From: a virus
Lineage: Duplodnaviria > Heunggongvirae > Uroviricota > Caudoviricetes
IMG/VR virus record: IMGVR_UViG_2617270980_000003
Strand: one strand, 5' to 3'
Length of the DNA stretch: 64,000 nucleotides
In this document: positions 1-64,000 of the stretch, in pieces
How positions within the stretch are numbered: position 1 is the first letter of the stretch
Layout: each line of letters starts with the position of its first letter
Program-made: the position numbers and the translations under genes
The notes under the pieces: generated by a model
Databases searched by the model: none
Seen by the model: the letters and a program-made list of their open reading frames with translations, nothing else
What the model was told of the DNA's origin: nothing

Positions 1-304
1 GCACGTTTTCGGTGAACGCACTCTGGCCACACTGGAGCGTCTTCTGAGCCTGCTGTCGGCCTTTGAGGTCGTGGTATGGATGACGGATGGCTGGCCGCTG
101 TATGAATCACGCCTGAAGGGAAAGCTGCACGTTATCAGCAAGCGTTACACTCAGCGCATTGAGCGACATAATCTGAATCTGAGACAACATCTGGCAAGGC
201 TGGGACGGAAGTCGCTGTCGTTCTCAAAATCGGTGGAGCTGCATGACAAGGTCATCGGGCATTATCTGAACATAAAACACTATCAGTAAGTTGGAGTCAC
301 TACC
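1..304 (+). mobile_element. IS1 insertion sequence, partial (right end only; rest lies left of the window)
   Basis: Frame from base 2 reads [95 protein letters not shown], which matches the InsB C-terminus as recalled; IS1-type terminus ...GTTGGAGTCACTACC ends at ~304. Confidence 0.9.
2..289 (+). CDS. insB: IS1 transposase InsB, C-terminal fragment (5' end outside window)
   Basis: Open frame from window edge to TAA at 287-289; sequence identity to InsB C-terminus as recalled. Confidence 0.9.
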
Positions 305-502
305 CAGTAACTCCGGGTATGAACTGCGCAATACACCAGTCCGGTTATATACAGCCCAGACAGTTCTTTTTATTCTGGCAGCAATATCCTTAACCGGGGT
401 GGATGAATAAAGCGCAATCAGCAGCGCATCTTCTTCAGGTGTCCACGGACGGACATGAGCGGGGGCGCGACCTTTTAGTCCCATGGGTTGTAATTTCATC
501 AT
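305..502 (-). pseudogene. Mu-like early gene (HTH-like protein) truncated at its 3' end by IS1
   Basis: ORF 224..502 begins MMKLQPMGLKGRAPAHVRPWTPEEDALLIALYSSTPVKDIAARIKRTVWAVYNRTGVLRSSYPELLG and then runs into reverse-complemented IS1 terminus; native C-terminus lost. Confidence 0.5.
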
Positions 503-505
503 GCA

Positions 506-1021
506 TCACCCCCTGACTCGCTTTTCAGCAGCATAAAACTCATCAGACAGTATTTCGGTCATTTTCTGTTTTGCGGGTTTTACGCCGCACTGAAGGTAAA
601 TCACATCGTCAACGCAGAACCACTTCACAGGGCCAAACAGGATTGCCGAGAAATCAATACCCAACCAGAACAACAGCGCATCGGTTCTGGCATACGTGAC
701 GGGCGAATATTCACGCCACAGACTGTTCAGTTCATCAGAGGCAACACGCAGGGTTTTAGGGATACGTGATGTGCGCGGTGTGCAGCTCCAGCCATTCGAC
801 GCAGTCGGTTTTCGCCATAAGTCGCGATGAAAAGGATATTTGTCCTCCGTAAAACGCAGTCCCTTAAAGTAAAATCCACTGATACCGGATACAAATACCG
901 ACCGGCACGCAACATTCAGCACGGCCTCAAGGCGTTTTGCCTCATCCTTAACTTTCTGGCAGTCCTGCTGGTATTTTTGCCACGCAGCCAGCGCGGAAGG
1001 GTTTGATGTTTTAAAGAACAT
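506..1021 (-). CDS. hypothetical protein, Mu-like early region
   Basis: 171-aa ORF abutting neighbouring ORFs on the same strand; no recognised motif. Confidence 0.45.
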   Translation of the reverse strand: MFFKTSNPSALAAWQKYQQDCQKVKDEAKRLEAVLNVACRSVFVSGISGFYFKGLRFTEDKYPFHRDLWRKPTASNGWSCTPRTSRIPKTLRVASDELNSLWREYSPVTYARTDALLFWLGIDFSAILFGPVKWFCVDDVIYLQCGVKPAKQKMTEILSDEFYAAEKRVRG

Positions 1022-1554
1022 TACGCCACCTCCGCAGATATCCCGGCAGGCGCTGCTGTCCGGTCAACAATCAGGTAGCGCAGAACATGTTCAGTGATAT
1101 TCCAGCCGCTTAAACCGCAGATAATGACGCCCAGGCGTATGTCGATATACGCCATCACAAACTGGGGCACGCCTTCTTTCATGGCCTGCTCATCAACTTC
1201 AGCCACCACATAAACGGTTTCACAGGTCAGAACGCCCTGAGCAAATTCCCACGCCATCGACGGAATATCATGCCCCTCAATCCATGGCAGGGATTTTCTG
1301 AAGCCGCACCACTGAACATCATCAGCCGCAGATTCCTGGCTGCATTTGCGACGAACCGGCTGCACCGGGCGGGGGCGCGGAATATCATAAAAACCGTTAC
1401 ATTCCGTCAGCACGCCTGCATCAACCGCATCACGCAGAAAATAAACCATGGAGGATGGCGGCATATTCATTTTTTCAGCCAGTACACCGCAGGTCAGGCG
1501 GCCATAAATACACAGCCAGTTTTTAACCCCTTCAAGCACTTTTGCATCAATCAT
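1021..1554 (-). CDS. hypothetical protein, Mu-like early region
   Basis: 177-aa ORF immediately downstream of gam, same strand; no recognised motif. Confidence 0.45.
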   Translation of the reverse strand: MIDAKVLEGVKNWLCIYGRLTCGVLAEKMNMPPSSMVYFLRDAVDAGVLTECNGFYDIPRPRPVQPVRRKCSQESAADDVQWCGFRKSLPWIEGHDIPSMAWEFAQGVLTCETVYVVAEVDEQAMKEGVPQFVMAYIDIRLGVIICGLSGWNITEHVLRYLIVDRTAAPAGISAEVA

Positions 1555-1699
1555 GATTTATTTCCCCACCACATTATTAATGACGATATAAACGTATTTC
1601 ATATTTCTTAACCCTTATTTTCTGTTTTCAGGCGCAAGCAGTCCCCTGACGCGAGCGCCATAATTAAAATGAAGTGATATTTAATTGATTAATGTGGTG

Positions 1700-2230
1700 T
1701 TATTTATTCAGTCCGGCGTCCTGTTCAAAAGGCTCGACATAAAAACTTTCAGCGCCTTTATTCACCTTGATACCGGCAATGCCTTTCACAGCATCCGGCT
1801 CCGCCAGGACGGCTTCCTTGTTCACTTCCTCTTTCGTGCGGATGAAACGCTCAAGCCCCATACGGCGCAGCATTTCAATCACACCTTCCACATCACGGCT
1901 GACGCTGCATGATGGCGTTCCCAGCCGCCATGACACCGTTCCGGTGGTCAGATTGGCTGTTTTGGTTTTGCCGCCGTTCGTCAGCTCATCACGGTTGGTT
2001 TTGCACCAGTCCTGAATCCCTTTAAAAAGCACTTTGATTTGCTTTTTAAGATTTTCAATCTGCGGCGTATAACGGGCGGTGATTTCTGCCACTTCGTCAT
2101 TCATCGCCGTTTCCAGGCGCAGCGCCTCTCGCTGAATATCTCCCAGGGTGCGGATATCACGGCTGACTTCTTCCCGGGTCTGCGGTGCCGCCTCGGCTGC
2201 GGCCTTTAATTTTGTAACGCGTTTAGCCAT
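1700..2230 (-). CDS. gam: Gam-like host-nuclease inhibitor (Mu Gam / Ku-like DNA-end binding protein)
   Basis: 176 aa; MAKRVTKLKAAAEAAPQTREEV...LRLETAMNDEVAEI...CKTNRDELTNGGKTKTANLTTGTVSWR...FIRTKEEVNKEA closely parallels Mu Gam as recalled; same length class. Confidence 0.85.
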   Translation of the reverse strand: MAKRVTKLKAAAEAAPQTREEVSRDIRTLGDIQREALRLETAMNDEVAEITARYTPQIENLKKQIKVLFKGIQDWCKTNRDELTNGGKTKTANLTTGTVSWRLGTPSCSVSRDVEGVIEMLRRMGLERFIRTKEEVNKEAVLAEPDAVKGIAGIKVNKGAESFYVEPFEQDAGLNK

Positions 2231-2241
2231 TTTGTTTTTCC

Positions 2242-2562
2242 TTATTGCAGTGTGCCTGATGCTTTATGCACGCGGTGGCGTTTAATGATGGCATCCGCTC
2301 CAAAAGACTGTGCAGATGCCTGAAATTCCGCTGAGAGAAACTGAATAATTGCAGGACTGTGATACTGGAGAATACTTGCATAAACGTCACAGAGTGACGT
2401 CGGCCTGTTATCCGTATCACGTTCTGTTTTCACATCCACTCCAATCTTTTCATGCACTTCAACACAGTCATTGCCTGCCAACTTTTCGTCATGCGAAACA
2501 TGATTAAATTCAAAAATAACGCGTACTTTGCTCATGGAATTACCCCTGTTGATTAAATTCAT
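2242..2562 (-). CDS. hypothetical small protein (paralogue of 2540..2812)
   Basis: Begins MSKVRVIFEF..., similar N-terminus to adjacent ORF MSKVVRIIFEY...; tandem pair in Mu-like semi-essential early region. Confidence 0.45.
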   Translation of the reverse strand: MNLINRGNSMSKVRVIFEFNHVSHDEKLAGNDCVEVHEKIGVDVKTERDTDNRPTSLCDVYASILQYHSPAIIQFLSAEFQASAQSFGADAIIKRHRVHKASGTLQ

Positions 2563-2812
2563 TACCGTTAATAACCCCGGAAGCCATGCCTCTGTCTTTC
2601 ATGAATGCACTGGCTTTCATTGCCACAAACTCTGCGAAGTTTCTGCTTTCTGCCAGCATAACCACCCCAAAAATCATGGCGGGTCCATTATCTTTCTTCT
2701 TTATTCCGGTTGAACGTATATCCAGACTTACCCCTCTGTGCGTGCTGCCATCAGAGTTTTTGCAGATAACATCTTCCTTGTATTCGAAAATAATGCGTAC
2801 GACTTTACTCAT
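2540..2812 (-). CDS. hypothetical small protein (paralogue of 2242..2562)
   Basis: 90-aa ORF, N-terminus MSKVVRIIFEYKEDV; position between B and gam. Confidence 0.45.
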   Translation of the reverse strand: MSKVVRIIFEYKEDVICKNSDGSTHRGVSLDIRSTGIKKKDNGPAMIFGVVMLAESRNFAEFVAMKASAFMKDRGMASGVINGNEFNQQG

Positions 2813-3090
2813 CCTCTGGTCCTCGTTCTGTTTGGATAACTGACCCGGCGTCTAACCTCACGGCAGAACCGAATCATGGCATTAAAGGCTTCTTCCTCCG
2901 TCACCGCTTCCGGTATCCCCGGAACCAGTAACTGCTCCTGTTCATCACGTCCATGACGCGCCATAACCTCAATCACATGCCGTACCGTGGCAGGCTTTCC
3001 GGCAACTATCGGCAATGCACCTTCCGGCAGGACGTAACCAAACTCAATAAGACCACTCGACCACGCCCATGCAATGAGATTTTTTTTCAC
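2809..3090 (-). CDS. hypothetical protein, Mu-like early region
   Basis: 93-aa ORF, stop/start overlap with neighbours. Confidence 0.4.
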   Translation of the reverse strand: MKKNLIAWAWSSGLIEFGYVLPEGALPIVAGKPATVRHVIEVMARHGRDEQEQLLVPGIPEAVTEEEAFNAMIRFCREVRRRVSYPNRTRTRG

Positions 3091-3091
3091 C

Positions 3092-3358
3092 TCACACCTC
3101 CCAGTAAACCGTGCAGCCGCTGATGCGGGTGGCCTTCACACGGCGGCGCAGGCCGTTGGTCTGTATGGTGATTTCAATTTCACCGGTTCCCTGCACGTTG
3201 CCTACCGGCGGCGTGGTTTTCAGTGCAAAACGTTGCGGATAGCGCTTACTGCGTTCCAGTACCGCACCGGCAAGTTCGGTCAGACGGCGCGCGCTGTTCA
3301 GGGAGTCGAATAAATTCATTTTGTTACCGCAGGATTGCATATTCATATAACACCTCAT
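3092..3358 (-). CDS. hypothetical protein, Mu-like early region
   Basis: 88-aa ORF in tight array downstream of B. Confidence 0.4.
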   Translation of the reverse strand: MRCYMNMQSCGNKMNLFDSLNSARRLTELAGAVLERSKRYPQRFALKTTPPVGNVQGTGEIEITIQTNGLRRRVKATRISGCTVYWEV

Positions 3359-3586
3359 TTAGCTGACTTGTTTCGCACCAACAGAACGGCATATTCCGCT
3401 GTAAACTTCTGTCGCACCTTCGCGATCAAGTCCGGCAGATATCACCATTCGTGTGCGGTCATTAAATTCAAAAAGTAAATCGCCACATTCTTTATTTTCG
3501 GCCAGTGAAATCACCTTCACGTTATCGAAATTAACCAGGTAAAAGCGTCCGTAAATATCAGGAATATTAAATACCGCCATAATCAC
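3359..3586 (-). CDS. hypothetical protein, Mu-like early region (kil position)
   Basis: 75-aa ORF overlapping the stop of B by 4 nt; position corresponds to kil in Mu, but no sequence evidence. Confidence 0.4.
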   Translation of the reverse strand: MIMAVFNIPDIYGRFYLVNFDNVKVISLAENKECGDLLFEFNDRTRMVISAGLDREGATEVYSGICRSVGAKQVS

Positions 3587-4524
3587 ACCTGTGAGAGTAA
3601 TTCAGGGTTGGTATAAACCTCTTTAAAGGCCGCATTAATATGTTTTTCTGTCAGCGCCGCGCCTTCACCGCTGGCGGTGAGCCACGCCTGGTTAAGCGTA
3701 TGTGTCAGAACGCGTAACGCTCCCGGCTTTTCAGCGATAGCCTGCATGACGGCCAGCTCGGCCTCACCACTGATCCCCCACGCCATGGCAATGGCCAGCA
3801 CATCCGCCTTTTTGGCCTTGCGAAGTTGTTTTGTACGGGCAAGACGGCTGAACAGGCGCGATAAATCACCAAAGGCGCGGCGTCCACCTTTAAACAATCC
3901 GCGCGGGTTACCAATAAGCACCATCCCGATCCCCGTGGCGTCCTGAATTGCCCGGAGTTGCTCCAGACCGTCAATACCAAGATGATCCGCCTCATCCACA
4001 ATCACCAGTCCACGCGTTCCCATCAGGCGACGGCGGATGGCGCGGGATAATGCCCCTTTGTTCGCGCGGGTGTAATCAATCCCCAGCGCATCGGCCAGCT
4101 CCAGCAGACACTCCGTGACGCTGGAGTGCGCGGGTGACAGGGTGATCATCCAGGTGTTTGGTTGCTCCTGGCAGTAATTACGGGCAGTGGCCGTTTTACC
4201 CACACCCGGTACGCCCACAATAACGTTAATACAGCCCATCAGGCGAACCGCCTGAAACAGTGCGCGCAGCTCCTGGACTGTCTGAGTTTCCACAAACTGC
4301 GGCGGTTCCGGCAGTGCGCTTTGTTTATTCCAGTTCTCATACCAGGAGCGCAGGGAAGCAGCCACAGCAGCGTTATCGCCTTTATATTTTCCCTTACGGA
4401 AAGCCGATAATGTGCCGTCGGAAATTCCCGCCTCTCTGGCGATGGCATACTGCGTCAGTACGCCGCCATCAATAAGTTCATCAATGGTCTTGATTACATC
4501 GTTAATATCGGTCATATTATTCAC
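3583..4524 (-). CDS. Mu B-like transposition target-DNA activator (AAA+ ATPase)
   Basis: 313 aa; Walker A GVPGVGKTATARNY, Walker B LVIVDEADHL; ...LPEPPQFVETQTV... and C-terminal ...KPGALRVLTHTL... parallel Mu B as recalled. Confidence 0.9.
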   Translation of the reverse strand: MNNMTDINDVIKTIDELIDGGVLTQYAIAREAGISDGTLSAFRKGKYKGDNAAVAASLRSWYENWNKQSALPEPPQFVETQTVQELRALFQAVRLMGCINVIVGVPGVGKTATARNYCQEQPNTWMITLSPAHSSVTECLLELADALGIDYTRANKGALSRAIRRRLMGTRGLVIVDEADHLGIDGLEQLRAIQDATGIGMVLIGNPRGLFKGGRRAFGDLSRLFSRLARTKQLRKAKKADVLAIAMAWGISGEAELAVMQAIAEKPGALRVLTHTLNQAWLTASGEGAALTEKHINAAFKEVYTNPELLSQV

Positions 4525-4597
4525 CTCGCTTGAGACAGCATTCTCCGAGACTGAAACCTCAAATAACCTGAGTCACCCCTCGGGTTATTTTTTTATT

Positions 4598-6685
4598 TCA
4601 GGCCAGCGGATCACTTTCTTTTAATTTCGCTTCGAGCAGTTGCAATCCCCGCTGGAAATTACGCTCGTATTCTTCATCAGGTTCATCGTCAGCGACCGGT
4701 TGCTGAACGGTCACCGTATTACCCACAGGGCGGTATATGTTTTCCAGCCAGGGCTCCTGCGGCTTGTGCTCCAGCACGTTGACAACCTCATCCTCGGCAT
4801 CACGGATTTTTTCCTCTGCGCGTTTACGCATGCCTTTAAGGCGCTGCTGCTGTTTGTAGTATTCCGCGCTGACAGGGAAGGCTTCGCGTTTATTGCCGTC
4901 CCATACCGCCTCGCAAATCACGCTGCCATCCGGGCGGCGCACGGTAATTCGTTCGGCATCATGAATGTCATAGCTGATAAGTACCTTACGGCCATGCTCG
5001 TCACGCAGCTCGGGCGCGTAGTAAATATTATTCAGCCAGCGTATTTCACAGCGTCTTACAGGGCGCTCCACCATCGGCCGGAACATATCCCGCAGTTCAA
5101 CATCGGACAGCCATTCAATTTCCGTGTCCTCTTCCGCCAGGCGTTTTTTTCTGAACTCCGCCGGGCTGTAATGTTTACCGTTCGGCTTCATGGGTAATTC
5201 ATCGTGCGGCCGGTTGTTGTACCACTCAACACCGTCACGAATGGCATCAATCAGTTCAGACCAGGACGGTAAATCACGCATCGCTGACTGCTGCCGGGCG
5301 TTCAGCCGTTTGCCCTGTTGCAGGGCACTGAATGCCGAGCGTAAATCGCGGTTGGTTTTACGTAACGTCTCGCGATCTGCTCCTTTCCCGAAATAGGTGC
5401 GGTATTTACGGGCTATGCGCATCGGTAATGTGCGGTTAAGCCGTTCGATAATGCCCCGTCCCTGCGGATTACCGGCAATCCCTGTCGGGTGATTAATCCC
5501 CAGTCGTGGCAGTATCCCCACAATCTCCTTATCCAGGACGTCGGCGGTTTCCCCGGAGCCATTATCCGAGTAATACAGAAACGGTTTGCCATGATGGCGA
5601 ATACCGTGCTGTATGGCACCGGCTACGGCGAAAACATTTTCAGCCAGGTCAAGGCTCCAGCCCACCACAAAGCGCGTGCCACCGTCGATAACAAAGGTCA
5701 CTTCCGGTGCGAATGGCCGCCCGTGAACCGGGTGCGCGCATTTCAGCTTCATGCCGTGACCGTCACCAATCCAGACATAATTCACCGGCATTTTTGACCA
5801 GTCGCGGCGCGTGAATCCCTCAAGCTGGCGGTATTCACTGCCGGTAACCCGTCCTTTTTGTTTCACCACTTCCGGCAGTTTCTTCATTGCGCGGCGAATG
5901 GTGTCATAAGACGGCATGATATCGAGCATATAAGGCTCATCAGCGTGCCGGTGCTGCCATTCGGCAACAAAATCCTCGTAAGCCTCGGTCATTGGTCGGC
6001 CGTTTGACTGGCGATACTGCGCCAGAAATTCGGGCAACCAGTTAATATCTTCGGCTTTTATTTCCTGGCGTTTACCTGGTGCCAGCAAAAGCAGGCGTTC
6101 AGCAGCGTTCTGTGCCTTATTAAAGGCCGCAATCCAGCGTTTCAGCGTGATTTCACTCAACACGCGACTGTTTCCCTTTCTGGCGTTCGCTATCTCAACC
6201 ATTGCCACAATGCGCTCATCCAGTTGCGAGTGTGACAGGCGGTCAACGATGAACCGGATAGCTTTAGCGCAGCTGAAACCGGGTTGTTGCGTGAATTTCA
6301 GCACCTCACTGACGATCGCAATGCGTGCGTCTGCCACCTGGCGCTGGTTTTCAGTCAGGGCATTGAGGCGTTCGACCATCAGTTGTGGTGATCCGCGATA
6401 TGCCTCCACCGCATCAACCACGGCAGACGAGCGTCTGGCCTTTGTCACCACCGGAGCCGGTGATTCATCGGCTTTTTGCGTCATCAGTTGCAGGGCATAA
6501 CGTTCGCGTAATGCCTGCTGTGTCACTTCAGGTAAACAGTCAATGCTGTATTCAAAACCTTTAGCGCCTTTCTTGCGGCGTCTGCTGGTTTCGCTGGTTG
6601 CATACTTCCTGATTGAATAGCGAACGCCTTGCTCCGTTCCCGGCATCCCCGGTAATCCAACCAGTTCTTTGACTGAAGCAAACAT
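4598..6685 (-). CDS. Mu A-like DDE transposase
   Basis: 695 aa; WIGDGH motif in DDE core, ...GSVICEAVWDG... region and acidic C-terminal tail resemble MuA architecture; sits between ner and B. Confidence 0.9.
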   Translation of the reverse strand: MFASVKELVGLPGMPGTEQGVRYSIRKYATSETSRRRKKGAKGFEYSIDCLPEVTQQALRERYALQLMTQKADESPAPVVTKARRSSAVVDAVEAYRGSPQLMVERLNALTENQRQVADARIAIVSEVLKFTQQPGFSCAKAIRFIVDRLSHSQLDERIVAMVEIANARKGNSRVLSEITLKRWIAAFNKAQNAAERLLLLAPGKRQEIKAEDINWLPEFLAQYRQSNGRPMTEAYEDFVAEWQHRHADEPYMLDIMPSYDTIRRAMKKLPEVVKQKGRVTGSEYRQLEGFTRRDWSKMPVNYVWIGDGHGMKLKCAHPVHGRPFAPEVTFVIDGGTRFVVGWSLDLAENVFAVAGAIQHGIRHHGKPFLYYSDNGSGETADVLDKEIVGILPRLGINHPTGIAGNPQGRGIIERLNRTLPMRIARKYRTYFGKGADRETLRKTNRDLRSAFSALQQGKRLNARQQSAMRDLPSWSELIDAIRDGVEWYNNRPHDELPMKPNGKHYSPAEFRKKRLAEEDTEIEWLSDVELRDMFRPMVERPVRRCEIRWLNNIYYAPELRDEHGRKVLISYDIHDAERITVRRPDGSVICEAVWDGNKREAFPVSAEYYKQQQRLKGMRKRAEEKIRDAEDEVVNVLEHKPQEPWLENIYRPVGNTVTVQQPVADDEPDEEYERNFQRGLQLLEAKLKESDPLA

Positions 6686-6687
6686 AA

Positions 6688-6918
6688 TTACGCGACCTTA
6701 CGAATGTAGCGGCTGGGCCAAATCTCCTCGGGCGGCACCCCCAGGCATTCCGCGATAATCCCCTCATACTTGGGAACATGGCGGTATACCGCGTTGTACA
6801 GATTGTTCTGACCCACGCCAGCTTTACGGGCCAGCGCCCTCATGCTTCCTTCTCTGGCTCTGACTTCCCCCAAAATTCTTTGAGGATGCCAATCAGGCTT
6901 AACTTCATTTCTCGCCAT
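6688..6918 (-). CDS. ner: Ner-like DNA-binding regulator (Ner/Nlp family)
   Basis: 76 aa; ...DWHPQRILGEVRAREGSMRALARKAGVGQNNLYNAV...EIWPSRY matches the Ner/Nlp signature as recalled; immediately upstream of transposase. Confidence 0.8.
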   Translation of the reverse strand: MARNEVKPDWHPQRILGEVRAREGSMRALARKAGVGQNNLYNAVYRHVPKYEGIIAECLGVPPEEIWPSRYIRKVA

Positions 6919-6946
6919 GATTCATCTATCCTAAAAAGTTACGAAA

Positions 6947-6972
6947 TTTGATAACTAAACTTAGTTATCAAG
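6947..6972. promoter_or_regulatory. Operator-like palindrome in the divergent c/ner control region
   Basis: TTTGATAACTAAAC/TTAGTTATCAAG inverted repeat (perfect core GATAACTAA-ac-TTAGTTATC) ~30 bp upstream of ner start. Confidence 0.5.
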
Positions 6973-7102
6973 TTTGATATAAGTATTGATCCACCTCTGC
7001 TTCATGTAAAGCAAAAAAACATCTTTCTTTTGTCTATTGTGGATCAATGGTTGCTGACAACACTAAAAGTTAATAATTTCAAATTGATAGGAAGAAAAGA
7101 AA

Positions 7103-7648
7103 ATGAACAAGCAAACAACAACATCTCTTTCTTTTCCTGGTGGTAGAAAAGAAAGCATTGCTGAGCGTCTGAAAAGGCTGATTGGCTCCCGCAGCGTCAG
7201 AGCTGCAGCAAGAGATTGGGGGCTTTCATTTTCAACACTAAACAATTATCTGTCTCGTGGCACTGAGCCATCCTTAAGTGTCGCCCTTCAGATTGCGTCT
7301 ATCGAAGGAGTAAGTGTTGAGTGGCTATGTGGATTCAGTGATGCATCACAAGTGAATCGGTGTGAGATCAAGGAAAATCAAGATGAAAGCAAGAAGATAA
7401 TTATGACGATTATCAGCGCACTTGATGAAAAAGACTTAGAGCAGCTATCGAAAAATTTGGTTCTGAATGGAGCCAAGTACTTAGCTCGGTTGTTAGAGCC
7501 TGAAAATCAAGATCTAATCCGCTTAGAAGGAAGGAAAAGAATAGCTGCATTACAGCTTGAAGGTATGTCTGACGAACGCGTCAGAGAGATTTTGGAAGAA
7601 ACTGAGAGAAGTCGCAAATCTAACGCGGTAGAACCAAAAGCGGGTTAA
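7103..7648 (+). CDS. Phage repressor, HTH XRE family (c-repressor position of Mu-like phage)
   Basis: 181 aa; N-terminal HTH ...SIAERLKRLIGSRSVRAAARDWGLSFSTLNNYLSRGTEPSLSVALQIASIEGVSVEWLCGF; divergent from ner-A-B. Confidence 0.7.
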   Translation: MNKQTTTSLSFPGGRKESIAERLKRLIGSRSVRAAARDWGLSFSTLNNYLSRGTEPSLSVALQIASIEGVSVEWLCGFSDASQVNRCEIKENQDESKKIIMTIISALDEKDLEQLSKNLVLNGAKYLARLLEPENQDLIRLEGRKRIAALQLEGMSDERVREILEETERSRKSNAVEPKAG

Positions 7649-7720
7649 TAGCATTAGCCCGCATTTTGCACTATATCGAGTATTTCGCATTGTTTGGAAC
7701 GCCTTAAAAGACTAAAACCA

Positions 7721-7884
7721 CAGTATCAAATGAGTTGCCGATTTTATAATAAATGACTAATTATTGCACAATCGGTATCAAATAGACCTTATCCGCACAT
7801 CTAGCCATCACCTGTTTTATTTCAGTATCTTACAGGTGATTTCACCTCCTTTCACTAAAACCCTTGTCGGTATCAAATGATTCA
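7721..7884 (-). repeat. Mu-like prophage left terminus with three repeated putative transposase-binding sites
   Basis: Plus-strand motifs CAGTATCAAATGAG (7721), CGGTATCAAATAG (7773), CGGTATCAAATGA (7868); palindrome GGTGAAATCACC at ~7835; minus strand reads ...TGAATCATTTGATACCG starting at 7884. Confidence 0.55.
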
Positions 7885-9621
7885 CCTGGTTATAATACTC
7901 ACGCAGCGGAACAGGCGCTGGCGCAGCGTCGGCAGCTTCAGCCCCCACACGCTGTATCCGGCAACGCCGTCAGGAACACGGCTAACTTTCACCTTCACGC
8001 CGTCGGTGACGGACTGAACCTCCACGCTGACCGGATTGCCACTTCCGTCAACCAGGCTTATCAGCCTGGTGCCGGAGGATGGCAGCGTGATTTCACGGTC
8101 GAGCGTCAGCGTCCGGGTCTGGCTGTTTACCGCCAGCACGCGCCCGCCGATGCTGATACCGGCATAGTCATCATCACAGATTTCAATGACATCACCCGGC
8201 ACATGGCGAAGCCCTTCTGCGCCCACGCTGAAGTCCACGGTCTGCGTTTCCAGCAGTTCTGTTTTAATCAGCCACAGCCCGGCGCGGTGTGCCTGCCCCC
8301 GGCTGGTACAGCCAAAAGCATCCATCTTCGTGACGTTACGACCGTAACGGGCAATGGCCTGCGTATCCTCCACAAGCTCTGTTGCCGTCTCCCAGCCGTT
8401 GTTCGGGTCAATCCAGTTCACCTCAACGGCATTATGGCGGTCTTTCAGGGCGCTAAAGCTGTAGCGGAACGGCGCGCCATCATCCGGCATCACCACATTA
8501 CTGCGGTTATAGGTCCACACCTTATCCGACGGTCGGTCCTGCACGAACGTCAGCGTCTGCCCGTTCCATACCGGCATACAGCGCATCGCCGAGCAGAAAT
8601 CACTGAGCACATCCCACGCCTTGCGCTGTGTGGTCAGGTACGCATTACAGGTGATGCGCGGCTCCGTACCGCCAAAACCGTCCGGCACTGACTGGTCGCA
8701 GTACTGGCCGATGACATACAGCGCCCATTTATCCACATCCGCCACACCAAGACGTTTCCCCATGCCGTAGCGTGGATGGGTCAGCATATCCCACAGACAC
8801 CAGGCCATGTTATTGCTGTATGCTGGCTTAAACGTTCCGTCCCAGATACCGCTGTATTGCCGCGTCTGCGGGTTATAGTTCGACGGCACCTGCAGAATAC
8901 GCCCGCGCAGATGATAATTACGGCTCACCTGCTGGCTGCCGAACTGCTCCGAATCCACCTGCACGCCGACCAGTGCCGTGTTCGGGTAGCACTGTTTCAC
9001 ATCGATGATTTCGGTGTATGACGACCAGAGCGTTTTGTTCTGCAGCTGGTCTGTGGTGCTGTCCGGTGTCATCCTGCGCATCCGGATATTGAACGGGCGC
9101 GGCGGCAGGTTATCCACCACCACCGAGGCCAGATACTGCGACGTGGTTTTGCCCTTAATGGTGATGTCTTTTTCTGTCACCCAGCCACCGTTACGTTGTA
9201 TCTGAACCAGCAGGCGGACTTCCGACGGATTCCGGTCACCCTTTGAGGTGGTTTCCACCAGTGCCTGCACACCGAAGGTAAAGCGCAGACGGTCGATGTT
9301 TGCAGACGTGATGGTCCGGGTGATCGGCGTGTCGTATTTCACTTCCGTACCCAGCACCGTCTCGGAACCGGAGGATTCAAATCCCTCCGGCGGTGTCTGC
9401 TCCTGCTCACCTGCCCGGAACACCACCGTGACACCGGAGATGTTGGTATTCCCCTCACTGTCCAGCACCGGTGTACTGTTCAGCAGCACGCTTTTTAATC
9501 CATCCACCGGACCTTCAACCGGCCCTTCGCTGATGGCATCGATCACACTCAGTAACTGCGTGGATTTCAGGTTATCCTTCGCTTCGCGCGGGGTATGCCC
9601 CTTACTGCTGCCTTTACCCAT
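7882..9621 (-). pseudogene. J: Lambda J-like central tail fibre / host-specificity gene, 3'-truncated by the Mu-like insertion
   Basis: 579-aa ORF starting MGKGSSKGHTPREAKDNLKSTQLLSVIDAISEGP..., near-identical to lambda J N-terminus as recalled (J ~1130 aa); frame ends ...LRQRLFRCVSIITR* at the junction. Confidence 0.85.
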
Positions 9622-9680
9622 TCGTCATGCTCCATAAACGACAAAACCGCCCGGAGGCGGTTTCACATAAACGTTTTTCA

Positions 9681-10328
9681 TCAGCGACCAATCACCACAA
9701 CCTGACCACCATCCCCTTCGTCTGCCGTGCTGATCTCCTGAGAGACCACCCGCGACCCCACGCGCATTTCACCGTACAGAACGGGCAGAACATTGCCCTG
9801 GGCAACCATGTTATCCAGTGAGGAGAAATAGGTGTTCTGTTTGCCGTTATCTGTACTTGCTGCCGTGGGCGTCCTGGCTTTCGGTGCCAGCATCTGCGCC
9901 ACTCCGCCCAGGATCATACTGGCCCCTGCCGCATACATGCCCGATACAGCCGCGGCACCCAGCCAGCCCACAGGGTTCCACCATGCCACCGCAATCAGCG
10001 CCGCCCCCAGCACCACCTGAAACACACCGCCACTTTTAGCTCCCGCCAGACGCGGCACGATGTGGATCACGGCACCATTTGCCAGCGGCTCATTAAGACG
10101 GGCAGACAATTCGGTTTCACCTGCATCACGCCCGGCAATGCGTACCTGGTACCAGCCGTCGCTCAGTTTCTGACGAAACGCCGGGATCTGCATGGCCAGC
10201 GCCCGGATGGCTTCGGACCCCGTTTTCACTCGAAGGTCGATGCGGCGGCCAAATCGTTGTAAATCCCCGTAAAGGCAGATGCGTGCCATGCCCGGTGACG
10301 CCAGAGGGAGTGTGTGCGTCGCTGCCAT
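9681..10328 (-). CDS. I: Lambda I-like tail assembly protein
   Basis: 215 aa, lambda-order position between K and J; hydrophobic Gly/Ala-rich middle region. Confidence 0.8.
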   Translation of the reverse strand: MAATHTLPLASPGMARICLYGDLQRFGRRIDLRVKTGSEAIRALAMQIPAFRQKLSDGWYQVRIAGRDAGETELSARLNEPLANGAVIHIVPRLAGAKSGGVFQVVLGAALIAVAWWNPVGWLGAAAVSGMYAAGASMILGGVAQMLAPKARTPTAASTDNGKQNTYFSSLDNMVAQGNVLPVLYGEMRVGSRVVSQEISTADEGDGGQVVVIGR

Positions 10329-10978
10329 TTGTCGGTGTACCTCTCTCGTTTGCTCAGTTGTTCAGGAATATGGTGCAGCAGCTCGCCGTCACCACAGTAA
10401 ATGGCGGCATGATTCGGCACCGATGAACCAAAACAGCACAGCAGCACATCGCCCGGCTGCGCCGCTGACAACGGCACCTGATACAGCCCTGTGGCCTCCA
10501 GATTATCCAGATAGAGATTCTGACCGTTACGCCACCAGTCATCCTCGCGATGAAAATCCGGCATCTCAATCCCCGCCAGATGGTAAGCATCCCGGAACAG
10601 CGTGTAACAGTCCGTCACCCCGTGCTCAAAGCGCCGCCCGGAAAGATGTGGCACACAGCGGAACTTGTGAATCGCCCCCCGGCAAACCAGCCACCACGGC
10701 AAATCACTCTGCACCTGCAGCCGCCGGTCGGTCTCACTCAGCCAGGGCAGACCACCGGGGTGGCTGTGGACCAGCGCCACAATCTCACCCTGCATCTCTG
10801 CCCGCAGCCAGTCCTCCGGCGACATCCGGAAATACTCCTCCGGCTCACCGGAGATATTCACGCAGGGAAAATATCTTTCCCCCTCCGGTGTTCTCACCAC
10901 GAAGCCGCACGACTCCGCTGGCGCACATCGCCGGGCGTGCGCCAGAATCGCTGATTCTGTCTCTGTCATGGGATTCAC
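10226..10978 (-). CDS. K: Lambda K-like tail assembly protein (MPN/JAB + NlpC/P60-like)
   Basis: Contains ...IVALVHSHPGG... JAB-type motif; position between L and I. Track start probably too far upstream. Confidence 0.8.
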   Translation of the reverse strand: MNPMTETESAILAHARRCAPAESCGFVVRTPEGERYFPCVNISGEPEEYFRMSPEDWLRAEMQGEIVALVHSHPGGLPWLSETDRRLQVQSDLPWWLVCRGAIHKFRCVPHLSGRRFEHGVTDCYTLFRDAYHLAGIEMPDFHREDDWWRNGQNLYLDNLEATGLYQVPLSAAQPGDVLLCCFGSSVPNHAAIYCGDGELLHHIPEQLSKRERYTDKWQRRTHSLWRHRAWHASAFTGIYNDLAAASTFE

Positions 10979-11673
10979 TGCGAAAGTTTGTTAATGGAAA
11001 GGAAGCCGCCAAAGTTGCCGACGTTATTGCGAAACTTACAGCCGCTCAGGCATTTGCTGCATTTATCCTTCGTGATATCGGAGGTCGGCTGGTCATATTC
11101 ATCCGCGACCGCCGGACCGTGATAACCGCACTCATCACCGCGATAGGTCCAGGTGCAGGTATTAGCCAGCATGATGCGCCCCGGAAAAACAGCGCCGTCC
11201 GTTTCCGTCGGCGTGGACAGTACAAAAGAGGCACTCACCGCGCTCAGTTCGCTGCACTGCTCGATGCGCCAGCGGCTGATCACCTCCTGCTCCGGATCGG
11301 CGTCACTGTTTCCGTTGACGAAGTTCACCGCATCCAGAAAACGGGCGTAAACCTTACGCCGGACCACCGTTCCTCCGACCAGACTCTGCAGGTCTTCCGC
11401 CATCCCGGTGACCATGCCGTGCAGGTTAGAAACCGTCAGTGTCGGACGGGCAGCACTGCCTTTGCCGTTCAGTTCAAATCCCGTCCCCTGAATGGGATAC
11501 GCCTGATACTGTCGCCTCTGCCAGGTGACCGGCTCACCTTTATCGTTCTGCTCATTACAGAAAAAATAACGTTCTCCACCGACCACTGTCAGATCGATTT
11601 CCCAGAGCACCACCTGGGCTGACTGAGTGAGGAGTGTCGTCTCATGATGTGTTTCCTGTGGAATATCCTGCAT
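10975..11673 (-). CDS. L: Lambda L-like minor tail protein
   Basis: 232 aa; Cys-rich C-terminus; position between M and K. Confidence 0.8.
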   Translation of the reverse strand: MQDIPQETHHETTLLTQSAQVVLWEIDLTVVGGERYFFCNEQNDKGEPVTWQRRQYQAYPIQGTGFELNGKGSAARPTLTVSNLHGMVTGMAEDLQSLVGGTVVRRKVYARFLDAVNFVNGNSDADPEQEVISRWRIEQCSELSAVSASFVLSTPTETDGAVFPGRIMLANTCTWTYRGDECGYHGPAVADEYDQPTSDITKDKCSKCLSGCKFRNNVGNFGGFLSINKLSQ

Positions 11674-11682
11674 CAGAGACTC

Positions 11683-12012
11683 CTATGCCACGACCTGTTC
11701 AAAATCTGCCGTTATGGTTACCCACAACGCCCCCACGCTTGCCGACCATTTACGACAAACCACCCTGATCGGCTTCCAGTCATAAGGTGGCGTCCACTGA
11801 AATGCGCGGACGCCACCGTGCCGTTCCAGAAAGGCTTTTAAAGATGGGTGTTCACATTTACGAACACGTATCGTCACGCTGTAAATCGACAACTGGTTAT
11901 TCAGTCCCGCCGCACGACGCTGTTCATAACCATCGCCCAGCTTCACTGTCACCACTTTCGGCTCTGATACCACATTCATATCCGGGCGCACTTTCCAGTG
12001 AAACGTCTCCAT
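11683..12012 (-). CDS. M: Lambda M-like minor tail protein
   Basis: 109 aa, follows tape measure gene. Confidence 0.75.
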   Translation of the reverse strand: METFHWKVRPDMNVVSEPKVVTVKLGDGYEQRRAAGLNNQLSIYSVTIRVRKCEHPSLKAFLERHGGVRAFQWTPPYDWKPIRVVCRKWSASVGALWVTITADFEQVVA

Positions 12013-15000
12013 TACCGATATGCTCCACTTAACCGACCACCATCACGGGCCTGCTGTTGCATAAAGTCCGCTGCCGCTTTTTTCCCAAGGTCATAAACCA
12101 CCTTCAGGGCAGCCGGACCTATCTGCCCGTTCGTGCCATCGTTATTGATCTCGATGTTGTACTGCGGGGCAAACATCGCCATACCTGAACCACCAATATC
12201 CGCCACAACCCCCAGCTTACCGTCAGCACCACGACGCAGTGGCAGAATGGCTTCAGGTCCAGCTTCCCCCATCACACCCGCGCCTTTTGCAAAAGCAAAA
12301 AACGTCGGACGGTTAACCACCGTGCCACTGTAACGACTCAAATCAGCAGACTGATAAATCCCCCCATTGGCATTCAGGGAAAGGCTGCTGAGATCAAATC
12401 CCAGTACACTGCCAATCCCTTTTATCGATTTCATCATGGTTGCCTGCGCCAGGATTTTCGCCATATCTGACAGCACCGAAGAGGTGAAGGATTTGAAGTT
12501 GAGTTTGCCGGTAGTGACAAAAGTTGCCAGGCCATTTCCCATGTTGCTGAAGGCTGATGAGAACCCCTGTTCTGCTGTTCCTGCCGTATTGTCTGCATCC
12601 ACGGTAAAATCCTGAAATGCACGCAGGACTCCGTTTTTCCAGTTACCCTGCACAACTTCAAGCTGTTGCCAGTAACGGCGATTCTCATTCAGTTGTCGGT
12701 TCAGGCTCTCCGTCAGCGCCTGCTCGGCCTTTCTGTAGTCATCCGTGTTATATGTCCCTTTCTGCTCACTATCCCGCCTCAACTGCTCCAGCTGTTGCTG
12801 GTATTTCTGGCGAAGACTCAGTTGTACCTGATATCGCTGCCGCTGCTGATCACCCATACCCACCGTGGCGATATCCAGGTCATGTTGCTGACGCTGAGCG
12901 CGCTCTTCTTCAGCCAGTTGACTGGTCAGCTGAATTGTTTTTTTCTTCAGATCGTTGAGTGCCGTTTGTTTCTGAAGCTCCTGCTGTTTTACATCCAGCA
13001 GCGTCAGTGCCTGAATCAGTTCATCTTTACGGGCCAGCACACTCTTTTCATCTGCCGTCAGTTTTTTCCCGTCCAGATCGCTGATGCGCTGCTGCAGAGC
13101 CAGAAGCTGTTTATGCGCTTCTGTCATCTTTTCAGTGGCAATGCCTGCTGACTGTCTTGCAGCAGCAATCTGTCCTTCCACCTGTGCCTGTTGCTGACTG
13201 TACTGCAGCAATAACCGGGTGGCCTCATCATTACGGGTTTCGCGTGTTTTTTTCTTACCGGATGCCAGGGCTTTCTCGTAACGTTCATTTTCACGTTGTA
13301 TCGCCGCATCCCTGACAGCCTGGTCGGCGTACTGCATGGCATTAATACGCGCAATTTCACGCTGATGTCGTGCTGCTTCCGTTTCATTCATCCGGTTCAG
13401 TGCAGCATTTTCAGCATTACGTCGTTTCTGTTGCTCCTGATAATTCCGCTCTGCCTGCTCTTTTGCATCCTGCAAATCCTTCTGGCGTTTTTTCTCCTGA
13501 AGATCGTTAAGACGCTGCTGATCGTATTCAACCTGAGAAGATGATGCCGTCCAGGGGAGTCTTTTCGCCCGCGACACTTTCTCCTGTAAAGCGGTAATCT
13601 GTTCATCCAGCGAGTCTTCACGACCAATATTCATGGCCGCATCCCAGAAACGACTCCACAAATCAGACAGATACTTCAGCGTACTGCCAAGCGCATTGAG
13701 GTTATTATCAATATCCGCAGTACGCCGACCGGTTTCCTCTGCCAGTGCAGACATGGCTATCCGTGCAGCATCACTGGACCGTCCCTGATCCCCAAGGACA
13801 CGTATCTGCTCAAGCTGAGTGGCAGTAAGAAAATGCAGCTCATTGTCCAGAGCCTTCGCGGCATTTACAGGATCATCCTTCAGCCGCTTAAACTGATTTA
13901 TGGTATCGCTGACCGACTGGCCAACCGATCGCTCCATCTGTGCGGCAGCTCTCGCCACCATACCGATATCGTTTCCACGAAATGCACCACTCCCCACCAC
14001 CTGCGCCAACGCACCGGCTGCAGCATGTTGCGTGATACCATTCCCGGAAATAGCACGACTGAGCGTCCACAGCTGCCCGGCAGTGACTCCGGCATAATGC
14101 CCCGTCAGCGACAACTGGCGGTTAAATTCTTCCCCCTCCTTCTGACCGTCATACCAGGCTTTACCCAGACCATAGACGGCCGCGGCAATACCGCCAATAA
14201 CCCCGCCAAGCATCATGCCTTTCGGTGACATCAGTGTGTCTATCCATCCGGCACGGTTAGCCAGCGTTATCCCGGATCCCCTCAGCGCCCCTAAATTGCC
14301 GCGGGCCAGTTCACCTATCAGAACGCCTATCTCCTGGCGGGCTGCTGCACTTTTCAGACCCAGCGAATGCGTGGCTTTTCCTGCCTGCTCCATTTTGCGG
14401 ATATACACTTCTGCAGCACTGCTTACCCCCAGCTGGGCTGCCTTGGCACGAAGCAACTCAGAAGATGAAAGATTCTGGCGGGTTGCCTGCTCTTTAAGCT
14501 GACGGATAAACGCCACTTTCTGTCGGGTAGCCTCTTCCTCAGCCTGTGTAAGAACACGGGTTTTCGCAGTAACCTCAGAAATCAGCGCCAGATAATCCTG
14601 CTGACCAATCCCGCCACTGTTTCTGGCCTGTCGGATCTGCTGCTGAATACGCTGTAATTCCTGCAGCCCCGCACTGGCCTGTTTCACACTGTCAATCTGA
14701 CGATAAAACGCAGCAGCCGCTTTATCCTGAGCCTCCGCCAGAGCCATGGCCTGCGCCTGTTCCTCGCGCATTTTCTGGCTCAGCGCCTCCATGCGCTGGC
14801 GGGTTTTCTCCACCTCGCGGGCCATGCGTTCATGAGCCTGTGCGTTCTTCTCCACCGTCTGCGCATGGACGGATGCGGCTGTTGCAGCCGAAGAAGCCGC
14901 CTGCGTTGTCTGCCGGGCGGCCTGAGTCTGACGCTCCATAAAACGCTGCATACGGGCAGAAGACCGTTCTGCATCGCTGGCTGCACCATTCAGAAGGTTT

Positions 15001-15107
15001 TTGATACGGGGAATTTCATTTTTAAACTCTGCCGCATCAATCCCCAAATCAATGACCAGGTTGGCTATCTGGTCCATAACGCACACCTCCGGAAATACCT
15101 TCCCCAA
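12012..15107 (-). CDS. H: Tail tape measure protein (lambda H-like)
   Basis: 1031 aa, coiled-coil/Gln-Ala-rich repeats; downstream of G/T. Confidence 0.85.
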   Translation of the reverse strand: MGKVFPEVCVMDQIANLVIDLGIDAAEFKNEIPRIKNLLNGAASDAERSSARMQRFMERQTQAARQTTQAASSAATAASVHAQTVEKNAQAHERMAREVEKTRQRMEALSQKMREEQAQAMALAEAQDKAAAAFYRQIDSVKQASAGLQELQRIQQQIRQARNSGGIGQQDYLALISEVTAKTRVLTQAEEEATRQKVAFIRQLKEQATRQNLSSSELLRAKAAQLGVSSAAEVYIRKMEQAGKATHSLGLKSAAARQEIGVLIGELARGNLGALRGSGITLANRAGWIDTLMSPKGMMLGGVIGGIAAAVYGLGKAWYDGQKEGEEFNRQLSLTGHYAGVTAGQLWTLSRAISGNGITQHAAAGALAQVVGSGAFRGNDIGMVARAAAQMERSVGQSVSDTINQFKRLKDDPVNAAKALDNELHFLTATQLEQIRVLGDQGRSSDAARIAMSALAEETGRRTADIDNNLNALGSTLKYLSDLWSRFWDAAMNIGREDSLDEQITALQEKVSRAKRLPWTASSSQVEYDQQRLNDLQEKKRQKDLQDAKEQAERNYQEQQKRRNAENAALNRMNETEAARHQREIARINAMQYADQAVRDAAIQRENERYEKALASGKKKTRETRNDEATRLLLQYSQQQAQVEGQIAAARQSAGIATEKMTEAHKQLLALQQRISDLDGKKLTADEKSVLARKDELIQALTLLDVKQQELQKQTALNDLKKKTIQLTSQLAEEERAQRQQHDLDIATVGMGDQQRQRYQVQLSLRQKYQQQLEQLRRDSEQKGTYNTDDYRKAEQALTESLNRQLNENRRYWQQLEVVQGNWKNGVLRAFQDFTVDADNTAGTAEQGFSSAFSNMGNGLATFVTTGKLNFKSFTSSVLSDMAKILAQATMMKSIKGIGSVLGFDLSSLSLNANGGIYQSADLSRYSGTVVNRPTFFAFAKGAGVMGEAGPEAILPLRRGADGKLGVVADIGGSGMAMFAPQYNIEINNDGTNGQIGPAALKVVYDLGKKAAADFMQQQARDGGRLSGAYR

Positions 15108-15378
15108 GATGCATCAGTTCTTCGTCCGTTCGCTCCGGTATCCCGTTCTCTTCCGGTAAAAGGCTGAAATCAGCCACCGCAGCATCACTGCTGCCGGACA
15201 CCATTCTCACGATCAATGCCTTCAGCGAGGCAAACTGCGCATCCATCCACACATCACTGAAGCTCTGCATCCGGAAATAATCGCCCCACTCACCAAGCTC
15301 AGTGGCCGACATTTCCGACAGCATCCGCCGCCAGTCTGCCCGCCTGAACTCCCGGGCAAGCCGCATGACAAACTGCAT
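15049..15378 (-). CDS. T: T-frame segment of tail assembly chaperone G-T (expressed by -1 frameshift from G)
   Basis: ORF in -1 frame relative to G, beginning just after G stop; conserved lambda G/GT arrangement. Confidence 0.65.
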   Translation of the reverse strand: MQFVMRLAREFRRADWRRMLSEMSATELGEWGDYFRMQSFSDVWMDAQFASLKALIVRMVSGSSDAAVADFSLLPEENGIPERTDEELMHLGEGISGGVRYGPDSQPGH

Positions 15379-15386
15379 TTCCCGCG

Positions 15387-15815
15387 TCAGGACTTTTCCG
15401 GCGTCAGCACCTCATGCTCCAAATCCCCGGCATTCTCAATGGCTCCCATACCGCTCAGCGACAGAACCATCTCCGCCCCCGCTCCCAGGGCATCATACGA
15501 CCATGTTGTAATAACGGATGCGCAAAGCGTCTCAACATCCTGAGACTGTTCCGCATTCCACAGTGAGCGGGAAACCAGCCAGGCATTGATATCCATCCCC
15601 ATCCGTAGAAAAGCAATCTGTCGTTCAGCCTCCGGCAGTTCTCCCTCTTCGGCATCAAACTTTGCCGCTCGCTGCTGAACAAACGCCAGATATTCAATTC
15701 TCTGCAGCCCGGACAGCTCACTGAGCACCACGGACTGCTTTTCATAATTAAACGTGCCCTGTTTCAGAAACATCATGTTCTCCACCTGCAAAAAAGCCCC
15801 GGATAACCGGGGCAA
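15387..15815 (-). CDS. G: Tail assembly chaperone G
   Basis: 142 aa (lambda G 140 aa), between V and T/H. Confidence 0.8.
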   Translation of the reverse strand: MPRLSGAFLQVENMMFLKQGTFNYEKQSVVLSELSGLQRIEYLAFVQQRAAKFDAEEGELPEAERQIAFLRMGMDINAWLVSRSLWNAEQSQDVETLCASVITTWSYDALGAGAEMVLSLSGMGAIENAGDLEHEVLTPEKS

Positions 15816-15833
15816 ATGATGAGTATCGTCCTG

Positions 15834-16523
15834 TTAACCTGCGGCGCTGACAGCCACCGTAGCCACTGCCACAAAATCGCCGTCAGAAGTCATGCCCACA
15901 ATGCTGACACTGCCCTGCTTCACGCCTTTCACCGTGGCCACAAGCCCGTTCAGGGTCACCGTGGCAGTCTGTGGATCTGTCGAATGCACACTGATCGCTT
16001 TGTCACTGGCTCCGTCAGGTTTTACTGTAAAGGTCAGCGTGGTGGTTGCTCCCACTTTTACACTGGCAGATGCCGGTGCCACCGTCAGCCCGGTAACGCC
16101 CACGATTTCAGTGCCTTCCTCTGCCAGATACGGACGCCCCACACCGCTGATTTTCACTGTGCGGGTCATCACGTCTTTTGAGGCAATGGTTTTACCCAGT
16201 GAACTCAGCCAGCCACGGAAAACATCAACAGTACCGTTGGGATATTTGATACGAAAAGCGCAGACTTCACCGGAGTCGAACAACTGAACCAGTTTTTTCT
16301 GCCCGCTGTCCCCCGGACGCCAGGCCAGCGTCGCCGAAGTATCACCGACTGATTTCTGCCCCTGGGTTGTCGTTTTCCAGTCTGCATTTTCATCATCGAG
16401 ATAAGTGTCATCTTCTGCATCAGCGGTCATTTCGCCAGGTTGCAGATCCTTCACCATCGCAAGACGCAGCCAGTCAGTGTCCGATAAAGGGTTCGCAAAC
16501 GCATCGCCCTTGCCGGTATACAT
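15834..16523 (-). CDS. V: Major tail protein V-like
   Basis: 229 aa; ...ANPLSD.DW.RLA.VKDL.PGE... and ...YKIRFPNGTVDVFRGW.SS.GK... match lambda V as recalled. Confidence 0.85.
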   Translation of the reverse strand: MYTGKGDAFANPLSDTDWLRLAMVKDLQPGEMTADAEDDTYLDDENADWKTTTQGQKSVGDTSATLAWRPGDSGQKKLVQLFDSGEVCAFRIKYPNGTVDVFRGWLSSLGKTIASKDVMTRTVKISGVGRPYLAEEGTEIVGVTGLTVAPASASVKVGATTTLTFTVKPDGASDKAISVHSTDPQTATVTLNGLVATVKGVKQGSVSIVGMTSDGDFVAVATVAVSAAG

Positions 16524-16586
16524 CCAGAACGTCGTTCCCGCACCTTTCGTTTTTGCCAGTGGATTTGGTGTGTCATTACCACCTCC

Positions 16587-17000
16587 TTAATTCGTGTACG
16601 TGATCTGGTACGTGATTTCCGCCATCGCCCAGGTGGCCATCTCATTATCACGTTGATAGTTAAAACCGAGTGGGATCAGGGTGTCGATGAGTCCGGAAAG
16701 TGCTGGTACATCATTCAGGGCCGGGAAAATGGTGCTCTCCATCCACATATCCAGCTCTGAATCCGGTGCCTGTGCCCGGATGAAGACAGCAATATGCAGA
16801 ACAGCCTGCCAGTCATCTTCATCCGTCATTTTTCCGGTGTACTGAGCATCACTCAGCCACACCGCCACGGCAGGCAGTTCCTGCGCATCAACAAATGCCG
16901 GAAGCCCGTCAAAAAACGTGGCGCTGTCTCCACACTGTTCCCGAAGGCGTGCCAGTACGACCTGGCGGATTTGTGTATGTCGGTTCATCGGGTCAGCCAT
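16587..17000 (-). CDS. U: Tail terminator U-like
   Basis: 137 aa; ...ATFFDG.PA.FD...PAVAV.L....YTG... resembles lambda U as recalled. Confidence 0.8.
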   Translation of the reverse strand: MADPMNRHTQIRQVVLARLREQCGDSATFFDGLPAFVDAQELPAVAVWLSDAQYTGKMTDEDDWQAVLHIAVFIRAQAPDSELDMWMESTIFPALNDVPALSGLIDTLIPLGFNYQRDNEMATWAMAEITYQITYTN

Positions 17001-17563
17001 AACCTCAGTTGTTGTTTCAGTGCATACCCCAGCTGTTTCGGCATTTCCGCAGCAATGATGCGGTCGCGGGCATCTTCAAATGTCTGTGTCAGCGGTCCGG
17101 ACAGCGGGATTTTCACCACATCAATGGGGTAACGATTTTTGCCATCAATACGCCGCATCACATGCCAGCGACCATTCGCCAGTTGCTGAATAAACGCATC
17201 CCGGAAAAGATATTTACCCACCTTCAGCACACTGCCACGGTACTGCAGTTTTCCACCACGCCGGGCCAGTCTGACCCGGGCTGTCCCCAGCTTAATGGCA
17301 GGCAGATTGCCCCGGTTAACGCGGATCCTGGCCGTCATTTTTCCTGACGGACTGGCTTTAAACACCCGGACACGCTGACGTACCAGTTTCAGGGGGATCC
17401 CTTTCACCTGGTTATCTCCCGCAACGGTATTCCCGGCAACCTGCCGGGTGGCAACCGAGACCGCTTTCTGTGCCACACGGTTTATCGCCCATGCGCTGGC
17501 CTGTGGCACCATACGGGTATCAAGGCTGTTCAGATTGCGGATGGCATTCTCAAGCCCCTTCAT
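16985..17563 (-). CDS. Z: Tail completion protein Z-like
   Basis: 192 aa; ...NGRWHVM.R..GKNRYPIDVVKIP...LGYAL.QQLR... matches lambda Z as recalled. Confidence 0.8.
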   Translation of the reverse strand: MKGLENAIRNLNSLDTRMVPQASAWAINRVAQKAVSVATRQVAGNTVAGDNQVKGIPLKLVRQRVRVFKASPSGKMTARIRVNRGNLPAIKLGTARVRLARRGGKLQYRGSVLKVGKYLFRDAFIQQLANGRWHVMRRIDGKNRYPIDVVKIPLSGPLTQTFEDARDRIIAAEMPKQLGYALKQQLRLWLTR

Positions 17564-17574
17564 CCCACACCTCT

Positions 17575-17850
17575 TTACTCAATAAAGATCATTGGCTTAC
17601 CGTTAAAGCGTTCATGCCGTGTGACCGTCCATTGTTGTCCGTCATAAACAACGCGATCACCGCGCCGTGGGCGGTATCCCGAAGAAAACACCACCAGAGA
17701 GACCGCAGGTCCGGACAGAGCATTCAGCTCTGCCAGTGTTTCTCCCGGGATCACAGTCATATCGACATCATTAATCGAGGCTGTCTTTCCCATCTTTCTG
17801 ACCGTGATAGCATCCATACGCGCTGCCAGCCGGGAAAAGGGATCAGACAT
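17575..17850 (-). CDS. Head-tail joining protein (FII position), hypothetical
   Basis: 91-aa ORF between capsid-associated gene and Z; assignment by position only. Confidence 0.45.
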   Translation of the reverse strand: MSDPFSRLAARMDAITVRKMGKTASINDVDMTVIPGETLAELNALSGPAVSLVVFSSGYRPRRGDRVVYDGQQWTVTRHERFNGKPMIFIE

Positions 17851-18211
17851 TGAGTTTTACCGGCACTTCTTCTGCACTGGTTCCGGCATCTGCCCAGACA
17901 ACCCCGACCAGCGGATCAGAGCCGCTGTTAGTCAGCTGAATTTTTCCGGACTTCAGATAAACCTTCTTACCCGTTTTCATGTCATCCGTTTTCAGCTTAG
18001 GCAGCATAAACACACCTTCGGTCATGCCGTCGCCTGTTTCACCCTGTGGAATATCGGTCAGCGCCACCGCAAAAACATCGCCCACCTGCACCAGATCTCC
18101 GCTGCTGATGGCTGCACTGGCAACAATCGCCACCGTTTTTCCTTCTTCTACAAAATTCTTTGCCATAACTGTCTCCGCACAGCCCCGTTCAGGGGCTGAT
18201 TTCAGGTACAA
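17843..18211 (-). CDS. Hypothetical head protein (likely starts at ATG 18166, 107 aa)
   Basis: ATG at 18166 preceded by GGAGA; downstream of capsid gene; track start appears over-extended. Confidence 0.5.
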   Translation of the reverse strand: MYLKSAPERGCAETVMAKNFVEEGKTVAIVASAAISSGDLVQVGDVFAVALTDIPQGETGDGMTEGVFMLPKLKTDDMKTGKKVYLKSGKIQLTNSGSDPLVGVVWADAGTSAEEVPVKLNV

Positions 18212-18231
18212 AAAAAGCCCTTACGGGCCAT
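18212..18231 (-). terminator. Putative rho-independent terminator after the capsid gene
   Basis: Minus strand reads GGCCCGTAAGGGC followed by TTTTTTT. Confidence 0.45.
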
Positions 18232-18252
18232 CAGAGTTGTTGTCTGCGACGT

Positions 18253-20472
18253 TTACGCCGTACATTTAACCAGACCGCGGTGATCAACTGGCGCGACACC
18301 GGCGTCAATACGCACTTTCGTTGTCACGCCATCCACACTGAAGCCCTCCATCTGATCAATATATGGCGTATCCACACCGTTAAGATAAGCCACTTCAATC
18401 GTATCGGAGCCTTTTGACGCAGCCAGGTAGAAGGTGATCTGGCTGTTATCATCAAGACGAGGCTCTGCAATAACGGTCGCAAAATCTTTCACCGGGTTAA
18501 TAATACCGGCGTTAATGTCAGCCCCCTTGACACTTGAGGAGCGAATGACCTGGTTAGCAACAGACTCCATCGCCGTCGGTACCAGTACGAACGCAGGACG
18601 AATATTCAGATGACGCTCCCCCTCTTTCTGAACGCGCATCAACTGGCGGGCTTTATCCAGCGATGCCACGTCCATTGCAGCGCTCTCCAGTACGTTTGCA
18701 TGTTTCGCTTTATCGAACAGACTTACATTATCTGTGGAGATTTTCGGGTTAGACGTCAGAATGGCATAAACCAGATCGGCAATAGTGGATTTCGCCGCAC
18801 GGCCCAGTTTCATCGGGACATCGGTCAGCATATTCAGATCATCATTGATAATGGCCTGACGGGTGATACTGAACAGCTCGCCATAGGTCGCCAGTGCAAT
18901 AGTGGCCTGTTTATCTCCGGTGGTGACGTATTTATATTCCGCCCCTTCACGCACCTGACGCAGAGCACTGAAGCCCCCCATACCCACACGATGGGCAATT
19001 TTAAAATCAGACAACTGACCTTTCCGCGTCCACTGTTCATAGGTTTCAGGGGCATCTTCCCAGCCCTGCAGAATGGCTTTGTTCGCAACATCCAGCAGAA
19101 TATTACCGAAGTCAGACGTACTGTGTGTGAACGCCGCACCGACCATCTGCATCGGGTTATAACCGGAAACCCCAATACCCCGTTCAGTTAGTGACATACG
19201 GGCATATTCACGCAGGGTCATCCCGTTGTAGACATTATCACGTTCGGTTTTTTCAAATCCGGCACGCGCCATCAGCGCCTGGCGAATCCCGTCCCCCACA
19301 AAATTACCGTTACCGGCATAAATATGAGCCGGGGTATTTTTATTGGATGGCGTGGACTCGCGCCCCATCTCGTTCAACAGCTTTTCACGGGCCTGCTCCA
19401 GCGAACATTCAGGATCGGCAAGACACTGAGCCTGCAGCGTCTGATAACGCCCGCCAAACATGGCAAACAGATCACTAATACCGTTTACACGCGCTTTTTG
19501 CTCTGCCAGTACCTGCGCACGGATGCTGTTTTCATCCACCACGGGTGCTGCTGCCTGCACTGGCGTCCGGGAGGCTTCAGATTCATTATCCTGTACGCGT
19601 GGAGCACTGTTGCGTGGCGGAGTAATCATGTTTCGAATGGATTCCGGCATCTTTTTAAATTCCTCTGTACGTTTTGACTGAATACATGCCATTGCCTTAA
19701 CGGCTGGCGTTACCTGATCAGCAAATCCATGTGCCAGACATTCGGCACCGGACATCCAGGTCTCATCCGCCAGCATGGCAGCAATTTCATCGGTGGTTTT
19801 CCCGGTTTTCTGTGCATAAGCGGGTAACAGAACCGCCTCAACTTTATCGAGTAGGTCGGCATAGGTGCGCATGTCCTCCGCATCACCGCCCGTAAAGCCA
19901 AATGGTTTATGAATCATCATGAAGGTGTTTTCCGGCATAATGACCGGGTTTCCTACCATCGCAATGACCGACGCCATTGACGCCGCCACACCGTCGACAT
20001 AAACGGTAATGGACGCACCATGTGTTTTCAGCGCATTAAAAATGGCGATGCCTTCAAAGACATCGCCACCCGGTGAATTAATATGGAGATTAATGTGGGT
20101 GATATCGCCCAGTGCATTCAGATCACTGATAAACTGCTTCGCTGTAACACCCCAGAAACCAATCTCGTCATAAATATAAATATCCGCGTCACTCTGGTGA
20201 CCAGCCTGCATCCTGAACCAGGAATTATTCTTCGGGCTGGTCGTCGGTGTGCTGCGGCTCCTGTCGTTTCGTTGCGGCACTACTGCCTCCTTTATCACTG
20301 GCCGGATCGGTATCAAATACCAGATCCAGCTTGCGGTTTTCATCAATTTCGGCCTTGCGCCGACGTTTGACATCATCCGGATTACGACCACCAGCACGTA
20401 CCCAGTCTGATTCTGTCGCCGCTCCACCACGAATCTGGATTTTCCAGGCCTCAGCCTCCTTAACAGGGTCAA
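18253..20472 (-). CDS. Prohead protease (ClpP/S49-like) fused to major capsid protein; likely true start ATG 20211 (652 aa)
   Basis: N-terminal half has protease-like ...INSPGGDVFEGIAIFNALKTHGASITVYVDGVAASMASVI...; long C-terminal region in capsid position; the 20211 start overlaps portal stop by ~14 nt. Confidence 0.7.
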   Translation of the reverse strand: MTLLRRLRPGKSRFVVERRQNQTGYVLVVVIRMMSNVGARPKLMKTASWIWYLIPIRPVIKEAVVPQRNDRSRSTPTTSPKNNSWFRMQAGHQSDADIYIYDEIGFWGVTAKQFISDLNALGDITHINLHINSPGGDVFEGIAIFNALKTHGASITVYVDGVAASMASVIAMVGNPVIMPENTFMMIHKPFGFTGGDAEDMRTYADLLDKVEAVLLPAYAQKTGKTTDEIAAMLADETWMSGAECLAHGFADQVTPAVKAMACIQSKRTEEFKKMPESIRNMITPPRNSAPRVQDNESEASRTPVQAAAPVVDENSIRAQVLAEQKARVNGISDLFAMFGGRYQTLQAQCLADPECSLEQAREKLLNEMGRESTPSNKNTPAHIYAGNGNFVGDGIRQALMARAGFEKTERDNVYNGMTLREYARMSLTERGIGVSGYNPMQMVGAAFTHSTSDFGNILLDVANKAILQGWEDAPETYEQWTRKGQLSDFKIAHRVGMGGFSALRQVREGAEYKYVTTGDKQATIALATYGELFSITRQAIINDDLNMLTDVPMKLGRAAKSTIADLVYAILTSNPKISTDNVSLFDKAKHANVLESAAMDVASLDKARQLMRVQKEGERHLNIRPAFVLVPTAMESVANQVIRSSSVKGADINAGIINPVKDFATVIAEPRLDDNSQITFYLAASKGSDTIEVAYLNGVDTPYIDQMEGFSVDGVTTKVRIDAGVAPVDHRGLVKCTA

Positions 20473-21805
20473 TCCACGGCATCACTGGTCCGGAATACAC
20501 CGCGGTATACAGTGAAGAACGGTCAAGATCGCGGGGTAGCCTGATAACACCGGATGCCACAGCCTGTTTCAGCCATGCACGATACATCGGGCGGGTGACG
20601 GCACCAATAAACCAGTCCTGCAGGATCAGGTAGCCATCAGTGGATTCAACCAGCTCCTGACGCTGGGCGCTGTAAGTGCCGTTATAGTTGCGCGCTGTAC
20701 TGGAAAAACTCAGACGACTGCCCGCCGCCACGGCACGCAACTGACCATTACGAAAAGTTTCAAGGTTAGGATTGGGGCGATCCGACTTCACCATTCCGAT
20801 TTCTTCGCCGGGTTTCAGATCGTCGTAAATAATGCCCGGCTGAATGGTAAGCTCACGTTCATTCTCCTTTCTGCCATTACCATCCGGTTCATAGCTCTGC
20901 CCGTCGCCTTTCCGGATGTACATCCCCAGAGCAGCGGCGATCCTTGCTGCAGTCAGCTCAGAATCTTCATATTCTTTCAGGGCACTGAGGCGGATCAGCA
21001 CACCGGACAACAAAGACGTCCCGCGCATCTGGTGCAGACGGCGAACAAATTTAAGATGCAGCATTCGCTCTGCATCCACTTCTTTGGTTTCCATCTGCCG
21101 TCCGGATACGGGACGGCTTTTATACACCAGATATTTTTCGGGACGCCCCCAGTCATCAACAAACACGCCCTGATTCAGCCTGTTGCTCTCATCACTGGTC
21201 ATGGGAATAAAGTCCGGCTCGAGCGCCTCCAGCCAGAAATGAACACCGGCAGAAGGCGCCAGGCTGTTTATGCGCCCGGAAACCATCTGGGCAAACACCT
21301 CACCATCGCGCAGCCAGGTACGAAGCATCAGACGTTCCAGCATCGGACGGGTAAACTGCCCGGTGACTTCCGGGCTGACAGACCATTCACTCCATCGGGT
21401 GCGAATCTCCGCAGCCAGGTCACGGGCAATGGCCCCATTGCGTAATACCGGATGTGGCTCGACAATAATCCCGTTTTTCCCCACCACCCGTTCTTCCAGC
21501 TTATCAAATACACCAATAACCAGATCGTGGTTGTTATCAAGGTAACGGGCCTGCTCACGTAACGACACGGCCCCGTACTGGCTTAACTGGTCGGCAGTTC
21601 GGTTCTCCCGTCGGGCTTTGTGTGTCCGCGTCGTTTTTACGGCCTCATAAGCCTGGATCACCGCACGGGAACGCAGCCTTGCCGCTTTCCATCCTGGTGA
21701 AAAAACGCCAATCACATCATCAAGAATTGCCATCAGAACCTCGCCAGCCGGTACCCGGGATGCCCCCGTCGTCGTGTAATCAGAGCCGCAAGGCGGCGCT
21801 CCCAC
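20225..21805 (-). CDS. Portal protein (lambda B-like)
   Basis: 526 aa, between W-like gene and protease/capsid gene. Confidence 0.8.
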   Translation of the reverse strand: MGAPPCGSDYTTTGASRVPAGEVLMAILDDVIGVFSPGWKAARLRSRAVIQAYEAVKTTRTHKARRENRTADQLSQYGAVSLREQARYLDNNHDLVIGVFDKLEERVVGKNGIIVEPHPVLRNGAIARDLAAEIRTRWSEWSVSPEVTGQFTRPMLERLMLRTWLRDGEVFAQMVSGRINSLAPSAGVHFWLEALEPDFIPMTSDESNRLNQGVFVDDWGRPEKYLVYKSRPVSGRQMETKEVDAERMLHLKFVRRLHQMRGTSLLSGVLIRLSALKEYEDSELTAARIAAALGMYIRKGDGQSYEPDGNGRKENERELTIQPGIIYDDLKPGEEIGMVKSDRPNPNLETFRNGQLRAVAAGSRLSFSSTARNYNGTYSAQRQELVESTDGYLILQDWFIGAVTRPMYRAWLKQAVASGVIRLPRDLDRSSLYTAVYSGPVMPWIDPVKEAEAWKIQIRGGAATESDWVRAGGRNPDDVKRRRKAEIDENRKLDLVFDTDPASDKGGSSAATKRQEPQHTDDQPEE

Positions 21806-21951
21806 TCCTGCCGTCCCTGCCGGATCTCAGATAAGTTTTCCATGGTCATCTGCTGACCATTAAAGGTGACGGATTTTCCGTCCAGCACCGCCATTTCAGC
21901 TTCCGTATAACGCTGAATCATGGCTTCGATATCATTCTGGTTCATAACCAT
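21733..21951 (-). CDS. Head-tail connector protein (gpW-like)
   Basis: 72-aa ORF between terminase large subunit and portal. Confidence 0.65.
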   Translation of the reverse strand: MVMNQNDIEAMIQRYTEAEMAVLDGKSVTFNGQQMTMENLSEIRQGRQEWERRLAALITRRRGHPGYRLARF

Positions 21952-24041
21952 CCTCCGGAAGTCAGCCAGGGGTTAACATCGTCAGTTACTGTTTTCTTCC
22001 GTTTTTGTTTTTTAACAGGCGTGGATACCGGTTCCGGTGAGGATGACGGTTCGGTACTGTCCTGGACACACTCCAGCCAGGTCTCCCGGCTCGCCCACTC
22101 CGGTGCATCCGGCCAGCGGATCTTTTCGTATCCATGCAGAATGACCAGAGCCTCGGCATACACCATCAGGTCAAAAGCTTCGTTGGCACCGCGACCCGGC
22201 TTACTCCATTTCCCGTCACTGCTCCGCTCTTCATACGTCAGTTCGTCGTAAAACCAGCTCCCCAGCCAGTCAGGGAAATGCACATAGCCTGGACCTGGCG
22301 AGTCACGCCATAACGCGTTATTCACCCGGTCTTTCAGGGCATCCGTCTGAAGAAGCCAGAGCGGCACATCACCTGCGGCCTGCGCCCGGCGGCCCGTTCG
22401 TCCGGTGTTATCAGGGAATGTACGGCTGATCAGTTTTGCGCGCCGGATGCTGTCACCCTTAAACAGGTAAATACGTTTACCAAGGCCATCACGACGGCAA
22501 CGACGCCAGAATTTATAGGCATTATCAGTGACCCCGTCTTCACCGCCGGAGTCCACCGCCATTGCCATCAGTCGCATTTGTTGAGAAGGATCGGAGGCCA
22601 GCGGCCAGCTTTTATGAAAAACATCCGTCAGCAGGACATCCCAGTCTTCCGGATAGCTGGCCGGATCAATTCGCTGGCTCTCCCCGTCGCAGTCACTGCG
22701 CAATGACTGCGTGATGTTGTAACGATCAATAATCCAGCGTTCGCCACGACTGCCATAGCCCGTTACCTGAACCACAAAACGGCGATGACGTCCCGCCTGC
22801 ACATCCACTGTCGCCACAAGGAAATTAACGCCATCCGGCACACTGCGGGAAGGAACTAGCTCTGCCCGCTGCTCAAGCAGTTCACTTTTTCGTTGCTCCA
22901 TGCTGGCACGAGGAAGATAAGGCAATCCCCAGTCGGTGTTGATAACCGCCCTGAGTGTTTCTTCGCTTCCTGTCGCTTCATACTCCTGTTCTGCAGTCAG
23001 TAATTTGTAAACCAGTTGCGCCCAGGTCTGATACGCAGCAGCTGGCCCTTCCATCCAGAAACTGGCGATACGGGAGCGGCGCGGTTCACCGGAAACGTTG
23101 CCGTTACGATCAATAACCTGACCTTCACGCAACCAGACTCCTGCACTATTGAGCTCACGCTTTTTCTCCGCAGTGATAATGCCGCTGCAGTGCGGGCAAA
23201 GTAGATACGCCGCCTCACTGGCTTTAAAGGGATCCGGTTCATTACGGTAGCCGGTCATGGCATCCATGGCTGGCTGAAAATATTCACCGCAGTGCGGACA
23301 TGACCAGTACCAGCGGCGGCGGTCACCACGATTGTAAAGGGAAAGAATACCAGTCGTCGGTGGCGCTTCATGAGGCGACTTACGTCGCCATTTGCTGTCG
23401 CAGATGTCACGTCCCGGCGAGCTCTCCACCAGAGTCATCCCGGCGGACATAAATGTGGTGGTACGTTTTGAGGCCAGGGAGAAACCATCACCCTCGCTGT
23501 CGATATTCTCCGGAAAACGGTCGTAATCGGTTAAGGCGACAAACCGGTAATCCGACGACGACATAATGTTGACCGAGGGCCAACCAATTTTAAGGAACGA
23601 GCCATCCCTGAACGTCTTATCATGGACATTATTGTCGTTACGACGTGGACTCATTCTTTTCTTTACCGCCGCACTGCTTCTGAACGTTCTGTCGAGGCGC
23701 TTTTTAGAATGCTCGCGGGCCTTATCTTCGGTCATCTGCACAACGAGCATGTCCGAAGGATCGCAAACGATGGTATAGACAATCCATCCATCGATCAGAC
23801 CAATGGTCTTCCCTGTTCGCGCAGGACCAACAAAAATCACCGCATCGTATTCACGCGATGCCAGGCAGTTCATGGGCTCAATGATGTAGGGTGTCAGTTC
23901 AGGATCCCATGGCACCGAGTTACCAGCCCCCTTGGGAACACGCATGAATTTTTTAACAGCCTCCGAAATCGGCATGCGACGTGGTGGGGAAAATCCTGCC
24001 GATATGTCCCTTCCCAAATTTCGGGCTGATGAAAAACCCAT
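21942..24041 (-). CDS. Terminase large subunit (GpA-type)
   Basis: 699 aa; Walker A-like VGPARTGKT; position after small subunit. Confidence 0.85.
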   Translation of the reverse strand: MGFSSARNLGRDISAGFSPPRRMPISEAVKKFMRVPKGAGNSVPWDPELTPYIIEPMNCLASREYDAVIFVGPARTGKTIGLIDGWIVYTIVCDPSDMLVVQMTEDKAREHSKKRLDRTFRSSAAVKKRMSPRRNDNNVHDKTFRDGSFLKIGWPSVNIMSSSDYRFVALTDYDRFPENIDSEGDGFSLASKRTTTFMSAGMTLVESSPGRDICDSKWRRKSPHEAPPTTGILSLYNRGDRRRWYWSCPHCGEYFQPAMDAMTGYRNEPDPFKASEAAYLLCPHCSGIITAEKKRELNSAGVWLREGQVIDRNGNVSGEPRRSRIASFWMEGPAAAYQTWAQLVYKLLTAEQEYEATGSEETLRAVINTDWGLPYLPRASMEQRKSELLEQRAELVPSRSVPDGVNFLVATVDVQAGRHRRFVVQVTGYGSRGERWIIDRYNITQSLRSDCDGESQRIDPASYPEDWDVLLTDVFHKSWPLASDPSQQMRLMAMAVDSGGEDGVTDNAYKFWRRCRRDGLGKRIYLFKGDSIRRAKLISRTFPDNTGRTGRRAQAAGDVPLWLLQTDALKDRVNNALWRDSPGPGYVHFPDWLGSWFYDELTYEERSSDGKWSKPGRGANEAFDLMVYAEALVILHGYEKIRWPDAPEWASRETWLECVQDSTEPSSSPEPVSTPVKKQKRKKTVTDDVNPWLTSGGWL

Positions 24042-24049
24042 TATTCCTC

Positions 24050-24607
24050 CTAGAGACTCTCTCCTTCCTCATCAGGAATTAATTCAGCAGCACAAGCCTC
24101 GTAGGATTTTTCCTGAAGAGTGTATCGCAGGTCATCAATGGCCTGCTGTACAACGCCGACGGCCTGAGGAGTCAGGGCGCAATCGCGTTCAAGAACATCC
24201 GGAATTGTCTCCAGAACCTGGACGACAGCCTTTCTCATGGACGAATAGACGATGACTACTTCATCAACGGGGATGAGTTTTCGCTGCTCCTTTTCCAGCT
24301 TGATCCTTTCATTTTCAGATTGGTACCAGTCCTTTCTCTCTTTCGGCTCCATACGGGATGGATCATGAACAGAGTCTGCTGCCTCATGCTTCACACTAAA
24401 CAGGGCTGGCCCGACATGCTGCAGGGCGTAAACGGGGTTCCCCCTGATAGTCGCAGCCACAGGAGTGTTGGCCGCGAGGAGCCGTTTTTTTACTGTGTCC
24501 CGGTGAAGCCCAAAGGCCTCAGCGATTTTAAAAACACTCCAGTAATAAGCATCACCGATCCCGCTCACATTTGACATAAGCAACTCCATCTGGCAGGTGA
24601 AAATCAT
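24050..24607 (-). CDS. Terminase small subunit (Nu1-like); probable start ~24577
   Basis: N-terminal HTH-like ...YYWSVFKIAEAFGLHRDTVKKRL...; immediately upstream of large subunit. Confidence 0.6.
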   Translation of the reverse strand: MIFTCQMELLMSNVSGIGDAYYWSVFKIAEAFGLHRDTVKKRLLAANTPVAATIRGNPVYALQHVGPALFSVKHEAADSVHDPSRMEPKERKDWYQSENERIKLEKEQRKLIPVDEVVIVYSSMRKAVVQVLETIPDVLERDCALTPQAVGVVQQAIDDLRYTLQEKSYEACAAELIPDEEGESL

Positions 24608-25139
24608 GTTTATTTATATATTTCAATTAATTGCAAACTGGTCTAATGACAGGGAGAAAAAAATATTGTACAGGTGAAAAGAGAAATAACTTTTAATTAT
24701 CAATAAATTACCAAACATGCTGCCGCCGCCATGGAAATGCAAAAACTAGCCTTTTTCCGCGACGCTCCCGCCCCGTGGCAGGGACCCCCACTGGGAGGAC
24801 CCGACAGCCTGACAACCGTGACGAGCATCTGAAACAGAGCTTTACATAATGGCATGGGGATAATTCAGAAGGACATCACAGCATGCCCACACAAATTAGT
24901 GTGAGTGTCCTGTTTCTTACTACGCGCAGGACTGACGAGCATGAGGGGAAAATACGAGAACCGAAATGCCTTATCTTCAGAAATGCAGCCGGCATCCGAA
25001 CTGGACGATATTGTAAATTCACCTAAATACGAGGCATTGCTGTAGTTGAATTGCATTGCTGTATTAGCCTGACAGTGACAGAATACGATATTGACTCTGT
25101 CACTTGTGAAATGGTCAGAATGGTTAGCAGTTATGGTGA

Positions 25140-25346
25140 TCAGTCAACCACCAGGGAATAATCCTTCGTATTCTTATCGTGCTTTACTAACGCGGCCTCA
25201 ATTGCCCTGAATGCTTCCAGAGACACTTGATGTTCTATACATGCAATTACAACATCCGGGTAACCCATCGAAATGGTGCTATTAAGCATAGTTTTTACAC
25301 GAACCTGCTCCTGGGAGGGGGCATCAGTGTATTGTTCTTTATGCAT
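25140..25346 (-). CDS. hypothetical small protein (lambdoid moron region)
   Basis: 68-aa ORF between terminase and gns-like gene; no motif. Confidence 0.3.
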
Positions 25347-25639
25347 TTTGTCGCTCCATGCGTTTGCTCTTCACTTACGGCTAAAAATATAACGTCAAAT
25401 CACTCAGCATGAAAGAGTTAAAGATTCAGCGCGTTTCCCTTACATAATCTGTCGTTTGTATTCTCTTCAGGCATACCGGAAAGACTAGGTATTGTCACAC
25501 AACCAATACCATCGACAATCGAGATTTATACCTATTCGGTAATGTTTAAATATAACAAAACCCCGTAAAAACGAGGTTTATGGGTAATTTGTATTGTTGA
25601 ATAGCATCTGATGAGAAATTGATGCTAATACTAAACAGA

Positions 25640-25813
25640 CTAGATTAAATCAATCTTGATATCATAGCTTTCAAGACCAGTCATTTTTTCCCGTGCAGTA
25701 AACTGGATACTGGTAACTTCTTTCCCGGTCTTTTTCTTAAGCTCAATGATTTTTTTTGTTATATATTCAGAAATATCTGCTTCTGTTTTTGTTTTTAACT
25801 CTTCAATGTTCAT
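25640..25813 (-). CDS. GnsA/GnsB-family small protein
   Basis: From ATG 25813: MNIEELKTKTEADISEYITKKIIELKKKTGKEVTSIQFTAREKMTGLESYDIKIDLI, strongly resembles E. coli GnsA/GnsB (57 aa) as recalled. Confidence 0.7.
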   Translation of the reverse strand: MNIEELKTKTEADISEYITKKIIELKKKTGKEVTSIQFTAREKMTGLESYDIKIDLI

Positions 25814-25985
25814 CATTTCCTCTTTTAGTCTGTTATGACTTTCCTGGTACACAGTAGTGTCAATTATATGGAGCAAACGTATAAAAGATAAGATGAAACA
25901 TCGCAATAATCAACATACGACGGTCTAAATTTCACACAAACAGATAAAGATGATTATCATTTATTATCAATGCATTAGAATCAAA

Positions 25986-26216
25986 TCAATTCAAGAGTCT
26001 CATTGCTGCTTCCAGAATTTCTTCTGAAGTTACATGTCGATCCGCTGCTACATAAATGACTTTATGATCTCCGGTCAGAGATGGAAACCCTGCAGCCATT
26101 ACAGTGAGGTGTGTTGTTTCGCCATTTGGATATTCACGCATGATGGTGTTAACTCCGGTCATCACTGGCACTACCATTGCTGGTTCAGAGTTAAAAAAAA
26201 CTATTATTTTTTTCAT
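25986..26216 (-). CDS. YmcE/YnfN-like small protein (76 aa from ATG 26216)
   Basis: Neighbour of the gns-like gene, as ymcE-gnsA / ynfN-gnsB pairs in E. coli; sequence identity not confirmed. Confidence 0.4.
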   Translation of the reverse strand: MKKIIVFFNSEPAMVVPVMTGVNTIMREYPNGETTHLTVMAAGFPSLTGDHKVIYVAADRHVTSEEILEAAMRLLN

Positions 26217-26266
26217 AATGTTACCGTAATATGTGAGTATCCATCGACTAGACACTAAGCAAAAAA

Positions 26267-26290
26267 GCTCCCGAAGGGGCTTTTTTTTAA
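26267..26290. terminator. Bidirectional terminator-like hairpin near the P2-like prophage right junction
   Basis: AAAAAA-GCTCC-cgaa-GGGGC-TTTTTTTT. Confidence 0.5.
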
Positions 26291-26356
26291 GATTTAACCA
26301 AATGAAATAAAAGGATTTATTTCAGGTCATGTCCACTTACCGACCACATCTATTCA

Positions 26357-26381
26357 AAAGCCCCGCAATGCGGGGCTTTTA
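26357..26381 (-). terminator. Rho-independent terminator immediately downstream of ogr
   Basis: GCCCCGC-aat-GCGGGGC 7-bp stem flanked by A-run and T-run. Confidence 0.6.
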
Positions 26382-26630
26382 TCATATAGTCAAACTTAAC
26401 TGATCGCGTCCATAGTGCGAAGCGGGAAAGACACCTGCGGGAATAAAGTCAGGCGCTAATTTATCGCGCCGCTCACGCTTGGTGACAATTTTTTCAACAC
26501 TGTTAAGCGTTGTGAATGACAAGCCGCATTCCATATTCTGGCACTGATGGTATTGGCGAATCGTTACTTCACTAAGAGGCTTACTGGTGCGAGTGCGGGC
26601 CGTAGCGCCGCAGTGTGGGCATTTGAACAT
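26382..26630 (-). CDS. ogr: Ogr/Delta-family zinc-finger late-gene transcription activator
   Basis: MFKCPHCGA...RYHQCQNMECGLSF with four-Cys pattern, as in P2 Ogr (recalled); located at prophage end next to D. Confidence 0.85.
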   Translation of the reverse strand: MFKCPHCGATARTRTSKPLSEVTIRQYHQCQNMECGLSFTTLNSVEKIVTKRERRDKLAPDFIPAGVFPASHYGRDQLSLTI

Positions 26631-26668
26631 AATGGTGACTCCCCTGGGGAGTTGAACTCATCACCATT

Positions 26669-27916
26669 CTATTCAGTTTCTGCGATCCAGTCAGATATTT
26701 TTGCTTCAAAGTTAAGCTGTGTTGTGAATCCATTACTATCAACATCATGCTGTACCTTGCTGATTATCCAGTCCTGGGCGTCAATATCAGCTTTAAAACC
26801 GGTTACCGTTGCGTGCATTTCCGGGTACAACTCCGCGCGCCCGCGCGCCAGGGTGATCGAAAACTCCGCCGCGCCGCGCTGTAACTGCTGCCACTTTGCC
26901 GCCGCTGCGCGCCTGGCGGCTTCTTCGTTCTGGAAGGTTTTACGCATAATAAAAACGTTACCTTCAGCGCCTTCAATATAGTCACCTTCCCTGCTGCTGC
27001 TCTTATCCGCTTTTTTAGTTGTGGCACGACGACGGACACTGACCTTTTTCTTTTTCCCGTAATTCAGATCAAGCCAGTACGCGCGGACGCCGGTATAAGC
27101 GTCACGATCAGCAACGCGGAAGCGGTGCCGGTCGCCACTGCTGCGCGTGATGGCAATCGACGGAATAGCCTTCCCTGATGCTGTGAAACCACCACCCGGC
27201 ACGATAAATAACAGACTGCCATTTTTTACCGTGGCGATGGCCCCTAACATTTCCGCCATTCTGGTCAGAAATGACATATCGCTTTCCTGAGTCTGATCGG
27301 CGTGGTCAATTTCCACATCCATCAACAGATCGCTGATTTGCGGCGTCAGGTCATACCGTTTTGCGATAGCGGACACAACCCGCTCCACAGTCACATCATG
27401 CCAGGAGACTTCACGCTTCACGTTAAACTCTTCTCTGAAATCTGCACTCCTGGCGGTCACCGTGATACGGTCTGGCGGCCCGTCATGCGCGACTTCATCA
27501 ACCGTGTACACGCCCTTATAAACCAGCGCTTCACCCATCCACCCCAGCCAGAAAGACAACTCAGCACCGCGCAGCGGAAGGGCAACGCCTCCATCAGTAT
27601 CATCCAGCTCTAATGTCAGCTGATCGGCGTCAAATCCCCTGTTGTCCGTCAGGCTGATGGATATCACGCGATCTGATAATTCTGTTAACACCTTTCCGCC
27701 CTGCCGGACGCTGAATGCCGGTATTTTTAACGCCTCCGTCAGGATGTCATCGACACCGCCAGCCGCGCCCGAAATCATACTGCTGATCACTGAAACACTC
27801 ATACACCCTCCCGTTTTGCTGAATAATTCCACGCGGGCGCGCGTGGGAGAATTCGTTTTAGTTGTCAGAGAGATAGCACAACCAGAAAGGCGTGAAGCTG
27901 TTACGTCAATCAGCAA
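26669..27916 (-). CDS. D: P2 gpD-like tail protein; likely true start ATG 27802 (377 aa)
   Basis: ...ISLTDNRG.DADQLTLELDDTDGG...DRDAYTG...FSITLARGRAELYPE... parallels P2 D as recalled; track start 27916 is TTG. Confidence 0.85.
   Translation of the reverse strand: MLIDVTASRLSGCAISLTTKTNSPTRARVELFSKTGGCMSVSVISSMISGAAGGVDDILTEALKIPAFSVRQGGKVLTELSDRVISISLTDNRGFDADQLTLELDDTDGGVALPLRGAELSFWLGWMGEALVYKGVYTVDEVAHDGPPDRITVTARSADFREEFNVKREVSWHDVTVERVVSAIAKRYDLTPQISDLLMDVEIDHADQTQESDMSFLTRMAEMLGAIATVKNGSLLFIVPGGGFTASGKAIPSIAITRSSGDRHRFRVADRDAYTGVRAYWLDLNYGKKKKVSVRRRATTKKADKSSSREGDYIEGAEGNVFIMRKTFQNEEAARRAAAAKWQQLQRGAAEFSITLARGRAELYPEMHATVTGFKADIDAQDWIISKVQHDVDSNGFTTQLNFEAKISDWIAETE
27863..27880. promoter_or_regulatory. 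Ogr-type late-promoter activator site (TGT-N12-ACA) between divergent D and FI
   Basis: TGTcagagagatagcACA; ~70-85 bp from both D ATG (27802) and FI ATG (27944/27956); embedded in a ~30-bp element repeated at 45024-45056. Confidence 0.6.
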
Positions 27917-27943
27917 TCATGGTGGCGAACTCAACAAAACGTA

Positions 27944-29146
27944 ATGGTGACAAACATGTCTGAGACACGTTTTCACGGTGCTCGCACCAAAGAAGAAACC
28001 GACATCACGAAGGTAATTAACGACATTGACTCCAGCGTCATTGGCGTAATTGTCATCGCTGATGACGCGGACGAAGACGCATTTCCACTCAACACCCCAA
28101 CGCTTATCACGCGGCCTCAGTCGATGCTGGGCAAGGCGGGGAAAACAGGGACGCTGTACAAAACGCTGAAAGCCATTTCAGACCAGGCAAGCGCGAAAGT
28201 CATTGTTGTTCGTGTCGCCGCAGCCAAGCCGCTGGAAGGCGACGCAGAAGCGGAAACGCAAGTGCAACTGATTATCGGTGGCTCTGATGCTGAAGGTAAC
28301 TACACCGGCATGTATGCGCTTCTGACTGCCGAACAGAAGACACAGTATCGACCGCGCATCCTGGCGGTTCCTGAATACGACACCGAAGAAGTGACGGCAC
28401 AGCTTTGTGTGATCGCCAAACAGCTTCGCGCCTATGTTTATGCAAGCTGTAACGGCTGCAAGACGCTGGCGGAAGCCCTCGCGTATCGTAAAACCTTCGC
28501 ATCACGCGAACTCACGCTGATCTGGCCTGACTACATCGCATATAACCAGGTGTCCGGGGAAAATGAAGTATTCCCGGCCCCGGCCTATGCGGTAGGGCTG
28601 CGCGCGTTTATTGATAACCAGTACGGCTGGCACCGCTCGCTATCTAACATTGCCGTCAGCAATGCGCTTGGCATTTCGAAGGATGTTTTCTGGGCGCTTC
28701 AGGCTGAAGACAGTGACGCACAGACGCTGAACAACGCCGAAATCACCACCATCATCAAGCGTAATGGCTTCCGTTTCTGGGGTAACCGCACCACAGACAC
28801 CAATGAATTTGTGTTTGAGGTGTACACCCGCACGGCGCAAATCCTGGCGGACACCATCGCAGAGGCGCAATTTGAAACCATTGACGGGCCACTCACCCCG
28901 ACCAACGTGAAAGACGTGGTGAGCGCGATTAACAAGAAACTCAGTGCACTGGTCACAGCTGGCAAGTTGCTTGGCGCGGAAGCCTGGTTTGACATCGTGG
29001 ACAACGGAACCGCAAACCTGATTCAGGGCAAAGTGGCGATCCGCTACAAGTACACGCCGGTGCCACCGATGGAAGATTTGACGCTGATCCAGACGTTCAC
29101 CGATGAATATTTTGAAGGCGCGTTTTCGTCTCTGGGGAGTAACTAA
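27944..29146 (+). CDS. FI: Tail sheath protein (P2 FI-like)
   Basis: 400 aa; ...GFRFWGNRT...YTRTAQ..ADT..EA... and C-terminal ...YTPVPP.E.LTL... match P2 FI as recalled. Confidence 0.9.
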   Translation: MVTNMSETRFHGARTKEETDITKVINDIDSSVIGVIVIADDADEDAFPLNTPTLITRPQSMLGKAGKTGTLYKTLKAISDQASAKVIVVRVAAAKPLEGDAEAETQVQLIIGGSDAEGNYTGMYALLTAEQKTQYRPRILAVPEYDTEEVTAQLCVIAKQLRAYVYASCNGCKTLAEALAYRKTFASRELTLIWPDYIAYNQVSGENEVFPAPAYAVGLRAFIDNQYGWHRSLSNIAVSNALGISKDVFWALQAEDSDAQTLNNAEITTIIKRNGFRFWGNRTTDTNEFVFEVYTRTAQILADTIAEAQFETIDGPLTPTNVKDVVSAINKKLSALVTAGKLLGAEAWFDIVDNGTANLIQGKVAIRYKYTPVPPMEDLTLIQTFTDEYFEGAFSSLGSN

Positions 29147-29659
29147 ATGGCGATTCCACCAAAACTACGGCTGTTCACCTGCTTTGTGAACAGCGTGAAC
29201 AATATCGGCAAAGTGACATCTGTCACGCTGCCAAAACTGACCCGCAAAACTGACGACTATCAGGGCGGCGGGATGATTGGCTCTGTTGCTGTCGATCTCG
29301 GACTGGATAGCGGCGCGCTTGATGCCACGATGGTTGTAGGCGGCCTGGTTCAGGCTCTGCTACTGGAATACGGCGGCGATCTGGACGGAACGCTTATCCG
29401 ATTCACCGGGGAATATTACACATCCGGCGAGAGTCAGATCGTTGACGTGGAAATGCGCGGCAAATTCACCGAAATCGACGGCGGCGAAAGCAAGCAGGGC
29501 GAAGATACGTCCGTAACCTACGCCATTAAAAACACGTACTACAAGCTGTCAATTGACGATAAGCCCATCTGGGAAATTGACCTGCTGAACTTCGTGTACA
29601 AACGCAACGACGAAAATATTTACCCTTCCCGCGTAATGTCTGCGCTGGGCATGGGATAA
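29147..29659 (+). CDS. FII: Tail tube protein (P2 FII-like)
   Basis: 170 aa, directly after sheath gene. Confidence 0.85.
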   Translation: MAIPPKLRLFTCFVNSVNNIGKVTSVTLPKLTRKTDDYQGGGMIGSVAVDLGLDSGALDATMVVGGLVQALLLEYGGDLDGTLIRFTGEYYTSGESQIVDVEMRGKFTEIDGGESKQGEDTSVTYAIKNTYYKLSIDDKPIWEIDLLNFVYKRNDENIYPSRVMSALGMG

Positions 29660-29712
29660 CTAACAACCACTACAGGCGCGGCATCGGGTGATGCCGCCCG
29701 GAGATTAAAACG

Positions 29713-30024
29713 ATGACCGAAGAAAACACCGTAACACTGACACGCCCGATTAAACGCGACGGCAACGAAATCAAAACCATCACGATCACTGACGAAGTGA
29801 AACAGGCTGGTACCCTGCGCGGCCTTCGCCTGGTGAACGTGATGAATATGGACGTGGACAGCATCAGCACCCTGCTAACCCGCTGCACTTCCCCGCGCCT
29901 GAAGCTCAAAGAAATCAGCGAAATGGCAACATCTGACTTTGTTGAACTTTGCGAGGCGCTCACGCCTTTTTTAGCGCCGAAGGAGCCTGGCACGAAGAAC
30001 GAGACGGAGACGGAGAGCGAGTAA
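29713..30024 (+). CDS. E: Tail assembly chaperone E
   Basis: 103 aa, between tube and tape measure genes. Confidence 0.8.
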   Translation: MTEENTVTLTRPIKRDGNEIKTITITDEVKQAGTLRGLRLVNVMNMDVDSISTLLTRCTSPRLKLKEISEMATSDFVELCEALTPFLAPKEPGTKNETETESE

Positions 30025-30185
30025 ACGCGCCCCACTTTGACCTGATCGATGATCTGGTTGCTGATATAGCAGTTATTTTCAACTGGCCGCCCTCAGAGGT
30101 TTTCACTATGTCCCTGAGTGAGGTGATAGCCTGGCGTGAACGGGCGGCTATCCGAAGCGGAAACAGTGAAGATGAAAGACCTTAA
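29713..30185 (+). CDS. E+E' fusion product via -1 programmed frameshift at T_TTT_TTA (29967-29973)
   Basis: Slippery heptamer TTTTTTA in E frame; the -1 frame stays open to 30185 (...FFSAEGAWHEERDG...), overlapping the T start. Confidence 0.6.
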
Positions 30186-33144
30186 TATCCGTGTCGCCTT
30201 CAGTGCGATTGATAAGTTAACCCGCCCGGTAAATGCCGCCCGCAACTCAGTGGGCGGCTTATCTGAATCCCTCAAAAAAACACAATCGTCTATCAAAGAT
30301 CTGGAAACGCAATCCCAGGCATTCAACCGCCTGAATGAGCGCGTTAAAAAGACATCCCAGCAACTCACCACAACACAGCGAGCCTTTGACGGCCTGAATA
30401 AAGCACAGAAAAACGGCACGGTACTAACCGACGCACAGCGCGAGCGCATGACGGCACTGGCAGCGAAACTTGATCGCCTGAATGCCAGCCGGTCACAGGA
30501 GACAGCAAAACTCCAGCAAGCGTCCCAGGCGCTGCGCGCGCACGGCGTTTCACTGGCGGGCGGCGATCGCACAATTCAAAGCGCTATCAGACGCACTGAG
30601 CAATACAACCAGACGCTTGAGAGAGAACGGCGACAACTTGCCGCAGTCACCAACGCGCGCGCCCGTTATGACCGTCTGAGCGCCACAGCGGGCAAATTGC
30701 GCACCGGCGGCGCGGTGGCGATTGGCGCAAGCGCGGGAGCGGGCTACGCTGCCGGACGCTTCCTGGCCCCTGCCGTGGGTTTTGATGAGGAAATGTCGCG
30801 CGTAGGCGCACTGACCCGCCTGGATAAAGGCGATGAACAGTTTGCCGCCCTGCGCGCCCAGGCCAAAAAACTTGGCGCTGAAACCGCATTTACCACGCGA
30901 GACGCCGCCAGCGGGCAAGCCTTCCTGGCAATGGCTGGCTTTACACCACAGTCAATTCAGGCTGCGCTGCCTGGCGTTCTGAATATGGCGCTAGCCGGTG
31001 GCATGGATCTGGGTGAGTCCGCTGATATCGGTTCAAACATCCTGACGCAATTCAAGCTGTCATCAGATCAGATGGACAGGGTTGGCGATACGCTAACAGC
31101 CGCATTTACCCGTACCAATACCGACCTGCGCGCCCTGGGCGACACAATGAAATACGCGGGGCCAGTGGCGGCTAATCTGGGTATTAGCCTGGAAGAGGCA
31201 TCCGCTATGGCGGGGATGCTTGCCAATAACGGTCTGCGCGGCAGTGACGCGGGTACAGCATTACGTTCCAGTCTATCCCGCCTTGCTTCACCACCAAAAG
31301 CCGCGGCTGATGCTCTGAAAGAGCTAGGCGTGTCGGTTGCCGACGCCAACGGGAAAATGCGCCCGATGGAAACGGTACTGTTAGACCTTTTCAAAGCCAC
31401 ACAGAAATACGGGCAGGTTGATCAGGTATCTTTCTTCAAAAATATCGCCGGTGAAGAGGCCTTTGTGGGCCTCCAGACGCTGGTACAGGCGGCAGGCTCG
31501 GGAGAACTACAAAAGCTCACAAAAGAACTTCAGGGCGCTGCCGGTGAATCCGCTACCGTCGCAAAAAAAATGGCGGACAACCTGGGCGGGGATCTAAAAG
31601 AACTCGATAGCGCCTGGGAAGCATTCCGTATCCAGATTGAAGAACTGGCGGACGGCGCACTGCGAAAACTCACCCAGGCACTGACCGGCACGATCGGCGT
31701 GATGACTGAATGGGCGAATAAGAATCCGCAGCTATCAAAAACCCTTCTGGCTGTTGGCGGCAGTGTGCTGGCCCTCACCGCCGGGATTGGCGCAACGTCC
31801 CTGGCTATTGGCTTACTTCTGGGGCCACTGGCAAAACTTCAACTCGGCTTTGCCCTGCTAACCAGCGGGAGCGGGCTGGGTGGCGCGGTGACACTGTTCA
31901 GCCGCCTGGCTGGCGTTATTTCCGGGCCGCTTGGCGGCATCCGTGGCTGGGGTGTCGTCTTCAGTAGAATGACCGGCAACGCCGGGAAACTGGCTGGCGC
32001 GCTTGCCCCATTGAGAGGACTGCTTGCCGCCGCGTTTATCTCACCAGGTGCCGCCCTGGGCGGAATTGTAAAAGGGCTTGGTAGTCTCCTGCTTCGCCTG
32101 ACCGGCATACCTGCAATCATGGGGATCGCTAGCTCGGCCCTCTCGATGCTCGGCGGCGCGCTGTCATTGCTGTTAAGCCCGATCGGGCTGATTGGCGCGG
32201 CCTTCATTGCCACAGGGTTGCTTATCTGGCGATTCTGGGAGCCGATCAAAGCCTTCTTTGCGGGCTTCTTTGCCGGTGTAATGCAGGCGCTTACGCCGTT
32301 CCGTGATGCCTTCGCCGGACTGGCCCCCGTCTTTGATGTGATCTCAAATGCCGTTTCTCAGTTGTGGCAGTGGTTCAGCAACCTGCTTTCACCAATGACG
32401 ACCAGCAAAGAGACATTGGATAAATGCGCAAGCGCTGGGGAGACGTTCGGCAAAGTGTTTGGCCTGGCAATTCAGGGGCTAATGTTACCTCTGACTGGAT
32501 TGGCCAAAATGGTTGGCTGGATACTTGAAAAGCTGGGGCTGATTCCGTCCGGGATTGAAGCGGCGAAAGCAAAAGCGGAGAAAGTGCAGAAGGAACTCAC
32601 ACCGGCAGGATTGGCTATGCTGCAGGACAAGGTTGGCACGCTCACTGTCGATATGAAAGCAGTAACCGCGCCACCTATCGCCCCACCATCACCAGTGATT
32701 GCTGTTGATACGGGAACTCAACGGCGGTTACAGAAAATTGCGGACAATACCGGCGGGATGCTGGATGCAACCAAAAAGCGGATCGGCCCTGGCGATATCG
32801 TGTTTAAGAATCTGCCCCGCGCATTAGCCGTCCACGGCGCATGGCAGGAAGCACAATCACCCCCAGGCGCAAACCTGGCCCAACTTAGCGCGCGCCCGGT
32901 TATCGCGGCGGCATCAGCACCGATTAAACCGGCAGTTGAAGTACAGGCTATTAGCGGGCAATCCAGTAAACAAGCCAGCAAACCGGCGCAAAACACCGCT
33001 CCTGATGAAATACATATTCACATTCATATGCACGGCGATCTCAGCAACGACGCCCGCGACATTGCACGGATGGTGACTGATGCAGTTGGGGCAGAACTTA
33101 ACAAGCGTTCCCGCTCTGGTAGCAGTTTCAGAGACAAAGATTAG
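30136..33144 (+). CDS. T: Tail tape measure protein (P2 gpT-like); track start is GTG, first ATG at 30172
   Basis: 1002 aa, coiled-coil N-terminus, Gly/Ala/Leu-rich hydrophobic middle region. Confidence 0.85.
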   Translation: MNGRLSEAETVKMKDLNIRVAFSAIDKLTRPVNAARNSVGGLSESLKKTQSSIKDLETQSQAFNRLNERVKKTSQQLTTTQRAFDGLNKAQKNGTVLTDAQRERMTALAAKLDRLNASRSQETAKLQQASQALRAHGVSLAGGDRTIQSAIRRTEQYNQTLERERRQLAAVTNARARYDRLSATAGKLRTGGAVAIGASAGAGYAAGRFLAPAVGFDEEMSRVGALTRLDKGDEQFAALRAQAKKLGAETAFTTRDAASGQAFLAMAGFTPQSIQAALPGVLNMALAGGMDLGESADIGSNILTQFKLSSDQMDRVGDTLTAAFTRTNTDLRALGDTMKYAGPVAANLGISLEEASAMAGMLANNGLRGSDAGTALRSSLSRLASPPKAAADALKELGVSVADANGKMRPMETVLLDLFKATQKYGQVDQVSFFKNIAGEEAFVGLQTLVQAAGSGELQKLTKELQGAAGESATVAKKMADNLGGDLKELDSAWEAFRIQIEELADGALRKLTQALTGTIGVMTEWANKNPQLSKTLLAVGGSVLALTAGIGATSLAIGLLLGPLAKLQLGFALLTSGSGLGGAVTLFSRLAGVISGPLGGIRGWGVVFSRMTGNAGKLAGALAPLRGLLAAAFISPGAALGGIVKGLGSLLLRLTGIPAIMGIASSALSMLGGALSLLLSPIGLIGAAFIATGLLIWRFWEPIKAFFAGFFAGVMQALTPFRDAFAGLAPVFDVISNAVSQLWQWFSNLLSPMTTSKETLDKCASAGETFGKVFGLAIQGLMLPLTGLAKMVGWILEKLGLIPSGIEAAKAKAEKVQKELTPAGLAMLQDKVGTLTVDMKAVTAPPIAPPSPVIAVDTGTQRRLQKIADNTGGMLDATKKRIGPGDIVFKNLPRALAVHGAWQEAQSPPGANLAQLSARPVIAAASAPIKPAVEVQAISGQSSKQASKPAQNTAPDEIHIHIHMHGDLSNDARDIARMVTDAVGAELNKRSRSGSSFRDKD

Positions 33145-33156
33145 GAGAGCAAAACA

Positions 33157-33645
33157 ATGATGATGGTTTACGGAATGTTCGTCTTTGAGTTAAAAACCAT
33201 TCCCCACCAACAATTACAGCAGTCAAAGACATGGCGGCATGTAAAGAACGAGCGCATAAACCGATCGGCAAAGTGGCAATACATTGGTGCAGGTGACGAT
33301 CAGATTACCTTATCCGGTGTTTTGTACCCATCAGTGACCGGCGGTAAGGTGAGTCTAACTGTGCTCGATACACAGGCCTACACCGGACGCCCCTGGCCTC
33401 TTATCAGCGGCACCGGGCGGATCTATGGCATGTATTCGATAACGCAGCTTCAGACCACCGATACTGAATTTGACCAGTATGGGGAGCCGAAGAAAATAGA
33501 ATTTACGATCACGTTTCAAAGGCAGGATGAAGACCTGCGCGAAAGCCTCCAGTCTTCATCAGTGAGTGATTTACTCGGCAACCTGCAAAACACAGCCAAC
33601 TCAGCGCTGAATAATATCAGCGCCGCCGCATCCAGTCTGTTTTAA
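33157..33645 (+). CDS. U: Tail protein U (P2 gpU-like)
   Basis: 162 aa, MMMVYGMFVFE..., follows tape measure gene. Confidence 0.75.
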   Translation: MMMVYGMFVFELKTIPHQQLQQSKTWRHVKNERINRSAKWQYIGAGDDQITLSGVLYPSVTGGKVSLTVLDTQAYTGRPWPLISGTGRIYGMYSITQLQTTDTEFDQYGEPKKIEFTITFQRQDEDLRESLQSSSVSDLLGNLQNTANSALNNISAAASSLF

Positions 33646-33660
33646 ACAAGTAAAAATATA

Positions 33661-33688
33661 CCCCTCGGATTGGTTTTCACCGAGGGGA
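33661..33688. terminator. Hairpin between U and the acyltransferase moron
   Basis: CCCCTCGG-12 nt-CCGAGGGG; T-rich run only on the minus-strand side. Confidence 0.35.
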
Positions 33689-33744
33689 GCAACAAGAGAC
33701 CTAGCTCTAATTTTGTTCAATCATGTGTAAATTGTGCAGACTAA

Positions 33745-34782
33745 ATGATTGTCCTTAGAATTTTTGTAAGTAAAATAACCACAATTTTTCCTAATTGCGC
33801 GACTAGACTCTATATGAAAAACCTTTCCTCAATTGATTACGCAAAACTTTTCTTTGCGTTTTGTATCATTTTTATACACACAGACATTTTAGGCGGCAAC
33901 AGTAATTATATAGGATATGTTACTTGCCAGGGACTGCTAAGGATTGCAGTGCCATTCTTTTTCATTACTAGTGGATATTTTTATTTTTCTGTAATGCAAA
34001 AAAATAAAATTAAAAAATGGTTTTCTCACAATATAAAAACCTATGCTCTATGGACGCTTCTTTACTTACCAATAATACTAGGATTAGTTGGTTTTATTAG
34101 GGCGGGTAAGCCTTTAGCGACAGACCTTACATATTTATCTCTAAATGCAGTATTTGGATTTTGGCACTTATGGTTTTTCCCTGCCCTGATAGTATCGGCA
34201 TTATTAACATTACTTTTAGCTAAGCTAAAAGATCGCACATTAATAATCATATGCTGCATACTTTATACGTGCGGCACGTTACTTCAATATCGCGCAAATT
34301 ATTCCATTGACATAAATCGTGACATATGGTCTCTCGCTACAGTTTTCTTTTCCAGAAACGGTCTTTTCATGGGTTTTCCATTGTTTATGCTTGGATACCT
34401 TATAAATAAAAATAACATAAGAAATAACAATACATATTTACTCATTGGTTCCATTATTTTGGTCATCATTGAGGCATCCGTAAATTATTCATATGGCACA
34501 TATACCTTTGATATGCTTTTTTCACTTCCATTCGCTGGTGTTTTTGTTTTTTTAAAAGTTCTAGATATCACCCTGAAAACAAAAAACACCTTCACAATTC
34601 GCGAGCACTCAAAAAACATATATCTTATACAAATCTATGCCATTCAGTTTGCAAAACAATTTGCATCTGATTGGTTAGTCATAACAACAATCGCATGCAC
34701 TATTTGCATTAGCTATTCAATAGCTAATATCATTAAAGATAATTTAATTGCAAACTTTAGACTAAAAAGCCTATCAAATTAA
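33745..34782 (+). CDS. Acyltransferase family 3 (OafA/Oac-like) integral membrane protein; probable start ATG 33814
   Basis: Strongly hydrophobic multi-span protein; ...IDYAKLFFAFCIIFIHTD... N-terminal signature; region looks AT-rich by eye; sits between U and G. Confidence 0.7.
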   Translation: MIVLRIFVSKITTIFPNCATRLYMKNLSSIDYAKLFFAFCIIFIHTDILGGNSNYIGYVTCQGLLRIAVPFFFITSGYFYFSVMQKNKIKKWFSHNIKTYALWTLLYLPIILGLVGFIRAGKPLATDLTYLSLNAVFGFWHLWFFPALIVSALLTLLLAKLKDRTLIIICCILYTCGTLLQYRANYSIDINRDIWSLATVFFSRNGLFMGFPLFMLGYLINKNNIRNNNTYLLIGSIILVIIEASVNYSYGTYTFDMLFSLPFAGVFVFLKVLDITLKTKNTFTIREHSKNIYLIQIYAIQFAKQFASDWLVITTIACTICISYSIANIIKDNLIANFRLKSLSN

Positions 34783-35234
34783 TCCTCAGGGATATCAGGC
34801 CAGATAATGTCGGGGGCTTTTGATGTGTCAATACGCATTAATAGCACCCGATATTTCTTCCACTTCGCAAGCTGAATAACTTCATCATCGGTTGAAATAC
34901 CAGCTTCAATCGCATCCTGCCGCCACGCAATTTCTGTACCTGCATTTTCAGCCAAGTCTTTTTTTTGCTGTATAGCTAACGCAATTAACTGATCGGCTGT
35001 AGGCTCTGATACATCAACCCATACAGGCTGACCGGAAGCGTCGCCTCCTCTACCTTTTCCTTCTGGCGGCCTTCCTGTGTATTTCTGATAAATATCAGAT
35101 TCAACTTCAACAATGTCATCAGGCCATGTATTCGTTTTTTCATAGTCTGATTTCATTGACTCAAAAAAGAATGAGTTATTCTTAGCACTGAAATATATAT
35201 TACTAAACATAATTAACACCCCACACCAAAGCAA
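34779..35234 (-). CDS. Tail fibre assembly protein (P2 gpG / Tfa-like)
   Basis: ORF immediately downstream of tail fibre gene; stop shares the TTAA with the convergent acyltransferase stop. Confidence 0.7.
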   Translation of the reverse strand: MLWCGVLIMFSNIYFSAKNNSFFFESMKSDYEKTNTWPDDIVEVESDIYQKYTGRPPEGKGRGGDASGQPVWVDVSEPTADQLIALAIQQKKDLAENAGTEIAWRQDAIEAGISTDDEVIQLAKWKKYRVLLMRIDTSKAPDIIWPDIPED

Positions 35235-36499
35235 AAGAATGGTTTTGACGCAGCGACGCCTGTTCTTTCTAATAAAGAAACCTGCATATCTCGATCGCTT
35301 AATCTTTTAACTCCAGCAATCGCCGACGCTGCTGCATCACCAGCCACATTGCATGGCAAAATACCAAAACAGCGAACAGGCCAACCAATAGGAAAAGGGG
35401 CTGAAGCCCAGCCGCCACCATCAGTATTCCCCCAACACCACTGTAAAATTATTCCATTTGGAAAACGCACCCAACCGGCATCAGCCATTACCTGAGTAAA
35501 GTCTGTATTTTTCACATACCCCTGAATGCCCCAATCATTCTGAAAAATCAATTTTTTCACATCAGCATTCATTGTGAATGCATTAACTCGACGATCGGAG
35601 ATCTCCCCTGATGGAGATAAAGCAAAATCAATATAGTTCGCGCCGTTTCCCATTATGCCGCAAATAATCGACGACATAATTGCTCCACCAAATGAAAAAT
35701 CCAAACCACATGCACTTCCATTTTCACTGCTTTTATTTTTGATATGAATACCTGAAAAACCACTCTCTTTTTCCACGATCATTTCGTGTCCGACTGCTGA
35801 GATAATACCTTCAACAATCACATCACCAGTAACCCTCCCACCAGAAGCAGGTAACGCATCGGCTGCTAATTGAACTGTTTTATCCAAACCAAGGTTTTTG
35901 ATAGCCTCTCCAACCAACCCGGCCTTAATCAATTCTTTAAGAGCATTTTCAATCAACAGGTACTGGCTATGCGGATTAGCGGTGTCAACGTGCTTTTTTA
36001 TCGCGTTGTCTGTATAGGTTTTCACCTCAATTACAGCACTATCAACATACTGCCGGGTTGCCAGCACAACGGACGGATCAACTTTCAGGGTAACGGCATC
36101 AGTGCTCGATACCGTGAGCATCATCCTTATAACCTGCGTACGGCCTGATCCTTCCTCTGTTGTGGCCTTGTACGTCTCCGGGCAGTTAGCCACAGCAATC
36201 AAGATACCATCAGCATCAAAGAGTCCTATTTCACGAATCCACCACCCGCCAACGGATTCAGGAATAATCTGTTCCGCAATAATCTGGCTGTCGTTTTTAT
36301 CGTCCACTGACAGCGAGTTAAGCTGGGCGCGGCGCACCTCGTTAACCAGCGCTGTCTGTGCCTGGCTTGGTGTTGGTGATTTGCCGCCGCCGTCGCCAAC
36401 TGCGAGCGAGGTGATTTCTAACTTCTCACCCAGCGCAGCCATATTTGATAATTTTGCCGCCCCCTGAGCAGTCAGCAGGGCAAAGAATTTAGCCGCCAT
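35213..36499 (-). CDS. H: Tail fibre protein (P2 gpH-like)
   Basis: N-terminus ...AVGDGGG...GGWWIREIGLFDADGILIAVAN... matches conserved P2 H N-terminal domain as recalled. Confidence 0.85.
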   Translation of the reverse strand: MAAKFFALLTAQGAAKLSNMAALGEKLEITSLAVGDGGGKSPTPSQAQTALVNEVRRAQLNSLSVDDKNDSQIIAEQIIPESVGGWWIREIGLFDADGILIAVANCPETYKATTEEGSGRTQVIRMMLTVSSTDAVTLKVDPSVVLATRQYVDSAVIEVKTYTDNAIKKHVDTANPHSQYLLIENALKELIKAGLVGEAIKNLGLDKTVQLAADALPASGGRVTGDVIVEGIISAVGHEMIVEKESGFSGIHIKNKSSENGSACGLDFSFGGAIMSSIICGIMGNGANYIDFALSPSGEISDRRVNAFTMNADVKKLIFQNDWGIQGYVKNTDFTQVMADAGWVRFPNGIILQWCWGNTDGGGWASAPFPIGWPVRCFGILPCNVAGDAAASAIAGVKRLSDRDMQVSLLERTGVAASKPFFCFGVGC

Positions 36500-37103
36500 T
36501 TGTTACCTCTAACGTATCAATAATATGAATTGCGCCCCCGGGAAAATACCCGCCACTGACTTCTACGGCTTCAGGCATATAGGGGTAAATAGTCATCACG
36601 TCACCGCCATAACACCCGGCGTGGGCGTATACCTCTCCCTTCGCCTGCATACTGATTGCAAGGCCGGTCAGGTGGCGTGAGCATGGTTTTGCATCAGCGA
36701 TCAGGCGCTCAAGCTCGAGATAGGTTTCTTCTGTAATCCCTGAGTCAGAAACACCAATTTCAAGTTGAAATGTTCCCCGCTCGCCTCCGTTCTGCCACCA
36801 TTCAACGACCTTTATCAGGAAGCCGAACGGCTCAACGACACGGCGCAGCGCCGCAATAGTTCCCTTTTGCCGGTGTACCAGCCAGGCGGATTTAATCACC
36901 TGTCGCTTTGTCTGTTCTGACCAGCCTTTATCCCAGCGATCAACCGATAACGCCCAGGCCAGATAAGGCAGTAAAGCAACCGGGCATTCATCAGGGTTCC
37001 ACAGCGTTTTCAGGTCTACGGGCAAATCACTCACGCGCCAGGTTGCGGCCTCGGCACTGCGCATAAAATCACTGGCTGAAGGTGGCAACAGACTGTTATT
37101 CAT
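36489..37103 (-). CDS. I: Baseplate/tail protein I (P2 gpI-like)
   Basis: 204 aa between J and H. Confidence 0.8.
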   Translation of the reverse strand: MNNSLLPPSASDFMRSAEAATWRVSDLPVDLKTLWNPDECPVALLPYLAWALSVDRWDKGWSEQTKRQVIKSAWLVHRQKGTIAALRRVVEPFGFLIKVVEWWQNGGERGTFQLEIGVSDSGITEETYLELERLIADAKPCSRHLTGLAISMQAKGEVYAHAGCYGGDVMTIYPYMPEAVEVSGGYFPGGAIHIIDTLEVTNGG

Positions 37104-37989
37104 CGGTTCCGCCTCTCGTGATGGTGACCGAAGCGCACCGCGCCGCCTGTGTATCGCTGATAATCAGCCGTTCAGGTAAATCCAGTTCCACACGCTGCAC
37201 GCCCTGCACGTGTAACGCCGCCAAAATTGCAGACCTGGCAACATCAAGCCCGATCCGCCACTGGCTTTTGAGCCACTTCTGCAACGACGCCTCGGCAGCG
37301 TTCACAATGGGTTCTGACTCTGGGCCTGGGTAGAGATACAGCGTGGCATTGATGTCATAACTGATAATCTCAGCGCTCTGGACTGTCAGCCTGTCACCCA
37401 CAGGGCGGACACTTTCATCTGATAATTTTGCGTTGACCGTTGCGATCAGCTCGTCTGAAGCCGTTCCGTCACCTTCAGCAGAGAGCACCGAAACAACAAC
37501 TTCAGCCGGCGCCGGACTTGATGCCTTAACATCAGCAACTTTCCCTGATGCGCTTTTAGCGAAGTATTCGTAAGCGCCGGTAGGCCCGGCAACACTCAAT
37601 CCTTCGAATGCAGATTGCGCACGTAAGCGCAGCGCGGCGTCACTTTCCATTACCGCATCTGTTGTATCTGTCTCCTCAACAATCGTCAGTCGCTCTGTAT
37701 TGTTATTTGCCGCCAGGTTATCCAGATCTCCGCCGGTGGAATGGCTTAACATGCAAGCTGCAGCACCGTCATTTATGACCTGTCGCAACATCAATTCGCG
37801 ATAAGCAATCACCTGAGCGAGCACCGTCAAAGGCTCCGACTCAAGCTCCAATGCTGCTGCTATGGCCTGTTGTTGTCCCTCCGGATAAGCGGCAATAATC
37901 ATCTCTTTCACATCACTCAGGATGATTTCGAAATCCAGCGTCGCGATGATTTCCGGTGGTGGAAGCTCTGATAAATCAACTGTCGCCAT
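37096..37989 (-). CDS. J: Baseplate assembly protein J (P2 gpJ-like)
   Basis: 297 aa, between W and I. Confidence 0.85.
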   Translation of the reverse strand: MATVDLSELPPPEIIATLDFEIILSDVKEMIIAAYPEGQQQAIAAALELESEPLTVLAQVIAYRELMLRQVINDGAAACMLSHSTGGDLDNLAANNNTERLTIVEETDTTDAVMESDAALRLRAQSAFEGLSVAGPTGAYEYFAKSASGKVADVKASSPAPAEVVVSVLSAEGDGTASDELIATVNAKLSDESVRPVGDRLTVQSAEIISYDINATLYLYPGPESEPIVNAAEASLQKWLKSQWRIGLDVARSAILAALHVQGVQRVELDLPERLIISDTQAARCASVTITRGGTDE

Positions 37990-38344
37990 TGCCTGACTCC
38001 TTCACCTTTACTGCACCGCTTACCGGCTGCATTGTTGTGGTAACCAATCCGCCTAACTCAACCGTCACCGCCCCGGCGTCTGAATACGTAATATCAACCT
38101 GGTTAAGTGCTATCCGCGGTTCCCATTGCGTCAGCGCAATCACCGTGGCGCTCATTAGCTGAAGGCGTGTTGTTTCGTTTTTCGGGGCGTCCAGCAAATC
38201 AGGTAACAAGCTGCCGTACGACCGGCGCATTACGCGTGACCCCAACGGCGTCAGCAGGACATCTTTCACGGACTGCCAAAGGTGATCGCTATCTGAAACC
38301 GTCCCTGTGCCGCCCTGGTTCATTCCCGTATATTTCGCCGTCAT
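37976..38344 (-). CDS. W: Baseplate protein W (GPW/gp25 family)
   Basis: 122 aa; position after V. Confidence 0.8.
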   Translation of the reverse strand: MTAKYTGMNQGGTGTVSDSDHLWQSVKDVLLTPLGSRVMRRSYGSLLPDLLDAPKNETTRLQLMSATVIALTQWEPRIALNQVDITYSDAGAVTVELGGLVTTTMQPVSGAVKVKESGNGDS

Positions 38345-38922
38345 GCCGTCCCCTTAGTCCTGCTATTGCCACTCTCAACACCACCATGATCATGATCGTC
38401 AGCCTGGACGCCGTTTGACTTCAGTGCGCCGCCGCTGTGAGTTACATCGCCGGTCATCTTTCCGCCCTCAGTGAAATCAAAGGTTTTCGCTTTCAGATGT
38501 TTTGTGCACTCCACCTCTGGCGCATCGAGCGTGATTTTTGTTGCTGCCTGGATGGTGGCGGTTTTCATTCCGCCGGCACTCAGTGCGCCCGCCTTCGCGT
38601 CATAGCTAAATTCAGCCCCATCAGGCGCGGTGATCATCATCTGCATCAGGCTACTGGCGGGGGCGTCGTTTTCGTTGCTGTAGAGGCTGCCCAGCACAAC
38701 GGCTGTTTCAGGATTGCCGCCCAGACATCCCAGCAAAACCTGTTCGCCCAGCGACGGCGCACACCAGAATTTGAAAGCACCGGCGCGCGTTGTCGTCCAG
38801 CGAAGCCATGTTGTCTGCAAATCATCGCTCTGCACCCGTACACTTTTACCGTCTTTCGATATGTCAAAAACCACGCCCACACGGAGCACGTTAGACAGGA
38901 GGCGCAACAGTTCGGCACTCAT
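38341..38922 (-). CDS. V: Baseplate spike/assembly protein V
   Basis: 193 aa with Gly-rich C-terminus; P2-order position. Confidence 0.8.
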   Translation of the reverse strand: MSAELLRLLSNVLRVGVVFDISKDGKSVRVQSDDLQTTWLRWTTTRAGAFKFWCAPSLGEQVLLGCLGGNPETAVVLGSLYSNENDAPASSLMQMMITAPDGAEFSYDAKAGALSAGGMKTATIQAATKITLDAPEVECTKHLKAKTFDFTEGGKMTGDVTHSGGALKSNGVQADDHDHGGVESGNSRTKGTA

Positions 38923-39557
38923 GCCCCGGCACCCCCCAGGCTGTTAATCACCGCGCTACGGATCAGCGCTTCATCAGCCTTAGAAATTCCCAACAGGACA
39001 CGCGGCGCATACTTCGCAAATGACCCCGGCCCTACCTGCTCACGCAATCCGTACTGATGAATGCGGGCGATACGGGCCGCCATACCGCTGTAACCCACTT
39101 CAGCCCCCTCACTGGATGCCTTCACCTTCATAAAGCGGGCGGTTCTCAGCTTCACGAACATCGGAGCCTTGACCACTTTTGGGCGCTGGCCCGCGCGGGT
39201 ATTAATTTCCGTATAGCGCTCAATATCGGCACGGTAGAACGTGCGGATCTCATTGCGGTCTTCATCAAATCCGGTAATCGTCCGCCCATATTTACCGCGC
39301 CCGCTGTGCCAGTTTTTCAACCGGCGCAACTGCCCTTCCCAGATAAAGGCGATCCCCTGCTGGGTGCGCAGCGTTTTACGGCGGCGTGACGGGTACTGGC
39401 TTCCGTCCGGGTTACGCTGTGCGCGTATGCGCTGTTGCTGGCTAATTCGTAAAACCTTACCCACGGCGCGCGCCGTTCTGGCCCGCCCACTGGATGACGC
39501 CCCCGCCAGGATGTCTGCGAAATACTGATCCAGCGCGTGAACATCACCGGCATTCAT
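38919..39557 (-). CDS. Tail completion / virion morphogenesis protein (P2 gpS position)
   Basis: 212 aa between R-like and V genes. Confidence 0.65.
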   Translation of the reverse strand: MNAGDVHALDQYFADILAGASSSGRARTARAVGKVLRISQQQRIRAQRNPDGSQYPSRRRKTLRTQQGIAFIWEGQLRRLKNWHSGRGKYGRTITGFDEDRNEIRTFYRADIERYTEINTRAGQRPKVVKAPMFVKLRTARFMKVKASSEGAEVGYSGMAARIARIHQYGLREQVGPGSFAKYAPRVLLGISKADEALIRSAVINSLGGAGA

Positions 39558-40006
39558 GGGTTGTCACTCCCAGGTTCGCTCAACATCGCGCCCCACTCTG
39601 GCATCATGCGCGGGCGGGGTTCCGGCTTATGCTTTCCGGTCAGCTTCCCGGCTTCATCACGCGATACAATCACGCGTTCACTAATAGGCAGTTCAAAAAA
39701 CAGATCGGCGGTATCGTCATTATTGATTGCCGTTGTGAACTTAATTTCTTTGTTCTTCTCCGGGTTCAGCAACAGTTGCGGCTGTTCCTGCCACAGCCAG
39801 GCCATCAGCGGCAACGTGAAATCATCCAGATCACCGGCAAAATTCATCACAAAGAGACACAGCGTATAGGCGTAAACAAAGTCAGCCGTTTCGCCGGTCG
39901 TCTCAACATGCCCGGATTCAATAAAAACGCTGAAGGCTTCAGGGTTGGCACGACACCACGGATTAGCCCTGGTGAGCGCGCTACGTAATGAGTTAATTTT
40001 CAGCAT
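39554..40006 (-). CDS. Tail completion protein (P2 gpR-like)
   Basis: 150 aa, after the lysis cassette as in P2. Confidence 0.7.
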   Translation of the reverse strand: MLKINSLRSALTRANPWCRANPEAFSVFIESGHVETTGETADFVYAYTLCLFVMNFAGDLDDFTLPLMAWLWQEQPQLLLNPEKNKEIKFTTAINNDDTADLFFELPISERVIVSRDEAGKLTGKHKPEPRPRMMPEWGAMLSEPGSDNP

Positions 40007-40283
40007 GTGGTTCCCCTCCCCTCTGGCGTGCCAGGCGCAACAGATTTAGCGCCCGGATATCACTCTTATCCGCATTGCAGGTATCAAGCGCGTCATGCAA
40101 CTGATCCGCCCAAATCGCAATACCGCCCCACGTCACCGGCGTTTTCAGTTCCGGCGTGGGCGTTTCATCGGTCAGGCTTTCCGGTATCGGCTCGTGAATC
40201 AGCCGCGTTTGAACTCTTATTTTTTCTGAGCAACCCATCACTGACAGCAACAGGAGCAAGAGCACTGGCACACGAATCATCAC
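39993..40283 (-). CDS. o-spanin (LysC/Rz1-like outer-membrane lipoprotein), overlapping lysB in another frame
   Basis: Signal peptide with lipobox ...LLLLSVMGC; Pro-rich mature part; starts inside lysB frame and extends past it. Confidence 0.6.
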   Translation of the reverse strand: MMIRVPVLLLLLLSVMGCSEKIRVQTRLIHEPIPESLTDETPTPELKTPVTWGGIAIWADQLHDALDTCNADKSDIRALNLLRLARQRGGEPHAEN

Positions 40284-40539
40284 GCATCCCCTCAGTTATG
40301 TTTTTACGGCGTTCTTCACCCGCTAGGTTGCGTGTTTGCTCCGCTTTTTTGGCCTCAGCCAGCACCGCCCGCGCATCAGCAGACAGACCACGCATTTCAC
40401 CTATCACAGCTTCACTTTCATCAAACATGCGCTGTAACTTCTGTTCGTTGTCATCCGCCACGCCGCTTGTATATCCCCGGTAATACCCGGCCCCGTAAGT
40501 AAGAGCGGTTAGCACCAAACCCCATAAAATTGTTTTCAT
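40165..40539 (-). CDS. i-spanin (LysB/Rz-like)
   Basis: N-terminal TM segment, charged coiled-coil rest; follows endolysin. Confidence 0.6.
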   Translation of the reverse strand: MKTILWGLVLTALTYGAGYYRGYTSGVADDNEQKLQRMFDESEAVIGEMRGLSADARAVLAEAKKAEQTRNLAGEERRKNITEGMRDDSCASALAPVAVSDGLLRKNKSSNAADSRADTGKPDR

Positions 40540-41084
40540 TGCGCCCCCGCATCCTTACGGCACCACGCCTGAAAATCAGTGCGCCGATTGACCAGCCCTT
40601 GCGAGCGCTTACCGGCACTGTTTACAAAGTCGGTTAGACGATCACAGACGCCGCCCCAGTTGTGAGCCTGGGCATTTTTCCAGATGGTTGTGCGCTGTTT
40701 GCGGCCCTGTTTATCGGTAAACCACATCAGGCCCGTACAACCCACATTCAGCCCGCCATCAACCATGCTTTCGAACACCTTTTGCGGCATCGCTTCGCCG
40801 TTGAAGTTCTGGTTTACGCAGCGTTCAGAATGCTGCATATCACTAACCCACCGGCGCGCTACTTCAGCGTTGCTGTACTCGCGTTTTTCCACACCACCGG
40901 TGGAGCCGATCCCCACGGTCAACACTCCGGCGGTACAGTAATAAGGCGTGTTTCGGCAGTCTTCCCAGGAGGCTATTTTTTGCTGTGCTTCCGGCGACGT
41001 TCTCAGCGCATCGGGCGACATTGATAAGCCCAGGGCGACAATTACGGCGATAGAGCAACGCTTAATAACCGTCTTCATCGTCAC
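40536..41084 (-). CDS. Putative endolysin with N-terminal signal/anchor (assignment mainly by position between holin and spanins)
   Basis: 182 aa with hydrophobic N-terminus; P2 gene-K position; catalytic family not identified. Confidence 0.55.
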   Translation of the reverse strand: MTMKTVIKRCSIAVIVALGLSMSPDALRTSPEAQQKIASWEDCRNTPYYCTAGVLTVGIGSTGGVEKREYSNAEVARRWVSDMQHSERCVNQNFNGEAMPQKVFESMVDGGLNVGCTGLMWFTDKQGRKQRTTIWKNAQAHNWGGVCDRLTDFVNSAGKRSQGLVNRRTDFQAWCRKDAGAQ

Positions 41085-41358
41085 CCGCCTGGAATTGCGC
41101 CAGCTTCACCCGCTCAAAATCGGTAAGCCCCCGGCGCTCGGCCTGATCAAGAATTTGCTCAATCAGTGAGTTTCGGCGGGCCTGTGCTTTCTCCACCCGC
41201 GCACGATGTACCCAGGCGCGCCAGCCTGACAGGGCACCCAAAACAACACCGGCAACCCCCAACTTTTCATTCCACGTCATCACACCAACACCAACGCTGA
41301 TGGATGAAGAAATCCAGGTAACCCAGTCCCATAGCCGGTGAAACGAATTTAGCTCCAT
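41062..41358 (-). CDS. Putative holin (P2 gpY position)
   Basis: 98 aa with hydrophobic N-terminal half and charged C-terminus; between X and endolysin. Confidence 0.55.
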   Translation of the reverse strand: MELNSFHRLWDWVTWISSSISVGVGVMTWNEKLGVAGVVLGALSGWRAWVHRARVEKAQARRNSLIEQILDQAERRGLTDFERVKLAQFQAGDDEDGY

Positions 41359-41555
41359 AACTGCACCATCTCTTGTGCGGGCTGGGTATCAATGTCCGGC
41401 ATTTCAACCACCTGCCCTGCGTTTAAAAAAACCTGCCCACTCAGACCCGGATTGGCGGTCAATACTTCTTCAGTAACGCCTTTGGTCTTTCCGTAGTGCC
41501 GGTGGCATAGCTGATCCAGCGTATCGCCCTGTAACGCGGTGACCTTCATCAGCAC
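41349..41555 (-). CDS. X: Tail protein X (P2 gpX-like, LysM-like)
   Basis: 68 aa (P2 X 67 aa) between L and holin. Confidence 0.75.
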   Translation of the reverse strand: MLMKVTALQGDTLDQLCHRHYGKTKGVTEEVLTANPGLSGQVFLNAGQVVEMPDIDTQPAQEMVQLWS

Positions 41556-42046
41556 AACTCCGCATAAACGCGCGGCTTGCGCTGGATGTCTGCAATACCC
41601 CAGCGCGCATCACGCCAGAGATCTTCGCGTTGCAAATCCAGCGCGGCGGCGTCTTTGTCGCCTTTTGGCGTGGTATCAACGTCCCGATAACCTTCAATCA
41701 CCAGGGCACGGGCAATGGAATAAACCGCGCGACGGTAGCGGTACACCTTCACGCTCTCGCCGTTTATCTCCACGGCGGGCACATTCTTCAGCGCCTCATA
41801 GCCCAGCCCCTGCTGATTGATCTGCCACTCTTCAAGCTGCTCAATGACATGTGCCACGGCCTCAGTAGTGACGTGCATCAGTCGCGAAGTGGTGACACCG
41901 CCGGTAATACGCGCGGCAAGGCGCAAATCCTTCAGGTTAATGACAGGCCAGAAACTTCCCGCCGTTACCGTGGAATCACCGTCATCAACATCAGTTACAT
42001 CACTGCCAGGCGGAAACGGCGTTTTTGTGGCAACCAGGCTACTCAT
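41549..42046 (-). CDS. L: Head completion/stabilisation protein (P2 gpL-like)
   Basis: 165 aa following M. Confidence 0.75.
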   Translation of the reverse strand: MSSLVATKTPFPPGSDVTDVDDGDSTVTAGSFWPVINLKDLRLAARITGGVTTSRLMHVTTEAVAHVIEQLEEWQINQQGLGYEALKNVPAVEINGESVKVYRYRRAVYSIARALVIEGYRDVDTTPKGDKDAAALDLQREDLWRDARWGIADIQRKPRVYAELC

Positions 42047-42143
42047 GAGCGCTCCTTAAAAAGTCAGGAGGTGGACACGCGGTGAAAAGACCAGTTACGG
42101 GCAGATCTCCGCGCGTGCCTCCTGTCGGTCGGGGCCGAAGTCG

Positions 42144-42968
42144 TTAAGATTCTTTTTTATCTTTCGCCGTTTTACGCGGTGCGCGTTTTTTTGCTGCCGG
42201 TTTCTCAGCTTTATCCGCGCTCGGCTTACGTTTGGTTTTCTTCTCTGCGACAACCGGCACAGGCACCGGTTGTGCTGTCGCTTCCGGTTGCGGGGCCGCC
42301 AGCTTCTTCAGCTCGCGTGAAATAGACTGCATTTCACGTTTCACGCCCGCTGCGGGGTTCAGTTCCGTCGCACGGCGAAACAGTTTTAGCGCTTCGCCTT
42401 TTGTCTCATTGTCAGCCGTTCCACGGCGCGAGAAGGCGCGGGCCTTGCAGAGCTTGGATTGCACTTCATCCGGCATATCAGCACCGGCGACAATCTCCGC
42501 CAGTTCATCCAGCACGGTGATATAAGCCGACATATCCGCCTCAACGTCAGTCATCGCCACGTTCAGCGCCTGGTTACTGATTTCTTCAGTCAGCATCACC
42601 GGCGCAGTACGTTTGAAGTCGTCACGCATAGACAGGCCATGCTTCACCACATAGCGCCCAATCTTGAGCGCTTGCGGGTAGTCCTGGCAGTCAATCGCCC
42701 ACAGCATCATCGTGGTGATCACTTCATCCTGTCGCCCGCTGTCGCCCTCCAGAGTCCCATCAATCCAGCCCTGGTAACCCGGCAACATGTCACGCTTCAT
42801 CACTGCTTTTGTTTCAGTAGACTGCACCGCTTTAAGAGAGGCCTGATCGAGGCGTAGACGATGCAAAATTTGCTCATGCGCGGTACGCACAACGCTATGT
42901 TGCGCGGCACTGTCTCCGCGTCGATCAGCCATCACTTTCTGAAAGTGTTTTTGCGCTGGGGTTAACAT
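42144..42968 (-). CDS. M: Terminase endonuclease (small) subunit (P2 gpM-like)
   Basis: 274 aa with Lys-rich C-terminal tail; follows capsid gene. Confidence 0.8.
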   Translation of the reverse strand: MLTPAQKHFQKVMADRRGDSAAQHSVVRTAHEQILHRLRLDQASLKAVQSTETKAVMKRDMLPGYQGWIDGTLEGDSGRQDEVITTMMLWAIDCQDYPQALKIGRYVVKHGLSMRDDFKRTAPVMLTEEISNQALNVAMTDVEADMSAYITVLDELAEIVAGADMPDEVQSKLCKARAFSRRGTADNETKGEALKLFRRATELNPAAGVKREMQSISRELKKLAAPQPEATAQPVPVPVVAEKKTKRKPSADKAEKPAAKKRAPRKTAKDKKES

Positions 42969-43011
42969 TTTTGTCTCCAGGTGGCGGGCGCATATGCGCC
43001 CGCAATTGCAG

Positions 43012-44097
43012 TTACGCGCCCGCGTTCTCGTCAGGCTCTACGGATAACGATGCCGGGGCGGCCTCCGCGAAGGTGATCCCGTCAATGAATGCGCATTTGC
43101 CGTAGTCTTCTACAACGAAGTCATCGTTTGAGGACTGGTAGTTAGCCACGCGGTTATATTGCGGTTCCTCTTTGATGGTTCGACGCAGTGCGCCCAACTG
43201 GTAATACACAGAGAGGTTTTTCAGCGACGTGATCAGCACACAGTCATCAGGCATGTACGGTGCGAAGACCACCGGCAGACCGCCAACTTTTTCACTGGAC
43301 ACAATCAACTGTGCCGCGATCAATTCGCTGTTCGGGTTGGTCTGGCTCAGGGCGTTCAGTTTCGGGAAATAGCTACTGGTCAACAGATCAGAAGACAGGA
43401 TCACAACCAGATCAGGCGCTTTGCGGTGCCACGAATCCAACAGCGTGTTTTTGGCGTCAAAAACAGCCGCGTCCAGGTTGCCGTAAGTACCTTTGGCGAC
43501 GATTTTGTTGTCTTCATCGCGCGCAGTCAGCGTGACTTTGCTGATGATGCGGTGCGGGGCGTCATTGCGGATTTTCTGAAGCCAGCCAACGCCACAATCC
43601 TGCAACAGCGGATTCGTGGCACGGTCAGACACTTCAGCGTATGACGTACCATTAAAACCAATCATGATACGGTCCAGTGCAATCTGGCGGGCGTTTGCCG
43701 CGCTGATCAGTGACTGGAAATTAGGTTGCATAGACCAGGCATCCAGCTGTGAATAGCTGGAGCTAGAGTCGTAGTTGGTTTTACGGCAGCGGTACGTGCT
43801 CGGCTCTTTAGAGTGATTGTCTACCGGGTTGCGGCGGGGGGGGCCGTCGCTGCTGTTGTTGGTACTGGCGATCGGGCCTTTGCTACCAATCAGGATTTTT
43901 TGGCCTTCCTGGGCTTTTACCGGGAATACGTTAATTTTCTTCAGAAAATCATCGCTTTCCATTGAAGCGGCTTCCATACGCTGCTGCACAGCCGGTTCAA
44001 CGCTGAAGGACTTGGCGACATCATCAGAGCGCACGCCATTTAAGTTGGCTTGGCGATCGATATAGCCGTTAAAAAGTACGCGGGTACTGTTTTCCAT
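43012..44097 (-). CDS. N: Major capsid protein (P2 gpN-like)
   Basis: 361 aa (P2 N 357 aa) between O and M. Confidence 0.85.
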   Translation of the reverse strand: MENSTRVLFNGYIDRQANLNGVRSDDVAKSFSVEPAVQQRMEAASMESDDFLKKINVFPVKAQEGQKILIGSKGPIASTNNSSDGPPRRNPVDNHSKEPSTYRCRKTNYDSSSSYSQLDAWSMQPNFQSLISAANARQIALDRIMIGFNGTSYAEVSDRATNPLLQDCGVGWLQKIRNDAPHRIISKVTLTARDEDNKIVAKGTYGNLDAAVFDAKNTLLDSWHRKAPDLVVILSSDLLTSSYFPKLNALSQTNPNSELIAAQLIVSSEKVGGLPVVFAPYMPDDCVLITSLKNLSVYYQLGALRRTIKEEPQYNRVANYQSSNDDFVVEDYGKCAFIDGITFAEAAPASLSVEPDENAGA

Positions 44098-44120
44098 GTG
44101 TTTTATTCTCGCTTGCGTGG

Positions 44121-44960
44121 TTAGTAATCGGCTTGTTCGACGCCGGTGTTACCGCCCTGTGCGGGCTGGCGGCTGAAAGTGCTGGCGTCCTGCTTTGCCA
44201 GTGTGTTTTTCAGGTCGGTCAGTTCGCTGGTCAACTTCTGAATTTCCTTTGCGTCGTCAGCGCGCTGGCTTCTCAGTTCCACCACCTGATCGATAAGGCC
44301 CGCCTGAGACGTGGCGACACCTTCAACCACTTCGCGCACCTGGCTGAATTGCTCACTGTCGGTTTTATGGTTTTTGGTCAGAATTTCCTTCATGCGGCTA
44401 AACCACTTGCTGCCTTCATCACTTCGCTGCTCAGCCAGTTCGATCACTTCCGCTTCAATGGCGTCAGAGAACATCGCGCTTTCGCCCTGCTGTTTATTGA
44501 ATGCCTGCACCTGCTGGCGCTGCTGGGCCGCAAACTTCAGGCGATCAGTACCCAGACTTGCCGGGGTATCAGTCATCGCCATGCCGACAATGTAGGCCTT
44601 ACCGTTCAGTGCAAATTGCGGGTGCAATTCAATACTGGAATAGACTTTCTTACCGGCATCTGTCAGCGCTTTCATTTGCGCTGACGGTTCAATTTCCGCA
44701 TATAACGCAGTGCGCCCTGCTAGCGGACCTTCAGTAATGTCCTCAGCGCTAAGCGCCGTAACATCCCCCATCGCACCAAAATCACTGCCTGGATAAGGCG
44801 AGAGATAATGTTCAACATTCACGCGAGCGCCGTAAACGTCCTGGCTATAGCTCGCGGCAGCATCACGGAGGTGATCTGGTCGAATTTCGCGACCGTCAAC
44901 GGTGGCACCGGAGACGGCAACGCGGAATTTCTTCCGGGTAGGTTTGCTGGTTTCACTCAT
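44121..44960 (-). CDS. O: Capsid scaffolding protein (P2 gpO-like)
   Basis: 279 aa; ...VYSSIELHPQFALNGKAYIVGMAMTDTPASLGTDRL... parallels P2 O as recalled. Confidence 0.85.
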   Translation of the reverse strand: MSETSKPTRKKFRVAVSGATVDGREIRPDHLRDAAASYSQDVYGARVNVEHYLSPYPGSDFGAMGDVTALSAEDITEGPLAGRTALYAEIEPSAQMKALTDAGKKVYSSIELHPQFALNGKAYIVGMAMTDTPASLGTDRLKFAAQQRQQVQAFNKQQGESAMFSDAIEAEVIELAEQRSDEGSKWFSRMKEILTKNHKTDSEQFSQVREVVEGVATSQAGLIDQVVELRSQRADDAKEIQKLTSELTDLKNTLAKQDASTFSRQPAQGGNTGVEQADY

Positions 44961-45033
44961 GTTCTTTCCTGCCGGTTGGTTTCTGTTTTTCCATGATGTC
45001 AGTTGCTAAGTCATTGTCTCAACGCGTTTTAGT

Positions 45034-45051
45034 TGTCAGAGACGGCCCACA
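45034..45051. promoter_or_regulatory. Ogr-type late-promoter activator site (TGT-N12-ACA) between divergent O and P
   Basis: TGTcagagacggcccACA, roughly equidistant (~75-82 bp) from O ATG 44960 and P ATG 45117. Confidence 0.6.
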
Positions 45052-45116
45052 ACCCAAACAGCGGGAACGGCCCACGCGCGCGGGTTAATCTCTCCATCGA
45101 AACGAGAGGACACCGC

Positions 45117-46841
45117 ATGATCCAGGACGCATTTGTAAGACAGAGAGCAAAGCAGCTTTACTGGCAGGGCTACCCGCCAGCAGAGATCGCACGCCTGATG
45201 GGTATCAGTCAGAACACGGTTTATTCGTGGAAAAAGCGCGACGAATGGGACGAAACGCCCGCGATTCAGCGCGTCACACAATCTATTGATGCCCGGTTAT
45301 GCCAAATCGCGATGAAACCAACAAAGACCGGCGGCGATCTGAAGGAAATCGACGCGCTCACGCGCCAGGTGAAGAAGCTGGCAGAAGGCCAACCGGCGCA
45401 ACCCTTCAAGAAAGCGCGCGCGGGCAAGAAGAAAAACCACTTCACCGAAGCGCAGATCGCCGCGCTGCGGGAAAAAATTCAGGACTCTCTGGCCTGGCAT
45501 CAGCAGGGATGGTTTGAACAGCGCCAGCAACGAAACCGCATGATCCTGAAAAGTCGCCAGATTGGCGCAACCTGGTATTTTGCCCGCGAAGCGCTATTAC
45601 AGGCGCTGCGGGATGACGTTAAGCACGGATACCAACGCAACCAGATTTTTCTGTCAGCGTCACGCCGCCAGGCGCACCAGTTCCGGGGATTCATTCAGAA
45701 GATTGCCGAAGAGGTAGACGTAGAACTAAAGGGCGGTGACAAAATTTTGCTGTCTAACGGGGCTGAATTGCATTTTCTCGGCACGTCTGCCGCTACTGCG
45801 CAGAGCTACACCGGCAACCTGTTTTTTGATGAATTTTTCTGGGTAGGCAACTTTGCCAACCTTCGCAAAGTGGCTGGCGCTATGGCAACCCTGAAAGGGC
45901 TTACGCGCACTTACTTTTCAACGCCATCGAGCGAAAGCCACGAAGCCTACCCCTTCTGGACGGGCAAGCGCTGGAATGAGAAGCGGGCCAAGTCCAGCAG
46001 GGTAGACTTCGACACAAGCTGGAAAACGCTAAACAGCGGCCTATTGTGCCCGGACAAAACCTGGCGGCAGATTGTCACCCTAAAGGACGTGATCGACCAC
46101 GGCTGGGAGTTCACCGACCTGGAAGAAATCCAGGACGAAAACACCCCGGACGAATACACCAACCTGTACATGTGTGAGTTCGTCAGAGAAGGCGAGGCTG
46201 TTTTCTCACTCAATCAGCTACTGACGTGTGGCGCGGACGGCTACGACGACTGGCAGGACTGGAAACCCTACGCACCCCGCCCGCTGGGTGATCGTGAAGT
46301 CTGGATAGGCTACGACGCCAACGGCGGCAGCGGCAACGGTGACAGCGGCGCTGTTTCCGTGGTTGCCCCTCCCCTTGTCAGTGGCGGCAAGTTCCGCACG
46401 ATAGAGACGCGCCAGCTACGCGGGATGGAGTTTGAAGAACAGGCCAAAGTGATCGAAGACCTGACGATGAAATATAACGTTCGACACATCGCAATTGACG
46501 GCACCGGCATCGGTGAAGCGGTCTGGCAACTGGTCAAAAAGTTCTTCCCGGCTTCGGTCTGTTTCATAATGTCGCTGTCATCAAAGCGCACCCTGGTACT
46601 GAAAATGCAACAGGTGATCCGCGCGGGGCGCTGGGAGTATGACCGCAGTGAACAGGCGCTAGTGTCAGCATTCAACGCTGTCAGAAAGATCACCACCCCC
46701 GGCGGACAAGTCACTTATGACACCGACCGCGCGCGCGGAGTCAGTCACGGCGACTTAGCCTGGGCCAATATGCTGGCAGTCATCAACGAGCCGCTTGGAC
46801 GCGAGAACGGCGGCGGCGGTAGTTTCGTTATGGAGTTTTAA
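45117..46841 (+). CDS. P: Terminase ATPase (large) subunit (P2 gpP-like); track start 45033 is TTG upstream of the promoter element
   Basis: ATG 45117 preceded by GAGAGGA; 574 aa; divergent from O as in P2. Confidence 0.9.
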   Translation: MIQDAFVRQRAKQLYWQGYPPAEIARLMGISQNTVYSWKKRDEWDETPAIQRVTQSIDARLCQIAMKPTKTGGDLKEIDALTRQVKKLAEGQPAQPFKKARAGKKKNHFTEAQIAALREKIQDSLAWHQQGWFEQRQQRNRMILKSRQIGATWYFAREALLQALRDDVKHGYQRNQIFLSASRRQAHQFRGFIQKIAEEVDVELKGGDKILLSNGAELHFLGTSAATAQSYTGNLFFDEFFWVGNFANLRKVAGAMATLKGLTRTYFSTPSSESHEAYPFWTGKRWNEKRAKSSRVDFDTSWKTLNSGLLCPDKTWRQIVTLKDVIDHGWEFTDLEEIQDENTPDEYTNLYMCEFVREGEAVFSLNQLLTCGADGYDDWQDWKPYAPRPLGDREVWIGYDANGGSGNGDSGAVSVVAPPLVSGGKFRTIETRQLRGMEFEEQAKVIEDLTMKYNVRHIAIDGTGIGEAVWQLVKKFFPASVCFIMSLSSKRTLVLKMQQVIRAGRWEYDRSEQALVSAFNAVRKITTPGGQVTYDTDRARGVSHGDLAWANMLAVINEPLGRENGGGGSFVMEF

Positions 46842-47902
46842 TGAACACAACAACACATGAAAGCGGTATGACCATGCTTACTGACGGCGCGCAACAGGCT
46901 GATATTGGCGAAGCACTAAAGCGCGATCCCGCTCTGAGCGCCTTCACCTTTGATGGGCCATACCAGGTCGCGGACGCTTACGACCTACTCGACAATATGT
47001 ATTGCGCCGACAACGGCAGATATTACGAAACGCCGGTGGACTGGTACGGGCTTGCGCGTTCATTCGGCAAAGCATCCTGGCACCAGTCAGCGCTGTACTT
47101 CAAGCGCAACGCGCTGGCGGGATGCTTTATTCCACACCCGCTACTGTCTCGCCAGACGTTCTCCGCCCTGGCGCTTGACTGGTTTGTGTTTGGCAACTTC
47201 TATCTTGAAGAACGAAAGAACCGGCTAGGCGGGCGGCTACCGCTTCGCCATTCCCCTGCGAAGTACACCCGGCGCGGCACCGACCTGGACACGTACTGGT
47301 TTATCAGGCAGTGGAAAGACGAATGCGCCTTTGAAACCGGCACAGTTTGCCACGTGCTGAACCCCGATATTCACCAGGAAATCTACGGGATGCCGGAATA
47401 TATGGGCACCCTGCTGTCAGCCAGCCTGTCACACTCGGCGGACATGTTTCGCAAAATGTACTATGAGAACGGATCTCATGCTGGCTGCATTCTTTACATC
47501 GGCACATCACAGGTAGATGACGCTGGTGTAAAACAGATACAGCAAACACTGGCAGGAGCCAGGAACAAAGGCGCATTTAAGAACGTAGTGATCCACGCAC
47601 CAGGCGGCGGCAAAGATGGGGTACAACTGATGCCCTTCAGCCAGATATCTGCAAAGGATGAGTTTTTAAATATTAAATCAGCTACGCGTGATGACATCCT
47701 TGCCGCTCACCGCGTACCACCGCAACTGATGGGGGCCATGCCGGACGGCAACGGCTCATTCGGTGATATGGAGAAAGCCGCGCGCGTGTTTGCCATCAAC
47801 GAACTGATGCCAGCAATGGAAGCACTGAAGCACGTCAACGACTGGCTTGGCGAAGAAGTGATCCGCTTTAAACCTTACGCCCTGCTTGAATCCACCAAAT
47901 AA
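46841..47902 (+). CDS. Q: Portal protein (P2 gpQ-like)
   Basis: 353 aa, start overlaps P stop. Confidence 0.9.
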   Translation: MNTTTHESGMTMLTDGAQQADIGEALKRDPALSAFTFDGPYQVADAYDLLDNMYCADNGRYYETPVDWYGLARSFGKASWHQSALYFKRNALAGCFIPHPLLSRQTFSALALDWFVFGNFYLEERKNRLGGRLPLRHSPAKYTRRGTDLDTYWFIRQWKDECAFETGTVCHVLNPDIHQEIYGMPEYMGTLLSASLSHSADMFRKMYYENGSHAGCILYIGTSQVDDAGVKQIQQTLAGARNKGAFKNVVIHAPGGGKDGVQLMPFSQISAKDEFLNIKSATRDDILAAHRVPPQLMGAMPDGNGSFGDMEKAARVFAINELMPAMEALKHVNDWLGEEVIRFKPYALLESTK

Positions 47903-47908
47903 CCACAC

Positions 47909-47927
47909 CGCCGCCAGTCCGGCGGCG
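47909..47927 (+). terminator. Hairpin after Q (weak terminator)
   Basis: CGCCGCC-agtcc-GGCGGCG, followed by only a short CTCTT run. Confidence 0.35.
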
Positions 47928-48059
47928 CTCTTAGCATCACATCAACACACGGCGCGCCAGCGCCATTCTAAGCGCCCCATCATCTAAACACGCCATTACC
48001 CGCACACAACACACAGAACGCAGCAGCGCGCCAGAATTGCGCCAATTTCCCTATATTTG

Positions 48060-48130
48060 AGGCATCCCCCTACCCACCCGCCGCGCGGGCTTTCCCCCCG
48101 TCACCTGCGCGCAACGAACACTCGTGTTTT
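48060..48130. other. Probable P2-type cos region (approximate)
   Basis: GC-rich ...GCGCGGGCTTTCCCCCCGTCACC... between portal gene and cargo, where cos lies in P2; resemblance to P2 cos from memory only. Confidence 0.3.
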
Positions 48131-48241
48131 CGTGCACTTGCAGATCCACCGCCAGCCCCCGCAGATCCTGCCTCGATAATCCCAAAAAGGGGCTGATTTT
48201 ATTGTGCATTTTTGCGCACAATCGTGCATCACTTTACTCTA

Positions 48242-48271
48242 TTGAAAAGTAACCTCATGCCTAGTTATGAT
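48242..48271 (+). promoter_or_regulatory. Putative sigma70 promoter for the KAP NTPase gene
   Basis: TTGAAA-18 nt-TATGAT ~40 bp upstream of ATG 48308; preceded by inverted repeat TTGTGC...GCACAA at 48203-48222. Confidence 0.4.
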
Positions 48272-48307
48272 GCCGTTAAATCATTAAATAAATGAGGAAA
48301 AGAAATT

Positions 48308-49657
48308 ATGCGATTGACCGCTCCTGTTAAAGCGTTCTCAGATGGTTTTAGTACAGCAGATGACATATTTGGACGTAAAAAACTTCATGACATCATCATG
48401 CGGGTAGCAACAAATGCCCCAGATAAAAGTCTTGTACTTGCGCTCAATGATGAATGGGGTAACGGAAAAACCTCATTTGTAAAAATGATGTCATCAGAAA
48501 TAAATAAAAACCATGCTGACAACTTTGACGTTATTTACTTTGACGCTTTTGAAAATGACTATCAATCAGACCCATTTGTAGCCTTAACATCAAAAATTTA
48601 TTCACTCATAAAAAAAGAAGATGGAAAGCTTAAAAACCTCGGGAAAGAGTTATTATCCATTGGTAAAAAACTAGGCGCGTCATTCGCACTTAATGGTGCA
48701 AAATTTGCCGTAAGCACTTTCACAAGTGGATTAGTCTCAGGTAACGCACTGGAGAAAGCAAGTGATGCCATCAGTGACTCTCTCACATCACCTATTGAAG
48801 AGTACATTGAAGAAAAAATAAAAACGAGCGAGAGTGAGTTAGCAACAATTGAGCAATTTAGAGCATTGCTGACCAAGATTCACACTGAGTGTGGGAAAAA
48901 AATAATATTTATAATTGATGAGCTAGACAGGTCGCGACCTGATTTTTCCCTTGACTTGCTAGAGAAAATAAAACATATATTTTCAGTGGAAGGTTTTGTT
49001 TTCTTACTAGTAGTTAACCGTGAGCAGTTTGAAAAAAGTATAGAGTGTAGATATGGGAGCATAAATACAAGATTATATTTAAATAAATTTATTCATTATT
49101 GGTTTACTCTTCCTAAAAAAAGTATGCTCTCAGTAGGCTGCCGAGCAGGCTATGAACGTTCAACGTTAACACAATATCTCCTGTCGTTAGATCAAGGGAA
49201 TGACATACTGATTCGGAATGGTTCTCTCGTAAAAACCCTCGCGTATCTTCTAGAAATGAATAACTGTTCACTGCGAGAGGCTGAGCGTTGCTATTCAACA
49301 TTCGCAATAATGAACGACCCCAGCGAAGTAAATTCCTACCGACATGAAATATTTCATGTTGCCATCGCACTAGTTGCTTTCTTGAAAATATTCAACCAAT
49401 CCTTACTCATGGAAATATTAAACAAAAAACTGACAGAAGATGAGATATTTAAACGATTATCAATTCCTGTAAACCTTGTCGATGTTTCTGAGATTTATTA
49501 TATTGCAATATTGTTAAAATACCACTTAGCCACCGATGAAGAACTACGTTCCTCTGATATGCTCACTGAGTACGCATTCATGGCTGTAATACCTGGACAA
49601 CGAGTCAAATGGTTTGAAATGATGTATGAGAAGATCGAAGGCTTTGATATTAACTGA
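48308..49657 (+). CDS. KAP-family P-loop NTPase (cargo gene in P2 old/tin hotspot)
   Basis: 449 aa; Walker A NDEWGNGKTSF, Walker B IIFIIDELDRSRPD, hydrophobic stretch between them; AT-rich by eye. Confidence 0.75.
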   Translation: MRLTAPVKAFSDGFSTADDIFGRKKLHDIIMRVATNAPDKSLVLALNDEWGNGKTSFVKMMSSEINKNHADNFDVIYFDAFENDYQSDPFVALTSKIYSLIKKEDGKLKNLGKELLSIGKKLGASFALNGAKFAVSTFTSGLVSGNALEKASDAISDSLTSPIEEYIEEKIKTSESELATIEQFRALLTKIHTECGKKIIFIIDELDRSRPDFSLDLLEKIKHIFSVEGFVFLLVVNREQFEKSIECRYGSINTRLYLNKFIHYWFTLPKKSMLSVGCRAGYERSTLTQYLLSLDQGNDILIRNGSLVKTLAYLLEMNNCSLREAERCYSTFAIMNDPSEVNSYRHEIFHVAIALVAFLKIFNQSLLMEILNKKLTEDEIFKRLSIPVNLVDVSEIYYIAILLKYHLATDEELRSSDMLTEYAFMAVIPGQRVKWFEMMYEKIEGFDIN

Positions 49658-49718
49658 TAAGCCATATTATCTTTTATCTCTATTTTGAAGCAATAAAACT
49701 AGAAGTAAACTCTAAAAA

Positions 49719-49740
49719 GCCGCCAATCCCGGCGGTCTTT
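49719..49740 (+). terminator. Rho-independent terminator after the KAP NTPase gene
   Basis: CCGCC-aatccc-GGCGG hairpin followed by TCTTT. Confidence 0.45.
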
Positions 49741-49936
49741 GAAGGGCATTACAATTTCGTGGCGCTCAGTTATACATGGATTCTTAGCAAGGACCAAGCC
49801 GCGACACACTACATTGTAGCTCCCCGCTATGTGATTTGAAGTTGCTGGCAATCAAAAAATGCTCCCTTTAGTACCACTAATTTTGTAGAGTATGGTTAAC
49901 TTTGAAAAGTTGTAATACGTCAACTAAGGAACAGCG

Positions 49937-51088
49937 ATGTCATCAGAAAAAACAATAGAACGTTTCGTTGCAGCAGATGTTAGCGGTGCAATCTGGTTAC
50001 GATTAAAACGATTAATGAGTGCGCAGCTCTGTAAGAAAATAATAGAAAATAATCATCCGTCATTGCAAGAGGATGTATTGATTAAAAAATCCATTGGAAT
50101 GTCCTCCGCAATACGAAGTGCAATCGGATATTGGGAGACTGAAAATGGCGGACTCAATTCAAAAATTTTATCCAGATATTATGCATTATTACAGATAAGC
50201 TTAGCTGAACAAATATCATCAGGGGATCCTAACGACGATTTAAAAAATGTTCAAAAGCATACGGTTTCAGGTCATGGGCTATTCACACAATCTGTTGAAA
50301 ATGAAACATTCCCAGACAATATAAAAATAGGCTGTCTTAAAAGTGGACATTTTTATTCATATGCAAAGCATATAGGAATTGATATCAAACAGTATGCAAC
50401 AGAAAGACGTCCAAAAAAAGATGAAGATTTAGACCCATCACGCACCTATTCTTTAACTGATTTATTAAAACGAATTCCAGAATTAAGACCGCTTTTACAA
50501 GAAACTTTCGGTGAAGATCCACTTTCATTCCAAATTGGACAAGCAAGTAGAAACATGCTCTTAAGATCAAGGAATCAGTCACTCGGTGGCCTATCGCGTC
50601 CTAAACCAGAGTTCTCAGGTTTTACATATGCCGCAATTTATCCCAAAGGTAGCGATGTAACAGCAGAAGAGCTTAATTCTTACAACATTGGAATAAAAAA
50701 CATTGAAATTGAGTCAGAAGAAAACCTCACAAAATATGACCAACCATATTTTGTAGGAGAAGTCCATCACCCTGAAGATGAGCTATGGTGGGATTATGTC
50801 ACGACACACAAATCTGGTTATTGTGGAACGAGTGTAATTGTCCCATTTTGGGGAACTCAAGATCCCTTTGTATTACACTTAGTCGTATTATATACATTAA
50901 GCATTATAGTCAGGTATCTCCCTGACACTTGGTATGAGATTGAGCATGGCAAACTTGATTATATTAATTCCCTTTTGGAAAATTATTTAGCTATTTTTGA
51001 TAGTGTACTGCCTAAACTTGCGGTTGAAAGATTAACGAAAGTTCATTTGGTAGTAACAGCACCCGATAGCATGAATTCCCCTATCTAA
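49937..51088 (+). CDS. Hypothetical protein (second cargo gene in hotspot), no recognisable domain
   Basis: 383-aa ORF, AT-rich, own upstream region; C-terminal hydrophobic segment PFVLHLVVLYTLSIIVRYL. Confidence 0.6.
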   Translation: MSSEKTIERFVAADVSGAIWLRLKRLMSAQLCKKIIENNHPSLQEDVLIKKSIGMSSAIRSAIGYWETENGGLNSKILSRYYALLQISLAEQISSGDPNDDLKNVQKHTVSGHGLFTQSVENETFPDNIKIGCLKSGHFYSYAKHIGIDIKQYATERRPKKDEDLDPSRTYSLTDLLKRIPELRPLLQETFGEDPLSFQIGQASRNMLLRSRNQSLGGLSRPKPEFSGFTYAAIYPKGSDVTAEELNSYNIGIKNIEIESEENLTKYDQPYFVGEVHHPEDELWWDYVTTHKSGYCGTSVIVPFWGTQDPFVLHLVVLYTLSIIVRYLPDTWYEIEHGKLDYINSLLENYLAIFDSVLPKLAVERLTKVHLVVTAPDSMNSPI

Positions 51089-51092
51089 CCAC

Positions 51093-51136
51093 TTTCAGAA
51101 TAACAAGATTTTTTACAACACCTTGTTATTCTGAAA
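51093..51136. repeat. Perfect 15-bp inverted repeat (hairpin) between convergent cargo gene and A-operon end
   Basis: TTTCAGAATAACAAG-14 nt-CTTGTTATTCTGAAA. Confidence 0.5.
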
Positions 51137-51157
51137 CTTATACCTTACAACACATTA

Positions 51158-51469
51158 TCAATCATCATCTTGGTCATCCCCAGTGTCGCGAACGCATGAT
51201 TTTGACTCAAAGTATTTTTTTTCCGCAGCGGTAATCAGGGCTTGGTGTTCAGGGAAATCACGAAACACGTCTACTGCGGGCCATTCAATTTTCGTCACAA
51301 CCAACTTAGGCCTACTTTCCACCTCAGCTTCATCCTGGCTGATATAATGACTTTTTGACTCACGTTCCTCATGCGAAGATTCTCGATAATAGAGCCAATT
51401 TTGATAGTCAGCTTCCCGTTCATAATCATCAAAGTACTTGCCCACGCTTCCCCCCATTAATGAGCGCAA
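51158..51469 (-). CDS. Hypothetical acidic small protein downstream of A (overlaps A 3' end)
   Basis: 103-aa ORF with C-terminal ...DTGDDQDDD; may be spurious. Confidence 0.3.
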   Translation of the reverse strand: MRSLMGGSVGKYFDDYEREADYQNWLYYRESSHEERESKSHYISQDEAEVESRPKLVVTKIEWPAVDVFRDFPEHQALITAAEKKYFESKSCVRDTGDDQDDD

Positions 51470-54008
51470 CCCTTAATCTTTCAAGGAGTACATCATTCTC
51501 CCGCTTCCTTTCCGCTTTAACTCTCTGCTTAACTTCATCGCGGCGCTGTTCGACTACTTCTACCCCCTTCAGCTTCATAGTACAAGCCAAGCAGAGCTTT
51601 TCATCGCCATAGGTTATATCATCCTGATTTAACTCCGCATTACAATCTCTAGCCCTACAGTAAATTGCTTTGGTCTTTTCTACCAGATAGCCATCCTTCA
51701 GATAAACATGTCGATCATCAAAAGAAAGCAAAGCCCCGCGACGAAGGGCATCAATATCAGGCTTGGACTTAATTCCCCAAGAGGAAAGCTGATAGCGAAG
51801 GTGAGCAGTCATTGGTGTGGCCTCCACAACACTGCTCCGCCGGGTTGCTGATTCATCGCGGATAGCCGCCGCCACTTTCATGTAATTTTCAGCGCGCTCC
51901 TGATCTGCGCTATCGCAATCTGAAGCGGCAATAGCATTGGCAAGCGACTCAAACACATCAGCAGGTGATTTTTGCTGTTTTGGTTTGTAATTTCTGATGC
52001 TCTCATTAAGCCGTTTTTTCTGCTCTCGGCTCATTTGACCAATTTCATATTGTTCTGGATCTTCAGGCGGTGGATTTACCGCCCCTTGATTTGTATGTTT
52101 TTTGTACTCAGTACAGTTATTGACACGAGTCCAAGAGGGCGCGGGCGCGCCCTTAAGGTCAAAACCTCGATCGGCGGCGTCGTCTGCTTTTGGCTTCTTT
52201 TTGACAATGCGATAAGAATGGAGGCGGGTTTCAACCGGAGGAACGGTCGATGCTGGCATGACCACCCCTTTAATAACCCTCTGAAACTCGCCGTAACTGC
52301 TCGGCTCATCCCGATATTGATACCAGGCGCGCAACACAAGCCTATTCCGTGTCACGAACGGACCACCCTGCAAGGTGATGTAGTCCTGCCAGTTCCCGGC
52401 ATGGGCGGCGCGGTGTAACTCACCGAAAACCGGACTGATTCGATCTGCCATTTCCTGATTCTTCAGGCGGCGTAACTCACGCCAGACGGACACCGGCGCG
52501 CCACCCAGAAACTGAAACTGACGAATGCCCCAGCATGAAGCCCAGGCAGTAGCGTGTTTTGCTGTCTCCTTCAGTGGGCGTCCGCTTTCGTCGTCGCTTT
52601 CACCATCCAGTGCATAACCGTCGATGTTTTTAGATATGTACTTAACGACATATCCAGTAGCGCTCCCCAAAGCCGGATCTATCGGCTTAAGTTCAAAGCG
52701 GGGCTGTTTGCCATTCTTGCCGGTGAGTTCATCAGCATCTTCACGCGTGGCGTAGTCTTCCATCACTTCCAGCAATTCGCCGGTATGCTCTGGGGCTGTG
52801 AACAGAAGGCCATGCCAATGCGGAGTACCATCATGGTGAGACTCTGCAACACGAAGGCCAAAAACAGAAATCTCACGGCGCGCAAGCTCCGCGCGGATCA
52901 GTTGCCAGACGCGATTAAGGTAGTTTTGTGTCTTGCGGGGGCTGGCTCCGTTCCATTTGCGGTTACGATGCCCGAACGCTGTAAAGGCATGATATTTAGA
53001 CGGCGCGGTCAGGGTGAAGAAACTGCCGGCAAACCCGCTTTCCGTTGCCACCTTCTCAAATCCACCAATGCGCGTCATCAACTCAACACGGCGCTTTTCA
53101 GGATTAGAAATGCTCTTATCAATCTGCTCTATCAGCGAAATGCGCTCACCAGTTACCTGATCTTCAAGTTCAAGGCGGCTCATAATTGCGCGGCTACGCT
53201 TACGGCGTGAATCCCACTGCGTAACGTGGTGTTTGCTGCAATACGGTGAAACATCGCGGCGCACGTCACCATAGGCAATGTGCAAATGCTCGCGCCAGCG
53301 GCGGGCGTACTTGCGCAGGAGGCGTGACCAAAAGCGATCATGAAGGGTTTTTTGTATTGCTGCTGTCGCTTCATCAAGCGCCATCCGGCGCTTCTTCGCC
53401 CAGGGCGGCACTAACCTGAAATACGCAATCAGCCTGGAGCCTTCACGCAGCATGCGTTTGGTGTATTCAGTATCGTTGAACACACTTGCACCCTCGCTCA
53501 CTTCAGCCAAAACAGCATTGGCATAAATGGCTATGTCCTGAGCCAGCAAATCAATATCTTCATCCGTGCAATCCGCCAGATTATTAAAGCGGCGGACAAG
53601 TTCACGCAGATTTTCAAACGAGTGAAACAGTGGGTTTAGTTCAGAGAAAATGATCCACTCATTGTCTTCTGGCACAGCGTATTGTTTCGTGACGTTTCTG
53701 ACGTGTGGAAGCTCGCGCTTAACGATGTCGCGCAACTTCAGTTTTGCGATATGGCGCCCTTTATCCTCGTGAACGGTATTTATGTAAGAGGCAATGCGGC
53801 GGCGAATGAAGATAGGCAACGGCTTGAGGGGATTTTCAACCCAGGCGAAAAACTCCTGCTCTTGACCCAATTCATATAGATCAACAGCGGGAGCCTTATC
53901 AACGAAGATGGCGGCTTTTGGCTCATTCCAGGCGTAAGCATACCGGGCTGGCTCGATAGAGCCTCCCGGCATGTTGGTCATGCTATGAGAGCGGCGAAAT
54001 GAAGACAT
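51429..54008 (-). CDS. A: Rolling-circle replication initiator (P2 gpA-like HUH endonuclease)
   Basis: 859 aa; HUH motif ...HHDGTPHWHGLLF... and Tyr motif ...GYVVKYISKN...; early-operon position. Confidence 0.85.
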   Translation of the reverse strand: MSSFRRSHSMTNMPGGSIEPARYAYAWNEPKAAIFVDKAPAVDLYELGQEQEFFAWVENPLKPLPIFIRRRIASYINTVHEDKGRHIAKLKLRDIVKRELPHVRNVTKQYAVPEDNEWIIFSELNPLFHSFENLRELVRRFNNLADCTDEDIDLLAQDIAIYANAVLAEVSEGASVFNDTEYTKRMLREGSRLIAYFRLVPPWAKKRRMALDEATAAIQKTLHDRFWSRLLRKYARRWREHLHIAYGDVRRDVSPYCSKHHVTQWDSRRKRSRAIMSRLELEDQVTGERISLIEQIDKSISNPEKRRVELMTRIGGFEKVATESGFAGSFFTLTAPSKYHAFTAFGHRNRKWNGASPRKTQNYLNRVWQLIRAELARREISVFGLRVAESHHDGTPHWHGLLFTAPEHTGELLEVMEDYATREDADELTGKNGKQPRFELKPIDPALGSATGYVVKYISKNIDGYALDGESDDESGRPLKETAKHATAWASCWGIRQFQFLGGAPVSVWRELRRLKNQEMADRISPVFGELHRAAHAGNWQDYITLQGGPFVTRNRLVLRAWYQYRDEPSSYGEFQRVIKGVVMPASTVPPVETRLHSYRIVKKKPKADDAADRGFDLKGAPAPSWTRVNNCTEYKKHTNQGAVNPPPEDPEQYEIGQMSREQKKRLNESIRNYKPKQQKSPADVFESLANAIAASDCDSADQERAENYMKVAAAIRDESATRRSSVVEATPMTAHLRYQLSSWGIKSKPDIDALRRGALLSFDDRHVYLKDGYLVEKTKAIYCRARDCNAELNQDDITYGDEKLCLACTMKLKGVEVVEQRRDEVKQRVKAERKRENDVLLERLRVALINGGKRGQVL

Positions 54009-54190
54009 TAAGCCGCCTCAGATGAAAACCGTGTCGCCTGGCTGTATCGCTCTTGCGTCACGTTCAGAGTAGGTGATCAGGTCTGTATTGCTGTAACCAC
54101 CCTCGCCCAGAACTTCAACGCGAGTGATCCAATAATTACGGCGCGGGAGAACATCCAGCACCTTTGTCACTACAACCTCAACGGTATTCA

Positions 54191-54655
54191 TCAGAATGGC
54201 GCTCCATCATCAAAATCGAACGGGGGAGGCGTCGTCTTCCATGTCACCGGTTTACCTGGTTTACATTTCCGCGCGGCCTTGACTGTTGGATAGTTGAGGG
54301 AATGCCGGACAACTTCATCAGTCCACAAATCGTGCGCCTCGAAATCAACGCGCCAGCAACCTTTGCTAATGCAGCGGCGTGAAAAAACGCGCGTAACAAC
54401 GGCGCAAACCGTATGACTTTCAGGCTCGGCTTCAGCGGCAGGATCAAAGCCAAGAAAAACAAGCTCACTACTGTGAGACTTAATCAGGGGATCAAGAACC
54501 GCCCCGAAAGACTTACGAAGCGTCTTTTCAACATCAGGGCCAGCCAAAAGACCTGCATAACCAGCGTGAATTAATGCAGCCTCTTTTGCCTTTTCTAACG
54601 CCGCTATCGCGCCTTGCAGATAGCTCACGTGATCGTTAATGGACGGAGTAATCAT
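54191..54655 (-). CDS. Hypothetical protein (154 aa from ATG 54655) with SSB C-terminus-like tail
   Basis: Start ATG overlaps dam stop (TGATG); C-terminus ...PPPFDFDDGAPF resembles the SSB tip D-F-D-D-D-I-P-F. Confidence 0.5.
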   Translation of the reverse strand: MITPSINDHVSYLQGAIAALEKAKEAALIHAGYAGLLAGPDVEKTLRKSFGAVLDPLIKSHSSELVFLGFDPAAEAEPESHTVCAVVTRVFSRRCISKGCWRVDFEAHDLWTDEVVRHSLNYPTVKAARKCKPGKPVTWKTTPPPFDFDDGAPF

Positions 54656-55647
54656 CAGAAGTCCTCTGCTGCTGTGTATGAATCGCAGATCTCGCAGTTG
54701 CGACAGCAAAAGGTATCGCTTCCAGATTCATAGCCATCGCCAGCAACGGCAGGGCAACAGGTAGCGCAATAACCACGCCCTACTTGCCCGCACTCGTCAC
54801 AGACGAGCAGCGAACCAATCACCTCACCCGCGAGATTGCGTGTTTTTGCTCCCACAGAACGCCGGACTTCGAATGAGTTAAGGGTGAACGGGTAGTAAAT
54901 TTGGCGCGTTTCCGGGGTGTCACTGCCGGAAATAACAGAGGGTATTTTTGCCTGGTTGTAGAGGCGTGAAAGCATCGCAACCAGGGCGCGATGGTCTTCA
55001 TCAGTAAAGGGCTTACCGTATGCAGTAAAATTTGCAGTCTCGCTGGCTGGCAGGTATGGAGGATCGCAATAAACCACGCAGCCTGAATGCCCGATAGATA
55101 GAGGAATTGTTTCTCTGAAATCACCATGCAGGAACATTGCCCCTTTGTCCCAAGCCCTTTTTGCAAAATGCTGAATCTCAGCCACAGGGAAAATTGGCTT
55201 CTTACGAAAACCAAAAGGAACGTTGAATTCATTCTTTAAATTAACACGGTAAACACCGTTGTAGCAGTGACGATTCAAATAAAGAAATAGCGCTGCATAT
55301 TTAACTAATTCATCATTTGTATATTGCTCTCTATGCCCTGCGTACTCGCGATTAAAAATATTGAAGTCATCACGATTTATGTAATATGCATCTTCATTAT
55401 TACCAGTCAAAAACAAGGCGGATGCATAAGTTAAAAGCGCTTCTGTGTTGCGCTTAACCATAGAGAAGAAATTAATTAGGGCTGCATTGCTATCACACAG
55501 AATATAGGTTTTATAGTCTGTATTCAGAAAGACGCTACCACTACCCACAAAAGGCTCAACGAGGCATTCACCCTGCGGCAGAGCATCCAGTACATGAGGC
55601 ATCGCGCGAGACTTGCCGCCAGCCCAGATCAGAGGGGAGTTAATCAC
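54655..55647 (-). CDS. dam: Dam-like DNA N6-adenine methyltransferase with Cys-rich C-terminal extension; start revised to GTG 55647
   Basis: ...LIWAGGKSRAM... and DPPY motif (VVYCDPPYLP); C-terminal ...CDECGQVGRGYCATCC...CCRNCEICD; GTG 55647 preceded by AAGGAG, track ATG 55719 has no SD. Confidence 0.75.
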   Translation of the reverse strand: MINSPLIWAGGKSRAMPHVLDALPQGECLVEPFVGSGSVFLNTDYKTYILCDSNAALINFFSMVKRNTEALLTYASALFLTGNNEDAYYINRDDFNIFNREYAGHREQYTNDELVKYAALFLYLNRHCYNGVYRVNLKNEFNVPFGFRKKPIFPVAEIQHFAKRAWDKGAMFLHGDFRETIPLSIGHSGCVVYCDPPYLPASETANFTAYGKPFTDEDHRALVAMLSRLYNQAKIPSVISGSDTPETRQIYYPFTLNSFEVRRSVGAKTRNLAGEVIGSLLVCDECGQVGRGYCATCCPAVAGDGYESGSDTFCCRNCEICDSYTAAEDF

Positions 55648-55807
55648 TTTTTTGCTCCTTGATTTCTGCGGCCTGTTCTCTGTTGTCGATCCAGTTTTCC
55701 AGGCTGCGATAAATTTCATTGGTGGACAGTTTTTCTTTTTTCAGCAAGGTTAATTTGATACGTAACAATCCAAGCAGGTGCGCGCGTTCATTTGTTTGAA
55801 TTGTCAT
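55640..55807 (-). CDS. Small ORF (55 aa), not in ORF track, translationally coupled to dam
   Basis: ATG 55807 preceded by AGGGGG; MTIQTNERAHLLGLLRIKLTLLKKEKLSTNEIYRSLENWIDNREQAAEIKEQKSD; stop overlaps dam GTG. Confidence 0.45.
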   Translation of the reverse strand: MTIQTNERAHLLGLLRIKLTLLKKEKLSTNEIYRSLENWIDNREQAAEIKEQKSD

Positions 55808-55887
55808 AATCAACCCCCTGAAAAAAGATAAAGCGAAGCCCCGGTAAAAACGCCGTAAATAAAATGATTTAGATTGCAGTTAATTAA

Positions 55888-56169
55888 TTAGCGAGCGCCG
55901 CTATTCCAGTATTTTTCTAATTCAATACTGAAGGTGTCACATATAGAGCCACCCGGAAGAATAGAAAATTGAATGCCCGTTTCCTTACATCGCACCTCAA
56001 AACCATTTTTCGCTATATCAGACAGTGCCATTCCCTGAACAACATTACGCGACTTGCTGTGTTGGTGATTTGGACCATAGCCACTACGGGACGGCGTGCG
56101 GGTTCCGTCCTGCCTGGAAGCATTGACGCTCTGGCGAGCGTTCAGAATAGCTGCGGTTGAAGTAGTCAT
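55888..56169 (-). CDS. hypothetical protein, P2-like early operon
   Basis: 93-aa ORF in tight array. Confidence 0.4.
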   Translation of the reverse strand: MTTSTAAILNARQSVNASRQDGTRTPSRSGYGPNHQHSKSRNVVQGMALSDIAKNGFEVRCKETGIQFSILPGGSICDTFSIELEKYWNSGAR

Positions 56170-56363
56170 TATTTCCCCCGATGAAGCTGATCAATCGTCT
56201 GACGGGCCTGAGACAGACCGAAGTCCAGCCCCAGATAATTTCCGCCTTTGGTGATTTGGTAGCGCTGCCGTGAATACGGCTTTTTGCGCGGCAACTTCAC
56301 GATCGTGAAGCCGCGATAAATTGCTGTTTTGCTGTTGATTTGGATAAGCATCGCAAACTCCAT
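56169..56363 (-). CDS. hypothetical protein, P2-like early operon
   Basis: 64-aa ORF immediately after cox. Confidence 0.4.
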   Translation of the reverse strand: MEFAMLIQINSKTAIYRGFTIVKLPRKKPYSRQRYQITKGGNYLGLDFGLSQARQTIDQLHRGK

Positions 56364-56367
56364 GTAG

Positions 56368-56643
56368 TTATGAACGATCGCCCAATCCTAACCACATCAA
56401 CCACCCCTCTCTGATTTCCTTCGGACGGCTTTCATATGCTAGTTTCATGCCGTTGTTCCATGCCGGAAGATATACCCAGTATTCTCCCGCACGCCCAGAC
56501 GTGGATTGCGGATCGGTCATTTCAATAACGGGCAACTTCCCTTTTTCGATCATTCCCTTCACGGCTGCCGGTGTTTTACCGATGAGTTTTGCAAACTCCT
56601 GGTAAGGAACCGCGTCAGTTGCACTTACAAGCTGTCTGTTCAT
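56368..56643 (-). CDS. cox: Cox-like regulator/excisionase (P2 Cox position)
   Basis: 91 aa, divergent from C repressor gene, first gene of early operon. Confidence 0.65.
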   Translation of the reverse strand: MNRQLVSATDAVPYQEFAKLIGKTPAAVKGMIEKGKLPVIEMTDPQSTSGRAGEYWVYLPAWNNGMKLAYESRPKEIREGWLMWLGLGDRS

Positions 56644-56668
56644 CTGTTACATTCTCCTATCGTGCAAC

Positions 56669-56698
56669 TAATTGCTCTTAATGGGCTTTAATTGCTCT
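56669..56698. promoter_or_regulatory. C/cox switch operators: two direct repeats TAATTGCTCT spaced 20 bp
   Basis: Repeats at 56669-56678 and 56689-56698; P2 C repressor is known to bind directly repeated half-sites. Confidence 0.5.
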
Positions 56699-56763
56699 GA
56701 ATGAATAACCAGAAAGGGGTTAAACACACCCTTTCGAGTCAATATTCTTAGATAGGAGTAACT

Positions 56764-57063
56764 ATGTCAACCCCGATATTTGAAAAGATAAAACTCATCC
56801 GTGAATCAGAAAGGTTAAACAAGAGGCAATTCAGCGAGTTAACGGGCATTGCCTATAGCACGTTGGGGGGCTACGAATCTGGAGTTAAAAGTCCCGGCGT
56901 AGAAGCCATAATGAAAATGCTACAGCACCCCAGATTTAGTAAATACACCCTGTGGTTTATGACCGATCAAATTGCTCCTGAAGCCGGTCAGATTGCACCG
57001 GCACTCGCACACTTTGGGCAAGATGTAACAACATCGCAGCACTCAGACCAAAAGACTGGTTAA
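56764..57063 (+). CDS. C: Immunity repressor C (P2 C-like)
   Basis: 99 aa; ...FSKYTLWFMTDQIAPEAGQIAPALAHFGQ... matches P2 C as recalled. Confidence 0.85.
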   Translation: MSTPIFEKIKLIRESERLNKRQFSELTGIAYSTLGGYESGVKSPGVEAIMKMLQHPRFSKYTLWFMTDQIAPEAGQIAPALAHFGQDVTTSQHSDQKTG

Positions 57064-57208
57064 CTATTCACCGTGCGTATATTTATTACAAAATTTGTTT
57101 ACTTGTTGCTAAGTATGACAAATACAACAAATTTGCTGGAGATACGCGCAAAGCCAAAGTAACAGCAGCAAAGAAAAAGCAACTTATCGCCATTCGTCCG
57201 GGGGTCTT

Positions 57209-58222
57209 ATGACAATTAAGAAACTCGATGATGGTCGTTATGAAGTGGACATTAGACCTAGCGGACGCAACGGAAAACGCATCCGCAGGAAGTTTGACAA
57301 GAAAAGTGAGGCAGTGGCCTTTGAGAAGCACACGCAATACAACCACCACAACAAGGATTGGTTAGCGAAGCCGACCGATAAAAGGCAACTTTCCGAATTG
57401 ATTCAAATCTGGTGGGAACTCAAGGCAAAGCACGAGGAATGGGGAAAGTACAATCGGGGAAAGGTCGAGAAATTCGCGGCGATAACCGGTGATCCGTGCG
57501 CGTTTCAGATTACAAAGACGGTAATTAGCCAGTATGTTGCAGCTCGGCGAGGTGAAGGCGTTAAGCCATCTACCATCAATCGGGATCTGACATGCATCAG
57601 CGGAATGTTTACCGCTCTGATTGAGGCCGAGCTATACCATGGCGAACACCCGATAAGAGGACGTAAACGACTCAAAGAGGAGAAGCCCGAAACGGGCTAT
57701 TTAACCAACGAGGAAATTACCGCCCTTTTCTCGCGGCTCGATGGTGACAATAAAAAAATAGCGGTTCTTTGCCTAAGCACGGGCGCTAGGTGGGGTGAAG
57801 CGGCAAAACTGAAAGCCGAGCACATCATCCATAATCGGGTGACGTTTGTTAAAACCAAAACGAACAAACCCCGAACGGTGCCAGTATCGGCAGAAGTATG
57901 TGAAATACTCACCAGCGTGAAGCGCGGCTTCCTGTTCCCGAATGCCGATTACACGTTGTTCCGGCAGGTACTGAAAGAGGTAAAGCCCGACCTGCCAGCA
58001 GGACAGGCAACCCATGCTCTACGGCACAGTTTTGCTACGCATTTCATGATTAACGGAGGAAGCATTATCACGCTACAAAGGATACTCGGTCACGCGCGCA
58101 TAGAGCAGACAATGGTCTACGCGCACTTCGCGCCAGAGTATTTACAAGATGCCGTAACACTCAATCCGTTAAAGGGCGGCATTGAACCCGAAAACGTCCA
58201 CACAGTGTCCACACTCGGGTGA
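57209..58222 (+). CDS. int: Tyrosine integrase (P2 Int-like)
   Basis: 337 aa; C-terminal catalytic region ...HALRHSFATHFMINGGSIITLQRILGHARIEQTMVYAHF... Confidence 0.9.
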   Translation: MTIKKLDDGRYEVDIRPSGRNGKRIRRKFDKKSEAVAFEKHTQYNHHNKDWLAKPTDKRQLSELIQIWWELKAKHEEWGKYNRGKVEKFAAITGDPCAFQITKTVISQYVAARRGEGVKPSTINRDLTCISGMFTALIEAELYHGEHPIRGRKRLKEEKPETGYLTNEEITALFSRLDGDNKKIAVLCLSTGARWGEAAKLKAEHIIHNRVTFVKTKTNKPRTVPVSAEVCEILTSVKRGFLFPNADYTLFRQVLKEVKPDLPAGQATHALRHSFATHFMINGGSIITLQRILGHARIEQTMVYAHFAPEYLQDAVTLNPLKGGIEPENVHTVSTLG

Positions 58223-58526
58223 TTTATAGCGGCTTTCAGTGGCTTTATGTGGTGCTCAAACCCGCATTACACCGCTGAAAGCCCGTATATCAAAGGGCTA
58301 CCAACGCCCCCGATGGAGCCTTCATTTTCACTTTCTTAAATCTAACGATAGACGGCTAACATTTAAGTATTGTGAAATATTATCAAATGTAATCATCATT
58401 GATTTACAAAAGATACATTTTGCCCCGAAAGGATTCCTGTCAGAAACATCAAAAGATGATGTTCTATACTGAGAACCATGGCAACACGGGCATCTAAAGT
58501 GAATATGGTTTGTAATATTTTCTACC

Positions 58527-58742
58527 TCAAAGTGCCACAACATGAACAGCCGCGGGGCCTTTAGGTCCGTTCTCAATACCAAATTCGACTTCCTGATTCT
58601 CAGTTAACGTTTTGAAATCGTTGCTCTGAATAGCTGAGAAATGGACAAACACATCTTTGCTACCATCTTTCGGCGTGATGAAACCAAAACCTTTTTCAGG
58701 GTTAAACCATTTCACTAAACCAGTCATTTTGTTAGACATCAT
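58527..58742 (-). CDS. cspI: Cold-shock protein, CspA family (CspI-like prophage moron)
   Basis: [38 protein letters not shown]... with RNP1/RNP2 motifs; sits downstream of Rz as cspI does in Qin. Confidence 0.75.
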
Positions 58743-59102
58743 TATTACCTTTTGAAGAAGTTAGCCCTTGGGCAGAATGGTCCGAAAAAAAATATCAGAG
58801 AGAAAAACCAACAAGGAAATCTCAAGAGGTACAAATAATAAAATTATAACAATGACTGCTTCAGATAATTTTGTAACAAACCAGAACACCATTAACGCAT
58901 GATTAACCAACCATAGCAAGGATTACTTTTGTAAAGAAAAACACACGAATGAAACAATAGCTTTATTTATTAATAAAACGTGTCATTCTGTCTAATGACC
59001 TTTTATCTTACCCTTAAGATTTCAAGGATTTTGACTCATGGAAGAGTCCTTTTTATTTAAATTTCACATTCAGCGCTAAAAATAATCCGATTTAATATTA
59101 AT

Positions 59103-60130
<1,028 letters not shown>

Positions 60131-60451
60131 GGATATTTATCAGGATTTATCGGCTTCAAATCCCCGGATATGTTAAATCTTACCTCACCAGTGATGGGCA
60201 CTGGCGGGAGGGGGGTGTCAATCTGATAAACACAAAGGCGACTATGGATTACACAAAACTACCTAAACAAACTTTTGCTGATTTAATCGCACTCAGGCAA
60301 GCAGTCGTAGCTCTAATCAACTTGTTGCCGGAGAAGGAAAAGGAATTAGTTAAAGCGCTTCTTAACAGAACTGCCGCCGATTTTTCATCATATCCACTGA
60401 CAGATGACCTTGCGGACCTTCCTGAATTAATTGCAGCGTCCGCCAATAAGC

Positions 60452-61003
60452 TTACTGAAGAGATTTACCCTCCTCAAAAATCTTCACAAAATTCCTGCGA
60501 GTAACTTCAATGCAATAATCGTAAAACGCCGCAAACTGCTCATCGCGGCGTTTTTTTTCATCTTCAGAAGGAATCAGCACCGACAATTTTTTATTCAGAT
60601 CAGCGACGCTGCCCTCCAGTTTTTCAATGGGCGATTCAATATCATCTTTTTCTGACCGCAATGCCGTCGGTGGCGTCTTCAGAGAACCAGTAATTCTTCC
60701 CGGTAGCTTTCCTTTGTAGGTTATCCACACATTCTGCGCCTCTAAAATTATGGGGCGCTTTTCCGGCGACTGCTCATCCCCTTCACATAACCCGGCAGCA
60801 ACATCCAGGAAGACCTGTCTGATGCTCCTTCTGGCTGCTGCCTCATAAAACTCCAGCGCGGCACCTTCAACACGGTCCAGCGAGATGTCCAGGTCAAAAA
60901 TTTCACCGTCAAAGTGTTTTTTGTCCCGTAAGGCTACAGTTACCGCCACTTTATTCTCAAAATTGCGAACTCCTTTCACAACCAGTTCATAGTCTTGAGT
61001 CAT
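60452..61003 (-). CDS. Hypothetical protein inserted between holin and endolysin
   Basis: ATG 61003 lies 5 nt after the holin stop; occupies the ydfR position of Qin but is longer; track start 61024 is TTG. Confidence 0.45.
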   Translation of the reverse strand: MTQDYELVVKGVRNFENKVAVTVALRDKKHFDGEIFDLDISLDRVEGAALEFYEAAARRSIRQVFLDVAAGLCEGDEQSPEKRPIILEAQNVWITYKGKLPGRITGSLKTPPTALRSEKDDIESPIEKLEGSVADLNKKLSVLIPSEDEKKRRDEQFAAFYDYCIEVTRRNFVKIFEEGKSLQ

Positions 61004-61007
61004 TGGA

Positions 61008-61223
61008 TTACTCTCTTCTCGCAACCTTACGCCTGTCTTCTTTAATCTTGAAATAAAGGTTTGTCAGATACGTCAGCATGCCAAATACCAGACTACCCAA
61101 TACACCTATTGCCGCCCACTGTGAGGGCGTGACTTTATCGAGCAACTGTAAAAACCAGTAGCCAGCACTGCCTGCAGAGGTGCTGTAGGCGATGCCCGTT
61201 GTTAACTTATCCATGGATTTCAT
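61008..61223 (-). CDS. Class II holin / pinholin (S21/EssD-like)
   Basis: From ATG 61223: [71 protein letters not shown] (71 aa), near-identical to phage-21-type holin as recalled. Confidence 0.8.
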
Positions 61224-61413
61224 AGCCTCACCTCCGCAGATAACGGATGGTGTACACGGTTTGGTTCGAAGAAGGAAAGAAGTTACATTAGCGTAAGGCC
61301 CGAACATCTATTCAAAAAGAAAAACGCCAGCAATTATTCTGGCGTAGCTAAAAATATCGTATAATCTTACACTTCAAAAAATAACTTTATAAAATGCCAT
61401 CACATCATATCTT

Positions 61414-62136
61414 CTAAGAAAATCTTGATAAATATTGGTGCGGAGGCACACCAAAATATCCTCTAAAAACACTTACAAAATATGATGCATTGTCATACCC
61501 GCATATTCCCGCCACCTTGCCGACAGTATGGTTACTGTAGATCAATAATCTTTGCGCCATCATCATTCGTTCTTCAAGAATTAATTTACTAAACGATAAT
61601 CCTTCGTCTTTTAATTTTCTTTTTAACAAACTCTCGCTCATATATAATCTTGAAGATATATCACAAAGTCTCCATGACGCTGAGATATCCGAGTGAATAA
61701 TAGCCTTAACTTTACAACCTAAGCTATTAAGACTTCCGAACAAAAAACTTTGCACTATTTTCTCTGAAGATAAGACAGCAAGACATGCAAGTGATATTTG
61801 ATTTCTAACTACATCCACGGTTTTGCTATCACAATTCAAGCATGCAACCAAGTTCCTTAACAATGAAAAATCTTCACATTCTACTATCAAGTATGACGGA
61901 TAAAACCTTCTTACAGAAAAAGGTGAGAGTGTGTAGTTTTTAAAGAAATCATTAACTGTTTTCTCCTCAATATCTACGATCATTAGATGATCTGTATTTG
62001 ACGAAAAAAGATCTTTTAAATTGTATTCAATGAGGACAGCATTTCCTTTTTTAAACAAAATATCTTCTTTACCAATTCGGACACCAAACGAGTTCAACAC
62101 CAAAATGATAGAACATATGTATGGCATATTATCCAC
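61414..62136 (-). CDS. AraC-family transcriptional regulator
   Basis: C-terminal AraC HTH ...GKVAGICGYDNASYFVSVFRGYFGVPPHQY; AT-rich gene with long AT-rich upstream region. Confidence 0.7.
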   Translation of the reverse strand: MDNMPYICSIILVLNSFGVRIGKEDILFKKGNAVLIEYNLKDLFSSNTDHLMIVDIEEKTVNDFFKNYTLSPFSVRRFYPSYLIVECEDFSLLRNLVACLNCDSKTVDVVRNQISLACLAVLSSEKIVQSFLFGSLNSLGCKVKAIIHSDISASWRLCDISSRLYMSESLLKRKLKDEGLSFSKLILEERMMMAQRLLIYSNHTVGKVAGICGYDNASYFVSVFRGYFGVPPHQYLSRFS

Positions 62137-62533
62137 CTGATATCATTGGGGTTACACCAGGTAAGTATAGGTGGAAAATCAATATTCGCCAGTTCAACAA
62201 TAAGGAAAATCTCATTGCATCACAACTATAAAACCATGTGTTTAACTCACAAAAAACAAATCATTAAACTAATCTGTTATATTATAATAGCTGCGTGCAA
62301 TAATAATATTATATGCTCTTTATATTCACTTGAAATATCTTCATATAAAAACAGATTGAATAAAATCTTTTGGGGCTGGTATGTTTACCAACATTAAATT
62401 GCATCTCAATGTTTTCTTTAGCGTGAACAGGATTTTTATAAAAACTGACACTATGAGCATCATAGCGTAGTTTTTACGATTGTAAATATCCTGCATACAG
62501 GAACTCATCACTTTCAGATGATATCGCATACAG

Positions 62534-63493
62534 TTAATTCACCATCAGTCTTAGAGCCAGTTCTTCCGGATAGGGATCGAAGTAATTCTGTGTAAGCAAG
62601 TAATCATTAGGATACTCACCCAGATAATGCTTCAGCAGAGTCAACGGCGCAAGAAGAGGCAATGTGCCAAAGCGATAGTTAAGTATAACCTCGCTCAACT
62701 CTTTACGCTGGCGTGTACTTAAGTAATTACTAAAATACCCCTGTATATGCATCAGCACATTCGTGTGATTTTTACGTGATGCTGGTTTTCTGAGAATCGC
62801 CATCAGATTATCACGATACACCTCAAAGTATGATTCAAGGTCCGCCCACTCGTGTATTGCAGCCACAAATGGTCCCATATCTTTATAGCCTGCCTGGCTA
62901 TGCGCCAACAACTGAAGCTTATAACGACTATGAAAAGCTAATAACTCTCTTCTTGATAATTTCTCCTTGTAAAGGTGATTGAGCTCATGCAAAGCAAAAA
63001 CTCTTTCAATAAAATTCTCACGAAGCACTGGATCATGTAATCGCCCATCCTCTTCAACCGGTAGCCAGGAAAACTTTTCCATCAAAGTGCTCGTAAATAG
63101 TCCCACTCCATCTTTACGACCTCGATTACCATTTTCATCATAGACACGCACGCGCTCCATGCCACAGCTGGGAGATTTAGCACAAACCACAAACCCCGAT
63201 ACATCCTTTAATTTGTCCATATAAGAACGACTAAACTCTGTCATTCTCTCTGTCACATCCTCATTCTGGTCGTGGCTGAAACACATCCGTATATTTCCTT
63301 GCTTCGAGCGCACAAGTCGTAGAGCAGGACGCGGAACTGGCAGCCCTATAGCCATTTCCGGACATACTGGTCTGAATGTTACCCATTCCACTAATTTGTC
63401 CATTAAAAAGTCATCTCTTTTGTGACCACCATCAAAACGAACAGCAGAACCGCCCAAACAACCGCTGATCCCAATCACAGGTTTTTTTATCAT
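62534..63493 (-). CDS. DUF523/DUF1722-family protein (YbgA-like)
   Basis: 319 aa; N-terminal Cys-containing ...GISGCLGGSAVRFDGGHK...CPEM...; family assignment from memory. Confidence 0.5.
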   Translation of the reverse strand: MIKKPVIGISGCLGGSAVRFDGGHKRDDFLMDKLVEWVTFRPVCPEMAIGLPVPRPALRLVRSKQGNIRMCFSHDQNEDVTERMTEFSRSYMDKLKDVSGFVVCAKSPSCGMERVRVYDENGNRGRKDGVGLFTSTLMEKFSWLPVEEDGRLHDPVLRENFIERVFALHELNHLYKEKLSRRELLAFHSRYKLQLLAHSQAGYKDMGPFVAAIHEWADLESYFEVYRDNLMAILRKPASRKNHTNVLMHIQGYFSNYLSTRQRKELSEVILNYRFGTLPLLAPLTLLKHYLGEYPNDYLLTQNYFDPYPEELALRLMVN

Positions 63494-63685
63494 TTCCTCC
63501 CCCTTGACTAATTCATTAACACATAAACTTTGTAGTGCACGGACTAAATTGCCTTTCTGGCTTCATCACTGACAATTTTTCTGTTATTGACTATTCCTAA
63601 TATAGTAGGAAAGTTCTTTAAGTGATCGGTCGTACTCATCTATCTTTCATACTTACTCTCAACTATCAAAAGTACAGGATTTATT

Positions 63686-64000
63686 ATGAAGTTATGGCCT
63701 GTGTTGACTGGCATTGCACTCTCTTTCACTCTTATAGCATGTAAGGCCCCGACACCACCTAAAGGTGTGCAGCCGATTACAAATTTTGACGCCAACCGCT
63801 ACCTCGGAAAATGGTATGAAATAGCTCGCCTCGAGAACTGGTTCGAACGTGGTCTGGAACAGGTCAGCGCTACTTATGAAAAACGGAACGACGGAGGGAT
63901 TCGCGTACTTAACCGTGGATACGATCCAACGAAAAACAAATGGAGCGAGAGCGAAGGTAAAGCATACTTTACTGGAGATACTAAAACTGCAGCGTTGAAA
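63686..64000 (+). CDS. blc: Outer-membrane lipocalin Blc-like, 5' part (continues beyond window); not in ORF track
   Basis: ATG 63686: MKLWPVLTGIALSFTLIACKAPTPPKGV...FDANRYLGKWYEIARLENWFERGLEQVSATY..., lipobox plus lipocalin motif, similar to E. coli Blc as recalled. Confidence 0.7.
   Translation, partial: MKLWPVLTGIALSFTLIACKAPTPPKGVQPITNFDANRYLGKWYEIARLENWFERGLEQVSATYEKRNDGGIRVLNRGYDPTKNKWSESEGKAYFTGDTKTAALK

Follow-up and report, generated by a model that had tools for sequence, protein, structure and literature searches.

Temperate phages can integrate into other prophages. Nakamura et al. (2021, PLoS Pathog, PMC8112680) described site-specific recombination of temperate phages into attB sites inside resident E. 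coli prophages, and the host prophages in their STEC/EPEC cases are defective. Helper-embedded PICIs are satellites that sit within a late gene, are co-oriented with that gene, and depend on their helper (PMC10111431). The targets of P2-type integrases are intergenic and of the non-tRNA type (PMC3448106). Phage P2 itself has an int-attP-ogr layout, an attP with a 27-bp core, and recombination proteins Int, IHF, and Cox. Besides its preferred attB sites, it also uses secondary ones that match its own core only in part.

We analyzed a 64,000-nucleotide stretch of viral DNA, referred to here as the window. It contains a 32-kb nested element that is a P2-family (Peduoviridae) prophage within a Qin-type lambdoid prophage of E. 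coli (Table 1). The prophage-in-prophage arrangement is already described (Nakamura et al., 2021); the window is a further case and is mechanistically ordinary. As in that study, a temperate phage occupies an attB inside a resident E. coli prophage by site-specific recombination, one host prophage flanks the guest at both ends, and that prophage also occurs uninterrupted (PMC8112680). Unlike in that study, the guest is a P2-family myovirus in a lambdoid prophage, and the attB appears to be a fortuitous look-alike hairpin with flanks dissimilar to those of the canonical chromosomal site. The text of PMC8112680 does not mention P2-like phages, ynfN, or cspI.

The host prophage and the nested element

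The flanks of the element (17288-26277 and 58303-64000) align to adjacent DNA in E. coli AHB5, which carries an uninterrupted Qin-type prophage, with 99.67% and 99.74% identity. The two alignments overlap by 14 bp, and the flanks abut in NZ_OZ546922, NZ_CP162160, and NZ_CP182174. The order annotated in AHB5 is terminase, DUF1441, gnsB, and ynfN on one side of the insertion point and ymcF, cspI, rzpQ, rrrQ, ydfR, and essQ on the other. The annotations of AHB5 and K-12 Qin thus share the late order gnsB-ynfN-(ynfR-ynfQ)-cspI-rzpQ-rrrQ-ydfR-essQ after the terminase and head genes. The first-pass annotation had called both flanks lambdoid and had named this Qin order. It was right on both counts, as the flanks are one and the same Qin-type prophage, collinear across the junction with uninterrupted alleles. 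The comparison with uninterrupted prophages that it proposed showed that thousands of E. coli genomes carry the empty-site allele, among them K-12, whose Qin prophage has the identical attB uninterrupted. Flanks from unrelated elements, or a missing att repeat and empty allele, would speak against nesting; what we found was one prophage, an att repeat, and an empty allele.

The boundaries were set by alignment to the empty site and not by the statistics of the att repeat. The insertion had been placed between ymcE-like and cspI-like genes, at 26256-58526. It does lie inside the moron region, but the true point is between ynfN and ymcF/ynfQ, within ynfR, and cspI is not adjacent. The proposed interval contains the element but is a gene-to-gene span that is too long by about 20 bp at its left end and by about 215 bp at its right end. 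ymcF/ynfQ and the 5' end of ynfR are lambdoid DNA outside the element. The host prophage has a second interruption, a Mu-like prophage in tail gene J, with the remaining J fragment starting at 7895. In this respect it is disrupted, like the defective hosts of PMC8112680.

A tblastn search with P2 proteins identified, between 26433 and 58216, counterparts of Q, P, O, N, M, L, X, R, S, V, W, J, I, H, G, FI, FII, E, T, U, D, ogr, int, C, cox, and A. Pfam supports these assignments (Ogr_Delta, Phage_GPD, Phage_GPA, Phage_Cox, HTH_3, Int_N plus Phage_integrase, lysozyme, LysC, tail fiber, and tail-fiber chaperone), and the PGAP and Pfam names agree with the P2 late-gene assignments. The earlier label "P2-like" is therefore sound. 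The same search found no homologue of the P2 B gene or of the P2-type holin and endolysin in the element, and analogous lysis genes are present. The morphogenetic, lysis, replication, and switch genes are all open frames. As in the complete P2-like prophages of Nilsson et al. (2011, PMC3448106), the P2-type late genes are present (30 to 58% amino acid identity), a complete switch of divergent C and cox accompanies the integrase, and attL and attR junctions are identifiable. The genes follow the P2 order, the one exception being the FI-FII-E-T-U block, which is inverted in this element as well as in the ES1 prophage and all copies found. The element further differs from P2 in its cargo genes. 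Its structural genes are only distantly related to those of P2, and its int-C-cox module is closer (63 to 81% amino acid identity). The description "intact-looking" also holds, given the full gene set, the cos-like site, the P2-type switch, and the 99.96% identical copies found at a different locus in a different genus.

At the whole-genome level, the element is closest to the fieF/cpxP prophage of E. coli ES1 (NZ_CM184353), with 96.4% nucleotide identity over 22 kb from ogr to Q and the same gene order. However, the C-int module of the ES1 prophage differs (about 71 to 74% nucleotide identity; Int 38 to 66% identical by domain), it is integrated at fieF/cpxP, and it has DNA methylase cargo in place of the KAP NTPase and YaaC-like genes. 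Klebsiella phages, including ST16-OXA48phi5.4, have about 73% nucleotide identity over the terminase and portal genes and an Int that is 79% identical; among isolated phage records, none is closer than about 73%.

Table 1. Features of the nested element and its lambdoid host in the window
Feature	Position	Strand	Details
P2-family (Peduoviridae) prophage	26278-58308		32,039 bp between equivalent att positions; empty-site alignment, AHB5 flank collinearity, P2 homologues, ES1 identity
attL core region GCTCCCGAAGGGGCTTTTTTTT	26267-26288		Left part from lambdoid attB, right part from attP; crossover octamer CCCGAAGG at 26270-26277
attR core region GCCCCCGATGGAGCCTTCATTTT	58306-58328		Left part from attP, right part from lambdoid attB; crossover octamer CCCGATGG at 58309-58316
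ogr-side att arm	26289-26381	-	P2-type Int arm repeats (TGTGGTC / GTGGAC), IHF-like AT-rich site, ogr terminator hairpin 26351-26375
int-side att arm	58223-58305	+	Equivalent of P2 Cox-binding sites and P' arm repeat TGTGGACACTGTGTGGAC; aligned to P2 24399-24496
Tyrosine integrase, 337 aa	57209-58222	+	80.7% aa identity to P2 Int; Int_N and Phage_integrase (Pfam)
C-type immunity repressor	56764-57063	+	62.6% aa identity to P2 C; HTH_3
Cox	56368-56643	-	79.8% aa identity to P2 Cox; Pe-like promoter 56770-56741
ogr and D	ogr 26382-26630; D 26669-27802	-	P2 homology
Putative late-promoter activator site copy (TGT-N12-ACA dyad)	27854-27896	+	D/FI divergent intergenic region; repeat family, paralogous to the site at 45025-45067 between O and P
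Tail genes FI, FII, E/E', T, U	27944-33645	+	Orientation opposite to P2 relative to D and ogr
Acyltransferase_3 cargo gene	33745-34782	+	P2 Z/fun position; low GC
O, N, M, L, X, holin candidate, lysozyme, LysB-like, LysC, R, S, V, W, J, I, H, G	34779-44960	-	Head, lysis, baseplate, tail fiber and chaperone
Terminase large subunit P and portal Q	45117-47902	+	P2 homology
cos-like site GGTGACGGGGGGAAAGCCC	48087-48105	-	15/19 bases of P2 cohesive end; beside portal gene Q as in P2
Low-GC cargo	48308-51088	+	P2 old/tin position; KAP-family P-loop NTPase 48308-49657 (PADLOC candidate PDC-S20); YaaC-like protein 49937-51088
Early operon	51429-56363	-	Small ORFs; Dam-type N6-adenine methyltransferase 54655-55647; 154-aa ORF; replication endonuclease A 51429-54008
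Left lambdoid flank	21942-26216	-	Terminase large 21942-24041; DUF1441 small subunit 24050-24577; hypothetical protein; gnsB 25640-25813; ynfN 25986-26216
Right lambdoid flank	58323-61223	-	ynfR start codon 58325-58323; ymcF/ynfQ 58328-58516; cspI 58527-58739; rzpQ 59103-59600; rrrQ 59597-60130; ydfR 60452-61003; essQ 61008-61223
Mu-like prophage end in lambdoid tail gene J	305-7894	-	Repressor-like gene 7103-7648; transposase 4598-6685; MuB-like ATPase 3583-4524; Gam 1700-2230

Attachment sites and integrase

The first-pass annotation saw no att direct repeat by eye. One is present beside int, as in P2. The repeat is imperfect, and for this reason it was overlooked both by eye and by an automated repeat search. 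attL and attR are identical at 16 of 22 bases, centered on the 8-bp crossover CCCGA(A/T)GG, and a three-way alignment of attL, attB, and attR places strand exchange inside this octamer. The junctions are precise against the empty site and are also defined against P2 attP, and int adjoins attR.

Each arm can be aligned with the annotated Int arm sites in P2 attP, and the core alone differs. The ogr-side arm matches the annotated P2 Int P-arm and IHF sites base for base. On the other side, the P' arm repeat overlaps the 3' end of int, and this arm is conserved in yegR-site and Kluyvera prophages. Arm-type direct repeats with the consensus tgTGGaCa flank the core on both sides, as GATGTGGTC...GTGGAC on the ogr side and TGTGGACACTGTGTGGAC on the int side. 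The Int arm repeats, IHF site, and Cox region of P2 are conserved, and the Pe-like promoter overlaps the start of C, as in P2. However, the 27-bp core of P2, AAAAAATAAGCCCGTGTAAGGGAGATT, is replaced by GCCCCCGATGGGGCTTTTTTTT. The system is thus of P2 type but differs in target specificity, and its target is intergenic and non-tRNA, like those of P2-type integrases (PMC3448106). By domain, the integrase resembles P2 Int most in its arm-binding part (89% identity), ahead of the catalytic (79%) and core-binding (78%) domains.

Origin of the insertion

A near-identical phage is present in Kluyvera-type chromosomes between yoaF and dgcP, where it has a perfect 24-bp core. The P2-like DNA of the lambdoid-site and Kluyvera-site copies is 99.94 to 99.96% identical. 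Kluyvera sp. prophages whose Int is 98% and 90% identical retain the full core at attR, as do L007 and L008 (Int 100% identical), and L013 retains it at attL; the flanks of these full-core copies are yoaF and dgcP orthologues. The K-12 yoaF-dgcP spacer, the single E. coli locus in which we looked for the canonical core, has no such core. The lambdoid and Kluyvera attB sites have only a partial core in common, and their flanks are dissimilar; the lambdoid attB is thus not derived from the chromosomal attB, as a prophage-in-prophage site may be (PMC8112680).

We propose, with a probability of about 0.85, that a complete, recently mobile P2-family phage integrated by its own P2-type Int into the lambdoid hairpin. 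The target of the tyrosine integrase, presumably acting with IHF, would have been a hairpin-plus-T-tract sequence within the moron cluster in the late region of the resident Qin-type prophage, between ynfN and ynfQ/ymcF and inside the small ORF ynfR. Judging from sequence comparison, the canonical attB would be CGCCCCCGATGGGGCTTTTTTTTA, the perfect 24-bp core found between yoaF and dgcP in Kluyvera-type enterobacteria. Since the same phage has this perfect core at the Kluyvera site, the lambdoid sequence GCTCCCGAAGGAGCCTTCATTTT, which matches it at 16 of 22 positions, is most likely a surrogate (secondary) attB in E. coli. A mismatch inside the presumed overlap normally lowers tyrosine-recombinase efficiency, which counts against this proposal. 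The 99.96% identity of copies at different sites and in different genera points to very recent transfer as a phage. The insertion also recurs: the lambdoid junction was found in 21 of the 24 contigs read with an identical Int, in 9 of the 10 places shown for Ogr, and in one further IMG/VR record.

Alternatively, the lambdoid hairpin might be the preferred, selected target of a prophage-targeting specialist, one that uses the widespread Qin-type prophages as portable landing sites and for which the Kluyvera site is merely another usable one. We consider this unlikely. The frequency of the lambdoid junction among the contigs read with an identical Int (21 of 24) favors a preferred target, as do the conservation of the attB in so many E. 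coli genomes and in K-12 Qin and the occupation of at least two lambdoid backgrounds, and there are documented integrase clades that have repeatedly targeted the late regions of prophages (PMC10111431). However, the attP core matches the Kluyvera site at 24/24 positions and the lambdoid site at only 16/22, with a mismatch in the crossover octamer, and the close Int relatives (98% and 90%) occupy the chromosomal site in Kluyvera genomes. Despite the abundance of the lambdoid site, the lambdoid-P2 junction was found in 0 of 5,426 complete RefSeq E. coli genomes. Databases are strongly E. coli-biased, and the excess of lambdoid-site instances with an identical Int could reflect either heavy E. 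coli sequencing or a real preference. Several lambdoid-site copies have flanks that are 99.9 to 100% identical and may descend from one integration event. In one copy (L019), the lambdoid background is different (terminase 87.7% identical) and the mismatched crossover position has a T, a pattern consistent with a separate integration and with resolution of the heteroduplex within the overlap.

It is less probable still that the P2-like element is a defective, immobile remnant of intact appearance. The excised form or attP junction was not found in the viral and metagenome collections searched, and the distance to isolated phages and the lack of a P2 B homologue would agree with a remnant. However, the open genes of every functional group and the near-identical copies in different genera argue against it, as does the occurrence of the identical Int in 88 blocks of a public collection and of the identical Ogr in 69. 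Repeated prophage sequences can in principle misassemble, but an assembly chimera, or non-site-specific recombination joining unrelated elements, found no support and is hardly credible, because the same junction sequences recur in many independent assemblies (NCBI, ENA, Logan, and IMG/VR), lie exactly at a P2-type core between conserved arms, and restore a precise empty site.

Consequences for the host prophage and the guest

Integration of the P2-family phage at the hairpin would have several consequences for the lambdoid prophage. The hairpin downstream of cspI-ymcF would be destroyed at attR, and ynfR would be cut to an 11-codon chimera. The insertion would also put 32 kb between the lambdoid lysis genes and cos/terminase; the lambdoid genome would therefore be too long to package unless the insert excises.

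As with helper-embedded PICIs (PMC10111431), a mobile element in the late region of a lambdoid prophage links helper and guest in cis. Here, in contrast, the guest is an autonomous phage of another family, it occupies a moron-region hairpin, and it has no evident dependence on the host prophage. We think it quite improbable that the location is functional rather than accidental, combining a portable attB, an SOS-linked induction route, and an unpackageable lambdoid host. If it were, the hairpin on Qin-type prophages would serve as a portable attB that widens the lysogenic host range from Kluyvera-type hosts to E. coli, and the host lambdoid would be unpackageable because of the 32 kb added between its lysis genes and cos. 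The insert would lie within the lambdoid Q-dependent late transcription unit, with its cox-to-A early operon reading in the same direction. Transcription triggered by SOS induction of the lambdoid would thus cover the P2-type early genes in the sense direction and int and C in the antisense direction. In this scenario, a normally noninducible P2-type phage would gain an SOS-linked induction route.

Integration site in the lambdoid prophage

Both junction regions were searched by megablast against 5,426 complete E. coli genomes. The left flank (up to 26277/26283) and the right flank (from 58303/58309) each matched thousands of genomes. The two matches are adjacent, with a 14-bp overlap, in uninterrupted lambdoid prophages such as those of NZ_OZ546922, NZ_CP162160, and NZ_CP182174, so the empty site exists. 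In E. coli AHB5, an uninterrupted Qin-type lambdoid prophage lies beside rspB. It has the order J … portal, terminase, DUF1441, gnsB, and ynfN to the left of the insertion point and ymcF, cspI, rzpQ, rrrQ, ydfR, essQ … Q, dicB, and int to its right. The window is collinear with this prophage by local BLAST (96.4% identity at 7895-17116, 99.67% at 17288-26277, and 99.74% at 58303-64000). Therefore, the first-pass annotation was right both in the Qin-like gene order that it named and in assigning the two flanks to one and the same lambdoid element. K-12 Qin carries the same attB as the lambdoid site.

Three-way alignment of the empty site, attB (AAAAAAGCTCCCGAAGGAGCCTTCATTTTC), with attL and attR placed strand exchange within CCCGA(A/T)GG and gave an insert of 32,039 bp, the loss of which would restore …AAAAAAGCTCCCGAAGGAGCCTTCATTTT…. 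The direct repeat expected between the junctions is present, but it is imperfect: attL and attR are identical at only 16 of 22 positions. For this reason, it was invisible by eye and went unreported in an automated repeat search of 26000-58800, where its exact seeds are short. We took the guest boundaries from the empty-site alignments, not from the repeat search. The insertion had been placed between the ymcE-like and cspI-like genes; it does follow ynfN, but its actual right neighbor is ymcF/ynfQ, not cspI, and ymcF is part of the lambdoid rather than of the guest. The interrupted gene is ynfR (K-12 nomenclature), a 21-codon ORF defined by ribosome profiling, and the product is an 11-codon chimera, MKAPSGALVAL. 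The minus strand of the empty site folds into GCUCC-UUCG-GGAGC followed by U6 (-12.5 kcal/mol). This hairpin is gone at attR and is retained with a bulge at attL.

An assembly artifact is ruled out by the presence of the junctions in many independent assemblies, and tRNA-targeted integration is ruled out by the lack of tRNA genes in the window. The junction of a putative excised or virion form, the reconstructed attP (…CCAACGCCCCCGATGGGGCTTTTTTTTAAGATTT…), had no exact match in IMG/VR or JGI metagenome contigs.

Features of the nested P2-family prophage and its lambdoid host (window coordinates)
Feature	Coordinates	Details
Mu-like prophage end	305-7894	repressor-like gene, ner-like gene, transposase, MuB-like ATPase, Gam
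attL	26267-26288	…GCTCCCGAAGGGGCTTTTTTTT…; three-way alignment
Strand exchange, left	26270-26277	
D and FI-U block	26669-33645	FI-U inverted relative to P2; D not inverted
Activator site, D/FI spacer	27854-27896	TGT-N12-ACA dyad
Acyl_transf_3 family gene	33745-34782	low GC; P2 Z/fun position, between tail operon and tail-fiber chaperone gene; also in ES1
Activator site, O/P late promoter	45025-45067	
cos-like sequence	48087-48105	adjoins portal gene as in P2; 15/19 bases match P2 cohesive end
KAP-family P-loop NTPase and YaaC-like protein	48308-51088	low GC (36-41%); P2 old/tin position, beside cos
Dam-type N6-adenine DNA methyltransferase (D12 class)	54655-55647	inside P2-like early operon; two such genes in ES1
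int	57209-58222	attR about 85 bp beyond its end, like P2 int
attB hairpin	58290-58325, minus strand (K-12 Qin locus, L090: 6189-6254)	within ynfR, directly after ynfQ stop codon
attR	58306-58328	…GCCCCCGATGGAGCCTTCATTTT…; three-way alignment
Strand exchange, right	58309-58316	
ymcF	58328-58516	lambdoid

The P2-family guest and its cargo

A tblastn search of the window with 42 annotated P2 proteins bore out the P2-family prophage that had been flagged here. Homologues of Q, P, O, N, M, L, X, R, S, V, W, J, I, H, G, FI, FII, E, T, U, D, ogr, int, C, cox, and A lie within 26433-58216. Independently, Pfam identified Ogr_Delta, Phage_GPD, Phage_GPA, Phage_Cox, HTH_3, and Int_N plus Phage_integrase, together with Phage_lysozyme, LysC, a tail-collar fiber, and a tail-fiber chaperone. 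Every expected gene is open, and there is no IS insertion within the guest. The structural proteins are 30 to 58% identical to those of P2. Judged by sequence, the guest belongs to the Peduoviridae as a distant member and has a regulatory region of P2 type; this pairing is on record (PMC3448106).

The FI-FII-E-T-U block lies on the strand opposite to that in P2, whereas D and ogr are oriented as in P2; hence, D and FI are divergent. The spacer between them repeats the O/P late-promoter activator site, giving two 43-nt paralogues with 77% identity. Aligning both copies by MAFFT to the P2 pO/pP, pF, and pV sites gave no useful information, and the dyad was seen by eye only. We infer that the D/FI copy drives transcription in both directions, and the two copies suggest that this clade of phages has duplicated a bidirectional late promoter.

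The KAP NTPase matched the PADLOC candidate PDC-S20 (E = 1e-74) and, more weakly, PifA and QatA; the YaaC-like protein had no PADLOC hit. These genes may form an uncharacterized anti-phage pair, and we found nothing specific in the literature on a KAP NTPase plus YaaC-like defense pair. The Acyl_transf_3 gene is a candidate for surface-polysaccharide (O-antigen) acylation and lysogenic conversion.

Among complete E. coli genomes, the nearest relative is the ES1 prophage (NZ_CM184353), located at fieF/cpxP, which has a DNA methylase instead at the old/tin position. The two are 96.4% identical over ogr to Q and about 89 to 96% identical in A and Dam, but only about 71 to 74% identical from C to int, so the integration/immunity module has been exchanged. 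The closest phage record has about 73% identity.

Integrase specificity and the two attachment sites

Int is 80.7%, Cox 79.8%, and C 62.6% identical to the P2 proteins. In an alignment with the P2 ogr-attP-int region, both att arms are conserved and the core alone is replaced. The ogr-side arm contains the Int arm repeats (GATGTGGTC…GTGGAC) and an IHF site, and the int-side arm contains the Cox region and a TGTGGACACTGTGTGGAC repeat. The consensus tgTGGaCa is that reported for P2-type integrases (PMC3448106). By domain, identity to P2 Int is 89% (arm binding), 78% (core binding), and 79% (catalytic), which fits retained arm recognition with altered core recognition. Prophages with int DNA 77 to 82% identical are located at yegR and have the P2 core; the guest is neither P2 itself nor such a yegR (locH-type) prophage, because its core differs. 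Integrases 77 to 85% identical occur in Citrobacter sp. FP75 (L023), E. ruysiae (L026), and the E. coli yegR site (L003/L004), with conserved att arms. Each of their cores is a different GC-rich hairpin plus T-tract (GGCCGCTGCTGCGGCCTTTTT in Citrobacter, the P2 core at yegR). This Int clade appears to have switched repeatedly among terminator-like hairpins as targets.

The identical Int protein is found in 88 blocks of the public collection. The contigs that we read numbered 24, with the prophage at the lambdoid site in 21 and beside a GAF-GGDEF gene in 3. At the GAF-GGDEF site, the entire core is retained in both attR (AACGCCCCCGATGGGGCTTTTTTTT) and the attL of the corresponding left junction (contig L013), and the repeat is a perfect 24 bp. 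Its flanks carry yoaF, yeaO, and nimT orthologues on one side and a dgcP orthologue on the other; the yoaF-dgcP orthology was established for contig L007 by blastn against K-12. Among species-representative genomes, Kluyvera spp. have the closest integrases (98% and 90%), and the perfect core recurs there. Identity among the L007, L008, L021, and L022 flanks is only 78 to 82%, so these contigs represent several species. The L007 flank had no megablast match in complete E. coli genomes, and we therefore take the Kluyvera-type site to be absent from E. coli. The K-12 yoaF-dgcP spacer lacks the core sequence. Complete RefSeq E. coli genomes contained neither the junction nor the guest int (0 each).

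The P2-like DNA is 99.94 to 99.96% identical between Kluyvera-site and lambdoid-site copies, implying very recent movement as phage. Because of this and the perfect core at the Kluyvera-type site, the lambdoid hairpin probably serves as a surrogate attB. P2 uses secondary sites with only a partial core match. One lambdoid-site copy, L019, lies in a different lambdoid background (terminase identity, 87.7%), and at the mismatched position its attL carries the base of attP type. This fits a separate integration with the mismatch inside the overlap, although the base variant could already have been in attB before integration.

Probable consequences for the lambdoid host and for E. coli

The insert separates the lambdoid lysis cassette from cos/terminase and adds 32 kb to the cos-to-cos unit, and this should block lambdoid packaging unless the guest excises. 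The lambdoid in the window is broken regardless of the guest, since a Mu-like prophage adjoins J. This prophage is 99.6% identical to Mu-like prophages of other E. coli and lies inside the tail-tip gene J (junction 7894/7895); distal J and the remainder of the element are outside the window, before its start. Thus, two foreign prophages are present in one lambdoid within the window. In contigs L011 and L015 (~7365-10249), which also carry this nested P2-like phage, it is the DUF1441 small terminase gene, not J, that a Mu-like transposase module interrupts. The Mu-like elements appear to have inserted independently into host prophages of one kind.

The mechanism is standard site-specific recombination, and prophages within prophages are already known. 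In STEC/EPEC, lambdoid phages are integrated in prophages; all of the host prophages are defective, and attB is thought to be chromosome derived (PMC8112680). Lambdoid late genes are also known to harbor embedded satellites (PMC10111431). In contrast to those cases, the guest here belongs to another family (P2 type), the site is not a transplanted attB but a look-alike hairpin, and there is a cross-genus link.

We have thus described a cross-family prophage-in-prophage event with att sites at base resolution. It shows how a look-alike hairpin on a widespread cryptic prophage can admit a P2-type integrase, its core altered, to a species without the canonical site. The attB is shared with K-12 Qin, so the surrogate-site idea is open to direct laboratory test. 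With P2-like and Mu-like insertions in the same lambdoid, Qin-type prophages act as sinks for more phages. This bears on prophage annotation, on prophage-boundary callers, and on the entry of defense and conversion cargo, here the KAP NTPase with the YaaC-like protein and the acyltransferase, into E. coli.

Follow-up and report, generated by a model that had tools for sequence, protein, structure and literature searches.

The inverted tail block of this P2-like prophage of E. coli is the normal, fixed state of a known group of P2 relatives (P88, phiT5282H, SEN4/5 and 3LV2017). In the stretch of DNA analysed (64,000 nucleotides, hereafter the window), ORF layout and Pfam matches place ogr, D and the G…O genes on the minus strand, while the plus strand carries FI-FII-E-T-U and a gene for an acyltransferase. 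The annotated P2 record, which served as the canonical gene order, confirms that FI…U is inverted relative to P2, as an earlier sequence-only reading had noted. The element lies inside a Qin-type lambdoid prophage and carries the late set of P2-like phages (Peduoviridae; Q, P, O, N, M, L, X, lysis, R, S, V, W, J, I, H, G, FI, FII, E, T, U and D) plus ogr, A, cox, C and int. Pfam identified ogr, D, FI, FII, E, T, U, G, H, A and int; the remaining genes were assigned by colinearity with the annotated prophage of E. coli ES1. Very probably, the prophage is a member of a known Peduoviridae clade in whose ancestor the FI-FII-E/E'-T-U block and its upstream activator site inverted once and became fixed, with one dyad predicted to serve both FI-U and D-ogr. 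The layout is already known in the sense that it is visible in public annotated genomes; a full-text literature search found no explicit description of the inversion.

The block starts across a short gap from D (26669–27802, minus strand; PF05954), which encodes the baseplate hub/late control protein D and is divergent from FI. The sequence GGGAGGG precedes the D start codon at 27802, and the PGAP start of D in ES1 is 24 nt further inside the gene. The next gene on the minus strand, 38 bp beyond the end of D, is ogr (26382–26630), coding for the late-gene activator with an Ogr/Delta zinc finger (PF04606, E = 4e-19). The plus-strand genes begin with the tail sheath gene FI (27956 or 27944 to 29146; PF04984, PF17482 and PF22671), whose product is 74% identical to gpFI of phiT5282H, and the tail tube gene FII (29147–29659; PF04985, E = 1e-43). 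These are followed by E (29713–30024; PF10109), the homologue of which is annotated in ES1 as a 'GpE family phage tail protein'. A predicted frameshift would extend E into E' (29713–30185), whose reading frame ends at 30185. The tape measure gene T (30136–33144; PF10145, E = 2e-56) and the tail protein gene U (33157–33645; PF06995, E = 2e-39) complete the block. Facing it on the minus strand are G (34779–35234; PF02413), for the tail fibre assembly protein, and the tail fibre gene H (35213–36499; PF12571), the final large gene in the long O…G late array.

The same order (ogr, D minus; FI, FII, E, T, U plus; G, H, I, J minus) was found in all 94 related loci examined, 84 of which are IMG/VR loci. 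It is annotated, from ogr and D through FI…U to H, I and J, in P88 (Xuanwuvirus), phiT5282H (Novemvirus), SEN5 (Senquatrovirus), 3LV2017 (Reginaelenavirus, as is Kp4860-2), ST16-OXA48phi5.4 (Reipivirus) and KSP20, a Serratia phage. Partial records (ST16-OXA48phi5.4, KSP20, Kp4860-2, 520873 and Chuche) agree, and in tblastn searches 90 of 90 related loci had ogr, D, H, I and J on one strand and FI, FII, T and U on the other, or the portion of this order that each holds; only P2 differed. Four further IMG/VR contigs with the exact dyad have the order too, one of them with FI, D and ogr 100% identical, as do 30EVA2 and the ES1 prophage, which resides in a complete chromosome and is 97.7% identical. 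In the phage collection, 39 records were colinear over D, the gap and FI. By contrast, P2, Fels-2, ENT90 and phiCTX have the co-oriented canonical order. The relatives came from protein and distant-DNA searches, as megablast of the whole region against phage records gave no match. Thus, the arrangement is not the lineage-specific rearrangement of this element that had been proposed: P88, phiT5282H, SEN5, 3LV2017/Kp4860-2, ST16-OXA48phi5.4, KSP20 and 84 of 84 IMG/VR loci share it, and P88 and its kin are reference P2-like phages for which this orientation is standard. P2 is not the sole template for judging P2-like prophages, given a large enterobacterial clade with the sheath-to-U block inverted as standard, and calling an inverted tail block in such prophages a rearrangement or a misassembly is wrong. 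The correction has little importance beyond annotation.

The D/FI intergenic region (27803–27955) is a predicted bidirectional late promoter pair arranged around one activator dyad, as judged from its sequence, an alignment of 10 relatives and an ungapped profile of 77 distinct relatives. The D start codon (27802) and the FI start codon (27944 or 27956) delimit a gap of 141 or 153 bp. Pattern searches recovered a sole exact TGT-N12-ACA match in it (TGTCAGAGAGATAGCACA, 27863–27880, centre 27871.5), in agreement with the single site first reported there; the extended match (27855–27885) scores 27.2 bits with a position weight matrix. On the D side is a -10-like hexamer, AATTAT (27823–27828, minus strand), preceded by TG as in extended -10 elements, with a predicted start near 27816. 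On the FI side, AATCAT (27915–27920, plus strand) has a predicted start near 27927, within a conserved GAACTCA. Both hexamers are weak matches (4/6), lie at mirror distances of 43.5–48.5 bp from the dyad centre and occupy positions that stand out as conserved across the 77 distinct gaps. This geometry predicts start sites about 55.5 bp from the dyad on either side. Part of the conservation among relatives is due to common ancestry. The profile also revealed a conserved GC-rich palindromic element on the D side (CCACGCGGGCGCGCGTGG, 27829–27848), for which the FI side has no equivalent and which could mean another mode of control; CCCACGCGCGCGGG on the P side of the O/P gap (45071–45084) resembles it.

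The bare TGT-N12-ACA pattern is unenriched across the window (13 found, 15 expected) and so on its own proves nothing. A weight matrix derived from homologous sites in relatives, however, retrieved just two strong sites from the whole window, the D/FI site and one of 21.9 bits at 45026–45056 (dyad 45034–45051) in the gap between O (minus strand) and P (plus strand), with the next best match scoring 3.6. The two sites have CGTTTTAGTTGTCAGAGA…CACAACC in common. Of 77 related loci, 76 have an O/P-equivalent site upstream of P. In each of the 13 genomes where both sites are readable, D/FI and O/P carry the same variant of the right half-site (ACA or AGA), which indirectly favours a dependence of both D/FI promoters on Ogr. 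The matrix scan of the window detected no third late-promoter site (pV), and S and V overlap in this prophage; SEN5 has a pV site, as P88 possibly does.

This architecture is consistent with one Ogr-type dyad that would activate a divergent start some 55 bp to each side, one for FI-U and the other for D and, through it, ogr. The earlier proposal of an activator site serving both D and FI stands as far as placement goes, since one dyad is positioned to serve both. A shared activator is plausible; we infer Ogr binding and activation, the Ogr dependence of the D promoter and the two start sites from sequence geometry and conservation. One activator site for divergent late promoters has a precedent in the P2 record, which lists a lone 'activator binding site; pO, pP promoters' at 3057–3087, with divergent starts at 3016 and 3127, 55–56 bp either side. 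Quite possibly, and we advance this tentatively, the inversion in the clade rewired the late control of P2 so that the O/P and D/FI Ogr sites, each acting in both directions, drive all late genes without a pV, placing D-ogr under an Ogr-dependent promoter. If true, ogr would be under direct positive feedback; in P2 such feedback depends solely on transcription reading through the long F operon. P2 has the same genes, an Ogr-type activator and a dyad about 83 bp upstream of FI, but its FI-FII-E-T-U-D-ogr genes run in the direction of V…G, and its D gene lacks a dedicated promoter. A pV site, separate from these, is present in P2, whereas the prophage has none (S and V overlap and no third site scores).

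The dyad could instead be the old pF site serving FI alone; D and ogr would then have a promoter that does not need Ogr, and the GC-rich element would reflect some other control. The TG-extended -10 on the D side can work without an activator, the conserved GC-rich element is confined to that side and ogr has its own promoter in P2. Furthermore, the 3' end of D contains a sigma-70-like site (CTGACT-17-TAGAAT, 26694–26666, minus strand) upstream of ogr that is a candidate promoter for this gene. Yet the D-side hexamer sits at the exact mirror distance (43.5–48.5 bp), with a spacing kept in 77 distinct sequences, the pO/pP pair of P2 provides a precedent with the same geometry, and P2 transcribes D, which codes for a structural protein, as part of the late pF operon. 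We regard an FI-only dyad as unlikely. A modest point of interest is that the clade is a natural setting in which to ask whether a single Ogr site can serve a divergent pair of late promoters at another locus as well, and how the split into D-ogr and FI-U operons was accommodated.

The inverted phages form one clade in neighbour-joining trees of both FI and D, which fits a single, old and fixed inversion. These were simple trees rooted on phiCTX by assumption. Both proteins of the prophage group with the clade and not with P2, Fels-2 or ENT90, at 57–87% identity versus 44–52% to the phages with canonical order. From such comparisons we infer the direction of evolutionary change: the FI-FII-E/E'-T-U block and its upstream activator site would have flipped once in the ancestor of the clade and then become fixed, severing D-ogr from the F operon and leaving the old pF dyad between FI and D. 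The distance from dyad to FI start codon is nearly equal here (84.5 bp) and at pF in P2 (83 bp), so the dyad most likely travelled with FI. The reverse history, in which divergent D and FI are ancestral and the co-orientation of P2 is derived, draws on the fact that the trees are in principle unrooted and that two sister clades, each with one state, are equally parsimonious. It appears improbable, because the distant Pseudomonas phage phiCTX is likewise co-oriented and U and D abut gaplessly in P2 (22791), as expected of an undisturbed operon. Moreover, the N-terminal 20–40 residues of D cannot be aligned among clade members or with P2, as expected near a breakpoint.

An old inversion in the clade ancestor also accounts for the data better than a recent rearrangement confined to the prophage and its immediate lineage. 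Close matches are indeed few: megablast against 5,426 complete E. coli genomes returned six that match at least 64% of the region, one of them at 95% identity or more, and the same kind of search against phage records returned none. Against a recent event, which we consider very improbable, the order is common to phages whose FI proteins are merely 57–74% identical, which span at least five ICTV genera and which infect Escherichia, Enterobacter, Klebsiella, Salmonella and Serratia. Misassembly of this genome is scarcely credible, having nothing in its favour beyond the difference from P2 itself, for both junctions and the same acyltransferase recur at 97.7% identity in the complete ES1 chromosome, the order is repeated in four IMG/VR contigs with the identical dyad, in isolated phage genomes and in 80 further IMG/VR loci, and the D/FI gap has a conserved promoter-like architecture. 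Both junctions recur in independent assemblies, and the earlier view that the arrangement is genuine and functional holds.

Equally remote is a programmed invertible segment of the Gin/Cin/Hin type that flips the tail operon. In P88 and 30EVA2 a serine invertase gene does adjoin the U end of the block, where it serves tail-fibre switching, but ORF and Pfam analyses of the window found no invertase gene at either junction and 94 of 94 loci have the one orientation. A search for recombinase sites at the junctions, suggested at the outset, yielded inverted-repeat pairs at chance level only (best pair spanning the junctions, 24 nt at 71%). We also rejected inversion of the block by an aberrant tail-fibre invertase of the kind present in P88, 30EVA2 and Fels-2. 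The P88 invertase gene is itself uninverted, so its own sites cannot have made the block inversion.

P88 and phiT5282H are among the closest known layouts, with the late order P, Q / O…H, G / inverted U, T, E, FII, FI / D (and ogr in phiT5282H) and, as here, one dyad in each of the D/FI and O/P gaps. Their FI proteins are 68–74% and their D proteins about 73% identical to those of the prophage, with DNA identity too low for a megablast match, and AGA replaces ACA in their right half-site. The ES1 prophage (NZ_CM184353) is much closer, sharing 97.7% nucleotide identity across 26300–36600, acyltransferase and both junctions included, and an identical D/FI gap. The two elements differ in integration, the ES1 prophage lying between fieF and cpxP and the one described here inside the Qin-type prophage.

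At the other end of the block, the plus-strand genes run head-on towards the end of the long O…G array. A GC-rich hairpin (CCCCTCGG-N11-CCGAGGGG, 33661–33687) with a T-run on the minus strand lies just past the U stop codon. Equivalent hairpins follow U in 30EVA2, P88, phiT5282H and SEN5. The hairpin is a candidate shared terminator of the convergent operons, and the likely one at this end. Between U and G is a gene for an Acyl_transf_3 membrane acyltransferase (33814–34782, plus strand; PF01757, E = 6e-19), a low-GC cargo gene (moron). We placed its start at 33814 after the PGAP call in ES1; the longest ORF begins at 33745. The two intervals of the GC scan that cover it have GC contents of 0.44 and 0.35, the lowest near the operon and below the 0.53–0.58 around them, and a sigma-70-like site (TTGTCC-16-TAAAAT, 33749–33776) lies near its start. 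A tblastn search of 50,697 phage records with the acyltransferase gave no match, a PADLOC scan was empty and an NCBIfam scan returned VanT membrane domains only, far below threshold. Direct reading of the sequence confirmed the reported convergence on G, with the acyltransferase and G stop codons overlapping in the TTAA at 34779–34782 (TAA on each strand). Cargo gathers at this convergent junction, which holds the acyltransferase here, an invertase and alternative tail-fibre cassette in P88 and 30EVA2, and no cargo in phiT5282H.

ORF listing and Pfam scans confirmed the gene map that had been drawn from the sequence alone. The genes ogr (26382–26630) and D (26669–27802) are on the minus strand and are followed on the plus strand by FI (27956, or 27944, to 29146), FII, E (with its E' frame), T and U (33157–33645), and by a gene encoding an Acyl_transf_3 acyltransferase (33814–34782). 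G (34779–35234) and the genes H, I, J, W, V and onward to O (44121–44960) are again on the minus strand, and P and Q are on the plus strand. D and FI diverge across a gap of 141–153 bp, depending on the choice of FI start, and the acyltransferase and G genes meet at a TTAA (34779–34782) that provides a TAA stop for each on opposite strands. Because the annotated P2 record has V…G and FI-FII-E-T-U-D-ogr co-oriented, as the sequence-only reading had stated, the FI–U block is inverted relative to P2.

The inverted order is shared by known relatives of the prophage. The FI protein is closest to that of phiT5282H (74%), followed by KSP20, the Klebsiella phages 3LV2017 and ST16-OXA48phi5.4, and P88 (68–71%), and then SEN5 (57%). 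As in the window, the annotated records of these phages have U, T, E, FII and FI on one strand, in a block that converges on G/H and, at its opposite end, diverges from D and the ogr gene behind D. These phages are placed in Xuanwuvirus, Novemvirus, Senquatrovirus, Reginaelenavirus and Reipivirus (ICTV genera), and 39 phage records have a colinear DNA match over D, the gap and FI. A prophage of E. coli ES1 is 97.7% identical, with the same junctions and acyltransferase, and one of E. coli 30EVA2 is 81% identical. Furthermore, tblastn with nine window proteins recovered the arrangement ogr- D- FI+ FII+ T+ U+ H- I- J-, or whatever portion of it each locus contained, in 90 of 90 related loci (10 from GenBank phages/E. 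coli and 80 from IMG/VR that were among the matches listed in an FI-based scan); only P2 was co-oriented. Four further IMG/VR contigs carrying the exact dyad sequence of the D/FI gap also have the inverted order, and the FI, D and ogr of one of them are 100% identical to the window's. The IMG/VR genome 2603880148 has two contigs (L096 and L179) that hold terminase P and the FI/D/ogr set, each 100% identical to the window's; this genome, which was not among the matches listed in the FI-based scan, is probably the window's strain or a near-identical one.

Genomes with the co-oriented order include P2, Fels-2, ENT90 and phiCTX, a distant phage of Pseudomonas. The inverted phages grouped as one clade, sister to P2/Fels-2/ENT90, in neighbour-joining trees of both FI and D, which were rooted on phiCTX by assumption. 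The simplest reading of these trees is one old inversion, fixed since. Both the defining gene order and the protein grouping place the element in this clade, and it is a P88/phiT5282H-type member of the Peduoviridae, probably working like P2. The arrangement is already known, being visible in public annotated genomes that include ICTV-classified phages; our literature search found no paper discussing it. Alignment of D fails over its N-terminal 20–40 codons, both between clade members and against P2 (aligned stretches start at residue 8, 22, 28 or 41), which is consistent with an adjoining old inversion breakpoint.

The block had been proposed to be a functional, lineage-specific rearrangement and not an artefact. 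The first part of this proposal needs revision: reference P2-like phages (P88, phiT5282H, SEN5 and others) share the orientation, and a rearrangement private to this prophage is excluded or very unlikely given that the same order is standard clade-wide. The second part stands, as only one orientation was ever seen and misassembly of the block is excluded or very unlikely. A flip-flop switch is likewise excluded or very unlikely, with a single orientation, no inverted repeats found in the window that pair the two block junctions, and no invertase gene at either junction in the window.

The D/FI gap contains, as first noted, one exact TGT-N12-ACA dyad (27863–27880; centre, 27871.5). An AATCAT hexamer on the FI side (27915–27920, plus strand) and an AATTAT hexamer preceded by TG on the D side (27828–27823, minus strand) are both 43.5–48.5 bp from the dyad centre. 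This spacing predicts start sites ~55.5 bp to either side, near 27927 (FI) and 27816 (D), which would give short leaders, each carrying a ribosome-binding sequence (GGGAGGG for D). Similarly, the P2 record has a single "activator binding site; pO, pP promoters" at 3057–3087, 55–56 bp from each of the divergent starts (3016 and 3127), and the P2 pV and pF sites lie at ~55 bp and 57–59 bp, respectively. When 77 distinct D/FI gaps were aligned ungapped on the dyad, the dyad (TTTTTGTTGTC…A[C/G]AAC) and both hexamers were conserved against poorly conserved surroundings, as were the TG preceding the D-side hexamer, the GAACTCA located at the predicted FI start and, towards D, a GC-rich element. From these sequences we infer Ogr binding and start sites across the clade. 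Because the dyad lies 84.5 bp from the FI ATG, in line with the clade (80.5–88.5 bp) and with P2 pF (83 bp), it is most likely the former pF site, which would have travelled with the inverted block. The D/FI gap is predicted to be a second bidirectional Ogr control region, a prediction that may be undescribed; if it holds, the late genes of the prophage would run from only two such regions.

A weight matrix built from the D/FI sites of relatives, including the window's own but not its O/P site, picked out just two sites across the 64-kb window, one at D/FI (27.2 bits) and one in the O/P gap (45026–45056; 21.9 bits); the next-best score was 3.6. Both sites have CGTTTTAGTTGTCAGAGA…CACAACC in common, and 76 of 77 related loci have an equivalent upstream of P. 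Depending on the genome, the right half-site reads ACA or AGA, and the D/FI and O/P variants agree in all 13 genomes (not all of them independent) readable at both. Both sites have ACA in the window, 30EVA2, 3LV2017 and SEN5 and AGA in P88, phiT5282H and seven IMG/VR contigs. Such agreement would be expected if the Ogr of a given phage recognises its two sites. The 64-kb scan found no pV-type site in the window, where S and V overlap (38919–38922). Like the window, phiT5282H has two activator-type sites only, whereas SEN5 keeps a third in the S–V gap (L004, 9255–9285), like P2 pV, and P88 has a possible third (18.4 bits) inside the lysis region (L001, 18636–18666). GC-rich elements also lie ~30–40 bp from the dyad centre in both gaps: CCACGCGGGCGCGCGTGG (27829–27848) towards D and CCCACGCGCGCGGG (45071–45084) towards P. 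The D-side element is conserved in relatives, and a P-side one was also seen in 3LV2017.

At the convergent end, the U stop is followed by a GC-rich hairpin (33661–33668 paired with 33680–33687) whose T-run is on the minus strand, in the same sense as the O…G transcript. A hairpin equivalent to it is present after U in 30EVA2, P88, phiT5282H and SEN5. The acyltransferase gene, with a sigma-70-like site upstream, sits between this hairpin and the G stop in the two lowest-GC windows near the operon (0.44 and 0.35 versus 0.53–0.58). Relatives carry different cargo or none at this junction, which is the counterpart of the place, between G and pF, that fun(Z) occupies in P2; E. coli ES1 has the same acyltransferase gene at this junction. 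No relative of the acyltransferase was detected with tblastn among 50,697 phage records, and its only NCBIfam similarity, far below threshold, was to the VanT membrane domain.

The P2-like prophage (~26270–58310) lies within a Qin-type lambdoid prophage, with junctions at 26264–26277 and 58303–58316. In E. coli NCTC9088 the flanks at 25642–26277 (gnsB side) and 58303–60140 (rzpQ/rrrQ side) adjoin each other without a break, and the insertion falls within a small hairpin, GCTCCCGAAGGAGC, near ynfR/ynfN. The near-identical ES1 prophage is instead between fieF and cpxP. Between Q/cos and the replication gene A, where P2 has old/tin, are two low-GC cargo genes (48308–51088, plus strand). One encodes a KAP-family P-loop NTPase that matches PDC-S20, a candidate defence family in PADLOC (E = 1e-74); the product of the other is YaaC-like (PF14175) and had no match in PADLOC. 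Together, they may form an anti-phage defence pair.

Follow-up and report, generated by a model that had tools for sequence, protein, structure and literature searches.

A predicted AT3-only membrane acyltransferase beside the tail-fibre assembly gene of a P2-like Escherichia coli prophage, a candidate lysogenic-conversion gene for a surface glycan

In phage P2 the Z/fun slot, which follows gene G, carries dispensable genes that are expressed in the lysogen and act on other phages. The G/FI junction of P2-like phages is a variable accessory-gene slot, whatever cargo it carries (PMC3573123). One described occupant is NeaT (c0970) of the CFT073 prophage phi-b0847, a PF01757 protein whose gene has a GC content of 30% and occupies 'moron position 2', the site between G and FI, in an orientation opposite to that of the late genes (PMC3573123). 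NeaT is needed for fitness in bacteraemia and alters swarming, aggregation, curli, cellulose production and association with macrophages; lysozyme, polymyxin and serum phenotypes are absent, the substrate was not identified and the main text of the paper makes no mention of LPS (PMC3573123).

In the model developed for AT3/TmAT proteins, acyl-CoA from the cytoplasm is used through a pore, with delivery near the His of helix 1 at the outer face (PMC9833829, PMC12423673), and an R/K-X10-H motif has been defined in that helix (PMC9558356, PMC9833829). Oac, OacB/C/D and the Oac of PhiV10 provide the model for O-antigen acetylation, serotype conversion and superinfection immunity, and acetylation of the O-antigen by Oac of Sf6 and by OafB of BTP1 blocks the cognate phage (PMC9558356). 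AT3 acyltransferases are, then, already known as cargo of temperate phages, and the gene described here is a rare further member.

This gene lies in a P2-like E. coli prophage contained in the window, by which we mean the whole 64,000-nucleotide stretch of viral DNA that was analysed. We put at slightly better than even (roughly 0.55) the probability that it is a lysogenic-conversion gene encoding an AT3-only acyltransferase whose target is a Wzx/Wzy-type surface glycan, the O-antigen being the likeliest. The features concerned are as follows.

33157..33645, plus strand: gpU tail gene, the left neighbour and the end of an inverted block (PF06995 Phage_P2_GpU, 134 bits; ES1 annotation)
33661..33687, minus strand: GC-rich, terminator-like hairpin (sequence and RNA fold)
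33709..33813, plus strand: conserved upstream region with a predicted sigma-70-like promoter (promoter scan, six-locus alignment, blastn)
33745..33813, plus strand: probably untranslated 5' extension of the longer open reading frame, overlapping the promoter-like element
33814..34782, plus strand: coding sequence of the predicted AT3-only membrane acyltransferase, 322 amino acids plus stop
34779..35210 (or 35234), minus strand: tail-fibre assembly (chaperone) gene, P2 G-like (PF02413 Caudo_TAP, 114 bits; ES1 annotation)
35213..36499, minus strand: tail-fibre gene, P2 H-like (PF12571 and PF21882)

The open reading frame scan of the window gives an uninterrupted plus-strand frame of 345 amino acids at 33745-34782, and the first-pass annotation had accordingly begun the gene at 33745. 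This requires correction to ATG 33814, most likely the genuine start, from which a protein of 322 amino acids would be made. The revision is made because PGAP starts the E. coli ES1 copy, which is 99.2% identical, at the codon corresponding to ATG 33814, because all homologues have an N-terminus of the form MKN(L/F/I) at this position, because one homologous locus (L014) has no in-frame ATG upstream of its MKN start, and because the additional codons overlap a promoter-like element over 33745-33776. The AT-richness recorded in the same annotation was borne out: GC content falls to 0.30-0.36 within the gene, compared with 0.50-0.63 for the tail genes on its left and 0.51-0.58 for the baseplate genes farther to the right, the coding sequence itself having a GC content of 32.2% and a GC3 of 29.8%. 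The low-GC island, at approximately 33650-35900, has the same extent as the largest block shared in blastn comparisons.

Conservation upstream of the gene sets in about 105 nt 5' of the ATG, near 33709, and is lost farther upstream; a blastn block shared with a canonical P2-like locus likewise begins at 33709. The promoter scan picks out TTGTCC (33749-33754) and TAAAAT (33771-33776), separated by a 16-nt spacer and matching the consensus at 9 of 12 positions, and when six loci belonging to different phage backbones are aligned, TTGT and AGTAAAAT do not vary. Transcription is predicted to start near 33783. A Shine-Dalgarno sequence is not apparent ahead of the acyltransferase ATG. A conserved promoter-like element of its own and an orientation against the late genes are hallmarks of the accessory gene supposed at first reading, and together they fit a conversion gene expressed in the lysogen.

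The GC-rich hairpin at 33661-33687 consists, on the minus strand, of CCCCTCGG, an 11-nt loop and CCGAGGGG, followed by UAUAUUUUU; folding of the minus-strand RNA yields an 8-bp stem with an MFE of -16.7 kcal/mol, and a U-run follows the hairpin on the minus strand only. It was missed by the terminator scan because its loop exceeds 8 nt. Between the acyltransferase gene and G, neither the sequence nor the terminator scan revealed a terminator. The hairpin looks like a putative intrinsic terminator of the late V-to-G operon, displaced past the inserted gene, and in this position it would end minus-strand transcripts that had read antisense through the acyltransferase gene.

The family assignment originally proposed for the protein stands over its full length: PF01757 (Acyl_transf_3) is matched at 68.5 bits (gathering cut-off 31; E 7.1e-19), the match spanning residues 28-324 of the 345-residue frame and profile positions 2-322 of 326. 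This is the sole Pfam domain, and the protein ends at residue 322, just past helix 10; it has no SGNH domain. AT3-only enzymes may depend on a partner protein (PMC9558356); the neighbouring genes scanned showed none of the SGNH type. AlphaFold2, run with a 121-sequence alignment, produced a model with ten long helices (pLDDT 91, pTM 0.91), according to which the protein is predicted to be of AT3/TmAT fold, with 10 membrane helices. The multi-span topology anticipated earlier is thereby upheld, and hydropathy and the positive-inside rule place both termini in the cytoplasm. Lys and Arg residues in the loops number 10 on the cytoplasmic side (12 with K67 and K68, where helix 3 reaches the cytoplasm) versus 4 on the periplasmic side, and these counts place H22 on the periplasmic side.

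In transmembrane helix 1, K11-X10-H22 fits the R/K-X10-H motif, with H22 at the periplasmic end of the helix and invariant in all 121 sequences aligned; in a smaller alignment of 17 sequences (A1), 16 have K or R at position 11, the exception being Q in P0041. Conservation of R43, R181 and E220 in the 121-sequence alignment is 90% or higher, and the stretch R43-x-x-V46-P47-F-F-F50, together with W120, R181, G194 and E220, is invariant or nearly so. At the periplasmic end of helix 5, Q158-Y159-R160-x-N162-Y163 is invariant among the close family and may correspond to the periplasmic Tyr194 of OafB (PMC9833829). Helix 3 has at its cytoplasmic face a degenerate form of the RXXR motif, H72-N-I-K75, in which only one of the two motif positions keeps a basic residue; K75 is invariant among the close family, whose members have H, Q, S, I or N at the first position, and more distant aligned relatives have R/K-x-x-R/K. 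A profile search of PDB sequences gave chance matches only, and a PADLOC search for defence systems with the acyltransferase protein gave no match.

The P2-like prophage begins at about 26295. As a separate observation, positions 20000-26500 of the window match a lambdoid prophage at 99.8% identity. The P2-like gene order runs from ogr and D, both on the minus strand, through FI, FII, E, E', T, U and the acyltransferase gene, all on the plus strand, to G, H, I, J, W, V, S, R and onward, all on the minus strand. With respect to canonical P2, the FI-FII-E-E'-T-U block (27944-33645) is inverted in place, and the acyltransferase gene is therefore flanked by U and G rather than by FI and G; it still adjoins G despite the inversion. 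Of the position given in the first-pass annotation, the setting between the tail genes and the tail-fibre assembly gene is confirmed, but the classical FI/G neighbourhood is not, since U occupies the place of FI. Its identification of a P2-like moron slot beside the fibre assembly gene gains from a 69% identical homologue (P0004) in a canonical P2-like prophage, which is placed on the opposite strand, directly between G and FI, in the true Z/fun slot. The acyltransferase gene and G are convergent, the coding sequences overlapping by 4 nt and the stop codons by 2 nt, and the same convergent abutting of acyltransferase and chaperone genes is seen at five other loci.

Matching inverted arrangements are found in E. 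coli ES1 (97-98% identity), in an isolate-derived IMG/VR contig (99.99%) and in a metagenomic viral contig (94.5% over 13 kb). Since it is present in these three further sequences, the inverted arrangement is regarded as a stable trait of a small lineage. A repeat search found no convincing long inverted repeats at the ends of the FI-to-U inversion. Compared with Klebsiella phages, the prophage backbone is matched over only 17% of its length, at 73% identity.

Relatives of the acyltransferase are few. A search of 5.8 billion clustered proteins gave nine clusters at 46-99% identity, after which identity falls to 36% or less, and among 1.84 billion representatives at 50% identity only two exceed 500 bits, the next scoring 185 bits. 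Megablast and distant blastn searches locate the gene in 1 of 5426 complete E. coli genomes, that of strain ES1; megablast and tblastn searches of 50,697 phage genomes gave no match, and a scan of 185,579 species-representative genomes gave only Rhodobacter relatives at about 30% identity. The 90%-identity cluster to which the window protein belongs has a count of roughly 100 contigs. The close homologues are labelled only as 'acyltransferase family protein'. Besides P0004, they include a gene adjoining G in an E. coli P2-like remnant (P0007, 60%) and genes of myoviruses with different sets of tail and baseplate genes, where the gene abuts a chaperone gene (P0003, 72%; P0005, 68%). At an E. 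coli phage locus the gene (P0006, 67%) is flanked by a Gp53-like fibre-tip frame and a chaperone gene, with a WavE LPS-core gene and a resolvase/invertase nearby. A further homologue (P0009, 46%) lies on the Pantoea stewartii chromosome between hisI and gnd, and the nearest outgroups (P0010, 28% identity; P0012, 35%) are situated at the end of Wzx/Wzy/glycosyltransferase polysaccharide clusters.

The shared DNA reaches beyond the acyltransferase gene in ways that differ from locus to locus. With the P0003 and P0007 loci (L014 and L006), a collinear blastn block runs from 33814 to 35781/35834, and this block of 33814 to approximately 35800 takes in the acyltransferase gene, G and the part of the fibre gene that encodes its C-terminal ~200 residues, with a nucleotide identity of 67-71%. 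The block shared with the canonical P2-like locus is 33709-34934, while that shared with the P0005 and P0006 loci is 33813-34862. Protein comparisons distinguish two classes of chaperone and fibre tip, each with the acyltransferase linked to it. At least four different myovirus backbones carry the acyltransferase gene together with its promoter and the 3' end of G, and a block reaching collinearly through G and the fibre tip is found at three loci. From the shared blocks, therefore, this trio of acyltransferase gene, promoter and G 3' end is taken to be the recombining unit; in one of the chaperone/fibre-tip classes this unit, as judged from the collinear alignments, reaches through G and the receptor-binding tip. 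The composition of the fibre gene follows a similar line, GC being 0.42-0.44 up to about 35800 and 0.47-0.52 and above thereafter. On these grounds the 3' part of the fibre gene (approximately 35213-35834), which encodes the putative receptor-binding tip (Gp53-like_C), is assigned to the low-GC cassette, and the 5' part of this H-like gene to the P2-like backbone.

These observations lead us to suggest, tentatively, an exchangeable host-range cassette in which a fibre tip, its chaperone and a receptor-masking enzyme with its own promoter are swapped together among unrelated myoviruses. Were such a cassette exchanged by recombination, the substrate of the enzyme would be the glycan bound by the linked fibre tip, and the tail-to-tail overlap with the late operon might act as a switch, the enzyme being on in the lysogen and damped by antisense transcription in lytic growth. 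At one E. coli locus the gene occupies the expected second-chaperone site of a Mu-type invertible fibre switch, a position that raises the possibility of receptor masking coupled to fibre phase; a search of the short contig of locus L016 gave no convincing invertase crossover sites. Linkage with the fibre module could also be the mere effect of a recombination hotspot.

The acceptor is suggested by the surroundings of the homologues: the Wzx/Wzy clusters of the outgroups, the his-gnd site in Pantoea and the WavE neighbour together point to a Wzy-type surface polysaccharide, of which the O-antigen is most plausibly the one concerned in E. coli. By analogy with the mechanism of AT3 proteins, HGSNAT and OafB, an acyl-CoA, likeliest acetyl-CoA, would enter the pore from the cytoplasm, and the acyl group would be handed over near H22 to a sugar hydroxyl at the periplasmic face. 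The genomic context suggests that the acceptor would be, likeliest, the O-antigen of LPS, at either the undecaprenyl-linked or the lipid A-core-linked stage. Production of the enzyme in the lysogen would proceed from its own predicted promoter. The receptor would be modified, or the glycan recognised by the linked fibre tip shielded, with reduced adsorption of the same or related phages as the expected outcome, and the serotype or surface properties of the lysogen would be altered. During lytic growth, V-to-G late transcription would run antisense through the gene as far as 33661-33687 and may damp its expression.

A distinctly less probable reading makes the protein a fitness or behaviour factor in the manner of NeaT, acylating some envelope glycan that is neither the phage receptor nor the O-antigen, with ECA, colanic acid or capsule, PNAG, cellulose, peptidoglycan and periplasmic glucans as candidates. 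The host would then gain through aggregation, biofilm or immune evasion and not through phage exclusion, and adjacency to the fibre gene would signify only a permissive site for insertion or recombination, in keeping with the variable nature of the G/FI junction, which takes any cargo (PMC3573123). NeaT itself, found in the same slot and orientation, with its behaviour and bacteraemia phenotypes and no substrate identified (PMC3573123), speaks for this, as do the AT3-only enzymes that act on ECA (WecH), PNAG (IcaC) and other glycans (PMC9558356). However, the protein encoded in the window is not an orthologue of NeaT, the BLASTP alignment between them covering 19 residues only (E 7e-4) and the hhalign match, at a probability of 98%, being confined to the 147 columns of the N-terminal half; moreover, the nearest outgroups belong to clusters for polysaccharides made of Wzx/Wzy repeat units, and the gene travels with fibre-tip and chaperone modules across backbones. 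This reading, quite possible in itself, is compatible with the preferred one.

Both remaining explanations are, in our estimation, very improbable. The best NCBIfam match of the protein is to the membrane part of VanT, at 68.6 bits, and several distant homologues carry the source label 'serine/alanine racemase', from which a VanT-membrane-domain-like protein might be supposed, with a role other than glycan acylation, for example serine transport. Yet this score is to be set against a cut-off of 900, and a second of 48.3 against 675; the racemase domain is absent, the membrane domain of VanT is itself AT3/TmAT and its function is not settled (PMC12423673), and the conserved His and pore residues are kept in a protein whose outgroups lie in polysaccharide clusters. 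An inert or decaying passenger, an AT-rich frame hitch-hiking with the fibre module and silenced, for instance by H-NS, would accord with the very AT-rich composition, the presence in 1 of 5426 complete E. coli genomes and the want of an evident ribosome-binding site. Against it stand the substitution rates, dN/dS being 0.08-0.14 over pairs of acyltransferase homologues whose dS ranges from 0.05 to 2.5 (0.135 in a pair with dS 0.61, 0.08-0.13 in more diverged pairs); the value of 0.28 for the window and ES1 genes comes from a pair separated by 8 nt only. The nine homologous genes are all intact, without stop codons and at 31-36% GC, and neither the catalytic residues nor the promoter elements vary. 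The pattern of substitution indicates that the gene is kept by purifying selection.

Should the preferred reading hold and the O-antigen be acylated, the serotype, the phage susceptibility and possibly the immune recognition of carrier E. coli would be changed, and such changes would escape typing based on O-antigen gene clusters. The repeated occurrence of different AT3 subfamilies at the junction after the chaperone gene suggests that receptor binding and receptor modification are generally paired in temperate myoviruses, a pairing that could be used to predict phage receptors and that bears on phage therapy and on the design of O-antigen vaccines.

Among known AT3 proteins, those with solved TmAT structures, HGSNAT and GWT1/PIG-W, are 13-14% identical to the window protein, eukaryotic and directed at other acceptors, while VanT differs in carrying a racemase domain that the window protein lacks. 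OafA and OafB (GtrC of BTP1) of Salmonella share with it the AT3 domain and the R/K-X10-H motif; their genes are carried by prophages or prophage remnants, and their O-antigen acetylation protects against cognate phage (PMC9558356). They are, however, AT3-SGNH fusions of ~600-640 amino acids with an 11th helix and an essential periplasmic SGNH domain, compared with the 322 amino acids and absent SGNH domain of the protein described here. The prophage SPC-P1 of Salmonella Paratyphi C, with its 'acyltransferase 3', was considered as a precedent and set aside, being described as short-tailed, of P22-like G+C content and nowhere in the paper as P2-like.

Oac of Sf6 is likewise an AT3-only protein, encoded by a temperate-phage gene that adjoins, and is convergent with, genes for receptor-binding proteins, its tailspike lying at 13719-15590 on the plus strand and oac at 15624-16625 on the minus strand. 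Similarity to the window protein nevertheless does not go beyond the superfamily (BLASTP E 0.019, 57 residues aligned); the PHROG O-acetyltransferase family phrog_3333 gives 23 bits with the window protein against 230 with Oac, and the RXXR motif that is essential in Oac (PMC9558356) is degenerate here. Sf6, in addition, is a P22-like podovirus, the window prophage a P2-like myovirus. Given these scores, the lack of an SGNH domain and the lack of a tblastn match among phages, the initial description of the protein as 'Oac/OafA-type' has been dropped. The likeness to the P2 Z/fun locus is one of position only, and in the window prophage the tail operon beyond the slot is inverted.

The resemblance to NeaT is more extensive. 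Both genes encode AT3-only proteins of ~320-340 amino acids at ~30% GC, have a promoter of their own, a predicted one in the window gene, and belong to P2-like prophages; both lie beside G and convergent with it, overlapping its 3' end. NeaT is rare too, being present in 9 of the 5426 E. coli genomes compared with 1 of 5426 for the window gene, but its fibre tip and chaperone differ, and the neighbouring FI-to-U block is inverted in the window. By blastn there is no DNA similarity in either the gene or the upstream region, and this, together with the partial protein alignments, rules out an orthologous relationship. As NeaT and the window protein are not orthologous, two AT3 subfamilies are therefore represented at one junction.

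Late transcription of the P2-like prophage would run through the acyltransferase gene on the wrong strand. Beyond this gene, at window 33661-33687, lies a terminator-like hairpin with a U-run on the minus strand only, and no terminator was found between the convergent acyltransferase and chaperone (tail-fibre assembly) genes. With the hairpin in this position, late V-to-G transcripts would need to cross the whole acyltransferase gene antisense before terminating.

The neighbouring tail operon is itself rearranged, the entire FI-FII-E-E'-T-U block (window 27944-33645) being flipped in place relative to canonical P2. The other features considered in the window are as follows.

about 1-26295: lambdoid prophage, with terminase, portal, ClpP/capsid fusion and DUF1441
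26669-27916, strand opposite to FI-to-U: D, with ogr to its left
48308-49657 and 49937-51088, + strand: KAP-family P-loop NTPase and YaaC-like protein, between Q and A

Since D and ogr remain on the strand opposite to FI-to-U, transcription of D is necessarily separate from that of the inverted genes. The same inverted order is present in E. coli ES1 and in two IMG/VR contigs, the latter diverging by up to 5.5%; a search for long inverted repeats at the ends of the inversion found none. In the window the ogr end directly adjoins the lambdoid prophage, which shares 99.8% identity with prophages that are common in E. coli, while in ES1 the corresponding end adjoins fieF instead.

The interval from portal gene Q to replication gene A, known in P2 as 'moron position 1', is also occupied. 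In PADLOC, its KAP-family NTPase scores 250 bits against the candidate defence system PDC-S20, with weaker matches to PifA and QatA. The NTPase/YaaC-like pair is likely to represent anti-phage defence cargo.

Homologues of the acyltransferase occur in other settings. A metagenomic polysaccharide cluster of the Wzx/Wzy type carries two Acyl_transf_3 genes of equal length (348 aa) in tandem (L027, 7001-9106): that of the distant homologue P0012 and, after it, a second one. The 67% identical P0006 is encoded by two E. coli contigs, L016 (1-5325) and L017. Their genes run resolvase/invertase (-), two small ORFs, WavE LPS-core gene (-), Gp53-like fibre-tip ORF (+), acyltransferase (+), chaperone (-) and fibre (-). 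The arrangement recalls an invertible fibre switch of the Mu G-segment type, in which the position of the second chaperone (U') is here taken by the acyltransferase; no crossover repeats were found in L016, a contig of only 5.3 kb.

A parallel in geometry is provided by NeaT (c0970) of E. coli CFT073 (L013, 33423-34914), which is convergent with the tail-fibre assembly gene, their 3' ends overlapping by 17 nt. Although the acyltransferases are not orthologous, the tail-to-tail placement against the chaperone gene is that of the window. The resemblance points to a constraint or a mode of insertion that the two loci share at this junction.

Follow-up and report, generated by a model that had tools for sequence, protein, structure and literature searches.

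The window analysed here, a stretch of 64 kb of viral DNA, holds a P2-like prophage of the family Peduoviridae. This prophage spans ~26.3-58.3 kb, from its ogr gene to an integrase gene at 57209-58222, and the named phage closest to it is Enterobacter phage phiT5282H, with ~75% DNA identity over the O/P region. Lambdoid late genes, on the minus strand, lie on both sides of it: GnsAB, DUF1441 and terminase gpA on the left flank (21942-26300), and DUF2514 (read as Rz-like), lysozyme, DUF1327 and a P21-type holin on the right flank (58300-61307). The P2-like element looks like a prophage nested in another prophage, between the lysis module and the terminase genes. Attachment-site repeats were sought at the prophage ends, and none longer than 12 bp was found.

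Four late transcription units form two divergent pairs, D/FI and O/P. Tail gene D (26669-27802, minus strand; Pfam Phage_GPD, PHROG tail protein) diverges from the tail operon FI-FII-E/E'-T-U (27956-33645, plus strand), whose orientation relative to D-ogr is the reverse of that in P2. Likewise, a contiguous late operon from O to G, comprising head, lysis, baseplate and fibre genes (34779-44960, minus strand), diverges from the operon of P (large terminase) and Q (portal) at 45117-47902 on the plus strand, where Q is assigned from its position and the phiT5282H map. Gene assignment makes O the scaffold and FI the tail sheath, so the names D, FI, O and P proposed in an earlier sequence-only reading of this DNA are correct. 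The predicted promoters sit upstream of the structural and lysis operons P-Q, O-to-G, FI-to-U and D-ogr. S and V overlap, leaving no gap for a separate V promoter, and D has no other upstream promoter region because FI starts 153 bp off on the opposite strand.

Directly downstream of D lies an ogr homologue of 82 aa (26382-26630, minus strand; Pfam Ogr_Delta PF04606, E = 4.4e-19) with its CX2CX22CX4C motif intact; D-side late transcription would thus raise Ogr levels too. A candidate sigma-70 promoter for ogr, CTGACT-17-TAGAAT (26666-26694, minus strand), called by consensus match only, overlaps the D stop codon, and the P2 record annotates an ogr promoter at the corresponding position. A GC-rich hairpin, AAAAGCCCCGCAATGCGGGGCTTTT (26355-26382), directly follows ogr, at the position where P2 has an annotated terminator.

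At the junction of the inverted module, an Acyl_transf_3 family gene (33745-34782, plus strand) directly follows U and runs convergently to a tail-fibre assembly gene; it may be O-antigen-modifying cargo. After Q, where a cos site is expected, comes an AT-rich cargo region (GC ~0.40; 48308-51088, plus strand) with genes for a KAP-family P-loop NTPase of 449 aa and for a YaaC-like protein of 383 aa. It occupies the position of old and tin in P2, and may be a defence locus.

A 30-bp element, CGTTTTAGTTGTCAGAGA-N5-CACAACC, is present in each divergent intergenic region, at 27854-27883 between D and FI and at 45025-45054 between O and P. These two exact matches in the 64 kb window compare with 0.00 expected from 100 shuffles, and a repeat search groups both copies as one family (43 nt, 77% identity). 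The sequence-only reading had reported a repeat at these two gene pairs, and both copies do exist, but it gave the spacer as N8, a pattern with zero matches even when 3 mismatches are allowed, and placed the copies at 27851-27883 and 45024-45056. It was right that each copy contains one TGT-N12-ACA (27863-27880 for D/FI and 45034-45051 for O/P) and that neither intergenic region has a second. The bare motif is not enriched in the window, with 13 occurrences observed and 15.2 expected. The informative unit is instead the extended dyad GTTGT-N12-ACAAC, which is perfect at just two places in the window, both of them within the elements: 27861-27882 (centre 27871.5) and 45032-45053 (centre 45042.5). 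We annotate the elements, without strand, as putative Ogr-type activator sites, that at 27854-27883 common to the D and FI late promoters and that at 45025-45054 common to the O and P late promoters. The distances from dyad centre to start codon are 82 bp (O), 74 bp (P), 69 bp (D) and 84 bp (FI), in keeping with the earlier description of the elements as roughly equidistant from the two genes that they separate.

Among species-representative genomes, exact copies of the site pattern were found solely in Kluyvera sp. STS39-E (NZ_JBFQGA010000011.1), whose prophage is 92% identical to that of the window and has one copy in each of the two loci that the scan returned. None of the contigs returned by the pattern scan has more than two copies.

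We find it scarcely credible that the repeats are relics of tail-gene recombination, or chance repeats, with no regulatory role. The thought arises from their layout: they are direct repeats at the two ends of the FI-to-O block, and the lineage has FI-U inverted; direct repeats, however, do not produce inversions. The chance expectation is 0, the O/P copy is at the same place as the annotated activator sites of P2 and 186, and conserved half-sites around a drifting centre are what a protein-binding dyad should show.

To look for further sites, we scanned with a 30-bp position matrix; the 37 distinct sites behind it include those of the window itself. The two window copies score 37.7 and 32.0 bits, the next best window position scores 6.5 bits, and no third site was found in the 64 kb window. 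The same scan of phiT5282H likewise gives two sites and no third. Rebuilding the matrix with the window's own sites left out does not change the result, because relatives carry identical sites. The matrix is clade-specific, failing to recognise the P2 and 186 sites, and it contains the window's own sites, so it could overlook an additional site of very divergent sequence.

One other dyad, ATTGTGCA...GCGCACAAT (48201-48222), precedes the gene of the KAP NTPase. We do not count it among the Ogr sites, since its spacing does not fit (it lies ~66 bp from the start predicted by a nearby TTGAAA-18-TATGAT promoter), its matrix score is low and it falls outside the top matches. The dyad stands next to this sigma-70-like promoter, within 48201-48271, and may be an operator of the cargo gene.

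Within the O/P intergenic region, a degenerate dyad, GTTGC-N12-TCAAC (45002-45023), raises the idea that the other direction has a second activator site of its own. It matches 8/10 dyad positions and is present in the O/P intergenic region of the closest relatives, but it lacks the TGT/ACA cores, is missing from the top matrix matches, and belongs to a class of dyad matches (two or fewer mismatches) that occurs at chance frequency in the window (24 observed, 28 expected); on these grounds we rejected it as a second site. Relative to the predicted starts, its centre would be at about -26 for O or about -85 for P. Moreover, the half that is conserved, TCAAC, complements the -35 hexamer of the O promoter, and its other half is unconserved in phiT5282H-type relatives. 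The D/FI region offers no comparable degenerate candidate, and we regard a second, degenerate site as very unlikely.

A published summary has Ogr binding to inverted repeats near -55 and working via the polymerase alpha subunit (PMC3152322); a contact site on alpha is required for P2 late transcription (Wood et al. 1997, cited in PMC3152322). We anchored every promoter on its dyad centre and express -10 hexamer positions as offsets from that centre. The predicted -10 of the P promoter is TAATCT (45086-45091, plus strand; offset 43-48), with a start at ~45098 that would put the site at -55.5. For O it is CATCAT (44998 to 44993, minus strand; offset 44-49), with a start at ~44986 and the site at -56.5. 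For FI it is AATCAT (27915-27920, plus strand; offset 43-48; start ~27927, site at -55.5), and for D it is AATTAT (27828 to 27823, minus strand; offset 43-48; start ~27816, site at -55.5). These starts are predicted from -10-like hexamers in which 3-4/6 consensus positions match. A generic promoter scan independently places a predicted O promoter (44993-45022, minus strand), consisting of TTGAGA, an 18-bp spacer, TG and CATCAT, exactly at the expected position. With its good -35 and extended -10, this promoter could be active to some degree without the activator. The D side lacks a -35 match.

The same measurement applied to known promoters gives offset 43-48 for P2 pO (GAAACT), P2 pP (TAGCCT), 186 pV (GAAACT) and 186 p12 (TAGCCT), and offset 44-49 for P2 pF (GAAAAT); the P2 offsets reproduce the annotated starts in the P2 record. 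In P2 the mapped start of P is 3016 on the minus strand and that of O is 3127 on the plus strand; both are 55.5 bp away from the dyad centre at 3071.5. The predicted separation of starts in the window is 112 bp for O/P and 111 bp for D/FI, against 111 bp in P2. Such an arrangement is uncommon by chance: -10-like hexamers at qualifying offsets on both sides (A at position 2, T at position 6 and at least 3/6 consensus matches) occur at just 0.74% of window positions.

To assess conservation, we compared 39 O/P and 21 D/FI intergenic regions, all distinct and all taken from viral contigs; FI identity among them falls as low as ~57%. Every one of these regions has a single best dyad at the same position. 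The conserved columns are the half-sites, the -10 blocks and the ribosome-binding sites, and the middle of the dyad varies. In all relatives' regions except one, a -10-like hexamer stands at offset 43-45 on both sides. The sequence TAATCT is found there in 38 of the 39 distinct O/P relatives, the D side has a -10-like hexamer at offset 43-48 in every D/FI relative examined, and the TTGAGA and CATCAT blocks of the O promoter are both kept in most relatives. Salmonella phage SEN5 (Senquatrovirus) and Klebsiella phage 3LV2017 (Reginaelenavirus) have the same D/FI arrangement and geometry. The paired sites covary per genome: in the window's clade the two have ACAAC at the end, and in phiT5282H the two have AGACC there, which is the expectation if one protein reads both sites.

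These data also bear on whether each site activates one direction only, namely P and (as at P2 pF) FI, with O and D transcribed from sigma-70 promoters or by some other route. P2 pO and 186 pV are both annotated as activator-dependent, with a site in common. The D side lacks a -35 yet keeps a conserved -10-like hexamer at offset 43-48 in all D/FI relatives examined, and the chance of mirror symmetry at both loci is ~0.0074 squared. In favour of one-way activation, the O side has a respectable sigma-70 promoter, TTGAGA-18-TG-CATCAT, and the activator-to-start geometry of both the D and O sides is a prediction; but the O operon holds lysis genes, whose unregulated expression should harm. On balance we consider activation in a single direction improbable.

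Two kinds of sequence block near the dyads are recorded here as separate observations. T or A tracts flank both half-sites (27854-27860, 27883-27889, 45025-45031 and 45054-45060) and are conserved. They give all four promoters an A-rich run at about -42 to -39. Such tracts are not seen in P2. These runs sit where a proximal UP-element subsite would, and we speculate that they may be docking sites for the alpha subunit. The spacer of the D promoter contains a GC-rich palindrome, CCACGCG-GGCG-CGCGTGG (27829-27846; CCACGCGGGCGCGCGTGG), with a 9-bp stem, and the P promoter has a similar CCCACGCGCGC block at 45073-45086 (P copy CCCACGCGCGCGGG). The alternating-CG blocks lie in the spacers (about -27 to -12) of these two promoters and are conserved in relatives. 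P2 pP has CGCGGGGCGCG where the D and P promoters carry the CG block, and 186 p12 is without one.

We conclude that the two elements, unique in the window, accompanied by an activator gene and set in a conserved geometry that matches the mapped P2 promoters, are probably the only Ogr-family activator sites of this prophage, each serving a pair of back-to-back late promoters and together driving the four late units. In the proposed mechanism, Ogr would bind each dyad on the symmetry axis of its promoter pair, with transcription starting ~111-112 bp apart and the centre at about -55.5 from each start. One bound activator could then help RNA polymerase on either side, making both directions activator-dependent, and two sites would drive P-Q, O-to-G, FI-to-U and D-ogr. 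That one site serves both directions is well supported, by inference from sequence and comparison. The sequence-only reading had proposed Ogr-type activator sites, one per divergent region, that might serve both directions, and the promoter geometry found on both sides fits that proposal.

The D/FI pair invites an explanation of how it came about. P2 and 186 have the order FI-FII-E-T-U-D-ogr on one strand. The inverted FI-U order is found in the window and also in phiT5282H (Novemvirus), SEN5 (Senquatrovirus), 3LV2017 (Reginaelenavirus) and KSP20. The divergent pair exists because the FI-U operon was inverted in the lineage, by which we mean this prophage, Novemvirus, Senquatrovirus and Reginaelenavirus, all of the Peduoviridae. 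We think it somewhat better than even that this inversion set the palindromic pF site back-to-back with D and that a D promoter arose at the mirror distance, leaving the late regulon, including the activator gene, on two bidirectional Ogr sites. In such a course of events the inversion would have placed the pF site upstream of D as well and, since that site is palindromic, it would have become usable by D, with a -10 element at the mirror distance. P2 has three sites in its late regulon, compared with the two of this reading. If it is true, the D/FI pair would be a natural case in which genome rearrangement recruited a symmetric activator site to a new promoter.

The bidirectional D/FI pair has no annotation in the deposited records and no mention in the literature searched, and the SEN4/SEN5 paper makes no mention of ogr, promoters or rearrangement. 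The pair is modestly new, departing from P2 through gene order and not through mechanism. Phages with the inverted tail operon are widespread, and they probably control D-ogr and FI-U from one site. For annotation of P2-like prophages, a useful rule is to look for the dyad and, 43-49 bp to each side of its centre, for -10 hexamers. The D/FI pair is also well suited to asking whether one Ogr-bound dyad activates two polymerases.

Sharing of an activator site between divergent late promoters is already on record for related phages. The P2 record (NC_001895) has a single 'activator binding site; pO, pP promoters' at 3057-3087, and the 186 record (NC_001317) has one B-protein site at 3798-3817 for 'activation of pV and p12 promoters'. 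In the P2-like phage Smp131, PP' and PO' are given identical coordinates in opposite directions (PMC3931495). The sequence-only reading had set the single site per region against separate sites in P2, a contrast that fails, as both records annotate one site per divergent P/O-type pair. The common summary of 'four late promoters, each with TGT-N12-ACA' needs the same correction, since it obscures the site that pP and pO have in common in P2 and 186.

The O/P site of the window, common to both promoters, is the canonical P2 design. Like the window, P2 has P-Q and O onward as flanking genes, one dyad between them and an Ogr_Delta activator. The P2 dyad is imperfect (GTTGT-N12-CCATC), whereas that of the window is perfect (GTTGT-N12-ACAAC) with conserved T/A tracts flanking it. 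The O promoter of the window differs from P2 in its -35-like TTGAGA, and the O operon continues through V-G with no separate pV, unlike P2. The 186 p12/pV pair resembles the window in having one activator site for a divergent pair and -10 offsets of 43-48 on both sides; it differs in its activator, B instead of Ogr, and in its imperfect dyad (GTTGT...GTCCA).

At D/FI, the homologue of the site upstream of FI is P2 pF, where GTTGT-N12-(A/C)CAACC is followed by a -10 at 43-49 and then by FI. The P2 pF site is one-directional, D being the last gene of the FI-FII-E-T-U-D operon, whereas in the window D-ogr lies on the other side of the site. A functional analogy can be drawn with CRP-type class I activation, in which a two-fold symmetric site between divergent promoters can offer RNA polymerase an activating surface in both directions; the analogy is of function only, the protein family being unrelated to Ogr. 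The understanding of the mechanism is unchanged. Flanked by D and FI, the D/FI site is not a locus homologous to P2 pP/pO but a second instance of the same known design.
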